This document shows, piece by piece, positions 1 through 64,000 of a stretch of DNA of 64,000 bases (within the stretch, counting starts at the first letter, position 1; the number at the start of each line of letters is the position of its first letter). Below the pieces are notes generated by a model. That model did no database searches. It worked only from the letters and a program-made list of their open reading frames with translations, and was not told where the DNA came from. The position numbers and the translations under genes were made by a program. Origin of the DNA: an uncultured Gemmatimonadales bacterium (lineage in GTDB: Bacteria > Gemmatimonadota > Gemmatimonadetes > Gemmatimonadales > Gemmatimonadaceae); contig CAWKNZ010000001.1 of NCBI GenBank assembly GCA_963851265.1, forward strand, positions 187,920 to 251,919. The letters run 5' to 3'.

Positions 1-63
1 GCCGCGACCCGTCAGGCCTGGCCGCGTACGGTCGCCTGGTTCAAGCAGTACCTTGGCAGCTGA
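1..63 (+). CDS. C-terminal fragment of a probable dienelactone hydrolase-family (alpha/beta hydrolase) protein, truncated by the window edge
   Basis: Frame 1 reads AATRQAWPRTVAWFKQYLGS-stop, resembling the AW.RT..WF..YL C-terminal helix of dienelactone hydrolases. Only 20 codons are visible. Confidence 0.5.
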   Translation, partial: AATRQAWPRTVAWFKQYLGS

Positions 64-130
64 CGGCTGACGCGCCGCCGCCGGGAACCACCGGCGGACC
101 GCGCGCGCTGTTCCGCTTTACATTGGCCGC

Positions 131-694
131 ATGTCGCTGCTTTTCGTCGCCTGCTTCGTCGCCGGACTCGTGCTCGGCGTGTACGTCATGCTCAACGGCG
201 TGGAACGCGCGCCGCAGCCGACGGGGCGCGCGCCGCACGAGGAGACCGGCGCGCACGACCCGCGTACGGAACCGCCGAAAGTCTTCAACGTTCAGACCGC
301 GTCGGCGTTCGCGGTCGTCTTCGGCGGGGCGGGGTACCTCGCCATGCGGGCAGGGTGGACCAGCGCGGCCACCCTGGGCGTCGCGATCGTGGCCGGCGTC
401 GCCAGCGCGGTGCTCTCGTTCGTCCTGCTCGCCAAGTGGGCACTGCCGAGTGCGCGGCGCGATGTCGTCGACGCGCGCTACCTGATGCAGGGACATCCCG
501 CCACGGTCACCCGTGCCATCCCGGCGGGCGGACTCGGCGAGATCGCCTACGAGATGGACGGGCGACGCTGGACGCTCGAGGCACGTGGGTGGGATGACTC
601 GCCGGTCGGGCTCGGTGAGGAAGTGGCGATCGATCGGGTGGAAGGTGGGGTGGCGTACGTCGAGCAGTGGGCGCAGGTGGAAGCACGCCTCTGA
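131..694 (+). CDS. NfeD-like membrane protein (short NfeD: TM helices plus C-terminal OB-fold)
   Basis: Three hydrophobic segments, then G.PATVTRAIPAGGLGEIAY...ARG....G.EVAIDRVEGGVAYV, typical of the NfeD C-domain. Confidence 0.75.
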   Translation: MSLLFVACFVAGLVLGVYVMLNGVERAPQPTGRAPHEETGAHDPRTEPPKVFNVQTASAFAVVFGGAGYLAMRAGWTSAATLGVAIVAGVASAVLSFVLLAKWALPSARRDVVDARYLMQGHPATVTRAIPAGGLGEIAYEMDGRRWTLEARGWDDSPVGLGEEVAIDRVEGGVAYVEQWAQVEARL

Positions 695-716
695 CGCGAG
701 GCGGGGGGGTGGTGCG

Positions 717-1010
717 ATGTCGGACGCGGTCATCTTCGTGCTCGTCTTCGGGGGCCTCTTCGTCCTCCGAATCGTCGCGGCCACGGTGTTCTTCTTCTGT
801 CTGCTGCCCGAAGGAGATCGTTGCCTGAACTGCGACGCGCCCACCCTTCGCGTACAGCGCGTGTTCTGGCACCGATGGGTACCCTGGTTCCGGCCGAGCT
901 GGTGCATGGAGTGCGGCTGGCACGGCCTGTTACGTTCCGGTCCGACCACCCCGCAGCCGACCGACGTCGCGCTGCCGCCGCCGAAGATCGTGACCAAGAA
1001 GCCGACGTAA
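717..1010 (+). CDS. small membrane protein with a CxxC...CxxC zinc-ribbon-like motif
   Basis: ATG at 717 just after the NfeD stop. N-terminal TM segment, then CLNC and CMEC. 97 aa. Confidence 0.65.
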   Translation: MSDAVIFVLVFGGLFVLRIVAATVFFFCLLPEGDRCLNCDAPTLRVQRVFWHRWVPWFRPSWCMECGWHGLLRSGPTTPQPTDVALPPPKIVTKKPT

Positions 1011-1029
1011 CGTCGGCGAACCGCCCTGA

Positions 1030-1893
1030 ATGGATCGACGCAAGTTCCTGCAGCACCTCGGTTGGCGCGGAACGGGCGTCGCAGCACTCGCGGGAACGGC
1101 AGCTCTCGGGATCTACGCGCACGACGTCGAGCCGTTCTGGGACGAACTCGTCGTGCGGCAGCTGCCGGTCGCGTCACTTCCGCCCGCACTCGACGGCGCC
1201 CGCCTCGCTCTACTTACCGACCTTCACGTCGGTCCGAGCGTCAGCGACGTCTACCTGGCCGGCGTCTTCGCTCGGGTTCGTCAGACCCGCCCCGACATCG
1301 TCGTCCTCGGCGGCGACGCGCTGACCCACCGCTCACGGGGCGGCGAAGCGCAGTACCTGCGCCTCCGCTCCGTGCTCGCCGGATTCCCCCGCGGCCGACT
1401 CGCCACGGTCGCCGTGCTCGGCAACCATGATTACGGCAGAGACTGGCGCGAGCCCGACGTGGCTGCCCGGGTCACGGCCGAGCTCGAGCGGGCCGGCGTC
1501 CGCGTCCTGCGCAACGACGCGGTGAACGTTGCCGGGCTCGATCTCGTCGGCGTCGAAGACCTGTGGTCCGGCGGCGCGGACGCGTGGCGCGCCCTCAGCG
1601 CACGCCGCGGTGACGCCGCGATCGCGATCTGTCACAACCCGGATGGGGCCGACGAACTCGACTGGGGGGATTTCCGCGGCTGGATTCTCGCCGGGCACAC
1701 GCACGGCGGCCAGTGCCGCCCGCCCTTTCTCCCGCCGCCCATCCTCCCGGTGCGCAACCACCGGTACAGCGCCGGCGAGGTGAGTGCGCCCGGCGGGCGC
1801 ACGCTCTACATCAGTCGTGGCGTGGGGCACATCCTCAGAGTGCGGTTCAACGTGAGGCCGGAGGCGACTGTTTTCACGTTGCGGGCCGTGTGA
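1030..1893 (+). CDS. Tat-exported metallophosphoesterase (YkuE/YaeI-like calcineurin-like phosphoesterase)
   Basis: MDRRKFL twin-arginine signal. DLH, GD, GNHD, H and GHTHGGQ motifs. Confidence 0.9.
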   Translation: MDRRKFLQHLGWRGTGVAALAGTAALGIYAHDVEPFWDELVVRQLPVASLPPALDGARLALLTDLHVGPSVSDVYLAGVFARVRQTRPDIVVLGGDALTHRSRGGEAQYLRLRSVLAGFPRGRLATVAVLGNHDYGRDWREPDVAARVTAELERAGVRVLRNDAVNVAGLDLVGVEDLWSGGADAWRALSARRGDAAIAICHNPDGADELDWGDFRGWILAGHTHGGQCRPPFLPPPILPVRNHRYSAGEVSAPGGRTLYISRGVGHILRVRFNVRPEATVFTLRAV

Positions 1894-2049
1894 TGCGAGG
1901 GGGTGCGCGGGATCGGATCCGCGTGGGAGCCCGTGACCGGCCGCGGATGCAGGGACCGGCGAGTACATCCCCGGCCCCGGTGTTCGATCAGCACCTATCC
2001 GTGGCCGGTCACGGCCACGCGCGACGCCCTCGCCGTTCGCCCCGCCAGT

Positions 2050-2964
2050 TCACCGCCTCCGCTGTCGCTGGATCGGCACATACTCCCCGCGCTGCAACGC
2101 GATCGTGTACGCCCGCACCCGCGCGAGGTAATCCGCCGCCTCCACCCCCGCCGGCCCGAGCTCGGGCAACCGCCGCACCCACTCGACCCCCAGGCGGTCG
2201 ACCGCGTCGTGGGTCCAGACGTAGCCCTGGTTGTAACTCACGGCCACGAGGTCGAACAGCCGGTCCGACCCGATCGGCTGCCCGGCTGCGAGCTTCTGGC
2301 TGGCGAAGGTGCCGTACCCGCCGGGCCATGCATCGCTCGTCCACTTGGTCTGCAGCAGCCGGATCCAGTACTCGGCCGCCCGCGTGCTCAGCGCGGGATC
2401 GAACAGGTACTCGGTCCGGCTCGTGACGGCGCCGCGGGCGAGGCGGGCCCGCACGCTGTCGGCGCTGATGGGCGTCGCGGTCGAATCGACGTGGATTGCC
2501 GGATCGCGCGGCCACCCGTTGACCTCGGCCGCCATCCACGAGAACGACGGCGAGACGGTCATCGCACGCAGGTCGGCGTCGGCGCGCGGGGTGAGCTGTG
2601 CGATGCCGAGCGCGGGGACCGGGCTCACGGCGAGCGTATCGAGCGCGCTCTCCTTGATGAACAGGGCGGCGACGAAATTGGGGTCGATCTGGATGCGCGG
2701 GTTGACCGCGTCGCGTTCGAGCATGGGCACGACCCGCGTGTAGAACGCGTCGCGGTCGCTCGCCTGGATGAGGCGCGGCGATCCGTTGGCATTCGTGAAC
2801 GCGGTCGGCGACGGCCGACCGACGTGGGCCTCGCCGTACAACGTCACAGACAGCGGATCGGGGTGCGACGCGCACGCCGCGCCGAGCACGGTTGTGAGGG
2901 CGGCACCGACGGTGCGCAGGGGTAGGGCGAACGCGCCGGATGGGCGCGGGGCAGATCGAAGCAT
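2050..2964 (-). CDS. lytic transglycosylase (SLT-domain) lipoprotein
   Basis: Catalytic KES, GIAQL and SYNQG motifs, plus a lipobox-like LGAAC. Start chosen at ATG 2964; the ORF extends to 3093. Confidence 0.75.
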   Translation of the reverse strand: MLRSAPRPSGAFALPLRTVGAALTTVLGAACASHPDPLSVTLYGEAHVGRPSPTAFTNANGSPRLIQASDRDAFYTRVVPMLERDAVNPRIQIDPNFVAALFIKESALDTLAVSPVPALGIAQLTPRADADLRAMTVSPSFSWMAAEVNGWPRDPAIHVDSTATPISADSVRARLARGAVTSRTEYLFDPALSTRAAEYWIRLLQTKWTSDAWPGGYGTFASQKLAAGQPIGSDRLFDLVAVSYNQGYVWTHDAVDRLGVEWVRRLPELGPAGVEAADYLARVRAYTIALQRGEYVPIQRQRRR

Positions 2965-3120
2965 GAACCGGGTCAATGTGGTGCGGCGTGGAACGGGCGT
3001 CGGAGTCGTGCGGGCTCGCGCCGCTCGGCAGACCCGAGTCCCTCGGGGCGGCGCGTGCAGATCGCCCGTGGTGCGTCGCGCGCGGATTTCCATGCGGCGG
3101 TACAGCGCGGGCCTTCGCTG

Positions 3121-3441
3121 CTACGGCATCGCTCCCGCACCTTGTACACCCGATCCCCCGGCATCCCCCACGTACACGCGGAGCCACTCCGGCCAGTTGC
3201 TCGGCATTTCGAAGAAATCGTCGAAGTAGCGCAGGCCGAGCGCTTCGAGGTCGGCGAGAAGGGCACCGAGTGCGTCCTCGTCGTGAATCGGACCGAGCGC
3301 CACGAGTCCGCCCTCCACACGAAACTCGTCCGCCGTGAGCGTGAGTCGTTCGTCGAGCGCGGCTCGCACGAGCCCGGCGCGCTCGTAGGCGGCGCGCCGG
3401 ATGACGAGCGTGACGTGGCCGGGGGTGATGCTGAGTGCCAT
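3121..3441 (-). CDS. hypothetical protein (about 106 aa)
   Basis: Protein-like ORF (MALSITPGHVTLVIRR...YFDDFFEMPSNWPEW) co-oriented with its neighbours. No motif recognised. Confidence 0.65.
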   Translation of the reverse strand: MALSITPGHVTLVIRRAAYERAGLVRAALDERLTLTADEFRVEGGLVALGPIHDEDALGALLADLEALGLRYFDDFFEMPSNWPEWLRVYVGDAGGSGVQGAGAMP

Positions 3442-3466
3442 GCGGGCGTGTGGATCGAAGGAGTGG

Positions 3467-4885
3467 TCAGGGCCGCGTGTCGCGCGCATCGCGCGGCGTA
3501 GTGCCGCGCGCCAGCCGGCTCATGAAGACGGCCGCGCGCGCCGCGCTCATCCGGAGCGACGGCAGGTAGATGAGTTCATGCGGGCTGTGCGCGCCCGCCC
3601 CGTCCACCCCCAGCCCGTCGATGCCGGGCATGAGCGGCGCCACGAACGACACGTCCCCCGCCCCGCGGCTCTCGGGCGGCGAGGTCGTCACGGCGGGGTA
3701 GCCCAGCGCGGAGCTCGCGCCGGAGTAGAGCGCGAGCAGGCGCGCGTTGGCCGGTGTCGCGGTCATCGCGGGGTACGCGTCCTCGAACGTGAAGCGCGCC
3801 TCGGTGCCGGCGAGCGAGTGCCCCGCGATCTGCCGCATGCGCGTGCGTGCCGAATCCTTCTGCCCCTCCGACAGAAACCGCAAGTCTCCTGTCGCCTCGA
3901 ACGCGGGCGGCACGATGTTGCTCTTGCCGTCGGCCAGCAGCGTTCCCGCGGCCGAATCGGCGGCGACATGGGCCCCGCCGGCGAGGAGTCCCACGTTGAG
4001 CGTGAGTCCCGGCTCCCCGGACAGCGTGCGCCGCACGTCATCCAGGACCCGGGCACCTTCGTACACGGCCCCGTAGCCCACGCCACTCGAGAAGATCCCC
4101 GACGAGTGTGCCTGGCGCCCGCTCACGTGTAGCTGCCACGAACTCGCCCCGCGCCGTCCGATCGCCGCGCGGGTCGCGGTCCCGCCCTCGAACGCGAGGG
4201 CGACGTCGCTCGACCGCGCGGCATCGAGCAGCGCCGCCCGCGCCTCGGCGAGAGGCCGCCCCGGTGCCTCCTCGTCGCCGGTCAGCACGACGGTCACCCG
4301 CATCCCGTCCAGCTCCCCGGCGTCGGCCAGGGCGTGCAGGGCGAGCAGGATGGCGACGTCTCCGCCCTTGATGTCGCTCGTCCCCGCCCCCCGCGCGACG
4401 GTGTCCTCTCGCACCCAGTGCTGCCCCTCGCCCTCGAACACGGTGTCGAGGTGTCCGATGAGCAGCAACCGTGGTCCGCGCGTGCCGTCGCGTTCGGCCA
4501 CCAGATGGCCGCCGCGGTGCATCGTCGCGGGCACTTCTACCCACCGGGTCCGAAACCCGAGCGCCTGCAGCTCGCCCGCGAACAGCGTACCCACCCGCCG
4601 CACGCCCTGCGTGTTGAGCGTCCCGCTCGGGATGTCGACGGCCCGCTGCAGGAGCGCCACGTGTGCGTCGTACCTCCGGTCGACCGCGTCGCGAATCGCC
4701 CGTTCCGCCGCACTCAACTCCGCTCCGCCGCACCAGCCCGCCACCACGCCCGCCGCGTGCCCCGCCGCTTCCTCCCGCACCGCGACGGGTGTGGCACGTG
4801 CCACACTCGCCGTTGTGGGCGCGGAACGGCATGCCGCGAACGCGAGGCACGCGAGAATGGTGGCCCGTGAAATCCCAGGCAACAT
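3467..4885 (-). CDS. M20 metallopeptidase (carboxypeptidase G2-like) lipoprotein
   Basis: GHLDTV, DIKGG, GDEE, G.QAHS and GAHS..E motifs, with lipobox AFAAC. Start uncertain. Confidence 0.88.
   Translation of the reverse strand: MLPGISRATILACLAFAACRSAPTTASVARATPVAVREEAAGHAAGVVAGWCGGAELSAAERAIRDAVDRRYDAHVALLQRAVDIPSGTLNTQGVRRVGTLFAGELQALGFRTRWVEVPATMHRGGHLVAERDGTRGPRLLLIGHLDTVFEGEGQHWVREDTVARGAGTSDIKGGDVAILLALHALADAGELDGMRVTVVLTGDEEAPGRPLAEARAALLDAARSSDVALAFEGGTATRAAIGRRGASSWQLHVSGRQAHSSGIFSSGVGYGAVYEGARVLDDVRRTLSGEPGLTLNVGLLAGGAHVAADSAAGTLLADGKSNIVPPAFEATGDLRFLSEGQKDSARTRMRQIAGHSLAGTEARFTFEDAYPAMTATPANARLLALYSGASSALGYPAVTTSPPESRGAGDVSFVAPLMPGIDGLGVDGAGAHSPHELIYLPSLRMSAARAAVFMSRLARGTTPRDARDTRP
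4789..4806. promoter_or_regulatory. putative non-canonical parS site (perfect 18-bp palindrome GTGTGGCACGTGCCACAC)
   Basis: Same TGT-nn-CACGTG-nn-ACA architecture as canonical parS (TGTTTCACGTGAAACA). An identical copy is at 7795-7812. About 3 kb upstream of parA. Confidence 0.7.
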
Positions 4886-5018
4886 CGGAACGCAGCGGTG
4901 GGCGCGCATGCGGCGCCTGCGCATGCGAGGAACGTGCACGAACCACCCGCACACGGCTCCGCACCGGCACGCCGCCGGCGAGCCGGACCTCACACGGCGA
5001 CCGCCGGTACATTCTGGC

Positions 5019-6956
5019 ATGCGACGCACCGAAGCCCAGTACGACGTGCTCGTGATCGGCGGCGGTCACGCGGGCGTGGAAGCCGCAGTCGCCGCAAGCC
5101 GGTGCGGCGCCCGCACGGCCCTCGTCACGAGCGCGATCGAGACCATCGGCCAGATGTCCTGCAACCCGGCCATCGGCGGTGTGGCCAAGGGTACGGTCGT
5201 GCGCGAGGTCGACGCGCTCGGCGGCGTGATGGGGCGCGCGACCGATCGCGCAACCGTCCAGTTCCGCATGCTCAACCGCGGGAAGGGCGCCGCGGTGTGG
5301 TCGCCCCGCGCCCAGTGCGACCGCGGCCTCTACCGGCGCGCCGTGCGCCACGAACTCGAACGCCACGCCGGCCTCGACGTCGTCCAGGGCACCGTCGCAC
5401 GGCTCCTGCTCGCTGACCACGCCACCGTGGTCGGTCTCGAGACGCTCGAAGGGCGCCGGTTGGGCGCCGCCGCCGTCGTCATCACCACGGGCACCTTCCT
5501 CCGCGGTCGCCTCCACATCGGCACCACGGTCGCGATCTCCGGCGGACGTGCCGGCGACCCTGCCGCCGTCCACCTCGCCGAACAGCTCGACATACTCGGC
5601 ATCACGGTCGCCCGCTTCAAGACGGGCACGCCGCCGCGCATCGACGGACGCTCGGTCGACTACAGCCGACTCGCCCGGCAGGACAGCGAACTCCACGACG
5701 CCGACCCCACCCGCCCCGGCTATCGCTGGAGCCATTTCGACGATGCGGCGCCCACGCTGCCGCAGCTGCCGTGCTGGGGCACGTACCTCGAAGAGCCCGG
5801 AAAGGCGCTCATCGCAGCCCACCTGCACGAGAGCGCGATGTACGGCGGCGCGATCGGCGCGCGAGGCCCGCGCTACTGCCCGTCGGTCGAGGACAAGATC
5901 GTCCGGTTTCCCGACGCCGCGCGCCACCAGCTCTTCCTCGAACCCGAAGGGCTCGACACGTCCGAGCTGTACGTGAACGGCCTCTCGACGTCGCTCCCCG
6001 CCGCCGTTCAGCTCGACATCCTGCACACGGTCGCGGGCCTGGAACACGCGCGCATGACGCGCGCGGGATACGCCATCGAGTACGACTACTGCCCGCCGAC
6101 CCAACTCGACGCCACCCTCCGCGTCCGCGCGGTCGAGGGACTGTGGCTCGCCGGACAGATTAACGGCACCACGGGCTACGAGGAAGCCGCGGGTCAGGGC
6201 GTCGTTGCCGGCCTCAACGCCGCCCTCTGGACCCAGCGTCGCCCCCCGGTCACGATCGGGCGCGAGTCGGCCTACCTCGGCGTGCTCGTCGACGATTTGG
6301 TCACCCGCGGGGTGGATGAGCCGTACCGGCTCTTCACCTCGCGATCCGAACTCCGTCTGACCATCCGCCAGGACAACGCCCTCCGTCGGCTCGCCCCCGT
6401 CGCCGCCTCCCTCGGCATGTACTCCGACGCCGAAGCGGTGATCGTCGAACGCCGCGCCCGCGACGAGGCCGACGCGATCGCCCTCGCCGAACGGACGAGC
6501 ATCACCCCCGAGCGCGCCGCCCCGATCATCGCCGCCGCAGCGGCCGCCGGCGCCGCGGTCGGCGGGGTACCCCCGCACGCAGTCCGCGCCGACGAACTCG
6601 TCCGCCGCCCCGGCGTCGCGCTCGCTCCCCTCCTCGCCGCGTGCGACGTCGGCGCCGACCTCCACCCCGAGGCGGTCCACTCCGCCGAACTCGAGATCAA
6701 GTACAGCACGTACATGGCCCGCGAACGCGACCAGGCTGCCCGCATCGCGCGCCTGCGCGAGGTCCCGCTCGACGCCGCCCTCCCCTACGCGGAGTTTCGC
6801 TCGCTCTCGACCGAGGCCCGCCAGAAACTCGGTGCCCTCCGCCCGGCCACCCTCGCACAGGCCGGTCGCGTTCCCGGCGTTTCCGCCAGCGACCTGCAGA
6901 ACCTCCTCGTCGAGGCAGCCCGGTGGCGACGCGACGCACTCGCCAGCGCCGAGTAG
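5019..6956 (+). CDS. mnmG: tRNA uridine-5-carboxymethylaminomethyl(34) synthesis enzyme MnmG (GidA)
   Basis: GGGHAG FAD motif, MSCNPAIGG, GPRYCPS, AGQINGTTGYEEAA and EPYRLFTSR. Confidence 0.97.
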   Translation: MRRTEAQYDVLVIGGGHAGVEAAVAASRCGARTALVTSAIETIGQMSCNPAIGGVAKGTVVREVDALGGVMGRATDRATVQFRMLNRGKGAAVWSPRAQCDRGLYRRAVRHELERHAGLDVVQGTVARLLLADHATVVGLETLEGRRLGAAAVVITTGTFLRGRLHIGTTVAISGGRAGDPAAVHLAEQLDILGITVARFKTGTPPRIDGRSVDYSRLARQDSELHDADPTRPGYRWSHFDDAAPTLPQLPCWGTYLEEPGKALIAAHLHESAMYGGAIGARGPRYCPSVEDKIVRFPDAARHQLFLEPEGLDTSELYVNGLSTSLPAAVQLDILHTVAGLEHARMTRAGYAIEYDYCPPTQLDATLRVRAVEGLWLAGQINGTTGYEEAAGQGVVAGLNAALWTQRRPPVTIGRESAYLGVLVDDLVTRGVDEPYRLFTSRSELRLTIRQDNALRRLAPVAASLGMYSDAEAVIVERRARDEADAIALAERTSITPERAAPIIAAAAAAGAAVGGVPPHAVRADELVRRPGVALAPLLAACDVGADLHPEAVHSAELEIKYSTYMARERDQAARIARLREVPLDAALPYAEFRSLSTEARQKLGALRPATLAQAGRVPGVSASDLQNLLVEAARWRRDALASAE

Positions 6957-6992
6957 GCCGGTCCGCACCCCCACATTCTCACCTGCCCGCCC

Positions 6993-7772
6993 ATGCCGTC
7001 CGCCCGCCCGCGCCGCACCCTGTCCCTCGCTCGCGCCCTCGCCGTCAGGACCATCGCCGTCGGGGCCATCGCCCTGTCACTCGGCGCGCCGTCCCGCGCC
7101 CGCGCGCAGACGCCGACCGGCGTGGAAACGTTCAACCCCGGCGCGGCCATCACCGTGACCGGCACAGGTGAGGACCAGATCGCCCCCGACCGCGCCCGCG
7201 TGTCACTCGGCGTGGTCACACAGGCGGCCACGGCGGCGGCGGCCGCGCAACAAAACGCGCGACTGCAACAGAGCGTCCTCGATGCCGTCCGCGCCCAGGG
7301 CATTCCAGCCGAACAGATCTCGACCAGCGGTTACAACGTCAGCCCCACCACCGAGTACAACCAGCAGACGCAGCGCTCGCGCGTCACCGGCTACTCGGTG
7401 CAGAACACCGTGACCGTTGAGCTGCGCCGCATCGACCAGATCGGCCCCGTGCTCGACGCCGTGCTCGCGAAGGGAGCCAACACCGTCTCGTCGCTGGAAC
7501 TCTACTCGTCGCAGGCCGAAGCCTCGCGACGCCGCGCACTCGCCAAGGCCGTGGAACGTGCCCGTGCCGACGCCGAAGCCATTGCTGCAGCCGCCGGCGG
7601 GCGACTCGGCCTGCTGCTCGACCTGAGTTCCGCGCCCTCGTTCGGTCCTCCCCGCGCCTTCCCCATGGCCATGGCCCGCGTCGCCACGGCGCCAGCCACC
7701 CCCATCAGTGAGGGCCTCGAGACCAACTCCGCGAGCATCACCGCGCGCTGGCAGTTCGTGCCCCTCCGCTGA
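6993..7772 (+). CDS. SIMPL-domain (DUF541) secreted protein
   Basis: Signal peptide, ITVTGTG...APDRA.V.LGV, GY.V.N.V.V and A...A..RA..DAEAIA patterns. Confidence 0.9.
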   Translation: MPSARPRRTLSLARALAVRTIAVGAIALSLGAPSRARAQTPTGVETFNPGAAITVTGTGEDQIAPDRARVSLGVVTQAATAAAAAQQNARLQQSVLDAVRAQGIPAEQISTSGYNVSPTTEYNQQTQRSRVTGYSVQNTVTVELRRIDQIGPVLDAVLAKGANTVSSLELYSSQAEASRRRALAKAVERARADAEAIAAAAGGRLGLLLDLSSAPSFGPPRAFPMAMARVATAPATPISEGLETNSASITARWQFVPLR

Positions 7773-7794
7773 CCAACGTCGGCGCTGCGATCGT

Positions 7795-7812
7795 GTGTGG
7801 CACGTGCCACAC
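7795..7812. promoter_or_regulatory. putative non-canonical parS site (second copy of GTGTGGCACGTGCCACAC)
   Basis: Perfect palindrome in the intergenic region about 95 bp upstream of parA. Identical to 4789-4806. Confidence 0.72.
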
Positions 7813-7905
7813 CCGCCCGCGCCCCGCATATCTTCCGCCTCCCGGTCCGCCCTCCCGGCTCCCCGCCCGCCGCTCGTCATCCTCCCGCGCTCTTCTGCTC
7901 CCGCC

Positions 7906-8724
7906 GTGACCCGCGTTCTCGCCATCGCCAATCAGAAAGGCGGCGTCGGTAAGACCACCTCCGCCGTGAACCTCGCGGCGAGTCTCGCGGTCGCGGAGCA
8001 GCGTACGCTTCTCGTCGACGCCGACCCGCAGGGCAACGCGACGAGCGGCATCGGCCTCGAGCGCGACGCGATCGGCGCGTCGTTGTACGACGTCCTTGCC
8101 GGCGAGCGTACCCTCGACGAGTCGGTGCACCGCGGCGTGCTCTTCCCGCACCTCGACGTGCTCGCTGCCACCCCGGACCTCGCCGGCGCGGAAGTCGAGT
8201 TGGTCGCTCGCGAGCGGCGCGTGCTCGCCATGCGTGACGCGCTCGAGCCGGCCCGCGGCCGCTACGACTACGTCCTCATCGACTGCCCGCCCTCGCTCGG
8301 CCTCCTCACGGTCAACATGCTGGCGGCGGCCGACGCGGTGCTCATCCCGCTCCAGTGCGAGTACTACGCGCTCGAAGGGCTGTCCCAACTGCTCGATACG
8401 GTGCGGCGGGTTCAGCAGGGCACCAACCCCAACCTCGCCGTGGACGGCGTGCTGCTCACCATGTACGACGCCCGCCTCAACCTCTCGCGCCAGGTCGCGG
8501 CCGACGCGCGCGAGTACTTCGGCCCGCAGATCTTCCGCACGGTCATTCCGCGCAACGTGCGGTTGGCGGAGGCGCCGAGCTTCGGAAAGCCGATCGTCCT
8601 GTATGACGTGACGTCGGTCGGCGCCCAGGCGTACATGGCCGTCGCGCAGGAGATCATCGAACGCGAGCAGGCGCGCGGCGCGCCGGCCGACGCTGCCGTA
8701 GCGGAAACGGCGGAGGCGGTCTGA
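7906..8724 (+). CDS. parA: chromosome partitioning ATPase ParA/Soj
   Basis: NQKGGVGKTT deviant Walker A, DADPQGN, DCPPSLG, QCEYYALEG and RNVRLAEAPSFG. GTG start at 7906. Confidence 0.96.
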   Translation: MTRVLAIANQKGGVGKTTSAVNLAASLAVAEQRTLLVDADPQGNATSGIGLERDAIGASLYDVLAGERTLDESVHRGVLFPHLDVLAATPDLAGAEVELVARERRVLAMRDALEPARGRYDYVLIDCPPSLGLLTVNMLAAADAVLIPLQCEYYALEGLSQLLDTVRRVQQGTNPNLAVDGVLLTMYDARLNLSRQVAADAREYFGPQIFRTVIPRNVRLAEAPSFGKPIVLYDVTSVGAQAYMAVAQEIIEREQARGAPADAAVAETAEAV

Positions 8725-9611
8725 TGCCCCCGGCCCCCCCACGGCGGCTCGGACGCGGCCTCGAGGCGCTACTCGCGTCACGCACGGCGACGGAACCCAC
8801 CCCGGAGGAGCGGAGCGCGCTGCGCAACATCCCGCTCGCCGAGATCCGGCCGAACCCGTACCAGCCACGGCAGTCGTTCCGGCCGGAAGAACTCGCAGAG
8901 CTCGAAGCGAGTCTGCGGACGTCGGGACTCCTGCAGCCGGTGACGGTGCGTCCTGCGGCGGAGGGGAGCGGGTACGAGCTCGTCGCCGGCGAGCGGCGTC
9001 TGCGCGCGGCCACCAACATCGGCTGGACCGAGATTCCGGCCGTCGTGAAGCCGATCGACGACCGGACGCTGCTCACCCTCGCCCTCGTCGAGAACCTGCA
9101 GCGCGCCGACCTCGACGCGCTCGAGGAGGCCGAGGGCTATCAACGTCTGCTCGACGAGTTCGGCCTGACGCAACAGCAGGTGGCCGAGGTCGTCGGAAAG
9201 GACCGCTCGACCGTGGCGAGCACGCTGCGCCTGCTCGCGCTCCCCGCTTCAGTACGCCGGATGGTGCAGGAACGGGATCTCACCGCGGGACACGCGCGCG
9301 CCCTCCTCGCGCTCGGTGACGAACGGCCGATGGCCGATCTCGCGCGTGAGGCGGTGACCAACGGGTGGAGCGTGCGCGAGGTCGAGCGTCGGGTGCGCGC
9401 CCTGCTCGAACGCCCACCCCGCCCAACCGCGCCCGTGGCCGACGCGCGCCCGGCCGAAGTGCGGCGCACCGAGGACCACCTCCGCCGTCACTTTGCCACC
9501 GACGTTGCGATCAAGCTCACGGGTCAGGAGAAGGGGGAGATCCGCATCGCCTTCTACTCGGCGGACGACTTCGAGCGGCTGCTCACGACGCTCGGCACCC
9601 GCCCCGAGTGA
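8724..9611 (+). CDS. parB: chromosome partitioning protein ParB/Spo0J
   Basis: LGRGLEALL ParA-binding N-terminus, NPYQPR, GERRLRA CTPase motif, ENLQR and an HTH. Overlaps the parA stop (TGATG). Confidence 0.96.
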   Translation: MPPAPPRRLGRGLEALLASRTATEPTPEERSALRNIPLAEIRPNPYQPRQSFRPEELAELEASLRTSGLLQPVTVRPAAEGSGYELVAGERRLRAATNIGWTEIPAVVKPIDDRTLLTLALVENLQRADLDALEEAEGYQRLLDEFGLTQQQVAEVVGKDRSTVASTLRLLALPASVRRMVQERDLTAGHARALLALGDERPMADLAREAVTNGWSVREVERRVRALLERPPRPTAPVADARPAEVRRTEDHLRRHFATDVAIKLTGQEKGEIRIAFYSADDFERLLTTLGTRPE

Positions 9612-9645
9612 GATGCGTTGAAGCACCGGGTACCCAATGCACGCC

Positions 9646-9762
9646 GGCCGGATGTGGACGAAGTTCTCCACATCCGGCCAACGTCTTACCGCGCAATCAC
9701 TTCCGGAGTTTTCCGCATGCTCGTCTCCCGATTTTCCACAGCTTCCCACATCGCGTGGATGA
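9646..9762. promoter_or_regulatory. cluster of DnaA-box-like 9-mers, including a 13-bp inverted repeat
   Basis: TTTTCCACA at 9732-9740 (perfect TTWTNCACA), TTCTCCACA at 9664, TTTTCCGCA at 9709, CTTCCCACA at 9742, and reverse-strand TCGTCCACA at 9653-9661 and TCATCCACG at 9754-9762. Inverted repeat at 9646-9658/9667-9679. Confidence 0.45.
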
Positions 9763-10862
9763 TCGTCGGCGCCGCGGCCACCGTCGCCTGCGGCCGCGCG
9801 GGTGAGCAGCAGGTGGCCGACACGGCCCACGCTGCTGCGAGCACCGGAGCTGCGAGCACCGGAGCTGCGGGCGCCGGGGCCGGCGCTGCCGCCGCGAGCG
9901 GTCCGTTCCGCGTCGCCCTGCTCACCCCGGGGCCCATCTCCGACCAGTCCTGGAACGGCGGCGCGTACAACGGCCTGCTCGCCATCCGCGACTCGCTCGG
10001 CGCGCAGGTCAGCCACGTTCAGACCAAGACGCCCGCCGAGTTCGAGGAGAACTTCCGGCAGTACGGCGCCAAGGGGTACGCGCTCGTGTTCGGGCACGGT
10101 TTCGAGTTTCAGGACGCCGCGGTGCGCGTCGCGCCGTCGTACCCCAAGACGTTCTACGTCACGACGTCGGGCAACACGGCCAAGGCGAACGTGGCCGGGA
10201 TGACCTTCGCGTTCGAGGAGCCGAGCTACCTGGCCGGGATGGTCGCCGGACGCATGACCAGGACCGGCGTCGTCGGCGTGATTGGCGGCACCGAGCTACC
10301 GCCGGTGAAGTCGAGCTTCGACGCGTTCACCGCGGGCGCGAAGGCGGCCAACCCGAAGGTGCGCGTGCTCTCGTCGTACATCGGCAACTGGGACGACGTG
10401 AGTGCCGGGAAGGAGCAGGCACTCGCGCAGATCGGGCGCGGTGCCGACGTGATCTTCCAGAACGCCGATGCGGCGGGGCTCGGCGTGTTCCAGGCCGCGC
10501 GCGAGCGGCACGTCTACGCCTTCGGTTCCAACTCCAACCAGAATGCCGTCGCGCCCGACGTGGTGCTCGGCTCCGTGGTGATCGACCTGCCGCGCGCCTT
10601 CCTGCGCGTCGCGCGCGAGGTGAAGACCGGCGGGTTCCACGGTCAGGTGGTGCGGCTCGGCCTCGACACGAAAGTGGTCACGCTGGTCATGAATCCCGCG
10701 CTCGCCGGCAAGGTCCCCGCGACCGTGACCGCCGCCGTCGACTCGGCCGAGAAGGCGATCGAAGCCGGGCGGCTGCAGCCGCTGCCCAGCGGCGCTCGGT
10801 ACGGCGGTGGGGAAGGCGGCTCCGGGGTGAAGGTGAGCGAGGCCGCGCCGGGCAAGTCGTAA
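9717..10862 (+). CDS. BMP-family ABC transporter substrate-binding lipoprotein (nucleoside-type)
   Basis: Lipobox TVAC, then DQSWN, GHGFEF, E.SYLAG and GADVIF motifs. Start is 9717 or 9759. Confidence 0.92.
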   Translation: MLVSRFSTASHIAWMIVGAAATVACGRAGEQQVADTAHAAASTGAASTGAAGAGAGAAAASGPFRVALLTPGPISDQSWNGGAYNGLLAIRDSLGAQVSHVQTKTPAEFEENFRQYGAKGYALVFGHGFEFQDAAVRVAPSYPKTFYVTTSGNTAKANVAGMTFAFEEPSYLAGMVAGRMTRTGVVGVIGGTELPPVKSSFDAFTAGAKAANPKVRVLSSYIGNWDDVSAGKEQALAQIGRGADVIFQNADAAGLGVFQAARERHVYAFGSNSNQNAVAPDVVLGSVVIDLPRAFLRVAREVKTGGFHGQVVRLGLDTKVVTLVMNPALAGKVPATVTAAVDSAEKAIEAGRLQPLPSGARYGGGEGGSGVKVSEAAPGKS

Positions 10863-10886
10863 GCGCGCGACCGCGCCGCGGTCGCG

Positions 10887-11687
10887 TTACAGCCCCGTCG
10901 GCTCGCCGACGAAGCGCCAGTCCAGCCCGAACGTTCGCGCCAACTCGTCGCCGAGCGCGCGGACGCCGAGCGTCTCGGTGGCGTAGTGGCCGGCGTAGAT
11001 CACCACGAGGCCGCGCTCCACGGCCTCGACGGCCGTGTGATGCGGCCCCTCGCCCACGATAAGCGTGTCGAGCCCTCGCGACTGTGCCTCCGCCAGCGAT
11101 TCGCTCGACGCCCCCGCGCCCGTGCAGATCCCCCAACGGCGCGTGCGGTGCCCCGCCGGGATCGGCGTGTGGCGCGCCACGTGTCCCCAGCGCGCCGCGA
11201 ACGCCGTCGCCCGTTCGGCCAGCGCCACCGTGTCGAGGTCGGCCTCTCCGCTCACGCCGACGTCGACCGTCTTGTAGCGCGCGAACCCCCCGCCGGGTGT
11301 GAGGTCCAACGCGCGGGCGAGCAGGACGTTGTTGCCGACCTCGGGATGCACGTCGAGCGGCAGGTGGGACGAGTAGACGGCCAGGTCGTGCGCGAACAGC
11401 AGGCGCAGCCGCTCGTAGGCCGCGCCGACCACTGGCTGCACCCCCGACCAGAACATGCCGTGATGCACGATCAGCAGCCCTGCCCCGGTCGCGGCGGCCT
11501 GCTCGATCGCCGCGCGTGAGAAGTCGACCGCCACCGCGACGCGCTCCACCGCGCCCGAGTTCGCGCACTGCAGCCCGTTGACGGCGCCGCCGTAGTCCGG
11601 CACCTCGCGAGTGCGGAGCAACGTGTCGAGATGCGCGACCACCTCGGCCAACCCCGCCTGCTCTGCCCCGCCCTGAGTCCCGACCAA
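10887..11687 (-). CDS. Nif3-like dinuclear metal-centre hexameric protein (DUF34/YbgI family)
   Basis: NGLQ, IVHHG, SHLPLDVH.EVGNN and GHYATE motifs. Start uncertain. Confidence 0.92.
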   Translation of the reverse strand: MVGTQGGAEQAGLAEVVAHLDTLLRTREVPDYGGAVNGLQCANSGAVERVAVAVDFSRAAIEQAAATGAGLLIVHHGMFWSGVQPVVGAAYERLRLLFAHDLAVYSSHLPLDVHPEVGNNVLLARALDLTPGGGFARYKTVDVGVSGEADLDTVALAERATAFAARWGHVARHTPIPAGHRTRRWGICTGAGASSESLAEAQSRGLDTLIVGEGPHHTAVEAVERGLVVIYAGHYATETLGVRALGDELARTFGLDWRFVGEPTGL

Positions 11688-11881
11688 TGCGCTCCTCCGT
11701 CCCGCGGTCCTCGCCGGCACCTCACCCCGTCCGGGGTGCGCGACCGTGCGATCTCACGTGTTCCGCGGCCGCCCACAACGCCATCCAACGTACACGCCCG
11801 GCCGGGTCCTGCCGCCTCGTCGGCCCGCCCGATCGATAGGCCACCCCGCCGCATTGCGCTTCCCTGGCGCGCCCACGCCCG

Positions 11882-12292
11882 ATGCGCGAGGTTGGCCCGA
11901 TGTCCCCGTCCCCATGGCCGGTCGCCCTCGTCTTCGGCGTCGCGGGCGTGCTGCACTTCGTGATACCGCGCACGTACGAGCAGATCATGCCGCCGTGGAT
12001 TCCCGCCACCGGCCCGTTCGGTCACCGTGCCCTCGTGCTCGCGAGTGGCGCGTTCGAGATCCTCGGCGCGCTCGGCGTCCTGTACGCCCCCACGCGCGTC
12101 GCATCCGGTTGGGGCCTCGTCGTACTGCTGCTCGCCGTCCTGCCGGCCAACGTCGAGATGCTCGCGGCCGCACGGCGGAGCCGCGCGGCGGCGTGGGCGC
12201 AGGTGTTGCTCGTCGCGCGGCTGCCACTGCAGGGCGTGATGATGTGGTGGGTGTGGGCGTCCGCCGTCCGCGACGGCGCCGTCCGCGGGTGA
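11882..12292 (+). CDS. DoxX-like membrane protein
   Basis: AGVLHF...Y..IMPPW, SG.FEI.G and PAN.....RLPLQ patterns. Confidence 0.8.
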   Translation: MREVGPMSPSPWPVALVFGVAGVLHFVIPRTYEQIMPPWIPATGPFGHRALVLASGAFEILGALGVLYAPTRVASGWGLVVLLLAVLPANVEMLAAARRSRAAAWAQVLLVARLPLQGVMMWWVWASAVRDGAVRG

Positions 12293-12296
12293 ACCC

Positions 12297-12923
12297 ATGG
12301 CTCTTCGTTCCTCGCGTGCGATGCCCGCCGCTCCGCCCGAACTCACCATCGCCCTGACGCGGTGCGCCGATGCGAGCACCGTGTTCCGCCTGACCCGGGC
12401 CGACGGCTCGGCGACGTGGCAGCGCACCCATGGCGCGACTGGTGCCTTCTTTCCGCGTCATGACCTCGCCCACTATGCGGTCGAGACGGTGCTCGGCCAC
12501 CGTCGAGGGTTCTACGGTCTCGTGGCCGACGGCTGGGACCTCGACAGCTTCGCCGCGCCCTGGCCGCGTGGTCGCCTCGTCGACATCGATCCGTCCGAGT
12601 TGATCGTGGGGTTCCTCGACCGCACGGGTCTCGCGGACGGAACCGAGGCGGACGCGGGCGCGCTCAACGACACCGCGACGACGTTCTTCGCCTCGCCCCG
12701 CGCCGATCCGGCGAGCGCCGCACGCTGGCGCGACCTGCGCGACGTCGATCTCGCGGCCGTGCGCGCGCGGGCCCGCGCCCTCGTGTCGGCCTGGGACACG
12801 CTCCCCATCGGTGAGACGCTCACGCTCGTGTTCGACCGCACCGTGTTCGACCGCATCGTGCTCGGCCCCACCGCGTTCGACCGCTCTGCGGTCGGCGGCG
12901 CCGCGCCGTTCGCGAACGGCTGA
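12297..12923 (+). CDS. hypothetical protein with an HDLAHYAVE motif
   Basis: Protein-like ORF 4 bp after the DoxX gene. No assigned family. Confidence 0.7.
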   Translation: MALRSSRAMPAAPPELTIALTRCADASTVFRLTRADGSATWQRTHGATGAFFPRHDLAHYAVETVLGHRRGFYGLVADGWDLDSFAAPWPRGRLVDIDPSELIVGFLDRTGLADGTEADAGALNDTATTFFASPRADPASAARWRDLRDVDLAAVRARARALVSAWDTLPIGETLTLVFDRTVFDRIVLGPTAFDRSAVGGAAPFANG

Positions 12924-12927
12924 TCGG

Positions 12928-14499
12928 ATGGTGACTGTCCCGCCCGTGCCGGCGGGCGCCGCCGCGGCGCTCGCCCTCGACGGCATCGTGAAACAGTACG
13001 GCGGCGTGCGCGCCCTCGACGCGGCGGGGCTCACCGTCTCGCGCGGCACACTGCACGCCGTGCTCGGCGAGAACGGCGCGGGGAAGACGACGTTGATGCG
13101 CGTGGCGTTCGGGCTCGTGCGGCCGGACGCGGGCACACTGCGCGTGGACGGCATCGCGCGCCGCTTCGAGACCCCGCGCGACGCGATCGCGGCGGGCATC
13201 GGGATGGTGCACCAGCATTTCACGATCGTTCCCGCGATGACCGTGGCCGAGAACGTCGCGCTCGGCGGGCGCGGCGGCTACGATCCGCGCCGCGGGGCGG
13301 ACCGCGTGCGCGCGCTGGGCGAGCGCACCGGCCTGCGTCTCGACCCCGACGCGCGTGCCGGCACGCTCGGCGTCGCCGCGCAGCAGCGGCTCGAAGTGCT
13401 GAAGGCGCTCGCCCGCGGCGGCGCGGGTGCACACGACACGGCGGACGGCACCGCGTCGGCCGCGCGCCTGCTCATCCTCGACGAGCCCGCCGCAGTGCTC
13501 GCCCCCGCGGAATCGGACGAGCTGCTACGCTGGTTGCGCGGGTGGGTCGACGCCGGCGGGACCGCGGTGCTCGTCACGCACAAGCTGCGGGACGCGCTCC
13601 GTCACGCCGACGCCGTGACCGTCCTGCGCCGGGGCGCGACCGTACTCGCCACCCCGCTCGGCGCCGCGGGCGCAACCGCCCCCGTCGACGAGCACACCCT
13701 CACCCTGGCGATGCTCGGCACCGAGACGCCGGGCGCCGACGCCGGACTGACCGGCGACGCCGGCCCTCCGCGTCCGGCCGACCTGCACGACCCGCAGGAG
13801 ACGGAGCGGGCGGGCGCGCCCATGGTCGTCGCGCGGCTCGCCGGGGTACGCGTCGTCGACGCTGCCGGCGTGACCCGGCTCCGTGATGCGACGGTGGAGC
13901 TTCGTGCGGGGCGCGTGGTCGGCGTCGCGGCGGTCGAGGGAAGCGGCCAGCACGAGCTGCTGCGCGTGCTCGCCGGGCGGCTCGCGCCGTCGGACGGCAC
14001 GGCGGTCGTGCCGTCCACCGTCGCCTTCGTGCCCGAGGACCGGCATCGCGACGCGCTCATGCTCGACGGCTCGCTGGCGGAGAACCTCGCCCTCGCGGGC
14101 GCGGGGGTACGCCGCGGTCGGTTGGCGTGGGCGCGCGTGCGCGAGAACGCCGACGCCCTCGTCGCGGCCGCGGACGTGCGCGGCGGGGCGTCGGCGACCG
14201 CGGCGCGGGCGCTCTCGGGTGGCAACCAGCAGAAATTCGTCGTCGCGCGCGAACTCGCCCCCGGTCCTACGCTCGTCGTCGCCGAGAACCCTACGCGCGG
14301 GCTCGACGTCCGCGCCGCGGCGAGCGTGCGGGCGCGGCTGCGCGCCGCGGCCACGGCCGGCGCGGCGGTCGTCGTCTACGCGAGCGACCTCGATGAGGTG
14401 CTGGGCTTGGCCGACGAGATGCTCGTGGTGTATGACGGCCTCGTCCGCCGTGCCCCGGTCGACCGCGGCGTCGTCGGCCGACTGATGCTGGGCGCCTGA
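12928..14499 (+). CDS. CUT2-family (nucleoside/sugar) ABC transporter ATP-binding protein with tandem NBDs
   Basis: GENGAGKT, GIGMVHQHF, LILDEP, a degenerate second Walker A, LSGGNQQK and PTRGLDV. Confidence 0.93.
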   Translation: MVTVPPVPAGAAAALALDGIVKQYGGVRALDAAGLTVSRGTLHAVLGENGAGKTTLMRVAFGLVRPDAGTLRVDGIARRFETPRDAIAAGIGMVHQHFTIVPAMTVAENVALGGRGGYDPRRGADRVRALGERTGLRLDPDARAGTLGVAAQQRLEVLKALARGGAGAHDTADGTASAARLLILDEPAAVLAPAESDELLRWLRGWVDAGGTAVLVTHKLRDALRHADAVTVLRRGATVLATPLGAAGATAPVDEHTLTLAMLGTETPGADAGLTGDAGPPRPADLHDPQETERAGAPMVVARLAGVRVVDAAGVTRLRDATVELRAGRVVGVAAVEGSGQHELLRVLAGRLAPSDGTAVVPSTVAFVPEDRHRDALMLDGSLAENLALAGAGVRRGRLAWARVRENADALVAAADVRGGASATAARALSGGNQQKFVVARELAPGPTLVVAENPTRGLDVRAAASVRARLRAAATAGAAVVVYASDLDEVLGLADEMLVVYDGLVRRAPVDRGVVGRLMLGA

Positions 14500-14538
14500 G
14501 ATCGTCGAAATCGAAAGACTGACGCTGCGAGTTGAATC

Positions 14539-17025
14539 GTGATCCGCCGCACCCCCATCCGCCTGACCCGCCCCTTGCCTCTCGTCGCCGCGCTCACGGC
14601 CGTGGCGGTCGCAAGCGGGTGTCGCGGGACGGGCGTGGTCGAGGACGACCGCCGGCAGTTTGCCGCCGCGGCGCGGGTCATCGACTCCGTCGAGGCGGCG
14701 CCGACCGTGTCGGACGCGGGCGCGGTCGCGCTCGGCTACCTGGAGCGGCTGCGGATCGGCGTGGCCGCACCGTTCCGGCTCGTCGAGCAGGCGTCGGTCG
14801 ATCCGCGGCTCCCGGCGCCGCTGCGCGACCGGGTGGCGTGGGCGCTCATCGATCGTATCCGGCGCGGTGACGCGTTCCACGTCGACTCGACCGCGCTCGG
14901 CGACGGCCCGGCGCCGGCCACGGTGCTCACCGACGGCGGGTGGCACCGCGCGTTCATCGATTCGATCGTCCGCGCCGCGCCCACGGCCCGCACCGGCGAG
15001 GAAACCGTACGCCTCACCTATGCGCTGGCGCGCGCCGAGTGGCTCGTCACGCCGCAGACGGCCACCGCCGCGGTAGACGCCGCCGCCCTCGCCCGCGACC
15101 GGCGTCTCGCGGCCACCGATGCCGAACACCTGCTGGCCGCGCCGCTGTCGGAAACCGACTCGACGCGTCTGCTCCTCGCGCGGTCGTGGCGCATCGCGCG
15201 CCTGTTCGCCTCGGAGCGCCCGCTGCTCGCCGACGACCTCACGCCCGACCACGCGCGCGCCGTGCGGGATGCGGAGCGCGCGCTCGGCACGCTCCGCGAC
15301 GCGGCGCTCGCGAGTGTACCCGCCCCGGTCCCCGCCCCGGACGGCCGAGCGCTCGCGGGCGTGACGGCTGCACCCGACTCGCTCGGGCGGATGGATTCCG
15401 CCCGCGTGCGGACGGAGCTCGCCACGACTACCGCGCACGCGGAGGGCGGCGCGGACAGCAGCGTGCTCTCGCTCGGGGCGGCCGCGCGGCTGAGCGCGCT
15501 ACCGAGCGTGCGGACCGGCGCCCCGTCGTCGCCCATCGTCGTCTCGCTCGGCGGGTTCCGGCGCGACCTGGGCGCGGGGGACGGGCAGACGCCGACCACC
15601 GCGCAGGTGCTGCGCACGCGCTTTCTCGCCCGCACGCGAACGGACGAGTCGCTGGTGGCCGAGTGGGCGCTGGCGCGCGCGGCGCTCCCGGCCGGGAACG
15701 CCATCCGCCAGCAACTCGCCCGTGCCGTCGAGGCCGCCGCCGTGGCCGCACGCATCGATGCGCAGGACGCGCCCGCGTTCGACGTGCCTGGCGCTTCGTC
15801 CGACGGACGGGTTGCCGTTGCCGCGCTCAAGTGGCGTGACGGGGTGCGTGACGTCAGCGTGGAGCCAGATCTGCCCGCCGCGTGGGGCCCGCGCGTGGCC
15901 GCCCGGGTGAGTGCGGCCACGGCTGACCTGCGCAGCGTCCTGCCGGAGCTCGCGCTCGACGGCCTGGCGATCCGCATCGGCGACAGTCCGCGGCACGATC
16001 AGGCCCTCGCGCTCCACGATCCGGCGCGCCACGTCGTGTACCTGCCCCCGCTCACCGCGGCCGGCACGCTCACCCACGAACTCGCGCACGACCTCGACTG
16101 GCAGACGGCGCGCGGCACGCTCGGGGTGCACGGTGTCTACGTCACCGACCGCGCCATCCGTGTCGACCTCACCCGGGCGTCGCGCCCGTTCCGAATCGGC
16201 TGGCCGCGCGACACGGCGGGGCTGCGCACGCTGGCCGACGCGGTGCGCGCCATGGCCGGCGTGCACACCACCGTGCCGCCAGGTGCGCTCGGGACGGCCC
16301 TCGGCGCCCCCCCGCCGGGGCACCGCGGCGACGACGACCGGCCGGCGGAGCTGTTCGCGCGGGGCACCGACTTCTTCGTCGCGGCCGCGCTCGCGCGAGA
16401 AGGGCGGAGCGACGGCATGCTGAGCGCGGTGCAGGACCCGCTGCTCGTCGGCTACGCCGGCGTGCGCGCCCCCGACCCCGGCGATGGCACCGCCGAAGCG
16501 CTCGTCGACGTGCTCGCGGGCATGACGCTCGTACCGTCGTCGGCGCGTCAGTGGTACCTCGCCCGCTTCGGGCGGGCGGGCACGCGCACGCCGCTCGCCC
16601 TCGTCGGCGACGTGCTACGCGCGACCCCGGCGTGGAGCGCCGAGGGCGCGCTGCGCATGGTGGGGGTCCCCGGGGGCCTGACCGCGGTGGAGGGCACCAC
16701 GTGGCCGCGCGCGTCCGACCGCGGGCGCAATGGATGCCAGACCGGTGCGGGCGGCGGCGCGCCCGCGGCATGGCAGGCGCGGCTGCTCTGGATCACGGCC
16801 GACGCACGGGCGCGCGGCTACGTCCGCGCGCGCGCGCTGCGCTCGGCTGCCGTGGGCGGTGCGTGGTGGGGGTGGAGCGCCCAGCCCCTGCTGGGCGGCC
16901 CGTGGCGCCCCGAACTGGCCGAGCCGTCCGTCGGGCGCCTGCGCGACGCCGTGCTCCGCGCCACCTCCTCCGAGCGGGAGCGGCGGCTGCCGTTCGCCAA
17001 CCCCGACGGAAGCTGCCCGTGGTAG
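14539..17025 (+). CDS. large hypothetical lipoprotein with a zincin-like HExxH motif
   Basis: Lipobox VASGC, THELAH and a downstream ELFAR. 828 aa. Confidence 0.75.
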   Translation: MIRRTPIRLTRPLPLVAALTAVAVASGCRGTGVVEDDRRQFAAAARVIDSVEAAPTVSDAGAVALGYLERLRIGVAAPFRLVEQASVDPRLPAPLRDRVAWALIDRIRRGDAFHVDSTALGDGPAPATVLTDGGWHRAFIDSIVRAAPTARTGEETVRLTYALARAEWLVTPQTATAAVDAAALARDRRLAATDAEHLLAAPLSETDSTRLLLARSWRIARLFASERPLLADDLTPDHARAVRDAERALGTLRDAALASVPAPVPAPDGRALAGVTAAPDSLGRMDSARVRTELATTTAHAEGGADSSVLSLGAAARLSALPSVRTGAPSSPIVVSLGGFRRDLGAGDGQTPTTAQVLRTRFLARTRTDESLVAEWALARAALPAGNAIRQQLARAVEAAAVAARIDAQDAPAFDVPGASSDGRVAVAALKWRDGVRDVSVEPDLPAAWGPRVAARVSAATADLRSVLPELALDGLAIRIGDSPRHDQALALHDPARHVVYLPPLTAAGTLTHELAHDLDWQTARGTLGVHGVYVTDRAIRVDLTRASRPFRIGWPRDTAGLRTLADAVRAMAGVHTTVPPGALGTALGAPPPGHRGDDDRPAELFARGTDFFVAAALAREGRSDGMLSAVQDPLLVGYAGVRAPDPGDGTAEALVDVLAGMTLVPSSARQWYLARFGRAGTRTPLALVGDVLRATPAWSAEGALRMVGVPGGLTAVEGTTWPRASDRGRNGCQTGAGGGAPAAWQARLLWITADARARGYVRARALRSAAVGGAWWGWSAQPLLGGPWRPELAEPSVGRLRDAVLRATSSERERRLPFANPDGSCPW

Positions 17026-17071
17026 GCGGGCCCGCCCCGGCTCCGACTGCTTCGCCTCCGCCCCTGCCCCG

Positions 17072-18022
17072 TTGAGCGCAGCCCTTCCACAGGCGCTCAC
17101 CGCGTTCTGGCAGGGCGCGTTCGGGTCGACCGACGCCGTCGTCTCTGCCACCCTCGTCCGCGCCACGCCGCTGATTCTCGCCGGGCTGGCGGTCGCGGTG
17201 GCGTTCCGCGCCGGCGTGCTGAACCTCGGCGCCGAGGGACAGCTGCTGGTGGGCGCGGCGACGGCGGCCACCGTGGGCATCGCGCTCGCGCCCGCGCTCG
17301 GCGGGGCGACCGTGCTGGCGGCGCTGCTCGCCGGCGCCGCGGCGGGGGCGTGCTGGGCTGGAATCGCGGCGTGGCTGCGCGAGCGCTTCGGCGTGCTCGA
17401 GGTCATCAGCACCATCATGCTGAACTTCGTCGCGCTCTACGCCGTAGGCTGGCTCGTGCGCGGGCCGCTGCAGGAACCGACGCACGTCTACCCGCAGTCG
17501 GCGACGCTCACGGCCGGTGCGCGTCTGCCGCTGCTCGTGCCCGACTCGCGTCTGCACGCCGGGCTCGCGCTCGCCGTGGCCGCCGCGGTCGCGCTCTGGT
17601 GGACGCTCCGGGCGACCGCGGCCGGGTTCCGTCTGCGTGCGGTCGGACTCAATCCCGCGGCCGCGTCCAGTGCCGGACGCATCGACGTGCCGCGGGTGAC
17701 CACGCGCGCCTTCCTCGTCAGCGGCGCCCTCGCCGGTCTCGCCGGCGCGGTCGAGGTCACGGGCGTGACGTTCGCGCTCTACGACAACTTCTCGCCCGGG
17801 TACGGTTATACCGCGGTCGCCGTGGCGCTGCTCGCCGGCCTGCACCCGTTCGGCGTGCTCGCGACGGGCACCCTCTTCGGCGCACTCGAGGCTGGCGCGA
17901 GCGCGATGCAGCGCGATGCCGGCGTGCCCGCCACCGTGGCGGGCGTGGTAGAGGCCGGGCTGGTACTCGTGGTGCTCGCCGTCGAGACCCGGCGCCGCCG
18001 GTCGGCGGAGCTGGGGACGTGA
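17072..18022 (+). CDS. ABC transporter permease (BPD_transp_2, nucleoside-type)
   Basis: ATPLILAGL, NLGAEGQ, EVISTIMLN and G...RAVG.N motifs. TTG start inferred. Confidence 0.9.
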   Translation: MSAALPQALTAFWQGAFGSTDAVVSATLVRATPLILAGLAVAVAFRAGVLNLGAEGQLLVGAATAATVGIALAPALGGATVLAALLAGAAAGACWAGIAAWLRERFGVLEVISTIMLNFVALYAVGWLVRGPLQEPTHVYPQSATLTAGARLPLLVPDSRLHAGLALAVAAAVALWWTLRATAAGFRLRAVGLNPAAASSAGRIDVPRVTTRAFLVSGALAGLAGAVEVTGVTFALYDNFSPGYGYTAVAVALLAGLHPFGVLATGTLFGALEAGASAMQRDAGVPATVAGVVEAGLVLVVLAVETRRRRSAELGT

Positions 18023-18032
18023 GCGGGCCGCG

Positions 18033-18974
18033 ATGACGGGGTTCTCTGGCGGGGCCCTGGGCAGCTTCCTCGAAGCCACCGTGCGCACCGCGACGCCGCT
18101 CGCCTTCGCCGCGCTCGGCGAGACGCTCGTGGAGCGGGCGGGCGTCATCAACATCGGGCTCGAAGGAATCATCGTCGCGGGCGCGTTCGGCGCCCTCGTC
18201 GGCGCGGGGTTCGCGGGCGGCGCCGCGGGCACGACGCTCGGTTTCGCCGCGGGCGCGCTCGCCGGCCTCGCCACGGCCGCGCTGTTCGCCGTCTTCGCCG
18301 TGTGGCTGCGCACCGACCAGATCATCACCGGCACGGCGGTCACCCTCGCCGCGCTCGGCATCACGGGCACGCTCTATCGCGTCGCGTACGGCGACGCCGG
18401 CGCGGCGCTCACCACACCGACGTCGGGTCCGCTCGCACTGCCCGGACTCGTGGCGGTGCCGTTGATCGGACGCGCGCTGTTCGCCCAACCACCGGTCACC
18501 TACGCCCTCTACCTGCTGGCCCCGGCGCTCGGTTGGGGGCTGCGCCGTACGCACGCCGGACTCGCCCTGCGCGCCGTGGGCGAGCGTCCGGATGCGGCAG
18601 CGGCAGCGGGCATCAACCCGCGCCTCGTGCAGGGCGCCGCGGTGCTCGCCGGCGGCGTGCTCGGCGGCATCGCCGGCGCGACGCTCGTCGTCGCCCAGGC
18701 CGGCACCTTCGTCGAGGGGATGAGCGCCGGGCGCGGGTTCATCGCGATCGCGGTGGTCGTGCTCGGCAGGTGGCAACCGATGGGAGTGGCCGGCGCGGCG
18801 CTGCTCTTCGGCGCGTCGGGCGCCTTGCAGTACCTCTTTCAGGCGATGGGGTGGGCCCTGCCCTATCAGCTCTTTCTCGCGGTACCCTACGTGCTCACCC
18901 TGCTGGTCCTGGCCGGAGTCGCCGGTCGCGCCGCCGCGCCGGCCGCGATGGGGCGGCGGACGCTCTCGGAATGA
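18033..18974 (+). CDS. ABC transporter permease (BPD_transp_2, nucleoside-type)
   Basis: ERAGVINIGLEG, RAVGE.P, AGRGFIA and PYVLT motifs. Confidence 0.92.
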   Translation: MTGFSGGALGSFLEATVRTATPLAFAALGETLVERAGVINIGLEGIIVAGAFGALVGAGFAGGAAGTTLGFAAGALAGLATAALFAVFAVWLRTDQIITGTAVTLAALGITGTLYRVAYGDAGAALTTPTSGPLALPGLVAVPLIGRALFAQPPVTYALYLLAPALGWGLRRTHAGLALRAVGERPDAAAAAGINPRLVQGAAVLAGGVLGGIAGATLVVAQAGTFVEGMSAGRGFIAIAVVVLGRWQPMGVAGAALLFGASGALQYLFQAMGWALPYQLFLAVPYVLTLLVLAGVAGRAAAPAAMGRRTLSE

Positions 18975-19094
18975 GTGAGAGTGATGGAGACGAAAACGTG
19001 ACGCCCACGGAGTGAACCCGGACTGTACAGTTCGGTACTGTCACCGCGCCGGCCGGTTCCGAACCGTAGGATCAACAGCGAGCACTGCCGCCGC

Positions 19095-19418
19095 ATGACT
19101 CCCCCACCCTTCGTCGCCGTCGCAGACGGCGGCGTGATTCGCGTCCAGACCGGCGACGAGTCCGCAGGACCGTCGCTCGTCGCGCTGGGTTTCCTTTCGG
19201 GCGCGTCGGACGGCGAGTACCTCTACGACGTCCACGACCAGGCCGAGGAGGCGCAGCTGTTCTCGGCGCTCCGCGACGCGGGTGTGTACTTCGCGCGCGG
19301 TGGCGAGTGGAGTCCCGCCGAGGTGTTCGAGCGCATGCGCGCTCGCGGGCTCGTGGTGGGACCGTTCCGAAGCATCACCTGGCGCGGGCCCGACGACTGG
19401 ATCGCGCGCGAGGAGTAG
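19095..19418 (+). CDS. hypothetical protein (107 aa)
   Basis: ATG-started protein-like ORF. No motif recognised. Confidence 0.6.
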   Translation: MTPPPFVAVADGGVIRVQTGDESAGPSLVALGFLSGASDGEYLYDVHDQAEEAQLFSALRDAGVYFARGGEWSPAEVFERMRARGLVVGPFRSITWRGPDDWIAREE

Positions 19419-19510
19419 AGCGGTCGGCACGTTCGGAAACTCCGGGGTACTCGTGTAGAGTTCGCCCCGCACGTTCGCCGCTCACTTCCCGTCTCCCGCC
19501 TTCCCCGCCC

Positions 19511-20101
19511 ATGCGCGCTGCCCTGCTCGCCGCCAGCACCCTGCTCGTGACCGCGACCGCGGCCCGCGCCCAGAATACGTCCCCGGCCGGCGCCGCCGGC
19601 GGCGCGACGGCTACTGCGTCGGCCCCCGACGTCGGGCAGGTCGCCCCGGACTTCACGCTCGCCTCGGTCGACCCCAGGAGCGGTAGTGCGTCGCCGTTCA
19701 CGCTCTCGTCGATGCGCGGCAAGGTCGTCGTGCTGGCCTTCTACCCCAAGGACCGCACCGGCGGCTGCACGGCGGAGCTCGACAAGTTCCGCGACGAGTA
19801 CACGTCGATCTTCGGCAGCAAGGTCGGCACGGACGTGATCGTCGTGCCCATCTCGGCCGACAACGTCACCTCGCACGCGGCCTGGGCCAAGGAGTCGGAC
19901 TTCCCCTTCGCCCTCGTGTCCGACACCGCGCTCACGGCGGTGAGTGCGTACGGGTCGCGCATGGGTGCCATGCCGATGTCGCAGCGCACGGTGTTCGTGG
20001 TCGGCAAGGACGGGACGATCAAGTACCGCGACCTCAAGTTCAACGCCCTCGACGAGGGCGAGTACGCGAAGCTCAAGGACGCGGTCGCGAAAGCCCGGTG
20101 A
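19511..20101 (+). CDS. secreted peroxiredoxin (BCP/AhpC-TSA family)
   Basis: Signal peptide, APDFTL, FYPKDRTGGCT (PxxxTxxC) and RTVFVV. Confidence 0.88.
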   Translation: MRAALLAASTLLVTATAARAQNTSPAGAAGGATATASAPDVGQVAPDFTLASVDPRSGSASPFTLSSMRGKVVVLAFYPKDRTGGCTAELDKFRDEYTSIFGSKVGTDVIVVPISADNVTSHAAWAKESDFPFALVSDTALTAVSAYGSRMGAMPMSQRTVFVVGKDGTIKYRDLKFNALDEGEYAKLKDAVAKAR

Positions 20102-20158
20102 CCGGTCGGATGACGCCGGCCGGCCGCGTCGTGCGTGTCCCGGACTGGGGCCGCCACA

Positions 20159-22696
20159 TCACAGCGGCTGGTTGAACGTCAGCACGCCGCGGTAGCCGCG
20201 CGGGCGGTCGGCATGGCTGTCGACCGCCCGCGCGACGCCGCCGAAGATCGCGCCGCCAAACAGCGTCACCCCCGCGCTGACGCTCGCCCGCACGCCGTCG
20301 GTCGGGCGCGAGGCGAACACCGGAAGCCCGAGCGTGGCCACGGTGTCGTTGCGGAAGCCGAGCCGGGCGATGCTGCGGCGCGCGGCGTCGTTGGAGGCCT
20401 CCGCGTACCCGAGCTGGAGCGTGGCGGCCAGCCCCGGGGCGACGGCGGGGAGGATGAATCGGCGCACGCGGATGGGCGTGCGGAAGAACGGGCCGGTGAG
20501 GAGCAGCGCCGATCGGGCCGACCCCGCCCGGTCGCCCGCGAACTCCTTGTAACCGTAGCCGAGTAGCCCCTGCGCGCGGCCGAGCTCGAAGAGTTGTTGC
20601 GGCGGCGGTCCGCGGTCGGCGGGCGCGACCACCACGCCTGCGTCCACGCGCCCGACGAGCGCCAGCGTGCTCCCGGCGATCGGAATGCCGAGGAATCGCC
20701 CGGCCGTGCCGTCGATGAGGTCGCGGCGGCCAGTGATGCGCCCTTCGACGCGCGTGTAGCGCAGTTGGCCCTCGCCGTTCTCGGCGTAGAGGCGGGCGCC
20801 GATTCCGGGGCGGACGAATTCGGCGGCGACGTCCGGATGCCACTCGAGCGTGGCCGTGGTGCGGACGTAGTGGCCCTCGTCGACACCACGGTTGGGGCGG
20901 TAGACGACGCGTCGGGTGAACAATGGGTGAACGAACCGGCTGCTGTCGCCGCGGTCGTCGGCCAGGCCCACGTCGGCGCGGAACACGAACGCGCGGGCCC
21001 CCGCCACGTGTCCGACGCCGATGGTCGCGAAGCGCCGGTCGACGTAGTCGTACTCGTCCGCGCCGAGGATCGCGCCGAGTGACGAGCCCGAGTCGAACGG
21101 GGCGCGGAAATCGTTGGTGATGTCGAGAGTGCGGCCGGCGCGGGCGAGGAGCGACCAGGATGCGCCGTTCGGTGCGGCGCCGAGGGCATCGGGCGCCGCC
21201 TCCTCGGGCGCGCGACGGGATGCGGCGCCGAGCTTCTGCTCGACCTCGACGCGGCCGCGAACCGTGCGCTCGGTGAACGCATACCCGGCCGTCCCGGCGA
21301 CGGTGAGTCCCGGCGCCGCGTCGCGAAATCGAACGCGCTCGCCGAGGCCGAGGTACAGTCCTTCGACGCGGTTGAAGCGGACGAGGTCCGAGATGCGTGG
21401 GTAGAACGGGGCGGCCGTCGGCGGCCCGTGGATCTGCCCGATGATCGGGGTGAGGTCGTCGAAGTCGTTGGCGTGCGCGTCGCCCGACGCCGTGCCGATC
21501 GGGGCGTGCCATCCTTGGTAGCGGCCGAGCGAGTCGCCACGGGCGAGCGTGAGGCGTCGCTGGGCCAGGGGGCCGAGCGAATCGGCGTTGGCCGCGAGTT
21601 CGGCCGGGGTGAGGGTCGTGTCGTTGATGGCGACGTCGCGGAAGCGCGAGACGATGCGTGCGACCGCGCGCACGTCGCCGAGCACCGGCGCGGTCGCCTG
21701 CAGCTCGATGCGCTGCGTGGCCGGCAGCCAGTAACGCGCGCCGTTGGGCGCCAGGCGTTCCGCGTTCACGTACTCGACGAACGCGTAGCCGCGCGGCGCG
21801 ACCGCGTTCCGCAGGCGGGCGAGCAGCGAGCGGTCGGGGCGCGCCGCGACGAGAAAGCGCCCGCGCAGGCGGACCACCGCGTGCTGCACCGCGTCGAGGT
21901 CGATGTCGCCCCTGAAGATCCCCGTGCGCGTGCTCGATACGCCGCGCGGCTCGACGTGCACGCGCACGATCGGAACGCTGCGCACGCCGGCGCCGCCGGT
22001 CGGCGCGCGGAGTGTGACGATCGTGTCGCCGCCGGTGAAGCGGTAGTACGCGTCGCGATCGTCCGCGAGCGGGTGGATGACCGGGATCGTGTCGGCTGCC
22101 GCCTCGCGCCCGCCGATTCGCGCCTCGATCTTGTCGACCGTGCCTGCCTTGCCGTTCGCGGGCGCGCGGCGGGCCTCGTCCCGGCGCAGGCGCAGCCGGT
22201 TGCCGTAGAGCAGCGGCGTCGCCCACCCCGTGCGGGCCACCGAGAGCAGGGAGAACGACAGCCCCGACTGGCGTGCCCGATCGCCGATCACGTGCTGGTC
22301 GTAGTAGCCGGCGCGCGTCCAGCGCAGCACCGACGCGACCTGCTCGACGCCGAACAGCGCCTCCTGCCCGTCCTCGCGAAGGGCGGAGATGGCGATCTCG
22401 CTCTCGACCGCGGCGCGGTAGCTGGCGAGCGAGTCGGGCACTCGGTTTCCGTGCGCCGCGTCGGCGACGAGGGTGCGGAGGGCGGGCGTCGCGTACGTGG
22501 CGGTGTCGGCGCGCGCAGCCGGGCGTACTACAGCCGGGCGTACTACCGCCGGGCGTACCACCGCCGGGCGTGCCGGCGCGCCGGTGCGCGACGGGTCGGC
22601 GTGCTGCGCGCTGAGGGCGGCCGGCAGCAGCATCGCGCACGCGCGCACGGCGGAGAGTGCCGGGGCGGGCGCGGAGTCGAGCGCGGAGCGGCGCAC
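20159..22696 (-). CDS. large secreted/outer-membrane beta-barrel-type protein (DUF5686-like)
   Basis: Signal-like N-terminus, RFNRVEGLYLG motif and amphipathic beta-strand-rich C-terminal half. The family call is from memory. Confidence 0.6.
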   Translation of the reverse strand: MRRSALDSAPAPALSAVRACAMLLPAALSAQHADPSRTGAPARPAVVRPAVVRPAVVRPAARADTATYATPALRTLVADAAHGNRVPDSLASYRAAVESEIAISALREDGQEALFGVEQVASVLRWTRAGYYDQHVIGDRARQSGLSFSLLSVARTGWATPLLYGNRLRLRRDEARRAPANGKAGTVDKIEARIGGREAAADTIPVIHPLADDRDAYYRFTGGDTIVTLRAPTGGAGVRSVPIVRVHVEPRGVSSTRTGIFRGDIDLDAVQHAVVRLRGRFLVAARPDRSLLARLRNAVAPRGYAFVEYVNAERLAPNGARYWLPATQRIELQATAPVLGDVRAVARIVSRFRDVAINDTTLTPAELAANADSLGPLAQRRLTLARGDSLGRYQGWHAPIGTASGDAHANDFDDLTPIIGQIHGPPTAAPFYPRISDLVRFNRVEGLYLGLGERVRFRDAAPGLTVAGTAGYAFTERTVRGRVEVEQKLGAASRRAPEEAAPDALGAAPNGASWSLLARAGRTLDITNDFRAPFDSGSSLGAILGADEYDYVDRRFATIGVGHVAGARAFVFRADVGLADDRGDSSRFVHPLFTRRVVYRPNRGVDEGHYVRTTATLEWHPDVAAEFVRPGIGARLYAENGEGQLRYTRVEGRITGRRDLIDGTAGRFLGIPIAGSTLALVGRVDAGVVVAPADRGPPPQQLFELGRAQGLLGYGYKEFAGDRAGSARSALLLTGPFFRTPIRVRRFILPAVAPGLAATLQLGYAEASNDAARRSIARLGFRNDTVATLGLPVFASRPTDGVRASVSAGVTLFGGAIFGGVARAVDSHADRPRGYRGVLTFNQPL

Positions 22697-22846
22697 GGAG
22701 GAGAGGACGGGAAAGTGGCGCGGAGCGACGGATGCCGGGAGCTAAAGCAGAGCTCGCGCCGGTGGGGGTACGCTGGCACGTCGCACCGAGGCCCGCGTCG
22801 CGATCTCCCGTTGCCCTGCTTCCATTCGCGCAATAGGTTCGCCCCC

Positions 22847-23812
22847 ATGTCCCGAGAGTCCCTGGTGGGCGAGACGCTCGCCGGCTATGCGGTGCGCGGT
22901 GTGGTCGGCGAGGGCGGGACGTCCGCCGTCTACCGCGCGGACCACCCGACGCACGGCACCGTCGCGCTGAAGGTTCTCCGCGACAAACTGCGGGACGACG
23001 ACACCGCGGTGTCGCGCTTCATGCGCGAGGCACGATACGGCAGCCAGGTGGAGCACCCCAACGTGGTGCGCACCATCGAGCTCGGCGAGGCGCCGCTGAC
23101 GCCGGGCGGGTCGGTGCTTCACTTCCTGGCCATCGAGTGGGCCGGCGGCGAACTGTTGGAGAAGTACGCCAAACGTCACTGCCCCGTCCCCGCGGGCGAC
23201 GTCGCGGAGATCATCGGGCAGATCGGCGACGCCGTACAGGCCGCGCACGACGCCGGCATCGTGCACCGCGACCTGAAGCCGGACAACGTGATGTGGGATC
23301 CGGTCACGCGGCAGGTCAAGCTGCTCGACTTCGGCATCGCGGCCCAAGCGGATCAGACCGCCGATCAGCGTCTGACGCGCGCGGGCTTCTTCGTGGGGAC
23401 GCTGATGTACGTCGCCCCCGAAGCGCTCTCGGGCGAGATGGTCAGCCCGGCGGCCGACCAGTACTCGCTTGCCACGATCGCGTACTTCCTGCTCTCGGGC
23501 TGCCACCCGTACACCGGGAAGTCGCCGCGCGAGATGTTCACGCAGCTCCTCTCGCAGCCCCCTCAGTCGCTCAACGCGGCAAAGGACGGACTGGTCTTCC
23601 CGTCTGCGGTCGAGGCCGTCGTCATGAAGGGGCTCGCCAAGAAGCCCGAGGACCGCTACCCCGACGTCCGCGCGTTCGCCACGGCGCTGCGCGAGGCGCT
23701 CGCCACGCCGATGCCGACGCCGCGCATGGGTACCAAGGCGGCGCCGGGCATGCCGGCGGACGACGGGGTGGGGCTGCTCGGGAAGTTGCGCGGGATGTTC
23801 AAGCGCGGGTAA
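22847..23812 (+). CDS. soluble Hanks-type Ser/Thr protein kinase
   Basis: GEGG..VY, VALK, HRDLKPDN, DFG, GT..Y.APE and DQYS. No TM or sensor domain. Confidence 0.93.
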   Translation: MSRESLVGETLAGYAVRGVVGEGGTSAVYRADHPTHGTVALKVLRDKLRDDDTAVSRFMREARYGSQVEHPNVVRTIELGEAPLTPGGSVLHFLAIEWAGGELLEKYAKRHCPVPAGDVAEIIGQIGDAVQAAHDAGIVHRDLKPDNVMWDPVTRQVKLLDFGIAAQADQTADQRLTRAGFFVGTLMYVAPEALSGEMVSPAADQYSLATIAYFLLSGCHPYTGKSPREMFTQLLSQPPQSLNAAKDGLVFPSAVEAVVMKGLAKKPEDRYPDVRAFATALREALATPMPTPRMGTKAAPGMPADDGVGLLGKLRGMFKRG

Positions 23813-23834
23813 CCCTCCCGGACGCCGCGCTCCG

Positions 23835-24407
23835 TCACGACGGGCGCGGCAGCTTCTGGATGACGTCGCTCACCGCGCGCGCCAGCTGCGCGGTATACCG
23901 GGTCTGGTCGTCCGACACCTCGGTGCGCCCCGTCCCGCGCCACACCAGCCGGCTGGTCCGGCGGTCGATCACGTCGATCACCACCGTGCCCTGATTCACC
24001 TCGCGCACCTCCTGCCGATCGCGTGCGCCGTACCACCACGGCCGGTACGGATAGCCGTAGTCCACCGTCGAGACGTCGAGCGCCTTCTTGGCCGCGGCGT
24101 AGTACGCCACCGAGAAGTCGGCCTGGTCGCCGCCCGGCGCGTACCCGCGCGCGACCAGCGCCTCACGCAGATCGTCGCGGAGCGCGCGGTTGGTGATCGA
24201 ATTGTCGACCATCGGGTCGTCCGAAGCCGCCGGATTCACGTCGTGCGGCCGCGGGGTGAGAATGTTGAACGTGCGATAGTTGCCGAACTGCGCCTCGGGC
24301 GCGACCGTCGTATTGACGTGTACGGCCGGGGCCGCAGTCGCGCAGCCGGTCCCGATCGCCGCAAGGGCGGCCGCGACCACGAGTGCGCGAAGACGGGTCT
24401 GTGACAT
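23835..24407 (-). CDS. DUF4136-family lipoprotein
   Basis: Lipobox GTGC, F..YRTF, L..RGY and GTVVIDVID......VWRG. Confidence 0.85.
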   Translation of the reverse strand: MSQTRLRALVVAAALAAIGTGCATAAPAVHVNTTVAPEAQFGNYRTFNILTPRPHDVNPAASDDPMVDNSITNRALRDDLREALVARGYAPGGDQADFSVAYYAAAKKALDVSTVDYGYPYRPWWYGARDRQEVREVNQGTVVIDVIDRRTSRLVWRGTGRTEVSDDQTRYTAQLARAVSDVIQKLPRPS

Positions 24408-24576
24408 GAAATCGTTCGATGAAGTTGAGGCTCGAAACGCGGCGCGGTCCGCGCGCCGCCCATGATCATGTAGTACCCGCGAACCGCCCGTGCGCCTCAC
24501 TGGAAGCGCGCGATGGACGGGCACACAAATGGTTATTGACAGGCGCGCGTTCCGGCCGCGGCACGTCGCGCGCGGC

Positions 24577-26028
24577 TCAGAGCGTGGTCCCGGCCTCGTA
24601 GTCGCTCCGCCGCCGGCCGCCGGCCCGCGGTTCGCTCGCGTGCCGCTCGCCTGCCAGTGGCGGGCGCGCACCATGCTCCGTTTCGCCGGTGTCGAACCCG
24701 GCCGAAACGTCGACCGGATCGACCGGTAACCAGAGCGTGAACGTCGAACCGCGGCCGGGATCGCTCTCAAGCGTGAGGTCGCCGCCAAGCAGCTGGGCGA
24801 GGCGGCGCGAGATGGCCAGGCCGAGCCCCGTGCCGCGGTCCGCGCCGTCGCCGGTGCGGGGGCCAAGCTGCTCGAACTCGTCGAAGATGCGCGCCTGATC
24901 GGCCGGGCGGATGCCCACGCCCGTGTCGACGACCTGCAGCGCGATCCACGGCACCGCCGCCATGTCTGCCACCGGCGTGTCGACCGGCGCCGCACGTCGA
25001 CCGGGCAGCAGCCGCCGCACACCGGCGCGCACCGTCGCCTGGGGCGGCGGCTGCCTGGTCGCGAACGGCGGCACGCCGCCGGCCGCCTCGACGAGTGAGG
25101 CGCGCACGCCGACCCGCCCGCCGGTCGGCGTGAACTTGACCGCGTTGCCGAGCAGGTTGATGAGCACCTGACGTACGTGGAGCGGGTCGCTCCGCAGGCG
25201 CGGCAGCGCGTTCGGCACCCCGATCGAGAGCGCGAGCCCTTTCTCCTGCACCAGCGGCTCGATCTCCTCCGCGATCTCGAGGACGAACGGGCGCAGCGCC
25301 ACCGACTCGGTGTGCACTTCCAGGCGGCCGGCGGCGATCTTCGCGAGGTCGAGGATCTGATCGACGATGTGACGCAGGTGCGTGGCCGCGGTGGCGATGC
25401 GCCGCACCGGGCCCACCTGCGGTGCGGTGAGCTCGCCGTACACGCCGTCCTGCATCAACTCCGCGAAGCCGACCACGGCGTTGAGCGGGGTCCGCAGCTC
25501 GTGCGACACGTTCGCGAGGAACTCGCTCTTCGCGCGGTTGGCACGCATCAGCTCCGCGGACAGCCGCTCGAGCTCCGTCGCGCGCGCGGCGGCGCGGCGG
25601 CGCATCCGCTCGCCGTGTACGAGCCCGACCGCGAGCGCGCCCGACGCGGCCGCGCCCAACAGCCAGCTCGCCGTCCGGTAGTGCAGCACCGCGTCGGCGT
25701 CGGCGGCGGGCAGCGCGGCGGCGGCCGCCGTCAGCCCGCGGCTCGCGATCCAGAGCGCCGCGCCCACGGCCACGCACGACGCCACCAGCGCCAGCGCCGC
25801 CGCGCGTGCCGCGTCGGCGTACGACGCCGTTCCCGGACTCCCCGCCGGCCCCGCGCGTTCCATACGCCCCGCGGCCGCGGCCGCGGGCGTGGTCAGCGTC
25901 GGCACGCCGTCCGGCGCACGGGCCAACCCGGACGAGGGTTCCGCGACGCCGTCGCGAGAGGAGGAGGCAGGCGTTAGCACCGATCGACGATCGAGATAAC
26001 CGGAGAGGACGCCCGAAAACTGAACCAC
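24577..26028 (-). CDS. membrane sensor histidine kinase (HisKA plus HATPase)
   Basis: Two TM segments, KSEFLANVSHELRTPLN, NLLGNAVKFT, DTGVGI and GTGLGL. Start uncertain. Confidence 0.92.
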   Translation of the reverse strand: MVQFSGVLSGYLDRRSVLTPASSSRDGVAEPSSGLARAPDGVPTLTTPAAAAAGRMERAGPAGSPGTASYADAARAAALALVASCVAVGAALWIASRGLTAAAAALPAADADAVLHYRTASWLLGAAASGALAVGLVHGERMRRRAAARATELERLSAELMRANRAKSEFLANVSHELRTPLNAVVGFAELMQDGVYGELTAPQVGPVRRIATAATHLRHIVDQILDLAKIAAGRLEVHTESVALRPFVLEIAEEIEPLVQEKGLALSIGVPNALPRLRSDPLHVRQVLINLLGNAVKFTPTGGRVGVRASLVEAAGGVPPFATRQPPPQATVRAGVRRLLPGRRAAPVDTPVADMAAVPWIALQVVDTGVGIRPADQARIFDEFEQLGPRTGDGADRGTGLGLAISRRLAQLLGGDLTLESDPGRGSTFTLWLPVDPVDVSAGFDTGETEHGARPPLAGERHASEPRAGGRRRSDYEAGTTL

Positions 26029-26121
26029 CGCGCGCCACGAGGAACGTTGTCAACGGTGACGGCCGCCCGTAAGCTCCCCACCGCGTCAAGCTTTCGTCGC
26101 CCCGCCCCTGATCCCGGCTGC

Positions 26122-26730
26122 ATGTCAACGTTTCCCGCAGAGCCCGCCTCGGTCGCCCACGGGCGCGAGCAGCTCGCCGACCTGCTCGCGGTGCGCTCGG
26201 CGCGACGCGGCACGTTCACCCTCGCCTCGGGTCGCACCTCCGACCTGTACATCGACGCACGTCTCACGACGATGAGCCCCGACGGCCTCGCCCTCCTCGG
26301 CCCGCTCGCGCTCGACCTGCTCGCAGAGGCGGGGTGGAACGTCGACGCGGTCGGCGGCCTCACGCTCGGCGCCGACCCGATCGCCTACGCGATCGCGTAC
26401 GCGAGCACCGTCGGCCGCCCCGCCGATGCGTGGGTGCGCGCGTTCACCGTCCGCAAGCAGGCCAAGGCGCACGGCACCGGGCAGCGCATCGAAGGTCCGT
26501 TCCAGACGACCGACCGCGTGGCCATCGTCGAGGACGTGATCACGACCGGTGGGTCCGCGCTGCAGGCCGTGGAGGTGGTTCGCGCCGCGGGTGCGACCAT
26601 CGTCGGCGTGCTCGCGGTCGTCGACCGCGAGGAGGGCGGGCGCGAGGCGATCGAGCGCGCGGCGGGCGTGCCCGTCCTCTCGCTCGTCAGCGCGCGTGAC
26701 GTCGTCCGCCGCCTCGACTCGCCGCGCTGA
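26122..26730 (+). CDS. pyrE: orotate phosphoribosyltransferase
   Basis: FTLASG..S..YID, VRK..K.HG and IVEDVITTGGS PRPP motif. Confidence 0.95.
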   Translation: MSTFPAEPASVAHGREQLADLLAVRSARRGTFTLASGRTSDLYIDARLTTMSPDGLALLGPLALDLLAEAGWNVDAVGGLTLGADPIAYAIAYASTVGRPADAWVRAFTVRKQAKAHGTGQRIEGPFQTTDRVAIVEDVITTGGSALQAVEVVRAAGATIVGVLAVVDREEGGREAIERAAGVPVLSLVSARDVVRRLDSPR

Positions 26731-26739
26731 GCACCCCGG

Positions 26740-28167
26740 TCAACTGGGTGACCCGGACGCTGCGCCGGAGCGCGACGCGTCGTGCGTGGCCGCCCCGTTC
26801 CCCGGCTCGGGCTCGGCCTCAGTGACCGGCAGGCGCAGGTACAGCGCGTCGGCATCGACGAGTGCCGCGGGCTCGACCTGCTCGGCAGGACCGGCCGCGT
26901 TCGCCCCGATGCTGCCGCCGTGGTCGGCCGCGAACGAGACGGCCAGCTCCAGGCCGTGCGCGTCCCAGCGCCCTGTGGGAGCGCCCGGCGCCCCCCCACG
27001 CACCTCGCCACGTTCGGCGCTTCGCCGCGACAGCGCCACGCGCATCACCGCGCTCGGCCGCCCGTCGGCCCGCTCGCTCGCGCCGCGCTCCGTGCCGCGG
27101 TCGGTGCAGTCGATCCGCACCGCGTCGCCCGGTCCCGCGTTCGCGAGCGCCGCCAGCAGCAGCGCGGTGAGCGTGAGCTCCAGCGCCCCGGGATCGACGT
27201 ACGACGGCGGCTCGGCGGGCACGTTGCCCACGATCACGTCGCATTCGGCCAGCCGCGCGGCTTCCCGGACCTCACGGCGCGCCGCGACCGCCACGTCTCG
27301 AAGGGCGATGTCCTGTGGCGGGATGAGCAGCGCGGTTGCCGCGGCGTCGTCCAGTCCACTCGCGATGAGTCGGTCGAGCGACCCCGCGTTCCGGGCTACC
27401 ATCGACCGGATGCCCGGCCCGTGACGCATCTCCTCCGGCACGCTCTCGTCCTCCATCAGCGACAGCGCGCTGCGGATGGTACCGAGCGGGTTGCGCAGGT
27501 CGTGGCGGAGCAGGCGGTAGCGCTCGCGCATGTTGCGGAGCATGGCGTGCACGAACCCCGACGCCGCGGCCTGCGTGTAACGCCCCATCGCGCGCTGCAG
27601 CCGTCGCGCGGCCCCGAACGTCGCGGCCGGGGTCGCGACCACGTCGGCAGGCAGGGACTCGGCTTCACGCTCTAGGTCGGCGAGCACGATGGCGAGCAGC
27701 AGGTCGGCGTCGCGCACCACGTGATGAACCGAAAGCCCCGACGCGAACGCCCGCCCTCCGGCCTCCCACCCGAGCTGCATGACCTCCGCCGAGAGTCGCG
27801 CGTCCGTGCGGACGGGGTCGAGTGGATCTGCCGCCGTGGCCGCCGCGTTCGCGGCATGGGTCCCGGTAGCCGTCCCGCTCGGTGCCGCGCTGGACGCGTA
27901 GTCGCCCGCGATCAGTGCGGCTGCCGCGGTCGACGCCGTGACCTCGGCGGCGAGGGCGCGCAGCACGCGTTCGGCGTGACCGCGGTCGGGCACCGCGCCC
28001 GACACCGGCATCGCGTCGGCAGCGAGCGCATCGGCGGGCGTTCGCTCACTCAGCAGTGGGTGACGCGGCGTCGCCGCCCGCGCTCGATCCTGCCAGTGAC
28101 GCGCCAGATACGACGCACGTAGGGCCAGACTCGATGCAACGAACTGAGAGAGAGTACGATACTGCAC
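26740..28167 (-). CDS. histidine kinase-like protein with an intact H-box and a degenerate ATP-binding domain
   Basis: RHDLRNPLGTI H-box. N, G1 and G2 boxes are eroded (AALANA, TDRG, HGLELA). Helical N-terminal domain. Confidence 0.7.
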   Translation of the reverse strand: MQYRTLSQFVASSLALRASYLARHWQDRARAATPRHPLLSERTPADALAADAMPVSGAVPDRGHAERVLRALAAEVTASTAAAALIAGDYASSAAPSGTATGTHAANAAATAADPLDPVRTDARLSAEVMQLGWEAGGRAFASGLSVHHVVRDADLLLAIVLADLEREAESLPADVVATPAATFGAARRLQRAMGRYTQAAASGFVHAMLRNMRERYRLLRHDLRNPLGTIRSALSLMEDESVPEEMRHGPGIRSMVARNAGSLDRLIASGLDDAAATALLIPPQDIALRDVAVAARREVREAARLAECDVIVGNVPAEPPSYVDPGALELTLTALLLAALANAGPGDAVRIDCTDRGTERGASERADGRPSAVMRVALSRRSAERGEVRGGAPGAPTGRWDAHGLELAVSFAADHGGSIGANAAGPAEQVEPAALVDADALYLRLPVTEAEPEPGNGAATHDASRSGAASGSPS

Positions 28168-28187
28168 AGCGTGACGCTGGAAGCACG

Positions 28188-28865
28188 GTGAGCCATCGGC
28201 GGACCGCGCCCGACAGTGCCAGAGCTAGGCCAGTCACGTCTGCGAACCTCTACGGCGACACGGTCGACGACGCGCTCGGCGACGCGGCCGCGGCGGTCGA
28301 GGACGCGCACGAGAGCACGCGCGCCGTGGCGAGCGCCCTCGCCGAGCACCGTCGCGTGGCGGCGGACGCCGAGGTCACGCTCGGGGAGGCGACGAGCCAC
28401 GCCCGGATCGCGATGAGCGCCGTCGCCGACATCGGGACCGCGGTCGCGCGCGGCGAGGCGCTCGTCGCGGCGCTGGCGCGGCTGGCGCGGCAGACGCAGC
28501 GGACCGCGCTCAACGCGTCGATCGAGGCGGCGCGCGTGGGCGACGAGGGGCGCGCGTTCGCGGCCGTGGCCGAGGCGTTACGGCGGCTCGCGGACGAGGC
28601 GGCCGCGGCGGCCCGGACCGCGGCGGCGGAGATGGCGGACGCGCAGGACGAGACCGGGCGTGCCTCGATCGCCGTCCGCCGTTCGGCCGAGGCACTCGAT
28701 CACGCCCGCGGGCCGGTGCGCGCGCTGGTCGGCGCTCTCGGTGGTCTGACCGACGAGGCTGCCGACGCGGTGGCCACCACGCACCTGTGTGCGACCGCGA
28801 TCGGTGCCGCGCGCGCCGCGACTCCGTCGGTCGAGTCGAACTACTTGCCGACGCAGAACGACTGA
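28188..28865 (+). CDS. short soluble methyl-accepting chemotaxis (MCP signalling domain) protein
   Basis: QTQRTALNASIEAARVGDEGRAFAAVAEALRRLA resembles the MCP hairpin tip. Start uncertain. Confidence 0.7.
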   Translation: MSHRRTAPDSARARPVTSANLYGDTVDDALGDAAAAVEDAHESTRAVASALAEHRRVAADAEVTLGEATSHARIAMSAVADIGTAVARGEALVAALARLARQTQRTALNASIEAARVGDEGRAFAAVAEALRRLADEAAAAARTAAAEMADAQDETGRASIAVRRSAEALDHARGPVRALVGALGGLTDEAADAVATTHLCATAIGAARAATPSVESNYLPTQND

Positions 28866-30235
28866 AACACCCGGTCGAGCACGTCCTCGACGTCGACGCC
28901 GCCGATCACGGCGCCGAGTGCCGCCGCGGCGGCATGCAGGTGCACGGCCGCGACCACGGCGGGGAGTGTGCCGTCCCGCCACGCCGCGGCGAACTCGGCC
29001 AGTTCGTCGCGCCCCTCGCGGAGTGCGCGGCGGTGCCGCTCGCGGGTGACGAGCGGGAGGTCAGGCTCGGGTGTGCCGTAGCGCTCCGACACCGCGCGTT
29101 CGACCGCTGCGACGATAGATGACAGTCCAGCGCCAGTATCCGCACTCACCACGAGCAAGTGGGCCGAATCGTCGGTCGTGGGATGCAGATCGCCTTTCGT
29201 GCGCACGCGCAGGATTGGCGCGTCGGTGAGCGCGGCGACGTGTGACGCGGTCTGCTCGATGTCGGCCCGACGCTCGCCGCAGGCGAGGATGACGTGCGCG
29301 CGGCGGACCCAGCGTTCGCTGAGTTCGACGCCGAGCCGCTCGACCACGTCGGCCGTTTCACGCAGGCCCGCCGTGTCGACCAGGCGGAGCGGCCAGGGTG
29401 GGCGGGGGCCGCCGTCGTCGGTTCGCGGTTCGATCACGACCTCGAGCGCGTCGCGCGTGGTGCCCGGCACCTCGGTGACGATGGCTCGAGCCTCGCCCGC
29501 GAGCGCGTTGAACAGCGACGATTTGCCCGCGTTGGGCGGCCCGGCGAGCACGACGACCGCGCCGTCGCGGACGATCTGTCCCGCCGGCACCGTCGCGAGC
29601 AGGGCGTCGACGTCGGCGAGCGCCGCGCCCACCGCCGCGAGCACGCGCCCGCGGGGGACCGGCCCGTCGTCCTCCTCCGGGAAGTCGACGTCGTAGGCGA
29701 CGAGCGCCTCCGCTTCGAGTACCCGTTCGCGCAGCGCGGTGATGCGCCGCGTGAGACCGCCGTCGAGTTGGCGCAGGGCGGCGTCGCGCATCGCGTCGGT
29801 GCGCGCGTCGATCAGATCGCCGGTCGCCTCGGCCTGGGCGAGGTCGAGCCGACCATGGAGGACGGCGCGGCGGGTGAACTCACCCGGCAGCGCCGGGCGC
29901 GCGCCCGCCGCCACCAGCGCCGCGAGCACCGCCGCCGGTGCCGCGAGCCCGCCGTGGGTGGAAAGCTCGACGACGTCCTCGCCCGTGTACGAGCGCGGCG
30001 CGGGGAACACGGTCGCGAGCACGCGGTCGAGCAGGCGCGCCGACTCCGGATCGCGCGCGGCGCGGAGCGCCGCGGTGCGCGGCGGTGGGGGCCACGGCGC
30101 GCCGCCGCCCACCACGCGCCCGGCGACGGCGATCGCGTCGGGGCCGCTGACCCGCACGACCGCCACCCCGCCGCGGCCGGGGGCGGTCGCGAGGGCGGCG
30201 ATGGTGTCGGCGAGCAGATCGGGAGACGTGGGCAA
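28841..30235 (-). CDS. mnmE: tRNA modification GTPase MnmE (TrmE)
   Basis: DTIAALAT, PRSYTGEDVVE, GEFTRRA, GPPNAGKSS, GTTRD, DTAG and C-terminal FCVGK. Confidence 0.97.
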   Translation of the reverse strand: MPTSPDLLADTIAALATAPGRGGVAVVRVSGPDAIAVAGRVVGGGAPWPPPPRTAALRAARDPESARLLDRVLATVFPAPRSYTGEDVVELSTHGGLAAPAAVLAALVAAGARPALPGEFTRRAVLHGRLDLAQAEATGDLIDARTDAMRDAALRQLDGGLTRRITALRERVLEAEALVAYDVDFPEEDDGPVPRGRVLAAVGAALADVDALLATVPAGQIVRDGAVVVLAGPPNAGKSSLFNALAGEARAIVTEVPGTTRDALEVVIEPRTDDGGPRPPWPLRLVDTAGLRETADVVERLGVELSERWVRRAHVILACGERRADIEQTASHVAALTDAPILRVRTKGDLHPTTDDSAHLLVVSADTGAGLSSIVAAVERAVSERYGTPEPDLPLVTRERHRRALREGRDELAEFAAAWRDGTLPAVVAAVHLHAAAAALGAVIGGVDVEDVLDRVFQSFCVGK

Positions 30236-30297
30236 CGATGGTGGGGGGCTGGCCGTTGCAAGCTACGCCGCTGGTGCCCTCCCCTTCGACCTCCGAC

Positions 30298-32328
30298 ATG
30301 CGTCGCGCTTCCTCGCTCGCCACCGCTCTCGTTCTCACCCTCGGCGGAGTCGCCCCCGCCGCGGCCTGCGCGCAACTGGTCGACACCGGGTACGTCCGCG
30401 CCCACTACCTCAAGCGCGAGGTCCGCATCCCCATGCGCGACGGCGTGCAGCTGTTCACGAGCATCTACGTGCCGCGCGACACGATGCGCAGCTACCCGGT
30501 GATGCTCGATCGGACGCCCTACTCGGTCGCCCCATACGGCCCCGACGCGATGGCTCGCTCCCTCGGTCCGTCGGCGGCCTTCACGCGCGAGGGATTCGTC
30601 TTCGTCTATCAGGACGTGCGCGGGCGTTACATGAGCGAGGGCGCGTTCTACGAGATGACGCCGCACAACGACCGGGCCCACCCGGCGTCCTCGGTGCACC
30701 GCGGCACGGCGGCCGACGTGCCCGCCGGCGGCCGCCAGCCGGTGGGCGGCGTGCTCAGCGACGAGAGCACCGACACGTACGACACGATCGCGTGGATCCT
30801 CAAGAATGTGCCGCACGTGGCGCCGCGCATCGGCATCTGGGGCATCAGCTACCCCGGCTTCTACACGGCGGCGAGCAGCATCGACGCCCACCCCGCCCTG
30901 GTCGCGTCCAGCCCGCAGGCGCCGATGACCGACGAGGCGTCGGGCGACGACGTGCTGCACGGCGGGGCGCAGATGCTGGCCGCCAACTTCTCGTTCGACG
31001 TCTGCTTCAGCCGACCGGTGCCCAACCCGGCGCCGCCGACGCCGTGCCCGTTCGACGCCGGCACGCCGGACGGCTACGCCTACTACCTCGGCATGGGTCC
31101 CGTCGGCCCGGGCAGCCGCCGCCTCGCTGCCGAGGGGCTCGCGCGAGGCAGCAGCACCGGAGCGACCGCGGCTCCCGTCAACTACGCGCTCGGCGACTCG
31201 CTCCGCATCTGGGAGGAGCTGATCGCCCACCCCAACTACGACGCGTACTGGGCGGCCAAGAACACGCGTCCGCACCTGCGCGACATGCGACCGGCGATGC
31301 TCGTCGTGGGCGGCTGGTACGACGCCGAAGACCTGTTCGGCGCCCTCGCCACGTACCGCGCCGCCAACGCGCAGAGTCCCAACGGCGACGTGCGCCTCGT
31401 GATGGGCCCGTGGTCCCACGGCCAGTGGTCGCGCGGTGACGGGGACCGCCTGGGAGAGGCACGGTTCGACGCCAACACGGGTCCGTGGTACCGCGACTCG
31501 GTCGAGTTCCCGTTCTTCATGCACCATCTCAAGGGCACGCCGGCGCCCGACCTGCCCGAGGCACTCGTTTTCGAGACGGGGCGCAACACGTGGCGCCGTT
31601 ACCCGCAGTGGCCGCCCCGCGAGGCACGGCCGATGGCGCTCGTGCTGGGCGCGGGCGGCACGCTGCGCGTCTGCGCCCGCGCCGACGCGGCGTGCGCGGC
31701 CACGGCGGGCCCCGCCGGCGCCGACGCGTACGCGAGCGACCCCGCACACCCCGTCCCGTTCACCGAGATCGTCGACCCCGAGGTCCCGCGCGAGTACATG
31801 ACCGGCGACCAGCGCTTCGCCTCGCGCCGCGCCGACGTGCTCGCGTACCAGACCGCCCCGCTCACCGGAGACGTGACGATCGCGGGCCCGGTCGCCCCCG
31901 TCCTGCGCGTGAGCACGAGCGGCACCGACGCGGATTACGTCGTCAAGCTGATCGACGTCTTCCCCGACTCCGCGCGGGACCCCGAAGGGTTACCCGACGG
32001 CTTCCACTACGGCGGCTATCAGCAACTCGTGCGTGGGGAGCCCATGCGCGCGCGCTTCCGCGAGTCGTTCACGACGCCAAGGCCGATGGTGCCCGACGTC
32101 CCCACGCGCGTGGCGTCGACGATGCCCGACGTGAACCACACGTTCCGCCGCGGGCACCGGATCATGCTGCAGGTGCAGAGCACGTGGTTTCCGCTTGTGG
32201 ATCGGAATCCGCAGACGTATGTGCCCAACATCAATTTCGCGCGACCCGAGGATTTTCGGGCGGCGACGATGCGGGTGTATCGTGGCGGCGGGGAGGGGTC
32301 GAGGGTGGAGGTGATGGTGGTGCCGTGA
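30298..32328 (+). CDS. CocE/NonD-family hydrolase (alpha-amino acid ester hydrolase-like)
   Basis: Signal peptide, IPMRDGV.L, RTPY, QDVRGR, GISYPG nucleophile, GPWSH and WFPLVDRNPQ. Confidence 0.93.
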   Translation: MRRASSLATALVLTLGGVAPAAACAQLVDTGYVRAHYLKREVRIPMRDGVQLFTSIYVPRDTMRSYPVMLDRTPYSVAPYGPDAMARSLGPSAAFTREGFVFVYQDVRGRYMSEGAFYEMTPHNDRAHPASSVHRGTAADVPAGGRQPVGGVLSDESTDTYDTIAWILKNVPHVAPRIGIWGISYPGFYTAASSIDAHPALVASSPQAPMTDEASGDDVLHGGAQMLAANFSFDVCFSRPVPNPAPPTPCPFDAGTPDGYAYYLGMGPVGPGSRRLAAEGLARGSSTGATAAPVNYALGDSLRIWEELIAHPNYDAYWAAKNTRPHLRDMRPAMLVVGGWYDAEDLFGALATYRAANAQSPNGDVRLVMGPWSHGQWSRGDGDRLGEARFDANTGPWYRDSVEFPFFMHHLKGTPAPDLPEALVFETGRNTWRRYPQWPPREARPMALVLGAGGTLRVCARADAACAATAGPAGADAYASDPAHPVPFTEIVDPEVPREYMTGDQRFASRRADVLAYQTAPLTGDVTIAGPVAPVLRVSTSGTDADYVVKLIDVFPDSARDPEGLPDGFHYGGYQQLVRGEPMRARFRESFTTPRPMVPDVPTRVASTMPDVNHTFRRGHRIMLQVQSTWFPLVDRNPQTYVPNINFARPEDFRAATMRVYRGGGEGSRVEVMVVP

Positions 32329-32339
32329 CGACGCTCGTC

Positions 32340-32382
32340 GCTGAGGGTGGACCCCTACGTTCGCGGGGGTGCACCCCTCAGC
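32340..32382. terminator. imperfect hairpin between convergent genes
   Basis: GCTGAGGGTG-ACCCC...GGGGT-CACCCCTCAGC with no U-tract. Confidence 0.35.
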
Positions 32383-32388
32383 CGCGAC

Positions 32389-34587
32389 TCACTGTGCGCG
32401 CCCTCCCACCGCCCGCGCCGCCTCCTCGATCGCCCGCGTCGCCGCCCCGATCCGCGCCGCCAGATCCGCGGCCTCGCGCCCGGCCCGCACGCCATCCCCG
32501 TCCCGCAGCGCCTCCGCCACCGACGGGAAGACGACGGTCGCGTATCCGTTGTCCTCGTCCGCCGCGTACACGAGGTTTCGAAACCACGTCCGGGTCCGAA
32601 GTCCTTCGGGCCGCGTGATCGCCCGCTCCACCCGCTTGAGCGCCTCGTTCGTGGCGGCGAGCGACCGCGCCGACGGCGGCGTGCCCGCGGCGAGCGCCGA
32701 ATCGCGAACGGCGGCGAACGCGGCGGCTGCGCGCTCCATCGTGCCCAGCGCGGCGGCGATGGGCGCCGTGACGGTTGGCCCTGCACCGGCGGCCGCGCCG
32801 CGCGCGTCGAGCGCCGGCAGGAAGCGCGCGAGCGTGCGCGCGTACTCCACGTAGTCGTACGGCAGCACGTCCGCGTTCGCGAGCCGGAGCGTCATCGCCG
32901 CGCCGATCCGTGCGGCCGCCGCGTGGTAGCGGAACCCGGGGTCGCCGAACCGGCTCATCCAGGCGAACGAGTCGTACTGCGAGTGGTAGACCCCGCCCGG
33001 TCCCCCGAAGCCCCACTCGGCGATCGGAATCCCGAGGTGGTTGTAGAATCCGGCGAAGTCGCTCCCGCCGCCCGGGTCACTCATTGCCGGCTCCGCGGCG
33101 GCTGCGGCCGCAATCGCGCCCGGTGCACGCGCGGCCTGCCGGCGCCAGACGTCGTACACGCTCCCACCTGCCGGGTCGGGAACCGTGCGCGCCACGCTGC
33201 GGAGCACCTCCCGGAGCGACGGCGAGCCGCCGCCGCCGAACGCGACGCCCTGCGCCGCCACGTCCTGGTTGAGGTACGCCACCGCGTGCCGCGACAGGCG
33301 GAGTGTGTCGTCCTCGACGTACTCCGTCGAGCCGACCAGCCCCCACTCCTCCGCGTCCCACGTCGCGAACACGATCGTGCGGCGCGGGCGGCGCCCGGCC
33401 TTGAGTTCCTCCGACACCGCCCGCGCCGCCTCGAGCACGCTGGCGGTGCCGCTCACGTTGTCGGCCGCGCCCGGACCCCAGCCGTCGCGGTGCCCACCGA
33501 TGAGCACCAGTTCGTCCGCGAGGTCGGTGCCGCGCACCACGCCGAAGGTGTCCCAGATCGTCTTGTACGCGTTGGTCGCCCGGTCGTCGGCCACCCGCAC
33601 GCGGGCGCGCACCGGGCCCGGGCCCGCGTGGTAGCGGAACGCGAGGCCGCCCTGCCACGCCTGCGGCACGTTCGCGCCGCGCAGCCCGGCCAGCAGCTGC
33701 CGCGCGTTGCCGTACGAGATCGGCACGACGGGGATGTGCGCGATGTCCATCTGCGCCTCGGTCAGCCGCCGTGCGCCCTCGGTGCTCGGATAGCCGGGCG
33801 TGCTCGGATCGCCGTCGCCGTTGTAGATGGACCCGCGCTGCACACCCGCGGCCGGGCGCATGGGACCCTCGGGGTAGACGTCGCCGCGCACGTACCCGTC
33901 GTCCTGCGGATCGCTGTAGATCAGCACGGCCACCGCGCCGCGCTTCTCGGCCTCGCGCGCCTTGATGCCGCGGAAGCTCCGCCCGTACCGTGCGACGACG
34001 ATCTTGCCGCGCACCGACACGCCGAGCGCGTCGAGCACGCGGTAGTCGTCGATGAGGCCGTAGTTGACGTACAGCACCTCGCCCGCGCCCTCGCCCGCGC
34101 CGCTCGTGCCGTTGACGGTCGGGTACTGGGCGAGCAGGCTCGTCGAGTCGCCGGCGACCGCGGGTTCGCGCAGGTCGAGCGCGGCGCTGTCCCCCGCCGC
34201 GCCGCCGTACGAGACGCTCACCGCGGTGGGCTGTGGCAGGAACACGCGATAGGCGCGCACCTCGGTCGGGATGTTCATCGCGCGCAGTTGGGCGAGCACG
34301 TAGTCCCGCGTGCGCGCCTGCGCGGGCGTGCCCGCGACGTGCGTCTCGGCCGAGAGCGCGCGCGAGTGCGCCTCGGCGCGCGAGGGGTCCGGGCGGGCCA
34401 CGGCGCTCGTCTCGATGGCCTGCTCCGCCGCGGCGTGGGCGGGCGTGTACCCGACGAGGGCGGTCGGCGCGGTCATCGTCGAGCCGGCGCCGGGGACGGG
34501 CTGCGCGAACGCGACGCGCGCCGCCGGCGACAGGCAGGGCGACAGGCAGGCTGAGAGGACGGCCAGCGCGAAGCGGGAGCGAGGCAC
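32389..34587 (-). CDS. M28 glutamate carboxypeptidase II-like peptidase (PA domain plus TfR dimerisation domain)
   Basis: YVNYG, RYGRSFRG.K, QRGS, GGHRD.W, DN.SG, WDAEE.GL.GS, GSD and YHS.YD. Start uncertain. Confidence 0.93.
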   Translation of the reverse strand: MPRSRFALAVLSACLSPCLSPAARVAFAQPVPGAGSTMTAPTALVGYTPAHAAAEQAIETSAVARPDPSRAEAHSRALSAETHVAGTPAQARTRDYVLAQLRAMNIPTEVRAYRVFLPQPTAVSVSYGGAAGDSAALDLREPAVAGDSTSLLAQYPTVNGTSGAGEGAGEVLYVNYGLIDDYRVLDALGVSVRGKIVVARYGRSFRGIKAREAEKRGAVAVLIYSDPQDDGYVRGDVYPEGPMRPAAGVQRGSIYNGDGDPSTPGYPSTEGARRLTEAQMDIAHIPVVPISYGNARQLLAGLRGANVPQAWQGGLAFRYHAGPGPVRARVRVADDRATNAYKTIWDTFGVVRGTDLADELVLIGGHRDGWGPGAADNVSGTASVLEAARAVSEELKAGRRPRRTIVFATWDAEEWGLVGSTEYVEDDTLRLSRHAVAYLNQDVAAQGVAFGGGGSPSLREVLRSVARTVPDPAGGSVYDVWRRQAARAPGAIAAAAAAEPAMSDPGGGSDFAGFYNHLGIPIAEWGFGGPGGVYHSQYDSFAWMSRFGDPGFRYHAAAARIGAAMTLRLANADVLPYDYVEYARTLARFLPALDARGAAAGAGPTVTAPIAAALGTMERAAAAFAAVRDSALAAGTPPSARSLAATNEALKRVERAITRPEGLRTRTWFRNLVYAADEDNGYATVVFPSVAEALRDGDGVRAGREAADLAARIGAATRAIEEAARAVGGRAQ

Positions 34588-34833
34588 GGGGGAGGGGCGA
34601 GAGGAAACACGCCGTTGGGCAGGCGCCGCGGCGTGCACACGGTAACGCACCGGCCCCGGCGGGTGCTGGGAGAGTGCCGGGCGGACGGTGGATGGGCGCC
34701 GGAGCGCCGATGCGCGCGCGCCGAATATGACGCGCTCGGCATGCGCTCGGCCCGTGCATTGCGAAGGGGGACGCGCGACCGTGCCGGGTCGATTTGCCAC
34801 CATTCCTCAAGCTGCTACAGCGCCGTTGACGAG

Positions 34834-37533
34834 ATGACCACGTTCGTCGCCGCGAGCGCGGAATGGTTCCGTCGAGCCGACCGGTACCGCAACGCGGTGC
34901 TCGCGCTCGTGCTGCTGGCTGCCGTGGCGCAGACGGCGGGCGGAATCCGTATCCACCCCGCGGTGTTCGTCACCCTGGCGTTGTGGCTCGCGGCCGGGCT
35001 CGCGGCGGGGCGTGCGATGCGACGCGTCCGCGATCGGCACCAGATCTGGCGCTGGCGCCTCGCCGTCTACATCCTCGACCTCGTCGGAATCGCCGTCGTC
35101 GAGTACGCGAGCGGTGGCATCGGGCTGATCGGCGCGTTGCCGTACGCCTTCACCATCGCCTTCTCGGCGGCCACGCTCACCGAAACGGCGGTGTACGCCC
35201 TGACCGCACTGGCGGTGGCGGCGTACGGCGTGCCGCTCTTCGGCGTGGCCGCGGGCGCGCTGCCGCCAGTCCTGCTGGTCAACGCGCCCACGATGCCGCC
35301 CACGGTCGCGCAGGCTGCGGCGGTGTGGGCCGCCGGCACCGTGTTCCTCGCCGTGCTCGCGGTGCTGATGACCACGTTCGTGCGCCTGCTCCGGCGTGCC
35401 GGCAGCCGGTATCAGCTGTTGTTCGAGCAGGCGCCGGTCATCATCGCGACCTTCGACCGCACGCTCTGCATCACCAGCATCAACCCCGCGGGCGCGTCGG
35501 GCCTCGGCACCACGCCCGAGGCCGTGATCGGCACGTCGGTGCTCGCCTGGTCGGTGGACGAGCGGGGCGCCGAGGTCCGCACACACTTCACCGAGGTCTT
35601 CGCCGGGCGCCCGCAGCACTTTCTGACGCGCCTGCGGCGAGTCGACGGCGCCATCCGCTGGGCCGACGTCACGCTCCACCCCGTACGCGACGACGGGGTG
35701 CCGCGCACCGCGGCCGCCGGTCACGCGGTCACCGGGGCCCTCGGCCTCGTGCGCGACGTGACGGAGGAGCGCGCCGCCGGCGAGGCGATCGCGGCGAGCG
35801 AGGCGCGATTCCGCGCACTCGTCCAGCATTCGTCCGACGCCATCACGATCGTCGACGCCGGCGGGCGCTGTTTGTACGTGAGTCCGTCGGTGCACACCCA
35901 GTTCGGGTACGAGCCCAGCGACGCCCTCGGCCGGCGGATGCAGGATTTCGTGCACCCCGAGGACCTCCCGATCGTCACCGCGGCATTGCGCGACGCGCAG
36001 CGCGCGCCGGCTACGCTGCGCTACCGGGCACGCCACGCCGACGGCTCCTGGCGTCAGGTCGAGAGCGTGGGGCGCGACCTGCGTGACGAACCCGCCGTGC
36101 GGGGCATCGTGTTCAACACGCGCGACGTCACCGAACGGGCCGAACTCGAGGCCGCGCTCGTGCGCCAGGCGTTCCACGACGCGCTCACCGGACTCGCCAA
36201 CCGCGCCTACTTCGGCGACCGCCTACGCGAGGCCCTCGCCCGCGCGCAGACGGCGGGCAATCCGGGCCGCGTCGCGGTGCTCGTGCTCGACCTCGACGGC
36301 TTCAAGGCGGTGAACGACTCGTTCGGCCACGCCGCGGGCGATGCGCTACTCGTCGAAGTGGCCGACCGACTGCTGCAGGCCACCCGCGGCGGCGACGCCG
36401 TGGCCCGGCTCGGCGGCGATGAGTTCGCGATCTTGGTGGAGCGCGTGCAGGAGGACGCCGACGCCGCGGCGGTCGCCGAGCGTGTGATCGCCGCGCTGGA
36501 ACCCAGCTTCACCGTGGGCGGCCGGCGCACCGACGTGGGCGTGAGCGTGGGCATCGCGCGCGGGTCGAGTGTGCCCGACGCGCCGCTCGACGGCGCCACC
36601 CTCGACGCGTCGGCGTTGCTCCGCAACGCCGACGTGGCGATGTACGAGGCGAAGGCGCGCGGCAAGGGCCGCTGGGTGCTCTTCGAATCCGCCATGCACG
36701 CGGCCGCGGTCGCCCGCATCGCCATCGAGGGCGACCTGCGCCATGCGCTCGAACGCGACGAGTTCTGTCTCGCGTACCAGCCCATCGTCTCGCTCGACAC
36801 GGGGCGCGTGGCGGGCGTCGAGGCGCTCATCCGTTGGCGGCACCCCGCGCGCGGGCTCCTCCGCCCGGCCGATTTCATCGGCGTCGCGGAAGAAACCGGA
36901 CTCATCGTTCCGATCGGCCGCTGGGTGCTCGGCGCGGCGTGCCGGCAGGGCGCCGCGTGGCACGCCGCCGGCCTCGAAGGTGCGGAGCCGGGCACGCCCT
37001 TCGGCATCGCCGTCAACGTGTCGGCGCAGCAACTCCAGGGGGACGGCTTCGTCGCCGAGGTCGCGGCCACCGTGGCCGAGGCCGGGCTCGTACCCGACGC
37101 CCTCACGCTCGAGATCACCGAGCACTCCGTGATCGACCAGCCCGTGCTCGTCCGCGAGCGGCTCACGGCGTTGCAGGCGCTCGGCGTACGCGTGGCGATC
37201 GACGACTTCGGGACCGGCTACTCCGCGCTGAGCCACGTCCAGCGCTTCCCGCTCGACGTGCTCAAGATCGACCGCGCGTTCGTCGAGCACGCCACGCAGG
37301 GCGGATCGCCCGCCGCGGTCACGCGCACCCTCGTCGCGCTCGGCGGCGCACTGTCGGCCCGCGTCGTGGCGGAGGGCATCGAGACCAACGAGCAGCGCGA
37401 CGTGCTCACCTCGCTCGGGTGCCCGTTCGGGCAGGGGTTCCTCTTCGCGCGCCCGCTCGCGGCCGAGGCGGTGAGCGAGTGGGTCGCGCAGACGAACGCC
37501 TCAGCCGCGGGCGGCGTCGCGTTCGGCAGCTAG
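34834..37533 (+). CDS. membrane PAS-PAS-GGDEF-EAL diguanylate cyclase/phosphodiesterase
   Basis: About 6 TM segments, two PAS domains, HDALTGL.NR, RxxD I-site (RGGD), GGDEF, EAL, DDFGTGYS and EGIE. Confidence 0.95.
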   Translation: MTTFVAASAEWFRRADRYRNAVLALVLLAAVAQTAGGIRIHPAVFVTLALWLAAGLAAGRAMRRVRDRHQIWRWRLAVYILDLVGIAVVEYASGGIGLIGALPYAFTIAFSAATLTETAVYALTALAVAAYGVPLFGVAAGALPPVLLVNAPTMPPTVAQAAAVWAAGTVFLAVLAVLMTTFVRLLRRAGSRYQLLFEQAPVIIATFDRTLCITSINPAGASGLGTTPEAVIGTSVLAWSVDERGAEVRTHFTEVFAGRPQHFLTRLRRVDGAIRWADVTLHPVRDDGVPRTAAAGHAVTGALGLVRDVTEERAAGEAIAASEARFRALVQHSSDAITIVDAGGRCLYVSPSVHTQFGYEPSDALGRRMQDFVHPEDLPIVTAALRDAQRAPATLRYRARHADGSWRQVESVGRDLRDEPAVRGIVFNTRDVTERAELEAALVRQAFHDALTGLANRAYFGDRLREALARAQTAGNPGRVAVLVLDLDGFKAVNDSFGHAAGDALLVEVADRLLQATRGGDAVARLGGDEFAILVERVQEDADAAAVAERVIAALEPSFTVGGRRTDVGVSVGIARGSSVPDAPLDGATLDASALLRNADVAMYEAKARGKGRWVLFESAMHAAAVARIAIEGDLRHALERDEFCLAYQPIVSLDTGRVAGVEALIRWRHPARGLLRPADFIGVAEETGLIVPIGRWVLGAACRQGAAWHAAGLEGAEPGTPFGIAVNVSAQQLQGDGFVAEVAATVAEAGLVPDALTLEITEHSVIDQPVLVRERLTALQALGVRVAIDDFGTGYSALSHVQRFPLDVLKIDRAFVEHATQGGSPAAVTRTLVALGGALSARVVAEGIETNEQRDVLTSLGCPFGQGFLFARPLAAEAVSEWVAQTNASAAGGVAFGS

Positions 37534-38673
37534 CAGCTGCGCCTTGCGCGCCGGGCCCCACCGGTAGCCGCTCACCGCGCCCGCGGCGAACCCGCGCGCC
37601 GCGGCGCCCGCCGGGACCACGCGATGACAGGGCACCAGGAGCGCGACCCGGTTGGTCGCGCACGCCCGCGCCACGGCGCGCGCCGCCGTGGGGTGCCCCA
37701 GCACGACCGCCAGTTCGCCGTACGTGCGCGTCTCGCCCGCGGGAATGGCGCGGAGGGCGTCCCACACGCGGCGCTGCCAGGGCGTACCGGCCGCATCGAC
37801 CGGCACCAGATCAGCGCCGCGTGCGCCGTCCGCCTGCGCGCGCACCGCGGCCACGGCCGCCGCGAGCAGCGTGTACGCCGTACGCGCCTCGTCGTCGGCC
37901 GCCGGGGCGTCGTCGGCGCGGCGGCGGTCGGCCGTCGGGTATTCGGTCGCGAGCGCCGCTTCGAGCGCCGTATCGTCCTCTCCGTCTCGCGCCAACAGCA
38001 CCGCGCACACCCCACGCGCCGTGGCCGCCGCCAGCGCGCGCCCGAGCCCCGTGTCGAAGGGCGTCCACCAGAGCCGCACGCCCGCCCCGCCCCGCCGGTA
38101 CGCGGCCGGCGTCATGCCGAGGTGCGCGTCGGCCGAGGCGTAGGCGCGGCTCGCGGCCGCGTAGCCGGCGGCGTACGTCGCCCGGCTGACGCTGCCTTCG
38201 CTCCGGAGCGCCACCTTCCACCGCGCGGCGCGCTGCGCGGCCGCGTAGCGCGCGGGCGAGACGCCCACGGCTCGCGTGAACGCGCGCTGCAGGTGTCCCA
38301 CGCTCACGCCGGTCGCGCTGGCGAGCGCGGCGAGTGGGATCCGGTCGCGCCCGGCGTCGGCCGCCGCGTCGAGCAGCGCCCGCGCGCGGCGCACGGCCGC
38401 CGCGACGCGCGTTTCGTCGGTTGCGGGGCGGTCCGGGACGCACCGGCGGCACGCGCGGTAGCCGGCCACCGCCGCGTCGGCCGGCGAGTCGAAGAACGTC
38501 ACGCGCTCGCGCCCGGGGCGCCGCGACGGGCAGCTGGCGCGGCAGTAGATCCGGGTGCTGCGCACGGCGTAGACGAAGTGGCCGTCGGCGCTCGCGTCGC
38601 GGGCGAGGACGGCGGTCCAGCGGTCATCGGGCTCGGCGAAGCGCGGCGCGGCGGAAAGCAGGGAGTTGGTCAT
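37501..38673 (-). CDS. ada: bifunctional Ada regulator / methylated-DNA-protein-cysteine methyltransferase
   Basis: Zn-site YCRASC and ACRRC, AraC-type HTH, and PCHRV active site. Confidence 0.92.
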   Translation of the reverse strand: MTNSLLSAAPRFAEPDDRWTAVLARDASADGHFVYAVRSTRIYCRASCPSRRPGRERVTFFDSPADAAVAGYRACRRCVPDRPATDETRVAAAVRRARALLDAAADAGRDRIPLAALASATGVSVGHLQRAFTRAVGVSPARYAAAQRAARWKVALRSEGSVSRATYAAGYAAASRAYASADAHLGMTPAAYRRGGAGVRLWWTPFDTGLGRALAAATARGVCAVLLARDGEDDTALEAALATEYPTADRRRADDAPAADDEARTAYTLLAAAVAAVRAQADGARGADLVPVDAAGTPWQRRVWDALRAIPAGETRTYGELAVVLGHPTAARAVARACATNRVALLVPCHRVVPAGAAARGFAAGAVSGYRWGPARKAQLLAAERDAARG

Positions 38674-38717
38674 GAGGTCAGAGTGCGGTGCCCGCGCGAT
38701 CGACGCGTCCCGGAACA

Positions 38718-38782
38718 TGCGCCCGAAGTGCGCGCCCGACGTCCGCGCCCGACGTCCGCGCCCGACGTCCGCGCCCGACGTG
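38718..38782. repeat. 13-bp tandem repeat (CGCGCCCGACGTC), 5 units, upstream of ada
   Basis: Three exact units at 38731-38769 plus degenerate flanking units. Confidence 0.9.
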
Positions 38783-38806
38783 CGCACCGTCGCGCCGGGC
38801 CGCAGG

Positions 38807-39487
38807 CTACGCGCCGATCCCCTCCAGCGCGTCCCGGATCGCCGTCCGAAGCCGCTCTTCCCGATCGCCCCGCCCGGGCACGTCCCTCGCGCCCGGGATG
38901 CGCGGCGGCTTGCCCTTCACTGCCGGCCCCGCCGGCTCGTTCGCCAGCACGCCGGCGGACAGCCGCTCGAACCAGGCGAGCATCTCCGCCTCGACCATGC
39001 GGCGCGTGGGCGAGTGTGCGCCGAGCGCCTGCATGTGCGTCACCGCCAGCGTGCGCAGGGCGTCGCGCGTCTCGGCCGCGAGGGCGGCGAGCGTGCGCGG
39101 GTCGGGCGCGGGGGGCGCGGGCGGGGGGGCGTGCGCGCGCGCCGCGTGCACGGCCGCGAACGGTTGCAGGTCGACGACGAACGACCCCGCCGTGTGTTCG
39201 CGATAGCCGGCCACCACGTGGCGGCGCGAGAGGGACGAGAGCAGGTCGAGGATGCCCTGGCGGACGACGCTCACCCCGTCGACGCTCCGCTCGCCACGCC
39301 CGGTGATCACGAGGACCTCGCGCGTGCCCGCGGCCTGCTGTTCCCGCAGCCAGCTCTCGCAGCGCGTGACGGCCTGCGACCGGGTGGGGAGGTGCGATCG
39401 CAAGTTGAGCGTGCGGGTGGGCCCGAAGGCCAGCTCGTCGAACGCCTGGGCGAGCGAGGCGAGGCCCGGCTTGCGGGGCGGCGGCAT
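38807..39487 (-). CDS. Smr/MutS2-like domain protein with a C-terminal helical extension
   Basis: TLNLR...A...ESWL...VLVITGRG..S..G...R and GSFVV. Confidence 0.8.
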   Translation of the reverse strand: MPPPRKPGLASLAQAFDELAFGPTRTLNLRSHLPTRSQAVTRCESWLREQQAAGTREVLVITGRGERSVDGVSVVRQGILDLLSSLSRRHVVAGYREHTAGSFVVDLQPFAAVHAARAHAPPPAPPAPDPRTLAALAAETRDALRTLAVTHMQALGAHSPTRRMVEAEMLAWFERLSAGVLANEPAGPAVKGKPPRIPGARDVPGRGDREERLRTAIRDALEGIGA

Positions 39488-39587
39488 CAGACGGAGAGCG
39501 CCGTGACGCGCTGCCGCGGCCCTCGCCCCGGCCGCCGGTCGCGCGGCGGATGTCGGGGAGCCCGCGGCAGCGGGTGAACGCCGGTCG

Positions 39588-40364
39588 CTACGTCCGACAT
39601 CGCACGGCCTCCAGCAGGGTGTCCGCGTAGTCCACGCCGGCCACGGTTCGCGAGCCGTGCCACGACAGCAGCTCTCCATCCGCGAAGTGAAACCGCTCGC
39701 GAGGCAGCCCGGTTTCCGCGGCCAGCTCGTCCGCATGCCGCTCGGCGAACGGGAACGGCTCGCTCGACAGCAGCACGGCATCGGGGTCCGCTTCGCGCAG
39801 CCCGTCCGCGGTCACCTCGGGGTAGCGGTCGCGCGCCGCGCCGAACACGTTGGTCCCGCCGGCCTGGTCGAGCAGCGCCGCGACGAAGGTGTCGCCGCCG
39901 GCGGCCATCCACGGCCGGCGCCAGATGAGGTACGCCCACCGCACCGGGCGCTCGCCGCGGGCCGCGCGCGCGGCGGCGCCCGCGCGCACCCGCGCGGTGC
40001 GCGCCTCGATCTCGCCCGCGATCCGCTCCGCCGCGGCCTCGGCGCCTAACGCGGCGCCGACGTCCCGCACCATGGCCGCGGTCTCGGGCGCGTCGCGCGG
40101 GAAGCTCACGTGCAGCGGCACGCCCGCCGCGGCGAGCGCCTCCGCGTCCTCGCGGCGGTTCTCCTCCTCGTTCAGCAGCACGAGGTCGGGGCGGAGCGCG
40201 ACGACGCGGTCGAGCTTGGGGTTCTTGGTCCCGCCTAACGCCTCGACGGTCGCGACGCGGTCGGCGGGGTGGACGCAGAACTTGGTGCGCCCCACGAGCG
40301 CGTCGCCGCAGCCGAGGTCGAAGACGAGCTCGGTGAGCGAGGGGCAGAGCGATACGACACGCAT
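39588..40364 (-). CDS. helical-backbone metal receptor (BtuF-like cobalamin/Fe-siderophore-binding fold), no signal peptide
   Basis: RVVSLCPSLTE, GRTKFC.HP, GGTKNP, L.PDLV and SSEPFPF. Confidence 0.85.
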   Translation of the reverse strand: MRVVSLCPSLTELVFDLGCGDALVGRTKFCVHPADRVATVEALGGTKNPKLDRVVALRPDLVLLNEEENRREDAEALAAAGVPLHVSFPRDAPETAAMVRDVGAALGAEAAAERIAGEIEARTARVRAGAAARAARGERPVRWAYLIWRRPWMAAGGDTFVAALLDQAGGTNVFGAARDRYPEVTADGLREADPDAVLLSSEPFPFAERHADELAAETGLPRERFHFADGELLSWHGSRTVAGVDYADTLLEAVRCRT

Positions 40365-40379
40365 GCCTACATTCTAGCC

Positions 40380-42281
40380 ATGCCCGCGAGCCCGCGTCCG
40401 CAGCGATCCCCGGCCGCGTCCCCGGCCGCGTCCCCGGCCGCGTCCCCGGTTCGGTACGCGGTCGAGGACTTCTTCGCGACGGTGGCGTGGTACGACGCCT
40501 CGTTCTCGCGCGACGGGCGGCGCGTGCTCGTGTCGGGCAATCCGACCGGCGTGTTCAACGTCTACGCACTCGCGGTGGACGGCGGCGAGCCGCAGGCGCC
40601 GCAGGCGCTCACCGCGTCGAGCGCCGACGCCACGTACGCGGTGAGCTACTTCCGCACCGACGACCGCGTGCTCTACACCGCGGACCGCGGCGGCGACGAA
40701 CTGCACCACCTGTACGTGCGCGAGCTCGACGGCCGGGTGCACGACCTGACCCCGGGCGACGCACTCAAGGCGGGGTTCGCGGGGTGGTCGCGATCGGGGG
40801 ACCGCTTCTTCGTGACGACCAACGAGCGCGACGCGCGCGCGTTCGACGTCTACGAGTACGACGCGCGGGGCTCCGCGGCCGACGGCTACGCGCGCACGAT
40901 GCTCTACCGCAACGACGGCGCGTTCCGTCCCGCGGCCGTCTCGCCCGACGGCCGGTACGTGGCGCTCGCGCGGCCCACCGGCGCATCCGATTCGGACGTC
41001 TACCTCCACGACTGCGCGACCGGCGGCACCGAGCACCTGACGCCGCATGCCGGCGCGGTGGCGCACGGCGTGGCCGGATTCGACGCCGCCGGCTCCGCAC
41101 TCTATCTCACGACCGACGAGGGGAGCGAGTTCACGCGCCTGGACCGCATCGACCTCGCGACGCGACGGCGCACCACCGTGTTCGCGCCGCCGTGGGACGT
41201 GCTGTTCGCCGAGGCGTCGCGCGACGGCGCGCACCTCGCGGTGGGGGTGAACGTGGACGCGCGCACCGAGCTGCACCTGTTCGCCCTGCCGTCGATGTGC
41301 CCCGTGCCGGCGCCCGCGGTGCCGGGGGCGAGCGTGACGCGCGTGGTCTTCTCGGACGACGGCCAGCGCACGGCGTTCTACGCCAGCAGCAGCCGCGCGC
41401 CGGGCGATCTGTACGTGGCCGCGGTCGCGGGGAGCGCGCCCCCGCGGCGCCTCACGCGCTCCCTCAGCCCGCGCATCGACGCGGCGCACCTCGTCGACGG
41501 GCGGGTGGCGCGCTTCGCGAGCTACGACGGGCTGCAGGTGCCGGGCGTGCTCTACCTGCCCCACGGCGCGCGGCCGGACGCGCCCGTGCCCGCGGTGGTG
41601 ATGGTCCACGGCGGCCCGGGCGGGCAGGCGCGCATCGGGTGGCACCCGGTGGCGCAGCTCCTCGCCAACCACGGATACGCGGTCTACGACGTCAACAATC
41701 GCGGCTCGTCCGGCTACGGCAAGACGTTCTACAGTCTCGACGTGCGCCGGCACGGGGAGGCCGACCTGGGCGACGTGGTCGCGGCGCGCGGGCTGCTCGC
41801 GGGCACGGGCGTGGTCGACCCGGCGCGCGTGGCCGTGATGGGGGCGAGCTACGGCGGGTACCTCGTCCTCGCCTCGCTCATGCTGCACGCGGACGCGTTC
41901 GCCGCGGGGGTGGACCTGTTCGGGCCCGCGGACTGGGTGCGCACGCTCGAAAGCCTGCCGGTGTGGCTCGGGGCGCAGCGCGATGCGCTGTACGCGAAGA
42001 TGGGCGATCCGGCGGCCGACGCCGAGCGGCTGCGGCGCGTGTCGCCCGCGTGGCATGCCGAGCGGATCCGGCGGCCGCTGATGGTGCTGCAGGGCGCGAA
42101 CGATCCGCGCGTGCTGCAGCGCGAGAGCGACGAGATCGTCGCGGCCGTGCGGAGGAACCGGGTCCCGGTGGAGTACATGGTGTTTCCCGACGAGGGGCAC
42201 GGTTTCGTGCGGCGGGAGAACCAGGTGCGCGGGTACGCGGCGGTACTCGCGTTTCTGGAGCGGCACGTCGGACGCGCCTGA
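40380..42281 (+). CDS. S9 family peptidase (acylaminoacyl peptidase-like)
   Basis: Beta-propeller repeats, HGGP, NRGSSGYG, GASYGG, GANDPRV and DEGHG. Confidence 0.94.
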   Translation: MPASPRPQRSPAASPAASPAASPVRYAVEDFFATVAWYDASFSRDGRRVLVSGNPTGVFNVYALAVDGGEPQAPQALTASSADATYAVSYFRTDDRVLYTADRGGDELHHLYVRELDGRVHDLTPGDALKAGFAGWSRSGDRFFVTTNERDARAFDVYEYDARGSAADGYARTMLYRNDGAFRPAAVSPDGRYVALARPTGASDSDVYLHDCATGGTEHLTPHAGAVAHGVAGFDAAGSALYLTTDEGSEFTRLDRIDLATRRRTTVFAPPWDVLFAEASRDGAHLAVGVNVDARTELHLFALPSMCPVPAPAVPGASVTRVVFSDDGQRTAFYASSSRAPGDLYVAAVAGSAPPRRLTRSLSPRIDAAHLVDGRVARFASYDGLQVPGVLYLPHGARPDAPVPAVVMVHGGPGGQARIGWHPVAQLLANHGYAVYDVNNRGSSGYGKTFYSLDVRRHGEADLGDVVAARGLLAGTGVVDPARVAVMGASYGGYLVLASLMLHADAFAAGVDLFGPADWVRTLESLPVWLGAQRDALYAKMGDPAADAERLRRVSPAWHAERIRRPLMVLQGANDPRVLQRESDEIVAAVRRNRVPVEYMVFPDEGHGFVRRENQVRGYAAVLAFLERHVGRA

Positions 42282-42529
42282 GCGCCGAATCTTCGGGCGG
42301 GCTGGCTGCCGGGCGGGCTGACTGCCGAGCGGGTGCGGCGTCTGGCGCGGCCCACCGATCGGGCGCAGACTTCGCGCGCCGCGGAGCCGATCGGAGCGGT
42401 CGCCGGGGCGTCGGCGCGGTCGACGGCCGGGTCGACCGCTCGGCCGCTGCGCCGTGAACGTTCCGGCGGCACCGGCCGTGCACGACCCCACGGCGGCTCG
42501 CCACGGGCCGCACCTCCTTCCCAACGACC

Positions 42530-44728
42530 ATGACCGCTCCCGCCGCCCCCGCGCCGTCCGCGCCCGCCGCCCTGGACGACGCCGCCCTGACCGCGCTCTC
42601 GATCAACGCGATCCGCCTGCTCTCGGTCGACATGATCCAGCAGGCCAACTCCGGGCACCCCGGGCTGCCGATGGGCGCCGCGCCGATGGCCTACGCGCTC
42701 TGGACGCGCTTCCTGCGCTTCAATCCGCGCGACCCGCAGTGGCCCGACCGCGACCGCTTCATCCTCTCGGCCGGGCACGGCTCCGCGCTGCTCTACAGCC
42801 TGTTGCACCTGACGGGCTACGACCTGCCGATGGACGAGATCAAGCGCTTCCGCCAGTGGGGGAGCAAGACGCCGGGGCACCCCGAGCGCGGCCACCACAC
42901 GCCGGGCGTCGAGCTGTCGACCGGGCCGCTGGGGCAGGGCTTCGCCAACGGCGTGGGGATGGCCATGGCCGAGGCGTGGCTCGCGGCGCGGTACAACCGG
43001 CCGGGGCACACGGTGGTGGACCACCACACGTACGCGCTCGTCTCGGACGGCGATCTGATGGAGGGCGTGACGCAGGAGGCCGCGTCGCTCGCCGGGCACC
43101 TCGGGCTGGGCAAGCTGGTGTACCTCTACGACCAGAACCACATCACGCTGGCGGGCGAGTCGAGCCTCACCTTCACCGAGGACGTGGCGAAGCGCTTCCA
43201 GGCGTACGGGTGGCACACGCGGCAGGTGACGAACGGGAACGACCTCGAGGACATCGCCCGCGCGATCGAGGAGGCGCGCGCCGAGACCTCGCGCCCGTCG
43301 CTCATCCTCGTGCAGACGCAGATCGGCTACGGCTCGCCCAAGAAGCAGGGCACCTTCCACGTCCACGGCTCGCCGTTAGGCCCCGACGAGGTCGCGGCCA
43401 CCAAGGCGGCGCTCGGCTGGCCCTCGCAGGAGCCGTTCTTCCTCCCGCCCGAGGTGGTCGAGCGCTTCCGCCGGGCGGTGCCGGCCGGCGCGGCGGTGCA
43501 GGCGGAGTGGCAGGCGCGGATGGACGCGTACGCCGCGTCGTACCCCGACGAGGCGGCCGAGTTGACGCGCGCGTGGCGCGGCGAGCTGCCCGCGGGCTGG
43601 GCGGACGGGCTGCCCACGTGGGCGGCGGGCGCGAAGCCGATCGCCACGCGCGCGGCCGGCGGGCAGGTGCTCAACGCGCTCGCCAAGGCGGTGCACAACA
43701 TCGTCGGCGGGTCGGCCGACCTCAACCCGTCGACCAACACCGCGATGGCCGGCGGCGGCGACTTCCAGCCGTCGTTAGGCGCGGGCGCGGCCGCGACGGT
43801 GACCGACTCCCGGGTGCAGGGCGCGGTGGGCGGCCCGTGGGGGTACGCGGGGCGCAACATGGCGTTCGGCATCCGCGAGCACGCGATGGGCGCGGCGGTC
43901 AACGGCATGGCCGCGCACGGCGGGGTGATCCCGTTCGGCGCGACGTTCTTCGTGTTCAGCGACTATCTCAAGCCGGCGCTGCGGCTGGCGGCGATGTCGG
44001 AGCTGCACGCGATCTACGTCTTCACGCACGACTCGATCGCCGTCGGCGAGGACGGGCCGACGCACGAGCCGGTGGAGCAGCTGGCCGGCCTGCGCGCGAT
44101 CCCGCAACTCGTGACGCTCCGCCCCGCCGACGCGAACGAGACGGCCGAGGCCTGGGCGGTGGCCGTGTCGCGGCCCGCGGCGACGGCGCTCGTGCTGTCA
44201 CGCCAGAACCTGCCCATCCTCGACCGCTCGGGGGCCAAGGGGCGCGTGGCGCAGGGCGGGTACGTGCTCGCCGACGCGGAGGGCGGGGCGCCCGAGGTGC
44301 TGCTCATCGGCACCGGCTCGGAGGTCGCGCTCTGCGTCGACGCGCGCGAACGGCTCAAGGGCTACGGCGTGCGCGCGCGCGTGGTGAGCCTGCCGAGCTG
44401 GGAGCTGTTCGCGCAGCAGCCGGCGGAGTACCACGAGCAGGTGCTGCCGCGCGCCGTGCGGGCGCGGGTCGCGGTCGAGGCCGCGTCGCCGCTCGGCTGG
44501 GAGCGCTTCGTGGGGATGGACGGGGCCATCATCGCGCTCGACCGGTACGGCGCGTCGGCGCCGGGCGAGGAGGTCATGCGCCGCCTCGGCTTCACGGCCG
44601 AGCGGGTGACCGCGGCCGCCCTGCGGCAGCTCGGTCGGGAGGCGGATGCCGCGAAGGAGGAGGCGGGCAACGCGGAAGGCGGGCAGACCGCCGTCGCGCC
44701 GACGCCGTCGCCGGCGGGGCACTCGTAA
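42530..44728 (+). CDS. tkt: transketolase
   Basis: [38 protein letters not shown] and [12 protein letters not shown]. Confidence 0.97.
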
Positions 44729-44750
44729 GAGGCCGGCGCGCGGCGGCGCA

Positions 44751-44781
44751 GGGCGCGGGCGCGTTGGTGGCGCCCGCGCCC
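44751..44781 (+). terminator. GC-rich hairpin after tkt
   Basis: GGGCGCGGGCGC-7 nt loop-GCGCCCGCGCCC. No clear U-tract. Confidence 0.35.
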
Positions 44782-44865
44782 GGGTTGGCGTGATGCCGGC
44801 GGGGGCGTAGCGTAGGAGTGGGCGTGCCGTCGCGGCCGCCTGGCCCACCCCCTCCCCGCCCCCGC

Positions 44866-47800
44866 ATGCGCTCCCGCCCCCTGCTCGCCGCCGCGCTGTT
44901 CGGGCCGGCGTTGCTCGCCGCCGCTCGCCCGACCGCAGCGCCGGCCCAGCCCGCGGTGGCCCCCGCCGCCGGGCCGGTCGCCCAAGCACGCCCCTCGTTC
45001 GCGGACCCGTCCCTATCGCCCGACGGGCGCGAGATCGCCTTCGTCTCGGGCGGCGACATCTGGACCGTGCCGGTGGACGGGGGCGACGCCCGGCTGCTCG
45101 TCGCCCACCCCGCCACCGAGAGCCGCCCGCTCTACTCGCCCGACGGGCAGCGGCTCGCCTTCGTCTCGACGCGCACGGGTAACGGCGACGTGTACGTGCT
45201 CGAGCTGCGCACCGGCGTGCTCACCCGCGTCACCTACGACGACGCCCCCGAGACGCTCGACGCGTGGAGTGCGGACGGCCGCTGGCTCTACGTGTCGAGC
45301 AGCGCGGGCGACATCTCGGGGATGTCGGACGTGTACCGCGTGCGGGCGCCGCTCCCGGGCTCCGGGCACGCGGCCGGCACGCCGATGCCGGTGGCCGGCG
45401 ACCGCTACGCGAGCGAGTACTGGGGCGCGCCCTCGCCCGACGGCGCGCTGCTCGCCATCACCGCGCGCGGTATCGTCTCGGCGCAGTGGTGGCGGCACGG
45501 GCACAGCCACCTCGACGAAAGCGAGATCTGGCTCGTGCGCCCCGACGCGGCGGGCGGGCCCGCGTACACGCCGGTCACAGCCGGCGGGGCCAAGAGCGCG
45601 TGGCCGATGTGGGCCGCCGACGGGCGCACGCTCTACTTCATGAGCGACCGGTCGGGAGCGGAGAACCTGTGGGCGCAGCCGCTCGCCGACGGGCGCCCGG
45701 CGGGCGAGGCGCGGCAGGTCACCACGCTCCGAGATGGGCGCCTGCTCTGGCCGTCCATCGCGCGCGACGGGCGCTCCGCGGTGTTCGAGCGTGACTTCGG
45801 CATCTGGCGCGCCGACCTCACCACCGGCAGGGCCGTGCAGGTGCCCATCGCCCTGCGCGGCGCGCCCGCCGGAGTCGGCACCGAGCATCTGACGCTCACC
45901 ACGGGGTTTCACGAGCTGCAGGTCGCGCCCGACGGGCGAAAGCTCGCCGTCACCGCGCGCGGCGAGGTGTTCGCCGGCATCGCCCGCGACGTCACGCCCG
46001 CGGGCGGGGCGGGGGCGGCTGGCGGTGCGCCAGGCCCGTCCGTCGCGGCGGGCGCGAGTGCCGGCGGCGACGCGATCCGCGTGACCAACACGCCGGGTGC
46101 CGAGGAGGGGCTCGCGTGGAGTCCGGACAGCCGCCGCGTCGCGTACGCGTCGGAGCGCGACGGGCGCTGGCGCCTCGTGCTCTACGACTTCGTGCGGCGG
46201 CGCGAGACCGTGCTCACCGCCGGGGGCACGAGTGCGAGCGGGCGCGGCGACGTGGGCCCGCGCTGGTCGCCCGACGGGCGCGCGATCGCCTTCGTGCGCG
46301 ACGGGCGCGAGCTGCGCGTGGTGGACGTCGACTCCGCGGGCGCGGGGGCGCGCGAGCGGCTGCTGGCGACCGCACTCTTCACCCGGCCGCCGTTCGACAG
46401 CCCGCGCTCCGTGGCGTGGAGCCGCGACGGCCGCTGGCTGGCGTACGTGGCGCCTGACGGACCCCGCGGCTTCGCGAACGTGCGCGTCGTGCCCGCCGCG
46501 GGCGGTCCGAGCCGCGCGCTCAGCTTCGTCGCCAACGCCGCGGGGGGTGACCTGTCGTGGAGCCCCGACGGAACCGCGCTCTACTTCGTGACGGGGCAGC
46601 GCACCGAGAGCGGGCAGGCGGCGCGCATCGACCTCGTGCCGCGGCCGGCACGCTTCCGCGAGGACCAGTTCCGCGACCTGTTCGCGCCCCCGGGCACGCC
46701 CCCCAGCCCGCCGGGCACGCCCGCGCGCGACAGCACCGCGCGCAGCGCGCCGGGCGCGGCCCGCGTCGACTCGGCCCTCGCCGCGCGGACCCCCTCTCCC
46801 ACCGACTCGGCGGCCCGCCGCGGAACGTCGCCGGCCACGCCGGTCGCCAAGCCCGTACGCATCGAGTTCGAGGGCATCCGCCAGCGCCTCACGGTGCTCC
46901 CCACGGGTGTGGACGTGCGCGCGCTCGACGTGAGCCCCGACGGGCGGCAGCTGCTGCTGGTGGCCGAGGCGGCGGGGCAGCAGAATCTGTGGACGTGGTC
47001 GCTCGACGAACTCGCGCGCGAGGCGCCGGTGGCGCGGCAGCTGACGAGCACCGCCACGCCCAAGGCCGACGCGCAGTGGAGCGCCGACGGCCGCGAGGTC
47101 TACTATCGCGAGGGCGGGCGGCTGTTCGCCGTCGGTGTGGACACCCGCGCCACGCGCCCCATCCCGGTCAGCGCGGAGATGGACGTCGACTTCGACCAGG
47201 AGAAGATCGTCGTCTTCCGCGAGGCGTGGACCATGCTGCGCGACCATTTCTACGATCCGGAGTTCCACGGTGCCGACTGGAACGCGGCGCGCGACCGCAC
47301 GGCGCCGCAGGTGGCCGGCGCGCGCACCGCCGACGAGCTGCGCCGCGTGCTGAACCTGATGATCGGCGAGCTGAACGCGTCGCACTCGGGCGCGGGCGGC
47401 GCGCCGCCGCAGCCGACGCCGGTCACGGGGCGGCTCGGCGTGCGTTTCGACCGCGCGGCCGCCGAGCGGGACGGCACGCTGCGCGTGCGCGAGGTGTTCG
47501 CGCTGGGCCCGGCCGCGATCGCCGGCGTGCACCCGGGCGACGCGGTCGTCGCCGTCGAGGGGCGCCCGCTCGCGCCCTCCGACAACCTCGACGAGCGCCT
47601 CGCCTACACGGTAGGCCGGCGCGTCGCACTCACGGTCGCGGCGCCAACCGGCATGCGGCGCGAGGTCGTCGTGCGCCCGGTCGGTCTCGGCGCGGAGAAG
47701 CGTCTGCTGTACCGCGCGTGGGTCGAGTCGCGGCGCGCGTACGTGGACTCGGTCAGCGGCCACCGCCTCGGCTACGTGCACCTGCCCGACATGAGCGCCG

Positions 47801-48333
47801 AGTCGCTCACGCAGCTCTACGCCGACCTCGACGCCGAGAACCAGGCGCGCGAGGGCGTGGTGGTCGACGTGCGCAACAACAACGGCGGGTTCATCAACGC
47901 CTACGCACTCGACGTGTTCGCGCGCCGCCCGTACCTCACCATGCAGCGCCGCGACATGCCCGCCGTCTCGGCGCGCGCCGTGCTCGGCCAGCGCACGCTC
48001 GAGCGGCCCACGGTGCTCGTCACCAACCAGCACTCGCTGTCCGACGCGGAAGACTTCACCGAAGGCTACCGCGCGCTCGGGCTCGGCCGCGTGGTGGGCG
48101 AGCCGACGGCCGGGTGGATCATCTACACGTCCGGCACCACGCTCGTGGACGGCACCACGCTGCGGATTCCGTACACGCGCATCCGCGGCGCCGACGGGAC
48201 CGACATGGAACGGCACCCGCGCGCGGTGGACGTGGCCGTGACCCGGCCGGTGGGAGAGAGCTACACGGGGCGCGACGTGCAGCTGGACGCGGCGGTGCGC
48301 ACGCTGTTGGGCTCGGTGCGCGCGTCCCGGTGA
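44866..48333 (+). CDS. tricorn-like S41 protease (TolB/PD40 propellers, PDZ, S41 domain)
   Basis: Many SPDG repeats, GELNASH, a PDZ segment, DVRNNNGG, SDAEDF and G.VVGEPT.G. Confidence 0.92.
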   Translation: MRSRPLLAAALFGPALLAAARPTAAPAQPAVAPAAGPVAQARPSFADPSLSPDGREIAFVSGGDIWTVPVDGGDARLLVAHPATESRPLYSPDGQRLAFVSTRTGNGDVYVLELRTGVLTRVTYDDAPETLDAWSADGRWLYVSSSAGDISGMSDVYRVRAPLPGSGHAAGTPMPVAGDRYASEYWGAPSPDGALLAITARGIVSAQWWRHGHSHLDESEIWLVRPDAAGGPAYTPVTAGGAKSAWPMWAADGRTLYFMSDRSGAENLWAQPLADGRPAGEARQVTTLRDGRLLWPSIARDGRSAVFERDFGIWRADLTTGRAVQVPIALRGAPAGVGTEHLTLTTGFHELQVAPDGRKLAVTARGEVFAGIARDVTPAGGAGAAGGAPGPSVAAGASAGGDAIRVTNTPGAEEGLAWSPDSRRVAYASERDGRWRLVLYDFVRRRETVLTAGGTSASGRGDVGPRWSPDGRAIAFVRDGRELRVVDVDSAGAGARERLLATALFTRPPFDSPRSVAWSRDGRWLAYVAPDGPRGFANVRVVPAAGGPSRALSFVANAAGGDLSWSPDGTALYFVTGQRTESGQAARIDLVPRPARFREDQFRDLFAPPGTPPSPPGTPARDSTARSAPGAARVDSALAARTPSPTDSAARRGTSPATPVAKPVRIEFEGIRQRLTVLPTGVDVRALDVSPDGRQLLLVAEAAGQQNLWTWSLDELAREAPVARQLTSTATPKADAQWSADGREVYYREGGRLFAVGVDTRATRPIPVSAEMDVDFDQEKIVVFREAWTMLRDHFYDPEFHGADWNAARDRTAPQVAGARTADELRRVLNLMIGELNASHSGAGGAPPQPTPVTGRLGVRFDRAAAERDGTLRVREVFALGPAAIAGVHPGDAVVAVEGRPLAPSDNLDERLAYTVGRRVALTVAAPTGMRREVVVRPVGLGAEKRLLYRAWVESRRAYVDSVSGHRLGYVHLPDMSAESLTQLYADLDAENQAREGVVVDVRNNNGGFINAYALDVFARRPYLTMQRRDMPAVSARAVLGQRTLERPTVLVTNQHSLSDAEDFTEGYRALGLGRVVGEPTAGWIIYTSGTTLVDGTTLRIPYTRIRGADGTDMERHPRAVDVAVTRPVGESYTGRDVQLDAAVRTLLGSVRASR

Positions 48334-48374
48334 GGGCGCGTATCGTTGTCGGCTCCACCACCCGTCCTGGAATC

Positions 48375-49733
48375 ATGCACCGTCGTCCCCTCGCGCGGGC
48401 GCTGCCCGCGTCGTCGCTGCTCCCGGCCCTGCTCCCGGCCCTGCTCCTCGCGGGCGTCGCGCGCGCCCAGTCCGGGCCCAACCCCGACGCGGCGATCGCC
48501 CGCGGCGCGACCGCCGTACTGCCCAAGGTCGTCGCCTGGCGGCGCGACCTGCACGAGCACCCCGAGCTCTCCAACCAGGAGGTCCGCACGTCGGGGATCG
48601 TCGCCGCCGAGCTGAAATCGTTAGGCGTCGAGGTCCACCCCGGCGTCGGCGGGCACGGCGTGGTGGGCGTGCTGCGCGGCGGGCGGGCGGGCAAGGTGGT
48701 CGCGCTGCGCGCCGACATGGACGCGCTGCCCGTGACCGAGCAGGTCGACCTGCCGTTCAGGTCGACCGTGCGCTCGACCTACAACGGGCAGGACGTGGGC
48801 GTCATGCACGCGTGCGGCCACGACATGCACACCGCGATGCTCATGGGCGCGGCGGAGGTGCTCGCGGGCATGCGGGCGACGCTCCCGGGCACGGTGGTGT
48901 TCCTCTTCCAGCCCAACGAGGAGGGCGAGCCCGGCAAGCCGAGCGGCGCGCGGGCGATGCTGAACGCGGGCGTGATGGACGGGAGCGCCGCCGCGTTGGG
49001 CATTCCGAAGCCCGACGCCGTGTTCGGGCTGCACGTGGGCATCACGCCCGACGAGGTGGGGCACCTCACCTACCGGCCCAACGGCTTCATGGCGGGCGCG
49101 GACTTCATGCGCGTCGTGATCCGCGGGCGGCAGACGCACGGCGCGGCGCCGTGGGCCGGCGTCGACCCGGTGGTGGCGGCGAGCTACGTCGTCACCGCGC
49201 TGCAGACCGTGGTGAGCCGGCAGGTCGACCTCACGGCCGGGCCCGCGGTGGTGACCGTGGGCGCGCTCAACGCGGGGGTGCGCAACAACATCATCCCCGA
49301 CAGCGCCGTCCTGTTGGGCACCATCCGCACCTTCGACCCGGCCGTGCGCCGCGACGTGCAGGCGCGCGTGCGACGCGCCGTCGAACTGACCGCCGAGGGG
49401 CAGGGCGCGACGGCCGCGGTCACGATCGAGGAGATGACGCCGGTGACGGCCAACGACCCCGCGCTCACGGCGCGCATGGTCGCCACGCTGCGGCGCGCGG
49501 CCGGCGACGCGGGGGTGAGCGAGGGGCGTCCGGTCACCGGCTCCGAGGACTTCGGCTACTTCGCGGAGCGCGTGCCCGGGCTGTTCGTGTTCCTCGGCGT
49601 GCGGCCCAAGGGGAGCCCGGCGAGCGCGTTCGTGAGCAACCACAGCCCCAAGTTCTTCGCCGACGAGGGGGCCCTGCCGGTGGGCGTGCGCACGCTCGCG
49701 TCGCTCGCCGCGGACTACCTGGCGGGGCGATAG
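48375..49733 (+). CDS. M20D amidohydrolase, secreted
   Basis: RRDLHEHPEL, LRADMDALP, MHACGHD, FQPNEE, SEDF and NHSPKF. Confidence 0.94.
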   Translation: MHRRPLARALPASSLLPALLPALLLAGVARAQSGPNPDAAIARGATAVLPKVVAWRRDLHEHPELSNQEVRTSGIVAAELKSLGVEVHPGVGGHGVVGVLRGGRAGKVVALRADMDALPVTEQVDLPFRSTVRSTYNGQDVGVMHACGHDMHTAMLMGAAEVLAGMRATLPGTVVFLFQPNEEGEPGKPSGARAMLNAGVMDGSAAALGIPKPDAVFGLHVGITPDEVGHLTYRPNGFMAGADFMRVVIRGRQTHGAAPWAGVDPVVAASYVVTALQTVVSRQVDLTAGPAVVTVGALNAGVRNNIIPDSAVLLGTIRTFDPAVRRDVQARVRRAVELTAEGQGATAAVTIEEMTPVTANDPALTARMVATLRRAAGDAGVSEGRPVTGSEDFGYFAERVPGLFVFLGVRPKGSPASAFVSNHSPKFFADEGALPVGVRTLASLAADYLAGR

Positions 49734-49773
49734 CCGAGTAGCGCGCTCGGCGCCGAGCCGAGAGATTGGCGGG

Positions 49774-50412
49774 ATGAACCGGCCCCGCCGTCTGAGCGCA
49801 CTGATGACACCGGAGGAGTACCTGGCGTTCGAGGAGACCGCGCGGGTCCGACACGAGTACGTCAGCGGACACGTGTACGCGATGTCGGGCGTGAAGGTGC
49901 GCCACGCCCGGGTCGTTCGCAACGTCGCGACGGGCCTGCAGCAGGCCGCTGGAGTCGGGCCGTGTGAGGCGTTCACCAACGACCTGAAGGTCCGCGCCGA
50001 CGAGACCACGTTCTACTACCCGGACGTGCTCGTGGTCTGCGACACGCCCGACGACGAGACCGTGTTCGTGACCAACCCGTGCGTCGTCGTCGAGGTGCTC
50101 TCGCCGAGTACGCGCCGCACGGACCGGAGCGAGAAGCTCGTCGCCTACCGGCGCATCCCGACGCTCAGCGCGTACCTCATCGTCGAGGCGACGCGCCAGG
50201 AGGTCGAGCGGCACTGGCGGGACGCGTCGGGCGCGTGGCGTTCCGAGATCGTCACGCCGGAGTCGGGGGGGCGGGTCGCGGTCCCCTGCCCCGATACCGT
50301 GCTCACGCTCGACGCGGTGTACGCCGGCGTGACGCTCCGCCCGCGGCTGCGTCGGGTGAAGGAGCGTGCGCCCGCGCCGCCGGCACGGAGTCCGGCGGCC
50401 GCGGGCGCGTGA
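49774..50412 (+). CDS. Uma2-family (PD-(D/E)xK) endonuclease-like protein
   Basis: EEYL..E...RHEY..G, YYPDV and VEVLSPST...D..EK...Y..IP.L..YL. Confidence 0.9.
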   Translation: MNRPRRLSALMTPEEYLAFEETARVRHEYVSGHVYAMSGVKVRHARVVRNVATGLQQAAGVGPCEAFTNDLKVRADETTFYYPDVLVVCDTPDDETVFVTNPCVVVEVLSPSTRRTDRSEKLVAYRRIPTLSAYLIVEATRQEVERHWRDASGAWRSEIVTPESGGRVAVPCPDTVLTLDAVYAGVTLRPRLRRVKERAPAPPARSPAAAGA

Positions 50413-50439
50413 TTCCGTTCGGCGTTCGTTAGGCCGCGC

Positions 50440-52365
50440 TCACCCCGCGACCAGTTTCCGCAGCGCGCCGACGGCCTGCGCCACGCTCCCGCTCTGCCCG
50501 CCCTTGGCCGACATCGCCTGCACGAGGTTCTGGTCGCGCGCGTACAGGTCGTTGCCGAAGTAGAGCTGCCCGTTCTTGAGGTACGTCGTGAAGTACGCGA
50601 TGTAGACCGGCACCTTCTGCGCGAGCGGCACGCTCCGGTTGTTGGCCGTGGTGTCGTTCATCGCCGCCTGCACCTGCTGCACCGGCCAGCCGAGCACCCA
50701 CGAGGCGAGCTCCGCGGGCTTCTCGAGGCGGATGCAGCCGTGGCTGAAGCCGCGCACGTCCTTCGCGAACAGCTGCTTCTCGGGCGTGTCGTGGAAGTAG
50801 ATGTTGAAGCTGTTGGGGAAGAGGAACTTGACGAGGCCTAACGAGTTCTTCGGGCCCGGCTTCTGGCGGACGTGCGTCCTGCCGCCCTCCTTGAACGTCT
50901 CGAGGTCGTTCTCCGCCATGTAGTTGGGGTTGGCGTGGATCTTCGGCCACGTCTCCTTGGCGGCGATCTCGTCGGTAATGTTCCAGTACGGCCGGAAGAC
51001 GACCGTCTGCATCGAGTCGGCGAACACGGGGGTCTTCTTGTCCTCGTAGTCCTTGCCGACGACGACCTTCATCTCGAGCGCCTTCTTGCCGCCGTCCCAC
51101 GCCTGCAGCGTGAACGCGGGCACGTTGGCGATCACGTAGCGCGTGCCGAGCGTGCGCGGCAGCCAGCGGTAGCGCTCGAGGTTGGCCGCGATCTGCCCCA
51201 TGCGGTAGGCGACCGGCACGTTCAGCGCGTTGACCGTCTCGGGGCCCAGCAAACTGTCGACCGCGATGCCGTGGCGCGCCTGGAACGCCGCAACGCCGCC
51301 CGCCAGCTCGGCGTCGTACGGCACCTGCCCCGCGGTCGCACGGCGCGCGGGCGCGGTGCGCGCGGCCGCGGTCGCCGACCGGTCGCGCGACGAGTCGCTC
51401 GCGGCGCCCTGCACCGAGTCGGCCGGGGGCGTGCCGGCTCCGCCCAGCAGCCCTTCGGCCGCGAGGCGCGCGCGCAGCGCGGTGAGGCGGGCCGGGCTGT
51501 CGGACTCGCCGGGCTTGAGCGCGCGTCCCGCCGGCACGCGCGGCCAGCTCGCCTTGGCCGCGAGCGCCCGGTACTGCACGAGCTGCTGGCGCAGCCCCTT
51601 GTAGTCCGCCTCCTGCGGCCGCATGCGGTCGATGCCGCGGCTGATGTCTGGGTCTCCCAGGGAGCGCACGAGCGCGCTGTCGATGCGTGACTCCTGCCGC
51701 GAGATGAACCAGTCCTGCTTCTCGATCTGCTTCGGGTCGACCTGCCCCGTGAGCAGGTCCTCGGCGAGTGCGGCATACGCGCTCGTGAACATCACGTCGG
51801 CGGCGGCGATCTGCTGGGCCGTGGGCTTCGGCGCGGCCGACCCGGGCTTCAGCCCCTCGACCGCCTGCAGCGACTGTGCGAGCTCGGGCAGGGGAAGCAG
51901 GTCGAGGTCGAGCGCGTCCTGGTCGGCGCTCACGAGCGCCTTCAGCAGGGCCGTGCTCCGCGCGTGGTCGGGCCCGTTCTCACCCATCCAGAGCGGCGCA
52001 CCGCCGAACTGCTGGTACAGACGCTGAACGTGACGCCACTGGTCGACGTCGACCGAGGGCGGCCGTCGCCCGGCGAGCGCATGCGCGATCCCCGACTTGA
52101 CCTCGGCCGCGGGTACGCCGGCGATCGCGTCGGGAACGCTGGGGCGCCAGCCGCTCGCGCCCGCGGTGGGCGCATCGGCGGTGGGCGCATCGGGCGCCGT
52201 GGCGGTGCCCGCGCGTGCGGCGGGCGTGGTGCCGGCCGCGGACGCGGCGTTGGCCGTCTTGCTCTCCGACACCGAACATGCGGCGGTGAAGAGTGCAGCG
52301 GCGACGAGCGGGAGCAGAGCCGGCGTCCGGCTGGCGGACGCGAGCGTGTATGGGGCGGACATCAT
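50440..52365 (-). CDS. L,D-transpeptidase lipoprotein (YcbB/LdtD-like, with PG-binding domain)
   Basis: Lipobox TAAC, FQARHG, NLER.RWLP, NVP.F, PGPKN.LG..KF.FPN...IYFHDTP and SHGCIR. Confidence 0.93.
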   Translation of the reverse strand: MMSAPYTLASASRTPALLPLVAAALFTAACSVSESKTANAASAAGTTPAARAGTATAPDAPTADAPTAGASGWRPSVPDAIAGVPAAEVKSGIAHALAGRRPPSVDVDQWRHVQRLYQQFGGAPLWMGENGPDHARSTALLKALVSADQDALDLDLLPLPELAQSLQAVEGLKPGSAAPKPTAQQIAAADVMFTSAYAALAEDLLTGQVDPKQIEKQDWFISRQESRIDSALVRSLGDPDISRGIDRMRPQEADYKGLRQQLVQYRALAAKASWPRVPAGRALKPGESDSPARLTALRARLAAEGLLGGAGTPPADSVQGAASDSSRDRSATAAARTAPARRATAGQVPYDAELAGGVAAFQARHGIAVDSLLGPETVNALNVPVAYRMGQIAANLERYRWLPRTLGTRYVIANVPAFTLQAWDGGKKALEMKVVVGKDYEDKKTPVFADSMQTVVFRPYWNITDEIAAKETWPKIHANPNYMAENDLETFKEGGRTHVRQKPGPKNSLGLVKFLFPNSFNIYFHDTPEKQLFAKDVRGFSHGCIRLEKPAELASWVLGWPVQQVQAAMNDTTANNRSVPLAQKVPVYIAYFTTYLKNGQLYFGNDLYARDQNLVQAMSAKGGQSGSVAQAVGALRKLVAG

Positions 52366-52528
52366 GCGACGGCGTACAGGGGCGTATGGGTCGACGCGGC
52401 ACGAACCGCGTGGCGTGTGCTGGTTGGGCTGGCTCACGGAAAAAAGGCGAAATGTGAGCCAGCACACCGTCATACCCCGCCCGGTCGTCGCGGCGCCGTC
52501 GGGCGCCAAACGGACGGGCGTCGAACCG

Positions 52529-53512
52529 TCAGTCGAACGTCCACGCGCCCGCGACCGCGTACGCCACGAGCGCGAGCGCGTGCCACACCGCGGTGGCCAG
52601 CTCCCACGCCGCCTCGAGCGCGTCGGCGGAGGCGAACCCCGGCGCGCCGACGGCGACGCGCACGGCCCAGACCTCACTGTCCATCACCGGCAGTCGTCGC
52701 ACTCGCACCGACGGCGGCCCGAGCCCCGCCGCCGCCCGCAGGCCGAGCGCGCGCCGCCGCGCCGCGGCCGGCGCGGCGTGCGCGGCCCGCACCTCCGCGA
52801 GCACGGCGCGCACCGTTGCCGGCGCCCCCAACCGCCCGCGCCCGAACGCGCGCTCGGCCAGCGCGTCGGCCTCGGCCAGCGTGCGTAGCGCCGTCCCGGC
52901 GAGCGCGTCGACGGCCACGAACAGCCCGGGTGCCACCCCCACGGTGTCGAGCGCCGGCGCGTCGAGCAGCCGCGCGATGCGCGCCGCGGTGGCGGCCGCG
53001 TGCGTGTAGCGCATGACGGCGTCGATCGCGTGCTGTTCGGTCGCGTCGGCCAGCGTGCGCAGGCGGAGCGCGGCGCTCCGCAGCGCGCGCCGCTCGCGCC
53101 CGCCGGCACCGCCCGCCGCCAGCAGTTCGAGCGGCGGGCGCCAGCCGAGCGCGCCGGCCGCGGAGATGAGCACGCGCCGCTCGCCGTGCAGGGCGTCGGG
53201 CGTCGCGAGCGCGAACGGACGCACCGCGTGCGTGTCGAGCCACCGGTCGAGCTTCGTCACGCCGAGCGCGGGGAGGGCGGAGGCACCGCCCGGCTCGTGA
53301 CCGTCACCGTCCGTCTCGGGGCGCCAGCGGGCGTCGGCGGTGCCGACCCAGGCCACACCGCCCGTGCACAGCAGGTGCGTCGGCGCGACATCGCCCGAGG
53401 CGACGAGCGATGCGAGCGACGGGCGGCGGGGGACGGGCGGGAACGCGGATGACACGAGGGCGGATGACCGGCAATGACGAATCCGGCATTGTAGCATGTG
53501 CCTCTGCGTCAT
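52529..53512 (-). CDS. hypothetical protein (about 310-327 aa)
   Basis: Long ORF with plausible codon usage. No motif recognised. Start uncertain. Confidence 0.55.
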   Translation of the reverse strand: MTQRHMLQCRIRHCRSSALVSSAFPPVPRRPSLASLVASGDVAPTHLLCTGGVAWVGTADARWRPETDGDGHEPGGASALPALGVTKLDRWLDTHAVRPFALATPDALHGERRVLISAAGALGWRPPLELLAAGGAGGRERRALRSAALRLRTLADATEQHAIDAVMRYTHAAATAARIARLLDAPALDTVGVAPGLFVAVDALAGTALRTLAEADALAERAFGRGRLGAPATVRAVLAEVRAAHAAPAAARRRALGLRAAAGLGPPSVRVRRLPVMDSEVWAVRVAVGAPGFASADALEAAWELATAVWHALALVAYAVAGAWTFD

Positions 53513-53616
53513 CGATATAGCAGCAGTGTCGCTACCGGCTGGCCATGCCCTCCGCGACGGCTACCCCGGGCGCCGGGACCGCGCCGGTCGGAGCGTCGTG
53601 GGTAGTTTGCGCCCCC

Positions 53617-54273
53617 ATGTCACCCGTCCATCGCCCTGAGCGCCGTGCACCCGACCCGGCGCCCGACCGCGTGCCCGGGCGCGCGCCCGCGCCCACACGC
53701 CCGCGCTCGTCGGCGGGGCCCTTCACGGGCGCGCGCGCGGGGCGCGCCGCACGCGGTGCCTGGCGGTGGTTCGCCGCGACGTGTCCGGCGGGGTCGGCCG
53801 TGTCGTGGGCGGTGGGTGTCGCCCTCGCGGGCACCGCGGCGTGCGCGCGGCCGCACGCGGCGCGCGAGGCGCCGCTGCCGGCGAGCATCCCCCCGGTCGC
53901 GGGCGCGATGGTCGCGCAGTACACGATGCGCTACGTGGACGTCGCGCTCGGCACGGGCGCCCCCGCCGAACCGGGGCAGGTGTATGCGGTGCAGTACACG
54001 GGGTGGCTGCGCGACGGCACGCGGTTCGACTCGTCACGCGACCGGGGCGAGCCGATCCGCTTCGAGCAGGGCAAGCGGCGTGTGATCCCGGGCTGGGACG
54101 CCGGATTCGAGGGGATGCGCGTGGGCGGCCGGCGCCGCCTGTTCATTCCTTACCAGCTCGCTTACGGCGTGCGCGGACGCGGGCCGATCCCGCCGCGCGC
54201 CGAGCTGATCTTCGACGTCGAACTCGTCGGCGTGTCGCCGGCGCCGGCGGCCGACTCGGTGCGCGCGCGATGA
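53617..54273 (+). CDS. FKBP-type peptidyl-prolyl cis-trans isomerase (probable lipoprotein)
   Basis: YTGWL.DG..FDSS, VIPGWD, GGRR.L.IP..LAYG and IPP...LIFDVEL. Confidence 0.92.
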   Translation: MSPVHRPERRAPDPAPDRVPGRAPAPTRPRSSAGPFTGARAGRAARGAWRWFAATCPAGSAVSWAVGVALAGTAACARPHAAREAPLPASIPPVAGAMVAQYTMRYVDVALGTGAPAEPGQVYAVQYTGWLRDGTRFDSSRDRGEPIRFEQGKRRVIPGWDAGFEGMRVGGRRRLFIPYQLAYGVRGRGPIPPRAELIFDVELVGVSPAPAADSVRAR

Positions 54274-54983
54274 GCGGCCCCGCAATGGACGAGGCCGCGG
54301 TGGGCGGCGTGCCGCTTCCGCCGGCCGGCACGGCGGCGTACGTCGGGCCGTTCGTGGTGTTCATCGCCTGGCTCGCGGTCGATCGCTACGTCCCGCTCGC
54401 CAACCCGACGCGCGAGGTGGTGCGCGACCTCGTGGTGCTGGCCGGGATCGTCGGATTCGCGCGGCCGCTGCTGCCGCGCGCGCTCCGACCCACGCGGCCG
54501 CTCGCCGGCGTGGCGCTGGGCCTCGCCGTGTGCGCGCTCTGGGTCGCGCCCGACCTGCTCGCGCCCGGGTGGCGCGGCCACTGGCTGTTCCAGAACGCGA
54601 TCACCGGCTCGCTCAAGACCTCCATCGCGCCCGCCGAGCTGACTCCGGTGATGCTCGTGCTGCGCACGGCGCGCGCGGCGCTCCTCGTGCCCGTCCTGGA
54701 AGAGTTGTTCTGGCGCGGGTGGCTGCCGCGCTGGCTGCAGGACGCGCGGTTCGAACGCGTGCCGCTCGGCCGCTACACGCCGCTGGCGTTCTGGGGCACG
54801 GCGGCGCTGTTCGCGGCGGAGCACGGGCCGTACTGGGAAGTCGGGCTGCTCTGCGGCGTGATCTACAACTGGTGGATGGGGCGGACGCGGGCGTTAGGCG
54901 ATCTCGTGCTGGTGCACGCGGTGACGAATCTCGCGCTCTCGCTGTTCGTGATCGCGACGGGGCGGTGGACGTTCTGGATGTGA
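54270..54983 (+). CDS. CAAX prenyl protease-related (CPBP/Abi) intramembrane protease
   Basis: EELFWRG, FAAEH and HAVTN motifs. Overlaps the FKBP stop (ATGA). Confidence 0.88.
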   Translation: MSGPAMDEAAVGGVPLPPAGTAAYVGPFVVFIAWLAVDRYVPLANPTREVVRDLVVLAGIVGFARPLLPRALRPTRPLAGVALGLAVCALWVAPDLLAPGWRGHWLFQNAITGSLKTSIAPAELTPVMLVLRTARAALLVPVLEELFWRGWLPRWLQDARFERVPLGRYTPLAFWGTAALFAAEHGPYWEVGLLCGVIYNWWMGRTRALGDLVLVHAVTNLALSLFVIATGRWTFWM

Positions 54984-55017
54984 GGGCCCGCGCCAGCCGG
55001 GTCCACGCGCCCGGCGG

Positions 55018-55755
55018 TCACGCGAACCGCGGTCTGGCCGAGGGCTCGACCGCGATCCCGCCGAACCGCCGCTCGCGCCCGGCGAAGTCGGCGAGCGCTC
55101 TGGCGAGGTCGGCCGGGGTGAAGTCGGGCCAGAGCGTGGGCGTGAACCACAGTTCCGCGTAGGCCGCCTCCCAGAGGAGGAAGTCGCTCAGCCGCTGCTC
55201 GCCGCCGGTGCGCACCAGCAGGTCGACGTCGGGCGTCGGGGCGGGCTCGTGGTACGCGGCGCCGAGCGCGACGGCGAATGCCGTCGGGTCGACCATCCCG
55301 GCCAGGGCGCCTGCCGCCCGGAGGATGGCGTCCCGCGCGGAGTAGTCGATCGCGAGACGGAGGTGCATGCGGCGGCCCGCCGCGGTCGCGCGTTCCGCGC
55401 CCTCGATCGCGGCGCACAGCGCGGGCGCGAGCCGGTCGCGGCGGCCGATCACGGTCAGGCGGATGCCTTCGCTCACGCACCGCGCGGTCTCGACGGCGAG
55501 AAAGCGGCGGAACAGACGCATCAATGCCTCGACCTCGGGCGCGGGCCGCCGCCAGTTGTCGGCCGAGAAGGCGTAGAGCGTGAGCGTGTGGACGCCGAGC
55601 CGCGCGGCCGCTTCGACGGTGCGGCGGGTGGCGCGCGCGCCGGCCACGTGACCGGCCGTGCGCGGGCGTCCGCGGCGCGTGGCCCAGCGTCCGTTGCCGT
55701 CCATCACGATCGCGACGTGGAGCGGGTGAGTCGGACAACAAGAAGTACTCTGCAT
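55018..55755 (-). CDS. uppS: cis-prenyltransferase (undecaprenyl diphosphate synthase family)
   Basis: [25 protein letters not shown] and [20 protein letters not shown]. Confidence 0.93.
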
Positions 55756-55763
55756 TGCAAAGT
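55743..55763. promoter_or_regulatory. palindromic operator overlapping the uppS start codon (AAGTACTCTGCATTGCAAAGT)
   Basis: Near-perfect ACTCTGCA-T-TGCAAAGT palindrome. A homologous site is at 57001-57021. Confidence 0.7.
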
Positions 55764-55810
55764 TTCGGGTGAAAGTGAAGGCGCCTGTTCGGCGTCTCGA
55801 GATCCGGGGT

Positions 55811-55913
55811 GCGTGGCGCGTCGGGGCTGCGTTCCCAGCCCGCGTGCCGCGTCGGGGTTGACGACCGCGCCCGTGTGGCGCGTCGGGGTCGGTTACCGCG
55901 CCCGTGTGGCGCG
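55811..55913. repeat. degenerate 31-bp tandem repeat (about 3.3 units)
   Basis: GYGTGSCGCGTCGGGG recurs at 55811, 55842 and 55873, with a partial unit at 55904. Confidence 0.75.
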
Positions 55914-56303
55914 GATGAGCGCCTCCATGTGGTCGAGGTAGCGTTCGAGTGCCGTACGGCCCGCCGCCGTGAGGCGGAACTCGGTGCGCGGCACGCGTCC
56001 GTCGTAGCCCTTGGTGCACGACACGTAGCCGGCGTCCTCCAGCTTGCGGGCGTGCACCGACAGGTTGCCGTCGGTCGCACCGAGCAGCCGCTTGAGGTCG
56101 GGGAACGTGAGCGCGTCGTTGACCGCGAGGGCGGAGACGATGCCGAGTCGGACGCGCTCGTGAATCAGTTGATCGAGCGCCGGCGCGCTCGCGGCCGCGG
56201 CGCCCCCCACGGTCGCACGCACGGCCGGGCCGCCGGTCGCACCGGTCGCTTCACCGGCGCGCGGGGCACGCGGAACGCGTGCGGCGTTGCTGGCGCGGGC
56301 CAC
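55893..56303 (-). CDS. winged-helix transcriptional regulator (HTH_34, MarR/ArsR-like)
   Basis: [29 protein letters not shown] and PRT.F.LT..GR. Confidence 0.9.
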
Positions 56304-56304
56304 G

Positions 56305-56967
56305 TCAGCCCCCGTGGCGGCGCGCGATGTACGCGCCGAATCCGAGGTGGACCAGGCCGAACCCCGCCGCCATGCACCCCGCTTCGAAGTCGCTCGGCGC
56401 GGCGTTGACCGCGGCCGGGACGAGCAGCGTGCCCGCGACCGCGACCGCCCCGAGCGAGAGGAACGCGAGCCCCATGTACGGGACCGCGCGTACCGAGAAC
56501 GCCCCCCCCGTCGATACGCCCGCGCCGTAGCTCAACAGCCAGAGCGCGGGCAGCAGCGTGTAGAGCCCCGCATGCGCGAGCGCCCCCGTGAGCAGCGCGC
56601 CGACCGTGAACGGCGGCAGAAAGCTGAGCAGAAGCCGTCGCCCCGACGCCGTGAGCGCCTGCGTGCCATGCGCACGGGCCGCAGCGCGCGCCTTCCACGC
56701 CGACGCGCCCGCCGAGAGCGGGAAGGCGAGCGCCGCGGCGGCGATCCACGTGGCCGTCCAGCGCGGCCCGTCGTGGACGCGCGTCGCGGCGACCGCCGCC
56801 GCGAGTGCGACCACGCCGCTCGCGGCGATCCCCCACCCCGAGACGGCGGTGACGTCGGCGGCGCGGGCCATCGTCTCGCGGATGAACTCGAGGTTGTCCA
56901 TCGCGCGGCGGTGCAGCTGCGGCGCACTGTCGGCGTCGAGCGCCGTCGGACGTTGGATCACGGCCAT
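56305..56967 (-). CDS. multi-pass membrane protein (about 6 TM) co-transcribed with the wHTH gene
   Basis: A.DNL.FIR..M N-terminus, hydrophobic helices, W...YG and GFG..H..FG. Confidence 0.8.
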   Translation of the reverse strand: MAVIQRPTALDADSAPQLHRRAMDNLEFIRETMARAADVTAVSGWGIAASGVVALAAAVAATRVHDGPRWTATWIAAAALAFPLSAGASAWKARAAARAHGTQALTASGRRLLLSFLPPFTVGALLTGALAHAGLYTLLPALWLLSYGAGVSTGGAFSVRAVPYMGLAFLSLGAVAVAGTLLVPAAVNAAPSDFEAGCMAAGFGLVHLGFGAYIARRHGG

Positions 56968-57000
56968 GGGCGAAGAAAGGTGGGCAGGCAGGTCGCGGTC

Positions 57001-57021
57001 AAGTGCTTCGCAACGCAAAGT
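57001..57021. promoter_or_regulatory. second operator copy upstream of the membrane protein-wHTH unit (AAGTGCTTCGCAACGCAAAGT)
   Basis: Matches 55743-55763 at 16 of 21 positions. 34 bp upstream of ATG 56967. Confidence 0.65.
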
Positions 57022-57045
57022 GTGGTCGGGGTCGCGTCTGCTCCC

Positions 57046-58962
57046 TCATCCCGCAACGCCCTGGCACTCGCGCGCCAGCTCGTCGCGCCCTGCGAGCCCG
57101 CTCCGCACGCGGAGCAACTGCACGCGCACGTGCTCCAAGTGCGCGCCCAGCTCCGCCCGCCGCGCGCCGGCCTCGTGCCGCGCGCGCTCCAGGTCGCTCA
57201 TCAGCGTGCGCCGCCGCGCGTCCTCCACGCACGCGCCATCCCCCGCCCGCGCCTCGGCGAGCGCGGCTTCGAGGTCCGCTTCGCGCGTCACGCAGCGCGC
57301 CGTCTCCGCCTGCAGGCGCGCGATCGCGTCGCGCAGCCCGTGAAGTTCGGCCCGCTGCGCGCGCGGCAGCGCGTCGAACACGGCGAGCGGGGTGCGGTGC
57401 GTGATCGTCGCCGCGTGCGACGCGCCAGGTGCCGTGATGGTCGGCACCGCCGCCCACGCGCCGGTCGGCGCGGCGGCCGATCCGGCCACCGTCCGCCCCG
57501 CCCCGCGGTGGCCGCGGCGCGCCGCGAGGCGGAACGTGAAGCGCCCCACGCGGCTCGACCACAGGCGCACGCCGAGCCATTCCCACACCGACCCGCGGCG
57601 CGGGTCGGTGATGACGGTGACGAACGCGCCGCCGATCAGCGCCATCCCCAGCACACTGAGCACGACGCCGACCGGTTCGACGCCGTACGTCCCCGGACGC
57701 ACGACGTGGCGCAGGTAGCGGAAGACGACCACCTGGCAGCCGGCGCCCGAGGTGACCGCCGCGGCGATCCGCCACCGGTGCCGCCGCTGGCGCTCGGCGT
57801 CGCCGGGGGTCGCGCGCAGTGTCGCGCGCAGGTCGCGCTGCTCCGCGTCCACGGCCAGCACCGCGGCGCGCACGTCCTCGTAGCGGAACCCCTTGCGCGC
57901 CAGCTCCCCGGCGTAGGTCACCAGCCCCCGCGCGATCCCCCACATCACGGCGAGCAGGAAGCCGGTGCACACGAGCGCGTCGACGCTCCCGCCCGAGAAC
58001 GAGCCGACGAGCACCGGCGTGAGCACCGCGAGGATGACGAGCGCCCGGAGCGTGGTCTCGAGCCGCTGCGCGAACAGCCGCAGGGCGGGCGCGACGTCGT
58101 GGTGCGCGGCACCCGCGGCGTCGAGCGCCTCGACGAGCGCTTCGCCACTCGGAAATCGCTCCGCGGGCTCCTTGGCCAGGCACCGCTGCACGGCCGCGGC
58201 GAGCGCCTCGGGCACGTCGGGGCGCGCGGCGGCCACGTCGGGTGCGGGGCGCGTGATCTGCTGCGCGAGCACCGCCTGCGTGCTCGCCCCGTCGAACGGC
58301 ACGCGCCCGGTGAGCGCGAAGAACCCGACCACGCCCAGCGCGTACAGGTCGCTCCGACCGTCCACCGCGTCGCCGACGGCCTGCTCGGGGCTCATGTACT
58401 GCGGCGTGCCCACCACCTCGCCCACCCGCGTGAGGCCGAGCGCGTCGGCGGCGCCCGCCGCGCCGGCCGCCACGCGGGCGATGCCGAAGTCGGTGACGAG
58501 CGCCCGCCCCGTCGCGCGCTCGAGGAGGATGTTGTCGGGCTTCACGTCCCGGTGCACCACGCCCTGCGAGTGGGCGTACGACAGCGCCCACGCCACCTCG
58601 CGCAGCAGCCGCGTCGCCTCCGAGGCGCCGAGCGGGCCGGCGCGGGCGACGCGCGCGGCGAGCGTCTCGCCGTCCACGTAGCCCATCACGAACAGGAGGA
58701 GCCCGCCGCGCTCCTCGACCGCGTGCACCGGCACGACGTGCGGGTGCGAGAACGCCGCCGCCGTGCGCGTCTCGCGCAGGAAGCGCTCGCGCAGGTCGGT
58801 GCGCGCGGCGAGCTCGGGGGGGAGCACCTTGATCGCGACGCGGCGGTCGAGCACGCGGTCGCGGGCGAGGAACACGGCCCCCATCCCGCCACGCCCGATC
58901 TCGCGTTCGACGAGGTAGCTGTCGGCCGTGGCGGCGGTCAGCAGGTCGAGGAGCGGCGGCAT
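57046..58962 (-). CDS. membrane-anchored Hanks-type Ser/Thr kinase with a C-terminal coiled coil
   Basis: GRGGMGAV, VAIK, HRDVKPDN, DFG, GTPQYMSPEQ and DLYALG. About 4 TM segments follow. Confidence 0.93.
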   Translation of the reverse strand: MPPLLDLLTAATADSYLVEREIGRGGMGAVFLARDRVLDRRVAIKVLPPELAARTDLRERFLRETRTAAAFSHPHVVPVHAVEERGGLLLFVMGYVDGETLAARVARAGPLGASEATRLLREVAWALSYAHSQGVVHRDVKPDNILLERATGRALVTDFGIARVAAGAAGAADALGLTRVGEVVGTPQYMSPEQAVGDAVDGRSDLYALGVVGFFALTGRVPFDGASTQAVLAQQITRPAPDVAAARPDVPEALAAAVQRCLAKEPAERFPSGEALVEALDAAGAAHHDVAPALRLFAQRLETTLRALVILAVLTPVLVGSFSGGSVDALVCTGFLLAVMWGIARGLVTYAGELARKGFRYEDVRAAVLAVDAEQRDLRATLRATPGDAERQRRHRWRIAAAVTSGAGCQVVVFRYLRHVVRPGTYGVEPVGVVLSVLGMALIGGAFVTVITDPRRGSVWEWLGVRLWSSRVGRFTFRLAARRGHRGAGRTVAGSAAAPTGAWAAVPTITAPGASHAATITHRTPLAVFDALPRAQRAELHGLRDAIARLQAETARCVTREADLEAALAEARAGDGACVEDARRRTLMSDLERARHEAGARRAELGAHLEHVRVQLLRVRSGLAGRDELARECQGVAG

Positions 58963-59000
58963 GAGACCAGAATGGAGCCGAACCGCAATTTGCGCCACAG

Positions 59001-59043
59001 CGTGAAACGCCCGGCGGGGTGAAGCCCCGCCGGGCGTTTCACG
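59001..59043. terminator. perfect 19-bp inverted repeat, probable (bidirectional) terminator
   Basis: CGTGAAACGCCCGGCGGGG-TGAAG-CCCCGCCGGGCGTTTCACG, 70 bp downstream of the aldo/keto reductase. Confidence 0.6.
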
Positions 59044-59112
59044 TCGTGGCCACCGTCATGACCCCGCCCTCCCCCGCGAACGCGCCGGGCGACCCCGCCG
59101 CGGCGGCCGCGC

Positions 59113-60099
59113 TCAGAACCCCCGCACGGCGTGCGGCCGGTACGGCGCCTCGAGCGCCGCCACCTCTTCCGCCGTCAGCTGCACGTCGAGCGCCGCGAGG
59201 GCGGCGTCGAGGTGCGCGAGCTTCGTCGCCCCGACGATCGGCGCCGCCACGCCCGGCCGGCCTAACAGCCACGCGAGCGCCACCGCGCTCATCCCCACCC
59301 CGCGCGCCTCGGCCACGCGCTGCACCGCGTCCACCACGTCGAAGTCCTCGGGCGCGTCGTAGAGCGTCTCCGCGTACGGGTCGCTCCCGGCGCGCGTCGT
59401 CCCGCCCCCCGCGAAGCGCGAGTCCTCGGGCCGCGGGCGCGCCAGCAGCCCGCGCGCGAGCGGCGACCACGGAATCATCCCCACCCCTTCCTCCAGGCAG
59501 AGGGGCACCATCTCGCGCTCCTCCTCGCGGTAGACGAGGTTGTAGTGGTTCTGCATCGAGACGAACCGCGCCCACCCGCGCCGCTCGCTCGCCGAGAGCG
59601 CCTGGGCCATCCGCCACGCCGGCCCCGAGCTCGCGCCGATGTAGCGCACCTTGCCCGCGCGCACGAGGTCGTTCAGCGCCTCGAGCGTCTCCTCGATGGG
59701 CACGCCCGGGTCGAAGCGGTGGATCTGGTAGAGGTCGATCGCCTCGATGCCTAACCGGCGCAGGCTCGCCTCGCACGCCTGCACCACGTGCTTGCGGCCG
59801 AGCCCCTTCATGTTGGGGCCCGGCCCCATCGGGTTGTAGAGCTTCGTCGCGATCACGACCTCGTCGCGCGGCGCCAGCTCGCGCAGCGCGCGCCCCGTGA
59901 CCTCCTCGCTCGCACCCACGGAGTACATGTCGGCCGTGTCGAAGAAGTTGATTCCGGCCTCGACCGCGCGCTGGAAGAACGGACGCGCGGCCGCGTCGTC
60001 GAGCACCCACGGGCGCCACTGGGGCGAGCCGTAGCTCATGCAGCCGAGGCAGAGGCGCGAGACCGTGAGGCCGGTGTGGCCGAGGGTGGTGTATTCCAT
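59113..60099 (-). CDS. aldo/keto reductase
   Basis: LGHTGL.VSRLCLGCM, FFDTADMY, ATK, IDLYQIH, GKVRYIG and PWSPLARG. Confidence 0.95.
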   Translation of the reverse strand: MEYTTLGHTGLTVSRLCLGCMSYGSPQWRPWVLDDAAARPFFQRAVEAGINFFDTADMYSVGASEEVTGRALRELAPRDEVVIATKLYNPMGPGPNMKGLGRKHVVQACEASLRRLGIEAIDLYQIHRFDPGVPIEETLEALNDLVRAGKVRYIGASSGPAWRMAQALSASERRGWARFVSMQNHYNLVYREEEREMVPLCLEEGVGMIPWSPLARGLLARPRPEDSRFAGGGTTRAGSDPYAETLYDAPEDFDVVDAVQRVAEARGVGMSAVALAWLLGRPGVAAPIVGATKLAHLDAALAALDVQLTAEEVAALEAPYRPHAVRGF

Positions 60100-60198
60100 G
60101 ACGGGCGGAGCGGGGAACGCGGTGAGAGGCGCGGGTAGATTCCGCGGTCGAGCACCGCGCCACCCACAAGGCGCCACCCCCCACGCGAACCCCACGCC

Positions 60199-62190
60199 AT
60201 GGCCCCGCCGGGCACCCCCGCCGCCGGCACCCTCGTCGGTCTGCAGGACGTCACCGTCGCCTTCGGCGGTCCGCCCGTCCTCGACGGCGCCACCCTCGCC
60301 CTCGGCCGCGGCGAGCGCGTCTGCCTGCTCGGCCGCAACGGCACGGGCAAGAGTACGCTGATGAAGCTGCTGGACGGCACGCAGGCCCCCGACGCCGGCG
60401 AGGTCGTGCGGCAGTCGGGCGTCACGGTCGCCCGTCTGGAGCAGGAGATCCCGGCCGGCGTGGACGGCACGGTCTACGACGTGGTCGCCGAAGGGCTCGG
60501 CGAGACCGGGCGGCTGCTCGCGCGCTACCACGCGGCGAGCCACCGCGTCGCGACGCTCACGGGCGACGCCGGCGCGGGCGACCACGGCGCGGCGGCGCTC
60601 CGCGAGCTCGACCGCCTGCACGGCGCGCTCGACGCGGCCGGCGCGTGGCAGATCCAGACGCGCGTCGACACGGTGCTCCAGCACCTCGCCCTCGAAGCCG
60701 ACGCCGAATTCGGCGCGCTGAGCGGCGGGCGCAAGCGTCAGACCCTGCTCGCGCGCGCGCTCGTCCGCGAGCCCGACGTGCTACTGCTCGACGAGCCGAC
60801 CAACCACCTCGACGTCGACGCGATCGCGTGGATGGAGCAGTTTCTCGTCGACCTGAGCGCGGAACGCGGCACCGCGGTCCTCTTCGTCACGCACGACCGC
60901 GCGTTCCTGCGCCGCGTCGCCACGCGCATCGTCGAACTCGACCGCGGGCGGCTCAGCGACTGGGGCGCGGACTACGACGCGTACCTCGAGCGCAAGGAGG
61001 GGGCGCTCGCGGCCGAGGCGCGCGAGCGGGCGGAGTTCGACCGCAAGCTCGCGCAGGAGGAGCGCTGGGTGGGCACGAGCATCACCGCCCGCCGCACCCG
61101 CAACGAGGGGCGCGTGCGCGCACTCGAGGCGATGCGCCGCGAGCGCGACGCGCGGCGCGAACGCGTGGGCGCGGCGGCCCTGCAGGTGCAGGAGGCCGAG
61201 CGCTCGGGGCGCCGCGTGGTCGAGGCGCGCGGCGTGTCGTTCGCGCGGAACGGACGCGCGATCGTGCGCGACTTCAGCACCACCGTCACCCGCGGCGACC
61301 GCGTCGGCATCATCGGGCCCAACGGGTCGGGCAAGACCACGCTGCTCCGCCTGCTGTTGGGCGAGCTCGCGCCCGACGCGGGCACGGTGCGCCTCGGCAC
61401 GAACCTCGAACTCGTGTACTTCGACCAGCTGCGCGAGCAGCTCGACCCCGACCGCACGGTGTTCGACAGCATCGCCGACGGGGCGGAGTGGGTCGACGTG
61501 GGCGGCCCGGGCGGACAGCGCAAGCACGTGCACGGCTACCTGCAGGACTTCCTCTTCCCCCCCGACCGCGCGCGCACCCCCGTGCGCGCACTCTCGGGCG
61601 GGGAGCGCAACCGGCTGCTGCTGGCTCGCCTGTTCACGCGCGCGTTCAACCTGCTCGTCCTCGACGAGCCGACCAACGACCTCGACGTCGAGACGCTCGA
61701 CCTGCTCGAAGAGTTGCTGCTCGAGTACGGCGGCACGCTGCTGCTCGTGAGCCACGACCGCGAGTTCCTCGACCACGTGGTGACGAGCACGCTCGTGCTG
61801 GAAGGTGGCGGGCGCGTGGGCGAGTACGCGGGCGGGTACACCGACTGGGTGCGGCAGCGCGTTGACCGGGCGCCCGACCAGCCGCTCGCCGCGGCGCCCC
61901 CGGCCCGCGGCACCGCCGCGCGCGCCCCCGCCTCCCCGGCCCCGGCGAAGGCCGACCGGCCGCGGCGCCTGTCGTTCGCCGAACAGCGCGAGCTGTCCGG
62001 GCTTCCCGACGCGATCGACGCGAAGGAGCGCGAGCGCGACGCGCTCTACGCCGCGCTGGCCGACCCCGCCGTCCTGCGCGACGGCGCCGCCGCGGCCGAC
62101 GCGCGCGCGCGGCTCGCGGCCGCCGAGGCCGCGGTCGAGGCGCTCACCGCGCGGTGGGAAGCGCTGGAGGGGGTCGCCGCGAGCGCCTAA
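60199..62190 (+). CDS. uup: ABC-F family ATPase Uup
   Basis: Two NBDs (GRNGTGKS, GPNGSGKT, LSGG, DEPTN), ARRTRNEGRVRAL linker and a C-terminal coiled coil. Confidence 0.92.
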   Translation: MAPPGTPAAGTLVGLQDVTVAFGGPPVLDGATLALGRGERVCLLGRNGTGKSTLMKLLDGTQAPDAGEVVRQSGVTVARLEQEIPAGVDGTVYDVVAEGLGETGRLLARYHAASHRVATLTGDAGAGDHGAAALRELDRLHGALDAAGAWQIQTRVDTVLQHLALEADAEFGALSGGRKRQTLLARALVREPDVLLLDEPTNHLDVDAIAWMEQFLVDLSAERGTAVLFVTHDRAFLRRVATRIVELDRGRLSDWGADYDAYLERKEGALAAEARERAEFDRKLAQEERWVGTSITARRTRNEGRVRALEAMRRERDARRERVGAAALQVQEAERSGRRVVEARGVSFARNGRAIVRDFSTTVTRGDRVGIIGPNGSGKTTLLRLLLGELAPDAGTVRLGTNLELVYFDQLREQLDPDRTVFDSIADGAEWVDVGGPGGQRKHVHGYLQDFLFPPDRARTPVRALSGGERNRLLLARLFTRAFNLLVLDEPTNDLDVETLDLLEELLLEYGGTLLLVSHDREFLDHVVTSTLVLEGGGRVGEYAGGYTDWVRQRVDRAPDQPLAAAPPARGTAARAPASPAPAKADRPRRLSFAEQRELSGLPDAIDAKERERDALYAALADPAVLRDGAAAADARARLAAAEAAVEALTARWEALEGVAASA

Positions 62191-63899
62191 CGCCTCGCCG
62201 CGCCCACCCCCGCGCGGTCGCGCGCGATCTGCGCGCCCGGCGCGACCGACCACCGCGCGATCCCCGCCCACCACGCGTCCGGCCGAATCTCCACCACCCG
62301 CAGGCGGCGCTGGAAGGTGAGCGTCGACCGCGGCTCGAACAGCCACACGGCGGGCGCGTCGTCGACGATCGTCTGGTAGGCCCGGTGGAACCACGGCGCC
62401 GCGGCCGCCCGGGTCGGCGCGGTGAGCGCCCGGTCCAGCGCCGCGTCGAACGTGGGGTTGGCATACCCGCTCAGGTTGTCCCCCCCGGGCGCGTTCGCCG
62501 CCGCGGTCGTCCACGTGTCCCACAGGTCCCGCGCGCTCGGCTCGAGCAGCCGCCCGTCCACGACCGCATCGAACCGTCGCTCGCGCAGCCGCGTGATGAA
62601 CGCGACGAACTCCAGCGACTCGATCCGCACCTCGACGCCCACCCGGCGCAGTTGCTCCTGGATCAGCACCGCGTAGCGCGTCCGCGAATCGCTCGAGATC
62701 GGCGTGATGAGCGTGAAGCTCAGCCGCCGGCCGCCGCGCGCGCGCACGCCGTCGGGTCCCGCGCGCCAGCCGAGGGCGTCGAGCGCACGCGCCGCGGCGG
62801 CCGGGTCGTAGACGGGCTGGACGACCGTGGTGTCGGCCGAGGGCTGCGCGCGGGTGAACGGCCCGAGCGACACGGCCGCAAGCGTGTCGAACACGTTGCG
62901 CACCATGGTGCGCCGGTCGAGCGCCGACGCGAGCGCGCGCCGCAGGGCACGGTCGCCGAAGATCGCGTGCGGCGGACTTCCCGCCGCTTCCGGATGCGGT
63001 GCCGCCGGATCGCGCAGGTTGAACCGCAGGTAACCGTCGTACAGCCCCAGGTAGGTGACCGTCCGGAGTGTGGGGTTGTGCGCCAGCGCGCCGACCTGCT
63101 CGGGGCGGATTGCTTCGTACACGTCGGCGTCGCCGGTCAGCATGCGCGCGGCCGCCGCGGCTGCGTCGGGCGTCACGCTCCACACCACGCGGTCGAGGAT
63201 CGGCCGGCCCAGGTGGTAGGCCGTGTTCGCGGCCACCTCGATCCGGGCGCCCGGCGCGCGGGACACGAAGCGAAAGGGGCCGCTTCCCACCGGCGCGCGG
63301 GCGAAATCGGACCGGCCGAGCGTCGACGTCGGCACGCCGCGAAGGCGCGCGGCCGGCAGGATGCGAAGCGCGTAGACGGCCGAGTAGAACTGCTCGGGCG
63401 AGCGCCGGCCAAACCAGAAGACGGCCGTGAGGGAGTCGCGTGCCGTCACCGAGTCGATGTCGGCCAGATCGGCGGCGAGCGGTGAACCCGTGCGTGGGTC
63501 GCGGTAGAGATCGAAGGTGAAGCGGACGTCCACGGCGCGCACGGGGGTGCCGTCGTGAAAGCGCGCCTTCGGGTCGAGGGCGAATGCGATGCTGAGCGAG
63601 TCCGCTCCCCAGCTCCACGAGCGCGCCAGGCGAGGGCGAAAGCCCGCGTCGCCGACCGTGTTGAGCGCGGGCCCGATCTCGGCCAGTGGCTCGAACACCA
63701 GATCCGTCACCTGACCGGCGGTGATGCCGGACACCAACGGCGGGACGAGCGACTCCGCGTCGCCCGCCGTCGCGATCACGACGGTGCCGCCCGCCGCCGT
63801 GCCGGCGGCTTGGGGAGCACGGTTGCAGGCGCTCGCCACGACGACCACGCCCAGCGCCACCGCCCGCACGGCGACGACGGCCCGCATGCAACGCATCAT
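62187..63899 (-). CDS. peptide/nickel ABC transporter substrate-binding lipoprotein (family 5)
   Basis: Lipobox ASAC, P.LA.SW, FHDG.PV...DV.FT, PVGSGPF and R.AL..ALDR. Confidence 0.92.
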   Translation of the reverse strand: MMRCMRAVVAVRAVALGVVVVASACNRAPQAAGTAAGGTVVIATAGDAESLVPPLVSGITAGQVTDLVFEPLAEIGPALNTVGDAGFRPRLARSWSWGADSLSIAFALDPKARFHDGTPVRAVDVRFTFDLYRDPRTGSPLAADLADIDSVTARDSLTAVFWFGRRSPEQFYSAVYALRILPAARLRGVPTSTLGRSDFARAPVGSGPFRFVSRAPGARIEVAANTAYHLGRPILDRVVWSVTPDAAAAAARMLTGDADVYEAIRPEQVGALAHNPTLRTVTYLGLYDGYLRFNLRDPAAPHPEAAGSPPHAIFGDRALRRALASALDRRTMVRNVFDTLAAVSLGPFTRAQPSADTTVVQPVYDPAAAARALDALGWRAGPDGVRARGGRRLSFTLITPISSDSRTRYAVLIQEQLRRVGVEVRIESLEFVAFITRLRERRFDAVVDGRLLEPSARDLWDTWTTAAANAPGGDNLSGYANPTFDAALDRALTAPTRAAAAPWFHRAYQTIVDDAPAVWLFEPRSTLTFQRRLRVVEIRPDAWWAGIARWSVAPGAQIARDRAGVGAARR

Positions 63900-64000
63900 C
63901 GCCTGGCGTCGTGTAAGGCGTTGCAGGGTCGGCACGGCTCAACGATCACCGGGGCGGGGCGTCGGCGCAACGACAAACACAACTGTTTGTTGTGGGAGCG

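Follow-up and report, generated by a model that had tools for sequence, protein, structure and literature searches.

The primary-chromosome centromere of an uncultured member of the Gemmatimonadaceae, close to Gemmatirosa, appears to have changed, as a working site, to the altered word TGTGGCACGTGCCACA, and a second lineage in another phylum appears to have reached the same word independently, with living intermediates. To our knowledge, chromosomal parS has been described as varying very little among bacteria, and in Noc, whose altered specificity has been studied most closely, the change accompanied a new function. Joint change in a DNA site and the protein that reads it offers a testable case of a multi-site interface that shifts without loss of function. 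Real parS sites of this kind would be missed by consensus-based searches, and an extra orthogonal ParB/parS pair may be provided for the labelling of loci. Judged from sequence, the two palindromes described here are very probably functional parS of the host chromosome. The explanation preferred as a whole, in which they are read by the adjacent ParB and in which protein and site drifted together stepwise, is considered likely.

The window, henceforth the whole analysed stretch of 64,000 nucleotides, contains a parA-parB pair in the neighborhood of mnmG (gidA), the usual neighbor of chromosomal parAB. The mnmG gene (5019..6956, plus strand) scored 703.6 bits with TIGR00136, above cut-off, and a gene for a SIMPL/DUF541 protein (6993..7772, plus strand; PF04402, E 2e-50) lies between mnmG and parA. 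The Walker-A ATPase ParA is encoded at 7906..8724 on the plus strand (Pfam AAA_31, E 4e-61) from a probable GTG start at 7906, and its stop codon overlaps the parB start as TGATG. The 295-residue ParB (8724..9611, plus strand) matched Pfam ParB_N, HTH_ParB and ParB_C and scored above the TIGR00180 cut-off. It contains the motifs LGRGL (8748), GERRLRA (8988) and ENLQRAD (9090), the HTH and a C-terminal dimerisation domain; GERRLRA and ENLQRAD represent the CTP-binding motifs GxxRxxA and ENLQRE-like as defined in PMC11229316. This protein is the sole full-length match to its own sequence in the assembly. A single-sequence fold of low confidence (pLDDT 52) was set aside.

The two identical perfect palindromes reported in an earlier note are both present, each a 16-mer of the word TGTGGCACGTGCCACA that extends to an 18-bp palindrome. 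Candidate site 1 (4789..4806, no strand assigned; 16-mer 4790-4805) lies 213 bp upstream of mnmG, within a gene for an M20 peptidase on the minus strand (3467..4885; PF01546 and PF07687; probable lipoprotein, with a predicted ATG start at 4885), in the part that encodes the N-terminal linker. The site is translated there as VARAT, and the M20 family matches start at residue 48 or later, after this stretch. Candidate site 2 (7795..7812, no strand assigned; 16-mer 7796-7811) stops 94 bp short of the GTG start of parA, in the slot that canonical parS occupies in relatives. The note had found no other copy and no canonical parS in the window, and none of either was observed at up to three mismatches, a window test that is weak taken alone since two hits at the three-mismatch setting were also reached by 5 of 100 shuffles. 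Across the 4.6-Mb assembly, exactly two exact copies of the 16-mer were found, both less than 4 kb from parB and adjoining mnmG-parA-parB, and canonical TGTTTCACGTGAAACA had no match at up to two mismatches. Scatter of the palindrome through the genome, which the note had named as evidence against its proposal, was not seen. The exact word gave four strand hits (two palindromic loci) against 0.0006 expected under a fourth-order Markov model of the whole genome. A further site with two mismatches is located at C1:186276, 1.6 kb left of the window.

Proximity of the parAB locus to the origin, judged from dnaA, appears moderate: parB lies 185 kb from dnaA on the same contig (~4% of the assembly), and 127 and 181 kb from it in G151 and G154, two further genomes of the genus. 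In the origin search, GC skew was uninformative and no DnaA-box cluster was found.

The locus resembles chromosomal ParABS systems (ParB/Spo0J with parS TGTTNCACGTGAAACA, as in C. crescentus and B. subtilis; PMC7022226) in its mnmG-parA-parB context with a Walker-A ParA, in its CTP-binding motifs and in a 16-bp palindrome with the TGT/CACGTG/ACA skeleton, present near parAB in few, unscattered copies in the assembly and the genus genomes. R173 and the glycine of the 201 slot are also kept. Among the entries of PMC7022226 Table 1 covered here, H. neptunium and chromosome I of B. cenocepacia likewise have two sites. The canonical consensus TGTTNCACGTGAAACA is lacking, and the locus was therefore classed as a variant rather than a plain member; in contrast to chromosomal ParABS, positions 4 and 5 of each arm are G and Ser stands for N178. 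G at position 4 occurs in none of the primary-chromosome consensus sequences examined in that table.

The recognition helix GKDRSTVASTLRLL (9195..9236, plus strand) was aligned to GKSRSHVANTMRLL of C. crescentus (6t1f). Ser166 (AGC, 9219-9221) falls on Asn178 and Arg161 on R173, in agreement with the note's statement that the usual Asn is Ser here. N178 contacts parS and is common to ParB and Noc (PMC7383237), and Asn164 of H. pylori, five residues past Arg159, is listed among the specific contacts (PMC11229316). Of 234 loci, all have R173 and 231 have G in the 201 slot. Ser178 was found in 49 of the best 120 homologues. A homologue with Ser178, P0004, is 89% identical and bears the source name Gemmatimonadetes bacterium T265.

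Noc and its site NBS are another case in which DNA specificity within the ParB family changed naturally by way of a few helix residues (PMC7383237). Noc, a paralogue that has taken on a new function, alters positions 2 and 7 via residues 173, 179, 184 and 201 and keeps N178, whereas here it is the primary ParB that alters positions 4 and 5, and residues 174 and 178 are implicated. Membership in Noc-NBS (Q173, K179, K184, R201 and a second paralogue) was rejected, as R173, the 201-slot glycine and a single full-length ParB were found; the Noc model on this ParB fell below cut-off (232 versus 315 bits). The clade-wide fixed chromosomal variant TGTTCCACGTGGAACA of Pseudomonas is a second parallel, although its change is tolerated by canonical ParB, unlike other internal symmetric changes; with the canonical ParB of B. 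cenocepacia, all symmetric changes abolished binding except those at positions 1-16 and the 5-12 transition (PMC5450999). The parS families of Burkholderiales secondary chromosomes and plasmids are similar in being 16-bp palindromes with a central CG and private ParB specificity (PMC5450999), but they are plasmid-type, while the present system is a single chromosomal parAB beside mnmG.

Within the genus, a parB match was obtained in four genomes, and each of them has the site before parA together with Ser at the Caulobacter N178 position; in G153 this locus sits on a separate contig (L365). The mnmG-proximal copy was found 130-230 bp before mnmG in G000, G151 and G154 despite a differing neighbor gene. 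Phylum-wide use of the exact word was considered and discarded, with matches at up to one mismatch in 8 of 151 genomes versus 16 for the reversed control; none of the other seven matching genomes had a match near its own parB.

The identical word also precedes parA in Pyrinomonadaceae (Acidobacteriota), where Thr occupies the 178 position. A scan of GTDB genomes for the word returned at least 119 loci. Among the matches listed, 13 had parA nearby, of which 12 were titled Pyrinomonadaceae, Pyrinomonadales, Chloracidobacterium or Acidobacteria and the 13th groups with them; Thr was found at 178 in all eight of these parA-near loci with a visible parB. Since the Pyrinomonadaceae loci have ~50% GC, GC pressure was ruled out as the common cause of the GG word. 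In a tree of ParA and ParB with the helix masked, the Ser clade nests within Gemmatimonadota with a support of 1.0, and the Thr clade within Acidobacteriota with 0.996. Nested in the Thr clade are two loci that keep Asn, L372 with a canonical site and L305 with a hybrid site, which may reflect a reversal, internal support being weak (0.6-0.7). The nearest sisters in the tree, the pair L362 and L363, have canonical sites and the G4 intermediates (L359-L361) form the next clade, but this branching has a support of 0.68 and the order of steps is thus unproven.

Covariation of residue and site was assessed in 274 parAB loci. Non-Asn loci comprised 23 with G4 throughout, none with T4 and 4 without a site; Asn loci comprised 161 with T4 throughout, 28 mixed, 4 with G4 throughout and 54 without a site. 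GG/CC on both arms was present in 20 of the 23 non-Asn loci with a site versus 0 of 193 Asn loci, and in 9 of 10 versus 0 of 193 when 13 motif-picked loci were left out, counts that overstate the evidence because only two independent origins, plus the possible reversal, appear to back the residue-site link. Both-arm G4 with Asn retained was observed in the 4 genome loci and in 9 of 48 metagenome loci, all with Thr174. Loss of Asn is therefore unnecessary for the T4-to-G change, and Asn-to-Ser is not the sole switch. With Asn retained, both-arm G5 occurs as TGTTGCACGTGCAACA and single GG arms occur in hybrid sites. In Acidobacteriota, Thr174 is a poorer predictor of G4 (13 loci all-T4, 12 mixed, 1 none). 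The metagenome scan yielded no Ser178 locus with parA, so it is uninformative on the Ser clade. Site words found in the slot before parA form a graded series from TGTGGCACGTGCCACA to canonical parS.

The note had proposed a lineage-specific, co-evolved ParB-parS pair. That the parS is a variant and has a ParB of its own is supported by position, absence of the canonical site, conservation in the genus and independent recurrence with Thr in Pyrinomonadaceae; restriction to one lineage fails, and within the phylum the variant is a feature of the genus, 135 of 139 Gemmatimonadota loci keeping Asn.

It is possible, if not favored, that the sites are parS but that residue 178 is no specificity switch: ParB would have become tolerant owing to residue 174 or to some other part of the protein, the site would have drifted, Ser or Thr178 would be a passenger or a lost contact, and canonical parS would still be bound equally. 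The G4 sites with Asn and the small number of origins are consistent with this, as is the additional modulation of parS specificity by the N-terminal domain reported in a 2026 preprint (PMC13371061). Tolerance accounts less readily for two phyla arriving at an identical word while one and the same invariant residue changed in both, for the absence of T4 arms from all 23 non-Asn loci with a site, for sites that are perfect palindromes rather than degenerate, and for a common outcome at ~50% GC. That the change at residue 178 (N178S) causes the GG preference is, by a small measure, the better supposition.

ParABS systems operate through a ParB CTP clamp, spreading and engagement of ParA. By analogy, a ParB dimer would dock one recognition helix on each arm of the candidate site, close as a CTP-dependent clamp, spread and engage ParA, and the replicated region would be moved apart. 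The stepwise drift may have begun with Thr174, which with Asn178 retained would permit the T-to-G change at position 4 and yield hybrid or TGTG[CT] sites. A small residue, Ser in this genome and Thr or Ala in Pyrinomonadaceae, would then replace Asn178; from that point T4 arms would no longer be seen and GG/CC would be fixed on both arms.

There is very little likelihood that the palindrome is instead an operator at which a CRP/FNR-type protein, or another regulator, controls mnmG and parAB. The CRP box consensus, TGTGA-N6-TCACA, has a free spacer and is found at many promoters. TGTGGCACGTGCCACA differs from it by one base per arm, both copies lie upstream of gene starts, four exact boxes occur elsewhere in the genome, and in the Pyrinomonadaceae loci L208 and L209 the word preceding parA fits the box exactly. 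However, every genus copy has the CACGTG core while the four CRP-like boxes share no common spacer, TGTGG-N6-CCACA is confined to two places in the genome, unlike a CRP/FNR operator, and the graded series ties the word to canonical parS. An operator would also leave the genome with an intact ParB but without parS. Dispersed-repeat remnants or chance palindromes, with the real parS in an unassembled region, are similarly improbable: completeness of the 12-contig assembly is 94% and the same word centers ~300 bp dispersed repeats in G177, but chance expectation is minute, each genus genome has 3-8 loose matches without scatter, and position is constant across the genus while flanks differ. Horizontal transfer of parB or its site from Pyrinomonadaceae, which would reduce two origins to one and account for the identical 16-mer, is scarcely credible and seems largely refuted by the tree, in which each clade nests in its own phylum; the residue also differs (Ser versus Thr), and ParB is ~70% identical to Asn-bearing sister genera versus 39-44% to the Thr clade.

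Beyond the preferred reading of stepwise joint drift, it is tentatively suggested that two phyla, on at least two occasions in all, re-coded the primary-chromosome centromere to the same word via a small readout code linking residues 174/178 to positions 4/5, and that the resulting pair would not cross-react with canonical parS. The change in Pyrinomonadaceae may have been driven by conflict with parS-carrying dispersed repeats, host and repeat chasing each other. In some Pyrinomonadaceae the parS skeleton has 11-81 scattered matches; among the matches listed, almost every one is TGTGGCACGTGCCACA. Such a layout is atypical of parS and speaks against the preferred reading. G179 contains the GG word in ~24 scattered copies, and a newer word, which now precedes its parA, in ~35.

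The palindrome TGTGGCACGTGCCACA was found twice in the window, at 4790-4805 and 7796-7811, and both copies can be extended to 18 bp, as the earlier note had reported. The genome scan proposed there recovered no further exact copy in the 4.6-Mb, 12-contig assembly; the 4 strand hits seen compare with 0.0006 expected under a 4th-order Markov model. Canonical parS (TGTTTCACGTGAAACA), which the note had found missing from the window, was absent from the 64,000 nt at up to 3 mismatches and from the assembly at up to 2. At 1.6 kb to the left of the window (G000:C1:186276), seemingly inside another lipoprotein-like linker, is a word with 2 mismatches to TGTGGCACGTGCCACA, CGTGCCACGTGCCACA, a possible weak third parS of the source genome. 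A degenerate site resembling it is also present in the congener G153 (L364:5249), and three more 2-mismatch matches to TGTGGCACGTGCCACA lie on other contigs of the source assembly.

The gene order at the locus is M20 peptidase (minus strand), mnmG, SIMPL, parA and parB. The mnmG-parA interval, commonly occupied by rsmG (gidB), holds a SIMPL/DUF541 gene (window 6993-7772). The LGRGL, GERRLRA and ENLQRAD motifs of ParB are all intact, and Ser166 aligns opposite the Asn of the C. crescentus recognition helix (residue 178 in Caulobacter numbering, used hereafter), confirming the reported replacement. A search of the assembly with ParB recovered parB itself as the sole full-length match and one partial, N-terminal match on contig C9. 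Among named proteins, those nearest to this ParB bear the labels Gemmatirosa sp. (92%) and Gemmatimonadetes bacterium T265 (89%). By most features tested, the sequence indicates a chromosomal ParABS system with a variant parS outside the consensus; the TGTGGCACGTGCCACA locus did not match the chromosomal parS consensus when tested against it. The dnaA-parB distance is 185 kb on one contig in the source genome, 127 kb in G151 and 181 kb in G154, and dnaA lies at 47 and 28 kb in two Pyrinomonadaceae. These distances are compatible with an origin region, short of proof, and GC skew was uninformative on origin position.

A parB match was obtained in four of five genus genomes and was absent from G152, a 78% complete genome. 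All four carry Ser178 and an exact TGTGGCACGTGCCACA 86-110 bp upstream of parA (in G153 the parA start and the site sit on a separate contig, L365), and a further copy stands 130-230 bp upstream of mnmG in G000, G151 and G154. Since this copy is intergenic in G151 and G154, the site before mnmG is retained for its DNA word, not for what it encodes in the M20 gene. In other Gemmatimonadota the slot before parA is mostly filled by canonical parS, and TGTNNCACGTGNNACA was matched in 90 of 151 genomes of the phylum, a tally that includes genomes flagged unpublished, with mostly canonical words among the matches listed. Ser178 occurs in 49 of the top 120 ParB homologues, 33 with Thr174 and 16 with Ser174, the latter being the closest to the source ParB. 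Five Gemmatimonadaceae ParBs (P0059, P0066, P0049, P0062 and P0079) have Gln or Ser at 178 and fall outside the main Ser block.

The same word occurs in a second phylum. An exact scan of GTDB genomes gave at least 119 TGTGGCACGTGCCACA loci, 39 with only ~300 bases of flank; parA was nearby in at least 13 of these, with the site 58-220 bp upstream. Twelve of the 13 are titled Pyrinomonadaceae, Pyrinomonadales, Chloracidobacterium or Acidobacteria, the remaining one groups with them, and all 8 with a visible parB encode Thr178. L156 was left out of this count: it has no parA, and there the word falls within a divergent gene resembling parB that encodes Arg at 178. Acidobacteriota were also sampled by phylum, class and family irrespective of motif, including genomes flagged unpublished; here Asn178 accompanied canonical sites and Thr178 accompanied TGTGG-type sites (TGTGGCACGTGCCACA, TGTGGAACGTTCCACA, TGTGGTACGTACCACA). 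Two motif-picked genomes, G179 (L208) and G178 (L209), combine Ala178 with TGTGA-type sites, their words before parA having shifted to TGTGAAACGTTTCACA and TGTGAATCGATTCACA. Many Asn-bearing Pyrinomonadaceae (L303-L328; helix DR[ST]F[IV]TNY) have sites whose two arms differ, one being canonical and the other carrying G at site position 4, with positions counted 1-16 along the palindrome; such sites often come in pairs of opposite orientation. Six sites form a tandem array of ~61-bp period immediately upstream of parA at L210 (G177:C1 near 3393.0-3393.3 kb), and L207 has six alternating sites.

Sites were scored within 600 bp upstream of parA at 274 distinct genome parAB loci, excluding duplicates, loci in which parA or parB had no match, contigs from metagenomes and two unpublished-genome loci; neither these counts nor the tree below rest on unpublished genomes. 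The 27 non-Asn178 loci comprised 23 with G at position 4 on both arms (all-G4), none with T4 and 4 without a site, namely one truncated G153 contig and three with degenerate TGTG-type words by a looser pattern. The 247 Asn178 loci comprised 161 all-T4, 28 mixed, 4 all-G4 and 54 without a site. Among loci with a site, GG/CC on both arms was present in 20/23 non-Asn and 0/193 Asn loci (9/10 versus 0/193 after removal of the 13 motif-picked loci). A tree built from ParA and ParB of 234 loci, with the recognition helix masked, nests a single Ser clade in Gemmatimonadota (support 1.0) and a single Thr/Ala clade in Acidobacteriota (support 0.996), the latter holding two Asn-bearing members, one with a canonical and one with a hybrid site. 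Since the loci are kin, the 27 represent two origins, perhaps with one reversal, and not 27 events. The change is at the level of the genus and not of the phylum, 135/139 Gemmatimonadota loci keeping Asn178. A ParB-parS pair private to the lineage, as the note proposed, agrees with the four genus genomes but not with the same word in Pyrinomonadaceae.

Residue 174 also tracked the site. Gemmatimonadota genomes with Asn178 and Thr174 had 4 all-G4, 5 mixed, 2 all-T4 and 5 without a site, versus 0, 4, 85 and 12 with Ser174. Among the 48 of 80 metagenome loci scorable, Thr174 loci had 9 G4, 2 mixed, 1 T4 and 4 none, Ser174 loci had 0, 1, 25 and 5, and the single Ala174 locus had no site. Thr174 was a weaker predictor in Acidobacteriota (13 all-T4, 12 mixed, 1 none). 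G5 on both arms coexists with Asn178: TGTTGCACGTGCAACA-type sites (L026, L028, L030, L032, L036-L038, L492) occur throughout one family of the order and in one additional genome. Residue 178 as a single switch is contradicted by these G5 sites and by the all-G4 sites of Asn178, Thr174 loci. The simplest path would start from an ancestor with canonical parS and Asn178, pass through acquisition of Thr174 with hybrid or G4 sites, and end in loss of Asn178 with fixation of GG, because G4 and hybrid sites occur with Asn178 and Thr174 and Ser178 homologues mostly have Thr174. This order is tentative, since the closest sister pair in the tree has canonical sites and its branch support is 0.68.

In ParABS systems ParB loads at parS, the CTP clamp closes, and spreading and ParA-dependent movement follow. 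According to PMC7383237, N178 touches parS and is common to Noc and ParB; the sites of both proteins have TTT at positions 3-5, and the G at position 2 is read by R173. PMC11229316 names Arg159 and Asn164 of H. pylori ParB among the specific contacts. Together with the covariation, these contacts suggest position 4 or 5 as the base that residue 178 may read. A standard ParB should not read TGTGGCACGTGCCACA, since PMC5450999 reports that binding by a canonical ParB was abolished by every symmetric parS change other than 1-16 and the 5-12 transition, in a panel perhaps lacking T4G. A review describes parS as highly conserved (PMC7022226). Neither TGTGGCACGTGCCACA nor its 14-mer core was found among the 20 top-ranked matches of a full-text literature search, nor was a study of parS in Gemmatimonadota or Acidobacteriota in searches of the same scope, with supplements and most subscription papers outside it. 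The significance lies in two phyla having converged, in the existence of intermediates and in direct testability, on few independent events and with ParB binding as a prediction.

Tolerant drift, in which the site drifted and residue 178 is a passenger, is the serious rival to this co-evolutionary reading. Repeat remnants would fit the skeleton matches scattered through G177 (81), G180 (58), G179 (24) and G178 (11), with 1 in G181, but are disfavoured for the source genus, whose genomes lack scattered copies. The 81 matches along G177:C1 (L459-L473, L047 and others) have the exact GG word in 49 of the first 50 listed. They lie in AT-rich regions that lack long open frames, and many are central in dispersed ~300-bp repeats of 83-89% identity. 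G179 has 37 newer-form matches, mostly scattered, besides the 24 to the older skeleton; in G178 the newer word is confined to the position before parA. Horizontal transfer of parB or the site between lineages is disfavoured by the tree, which keeps each clade within its own phylum. The genome has just two instances of TGTGG-N6-CCACA, with a fixed core, which disfavours a CRP-type operator.

Follow-up and report, generated by a model that had tools for sequence, protein, structure and literature searches.

The heptamer GTTAGGC is strongly over-represented in the genome of a soil bacterium of the family Gemmatimonadaceae (the source genome, G000), where it is imposed on coding sequences in either orientation, conserved between species, and spaced along the chromosome with no replication polarity. 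We additionally identified a 45-kb stretch from which the word is missing; this gap is not a product of chance, is inherited within the genus, and is a new observation here. We tentatively propose that (Y)GTTAGGC tags self DNA during exchange or recombination. The 45-kb gap is a heritable cold domain of the genus and not a general consequence of ParB/parS.

GTTAGGC occurs 1,762 times in the 4.60 Mb genome, i.e. once per 2.6 kb, and ranks first among 16,296 7-mers, with enrichments of 11.0-, 18.3- and 13.9-fold over Markov models of orders 1 to 3. Only one of its one-letter neighbours, the decay form GTTGGGC, was enriched (2.2-2.5x). The word is A+T-rich within a 73% G+C genome, and G-TTA-GGC holds 748 of the genome's 1,067 TTA codons (70%). 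TTA fills 17% of G-Leu-GGC sites (748 of 4,300), and CCT fills 17-22% of antisense G-Pro-AAC sites per GC3 quartile (about 20%); 86 of 288 TAA stops read GCC-TAA-C. As the sense Leu-Gly and antisense Pro-Asn sites are filled about equally, the signal lies in the DNA. The initial annotation had supposed such a DNA signal, selected or mutationally driven, and had called for a codon-aware observed/expected test. The word proved enriched under Markov orders 1-3 and in both Leu-Gly and Pro-Asn contexts, and its first rank together with its two-strand occupancy excludes a codon or peptide effect.

The window, i.e. the whole 64-kb stretch of DNA analysed, contains exactly 11 matches on both strands (shuffles: mean 2.31, 0 of 100 reaching 11), at the same coordinates and strands as previously annotated. 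They are listed below with their retention in G001, G003 and G004, which are sister species in the same genus (g1).

40044..40050, minus strand: CGTTAGGC copy, Leu-Gly frame nnG-TTA-GGC, in the Peripla_BP_2 gene (39588-40373, minus strand); kept in G001 and G004
40233..40239, minus strand: CGTTAGGC copy, Leu-Gly frame, in the Peripla_BP_2 gene; kept in G001 and G004
43375..43381, plus strand: CGTTAGGC copy, Leu-Gly frame, in the transketolase gene; kept in G004, GCTGGGC in G001
43774..43780, plus strand: CGTTAGGC copy, Leu-Gly frame, in the transketolase gene; kept in G004, GCTGGGC in G001, GTTGGGC in G003
48620..48626, plus strand: CGTTAGGC copy, Leu-Gly frame, in an unnamed gene (about 48375-49733, plus strand, GC3 0.97); kept in G001 and G004
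50428..50434, plus strand: CGTTAGGC copy between the convergent Uma2 and YkuD genes; present in the source genome only
50836..50842, minus strand: CGTTAGGC copy, Leu-Gly frame, in the YkuD L,D-transpeptidase gene; kept in G001, G003 and G004
54893..54899, plus strand: CGTTAGGC copy, Leu-Gly frame, in an Rce1-like gene; common to G003 only
59260..59266, minus strand: TGTTAGGC copy, Leu-Gly frame, in the aldo/keto reductase gene; kept in G001 and G004
59749..59755, minus strand: GGTTAGGC copy, Leu-Gly frame, in the aldo/keto reductase gene; kept in G003 and G004
62185..62191, minus strand: CGTTAGGC copy providing the stops of uup (TAA, plus strand) and of the SBP_bac_5 gene (TAG, minus strand)

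The finer features reported for these copies hold as well. The word is preceded by C in nine of the 11 (T at 59260, G at 59749), and nine read nnG-TTA-GGC on the coding strand. The intergenic copy falls between gene ends at 50412 (Uma2) and 50440 (YkuD), and the double stop occupies 62188-62190 for uup and 62187-62189 for SBP_bac_5. The motif contains 11 of the 19 TTA/TAA trinucleotides (8 TTA, 11 TAA) at 40001-64000, and thus rightly was said to account for most of them. Positions 1-40000 have 32 TTA/TAA, a per-kb density equal to that of 40001-64000, of which none lies inside the motif.

Conservation of the word was assessed against its synonymous forms. Of the GTTAGGC sites of the source genome, G001 kept 6 of 12 and G004 kept 10 of 13 (a small sample), compared with baselines of 24/60 and 25/57 (40-44%) for the preferred synonymous G-CTC-GGC and of 1/29 for the CTG/TTG forms. 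A survey of related genomes, as the initial annotation had advised, found the word over-represented in 10 of 31, whereas the remaining 21, among them G009 from the nearest other genus, are depleted; enrichment is patchy across the genera of one family. Within the source genome, copies avoid close neighbours: 46 inter-copy gaps are shorter than 200 bp (130 expected), comprising 19 below 60 bp and 27 of 60-200 bp. Same-strand runs of 5-6 copies occur twice in the entire genome, and only one abutting inverted pair was found near the window.

The word is absent from window positions 1-40043, as had been noted, and this absence forms part of a motif-free stretch of 45,086 bp (contig C1:182877-227963; window -5042 to 40044), the largest gap in the genome, followed by one of 22,299 bp. 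Its main features in the window are as follows.

1..40043, no strand: window part of the motif-free stretch, with mnmG, parA, parB, mnmE, ABC transporter genes, peptidases, a PAS-GGDEF-EAL protein and Ada
4790..4805, no strand: perfect palindrome TGTGGCACGTGCCACA, probable parS variant of the genus, inside mnmG
7627..9611, plus strand: parA (open frame 7627-8724) and parB (8724-9611)
7796..7811, no strand: second perfect TGTGGCACGTGCCACA parS-like palindrome, at the start of parA

Corrected for codon-site supply and GC3, 9.3 copies were expected in the 45-kb gap and none was found (P=8.8e-5), making it the most extreme among 2,410 windows; for forms other than Leu-Gly (TTA), 9.2 were expected and none was found. 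Chance, which had been named beforehand as what might undo the claim, and composition are therefore ruled out as causes by the gap-size, corrected-expectation and non-TTA tests. Similarly, a penalty on TTA codons within housekeeping genes falls short as an explanation, because the non-Leu-Gly forms are missing from the gap too.

We identified the same depletion in the sister species. The orthologous gap DNA has 4 copies in 43.9 kb in G001 (0.09/kb vs 0.51/kb), 9 in 43.4 kb in G004 (0.21/kb vs 0.63/kb), and 0 in the 6.2 kb covered in G003; as these genomes were assembled separately and are depleted too, an assembly or binning artefact is rejected. In a three-way alignment, 34,057 bp of the gap contain no shared site and 3 single ones, compared with 12 shared and 11 single ones in 16,767 bp of the flank. 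Because the three sister species are related to one another, their shared depletion counts as one evolutionary event rather than three. Gap DNA has lower GC3 and higher synonymous divergence, third-codon-position identity being 0.65-0.66 there and 0.735 in the flank. No support emerged for an import of this DNA from a lineage free of the motif: in a coarse comparison, the identities to G009, G013, G016, G008 and G012 ranked alike for the gap genes ParB, MnmG and MnmE and for the flank gene transketolase. The rarity of gains within the gap speaks against a purely historical cause. The seven largest gaps that were annotated hold core genes (parAB-mnmG-mnmE, dnaA-dnaN, IF3-L20-PheS and IF2-NusA), and the other large gaps apparently represent housekeeping rather than acquired DNA.

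Of the options offered by the initial annotation, an uptake sequence appears to fit these observations best. (Y)GTTAGGC is kept on both strands and genome-wide, against codon bias, and a putative DNA-binding protein would read it as a self-tag, as with DUS in Neisseria and USS in Haemophilus; both this reader protein and the role in uptake or recombination are inferred. The cold domain has neither ancestral copies nor, rare cases apart, later gains in four species, wherever that DNA now sits, and our best guess is that the process writing and keeping the word may work poorly on this origin-related DNA. The uptake machinery is permissive of such a role: ComEC was found in 31/31 genomes and DprA with two secretins in the source genome, but because ComEC and DprA occur in all relatives, motif-poor ones included, they do not discriminate. 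Several observations stand against a self-tag. We found no reader protein. A pure uptake-drive model has gaps filling fastest, and it is in the gap that gains are scarcest here. Terminator-type inverted pairs as in Neisseria are absent, with only 19 pairs within 60 bp genome-wide. The other large gaps lie in housekeeping genes, unlike what is reported for DUS, and the word coincides with the integron attC core consensus.

We consider it doubtful that GTTAGGC is instead a HIP1-like word for chromosome or nucleoid structure, perhaps methylated, with a density modulated over tens of kb that would include the gaps at dnaA and parS. Its sites are conserved and hyper-abundant like those of HIP1, the density of which is reported to be periodic over 10-90 kb (PMC5861425). 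Large gaps exceed a Poisson model (18 of at least 14 kb vs 8.3 expected), the parS-side gap is inherited within the genus, and dnaA lies within a motif gap in all five motif-rich genomes checked (G000, 15.0 kb; G001, 18.9 kb; G004, 7.1 kb; G008, 17.7 kb; G012, 5.1 kb). However, GTTAGGC is not palindromic, and the HIP1-like methylation put forward in the initial annotation found no support, as none of the C5-methylase, Vsr and N6/N4-methylase profiles searched matched the motif-rich genomes in distribution among the 31 genomes. The C5-methylase PF00145 was found in 3 of the 31 and, among the motif-rich genomes, only as a partial match in G018. PF01555 (15/31; none in G000, G001, G002, G018 and G030) and PF02384 (14/31; none in G001, G002, G008, G017, G018 and G030) are distributed unlike the 10 motif-rich genomes. 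A conserved Eco57I/MmeI-like core gene of 1,141 aa likewise showed no match, its whole-protein identity tracking phylogeny and not the motif.

A Chi-like role, in which an AddAB-type helicase-nuclease recognises the word in single-stranded DNA, switches from degradation to RecA loading and so marks self, is in our view unlikely. The source genome has an AddAB-like pair of adjacent PDDEXK_1 open frames (767 and 1,854 aa, G000:C3:244523-248949), and a 7-mer at the density of GTTAGGC would suit such an enzyme, as would a weak leading-strand trend (odds ratio about 1.3). This polarity is not significant when gene direction and the supply of sites are taken into account. Genes that run with the local majority direction have 8.4% of their Leu-Gly sites occupied, against 6.7% for genes that run opposite to it (p=0.10); for Pro-Asn sites the figures are 10.7% and 14.2% (p=0.30). 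With the replication origin taken to lie at dnaA, strand counts to its right are even or reversed in four genomes (35+/46-, 42/42, 59/44 and 32/41), in agreement with the initial annotation, which had seen no polarity of the Chi or KOPS type. The density of the word also correlates with GC3 (rho 0.32) and GC (rho 0.41; 216 bins), as a Chi-like role might predict, but the TTA form climbs with GC3 and the Pro-Asn form does not, so GC3 is unusable as a recombination proxy tying the word to recombination. A RecC profile matched in just 1 of 31 genomes. Known Chi words are made of common codons and are merely few-fold enriched, whereas GTTAGGC forces rare codons.

It is improbable that the word is the site of a nucleoid or nucleoid-occlusion-type protein barred from the ParB/parS and origin domain. 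The largest gap of the genome contains two parS-like palindromes, parA and parB, few gains have occurred inside it, and the dnaA gaps of 5.1-18.9 kb in five genomes point the same way. The canonical parS, TGTTNCACGTGNAACA, was found neither in the source genome at up to 1 mismatch nor in the window at up to 3. Against such a protein, copies lie near parS in other motif-rich genomes: G012 has them at -918, +675, +1229 and +1314 bp relative to a canonical parS, G001 has one copy at a distance of 496 bp, and G004 one at 1,345 bp. There is no gap at parB in three motif-rich ParB loci (L023, L026 and L057), and a parS-side gap was seen in genus g1 only. The gap is moreover lopsided about parS, with one arm of roughly 3-10 kb and another of 32 kb, and segment B, which makes up half of the depleted DNA, is still depleted in G001 and G004, where it lies 20-50 kb from parS. 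The sites number thousands, far more than those of Noc, SlmA or MatP. As a general rule, the exclusion of the word from the ParB/origin domain, proposed in the initial annotation, is thus not supported, because motif-rich lineages outside the genus have copies within about 1 kb of parS; its origin part agrees with the position of dnaA. We give equally little credence to a related possibility, that an abundant protein coating the chromosome binds GTTAGGC and has to stay off the origin and partition apparatus, which would make the word a genome-wide "not the origin" mark; if so, selection would clear it from dnaA in five lineages and from all the surroundings of parS in this genus.

Finally, there is slight reason to regard GTTAGGC as a functionless by-product that nothing reads, created by a sequence-specific repair or mutation bias or by an integron integrase acting at the core site GTTRRRY. 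The word fits the attC core consensus, same-strand CGTTAGGC runs every 500-650 bp in G019, G021 and G029 resemble cassette arrays, and the integrase IntI scored above cut-off in 18 of 31 genomes. However, IntI presence is uncorrelated with the motif across the 31 genomes: it is intact in many motif-poor genomes, partial, fragmented or below cut-off in the motif-rich G001, G008, G012 and G018, and split in the source genome (intI at C6). With just 27 inter-copy gaps of 60-200 bp, attC-like pairs are few. Vsr-type short-patch repair drive is rejected, as Vsr occurs in 3 of 31 genomes and in none of the 10 motif-rich ones. Any such bias should also operate in the 45-kb gap, and retention of the word between species exceeds that of the preferred synonymous form.

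We compared GTTAGGC with known genome words and sites, beginning with those on which the proposed self-tag is modelled. Like the DUS of Neisseriaceae and the USS of Pasteurellaceae, it is a short exact word with thousands of copies on both strands, placed within genes in the least costly frames, conserved between species, lineage-specific, and spaced apart. Unlike them, it has a core of just 7-8 bp, is A+T-rich in a G+C-rich genome, forms no terminator-type inverted pairs, and is patchy among genera of one family. DUS are reported to be absent from recently acquired genes (PMC2397512), whereas the large gaps in GTTAGGC are core, origin-related and housekeeping DNA and apparently not acquired islands. 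A further trait of DUS and USS is that they promote DNA uptake or transformation through a receptor such as the minor pilin ComP. Literature searches returned only unrelated matches for the exact word, with nothing using it in the genome-word sense, and nothing joining "uptake sequence" with Gemmatimonad. We know of no transformation in the Gemmatimonadota, and of no receptor for GTTAGGC.

HIP1 of cyanobacteria (GCGATCGC) is reported to be 15- to 300-fold over-abundant and conserved within and between genes, with a density varying over tens of kb (PMC5861425). GTTAGGC is similarly hyper-abundant and conserved, with no gene-level role found for either word, but it is asymmetric where HIP1 is a palindromic octamer, and methylase and Vsr profiles do not follow it. 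Cognate DNA methylases have been proposed for HIP1-carrying genomes. The Chi sites of RecBCD/AddAB share with GTTAGGC the form of an asymmetric word of 5-8 bp at about one per few kb, and the source genome has the AddAB-like pair; GTTAGGC differs in lacking replication polarity beyond gene direction and in its far stronger enrichment against codon bias. Letter for letter, the word is identical to the core site of integron attC (GTTRRRY, consensus GTTAGGC), and relatives carry cassette-like same-strand runs and integron integrases. Unlike attC, its copies are bare words in ordinary genes, with no inverted-repeat structure and no paired cores in arrays next to intI, and integrase does not track their enrichment. 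The heritable absence from one chromosome region recalls the NBS of Noc, SBS of SlmA and matS of MatP. Those proteins have tens of palindromic sites of 14-16 bp and a region rule that holds across species, in contrast to thousands of 7-mers and a parS-side gap limited to one genus.

To our knowledge, few bacterial groups repeat one short word thousands-fold, namely those with the uptake sequences of Neisseriaceae and Pasteurellaceae, the cyanobacterial HIP1, and Chi, and the origin of such genome words is still debated. GTTAGGC is a further such case, in the little-studied Gemmatimonadota, and one that accounts for 70% of TTA codons. The inherited 45-kb cold domain, in which the same genes in four species carry almost no copies and show almost no gains, adds a natural contrast within the chromosome, for which any mechanism proposed for the word must account.

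An exact search of the window found exactly 11 copies of GTTAGGC (reverse GCCTAAC), agreeing with the initial annotation in number, position and strand, and dinucleotide-preserving shuffles of the window contained a mean of 2.31 copies, with 0 of 100 reaching 11. As had been described, nine of the 11 sites extend to the eight-letter form CGTTAGGC, and nine of the 11 read nnG-TTA-GGC (Leu-Gly) on the coding strand, the ninth being placed as follows.

48620, within a gene at about 48375-49733 (+) with a GC3 (third-codon-position G+C) of 0.97: ninth in-frame copy

This gene, which is secreted amidohydrolase-like and lies between tricorn protease and Uma2 genes, was without a Pfam match in the frames first scanned. 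Site 50428 is indeed intergenic, between two convergent genes, and uup (TAA) and the convergent SBP_bac_5 gene (TAG) both take their stop codons from site 62185. The word accounts for most TTA/TAA trinucleotides in 40-64 kb (11 of 19) and for none of the 32 in the first 40 kb, as claimed, the density of these trinucleotides being equal in the two parts. The sole abutting pair of copies seen near the window forms a 14-bp palindrome, GCCTAACGTTAGGC, at window positions -11203 to -11190 (C1:176716-176729).

Across the source genome, G000 (4.60 Mb in 12 contigs, 73% G+C, with the window at C1:187920-251919), GTTAGGC has 1,762 copies, with a density of 0.33-0.55 per kb on all contigs, and ranks first of 16,296 7-mers, with enrichments of 11.0x, 18.3x and 13.9x under Markov orders 1, 2 and 3. 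The preceding base is C in 79% of copies and T in 14%. The sole enriched one-letter neighbour, GTTGGGC (2.2-2.5x), is a decay product of GTTAGGC, as alignments show. Codon usage was tested in 2,410 confidently framed ORFs (3.39 Mb), a subset of genes obtained with a crude GC3-based caller. TTA makes up 1,067 of about 100,000 Leu codons (1.06%), 748 of them inside G-TTA-GGC, and is used at 748 of 4,300 G-Leu-GGC sites (17%), so that the enrichment persists in a codon-aware comparison. For the opposite strand, 17-22% of G-Pro-AAC sites carry CCT in every GC3 quartile. Sense and antisense sites are thus filled equally, which indicates that the constraint acts on DNA, not on translation or peptide, and supports the earlier reading of the word as a DNA signal. 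Among stop codons, GCC-TAA-C comprises 86 of 288 TAA and GT-TAG-GC 51 of 556 TAG. With rising gene GC3, non-motif TTA falls from 5.2 to 1.6 per 1,000 Leu and motif TTA rises four-fold, from 3.3 to 12.6; since the antisense Pro-Asn form is flat across GC3, we set this trend aside as evidence of a link to recombination.

The motif-free stretch around parA and parB spans 45,086 bp, the second largest gap in the genome being 22,299 bp, and 0.018 gaps of at least 30 kb are expected under a Poisson model.

C1:182877-227963: motif-free gap with core genes, containing mnmG, parA, parB, mnmE, transporters, peptidases, a PAS-GGDEF-EAL protein and Ada
C1:196643-197527: parB
C1:12048-12530: dnaA
Window 4790-4805 and 7796-7811, inside the gap: perfect palindrome TGTGGCACGTGCCACA

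The suspicion that this gap exceeds chance survives a model of per-gene Leu-Gly and Pro-Asn site counts with a logistic GC3 term, in which 9.3 in-frame copies are expected and 0 found (P=8.8e-5); no other of the 2,410 45-kb windows scanned is as extreme, and the 12 highest-ranking ones all overlap the gap. A cost of TTA codons is ruled out as its whole cause, because forms other than Leu-Gly, of which about 9.2 are expected in the gap, are also absent. Gap genes have a GC3 of 0.85-0.92 (genome median 0.908), and other large gaps of this genome contain housekeeping clusters (IF3-L20-PheS, IF2-NusA and dnaA-dnaN-rpmH-yidC), not islands.

The orthologue of the gap is split and inverted in two species of the same genus, G001 and G004, and depleted in both. 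A breakpoint at window 22500-22830 divides this DNA into two blocks, mutually inverted or displaced in G001 (C5, near parB) and G004 (C1, near parB). The orthologous DNA holds 4 copies in 43.9 kb in G001 (0.09 per kb vs 0.51 elsewhere; for the 8-mer, 4 observed vs 20.8 expected, P=9e-6) and 9 in 43.4 kb in G004 (0.21 vs 0.63; 8-mer, 7 vs 18.7, P=0.002), and the 6.2-kb parB contig of G003 holds none. Over 34,057 bp of gap aligned in all three genomes, no site is present in two or three genomes and three are single, compared with 12 shared and 11 single sites in 16,767 bp of flank, indicating a domain without ancestral copies that has also made few gains. The depleted species are kin, and their depletion is therefore to be counted once, as a single inherited state. 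Third-codon-position identity is 0.65-0.66 in the gap and 0.735 in the flank, with first and second positions about equal.

Exclusion from a ParB domain, as originally proposed, is real for this genus. TGTGGCACGTGCCACA, of which G001 and G004 also have two copies each next to parB, is probably the variant parS of the genus; no canonical parS was found in the G000 assembly, and the canonical form, TGTTTCACGTGAAACA, is present in relatives such as G012 and at locus L057. The exclusion is not general, however: copies lie at -918, +675, +1229 and +1314 bp from the canonical parS of G012 and one lies 496 bp from parS in G001, three further motif-rich loci (L023, L026 and L057) show no gap at ParB, and segment B, about half of the gap DNA, is still depleted in G001 and G004 though 20-50 kb away from parS. 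ParB is therefore not the general cause of the gap. We additionally found dnaA inside gaps of 15.0 kb in G000, 18.9 in G001, 7.1 in G004, 17.7 in G008 and 5.1 in G012, the last being the largest in a 100-kb stretch that averages 1.25 copies per kb. New here are the inherited cold domain and the dnaA gaps. The dnaA-parB distance is 185 kb in G000, 127 kb in G001, 181 kb in G004 and about 20 kb in G012 and G008, the neighbourhood of the origin having undergone rearrangement in this genus.

Compared with its backward-read control, CGTTAGGC is enriched in 10 of 31 genomes, namely all five of the genus (G000-G004), G008, G012 (6,360 copies; the region read is about 61% G+C), G017, G018 and G030. 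It falls far under control in the remaining 21, including G009, the nearest other genus as judged by four proteins, and the unpublished G011, which these tallies count. In non-enriched genomes, same-strand runs of one CGTTAGGC per 500-650 bp (G021:C95:188-23656, G021:C43, G021:C80, G019:C3 and G029:C1) resemble integron cassette arrays in which the word would serve as attC core. Integron integrase scores above cut-off in 18 of 31 genomes, with no relation to enrichment; in G000 the match to its model falls into two parts separated by about 2 kb (C6:5244-6044 and C6:3005-3166), as if the gene were interrupted.

Of the candidate reader profiles searched for, none follows the motif: Vsr occurs in 3 of 31 genomes, none motif-rich, and C5 methylase in 3 of 31, and neither PF01555 (15 of 31) nor PF02384 (14 of 31) has a fitting distribution. 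One methylase-type gene is core, present in 28-29 of 31 Gemmatimonadales genomes with identity tracking phylogeny.

C7:582089-585511 (L126:2086-5511, -): protein of 1,141 aa carrying a methylase domain of Eco57I/MmeI type

Such vertical inheritance is unusual for a restriction-modification-type enzyme. ComEC is found in 31 of 31 genomes, and DprA and two secretins in G000; RecC is found in 1 of 31, and G000 has an AddAB-like pair. As a tentative best guess, the word may be a self-tag of uptake or recombination type. Literature searches returned only unrelated matches for GTTAGGC, and none joining an uptake sequence with a Gemmatimonad.

The strand distribution favours an unpolarised word, unlike Chi or KOPS, as the initial annotation held. 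Copy orientation tracks the coding strand along the 1.83-Mb contig of G000; controlling for gene direction and site supply, occupancy did not differ between genes running in the direction of the local gene majority and opposed genes, at 187/2215 vs 65/968 for Leu-Gly (p=0.10) and 41/383 vs 22/155 for Pro-Asn (p=0.30). Taking the origin to be at dnaA, strand counts (+/-) to its right are mixed (35/46 in G000, 42/42 in G001, 59/44 in G004 and 32/41 in G012), and together these results show no Chi- or KOPS-type polarity. HIP1 has reportedly been studied in relation to transformation in a bioRxiv study (10.1101/2024.09.10.611283). Copies of GTTAGGC avoid one another (46 gaps under 200 bp vs 130 expected in G000), and in small samples 6/12 G000 sites are conserved in G001 and 10/13 in G004, against baselines, also small, of 24/60 and 25/57 for the preferred G-CTC-GGC and 1/29 for CTG/TTG forms. 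HIP1 is described as conserved, with a density periodic over 10-90 kb (PMC5861425).
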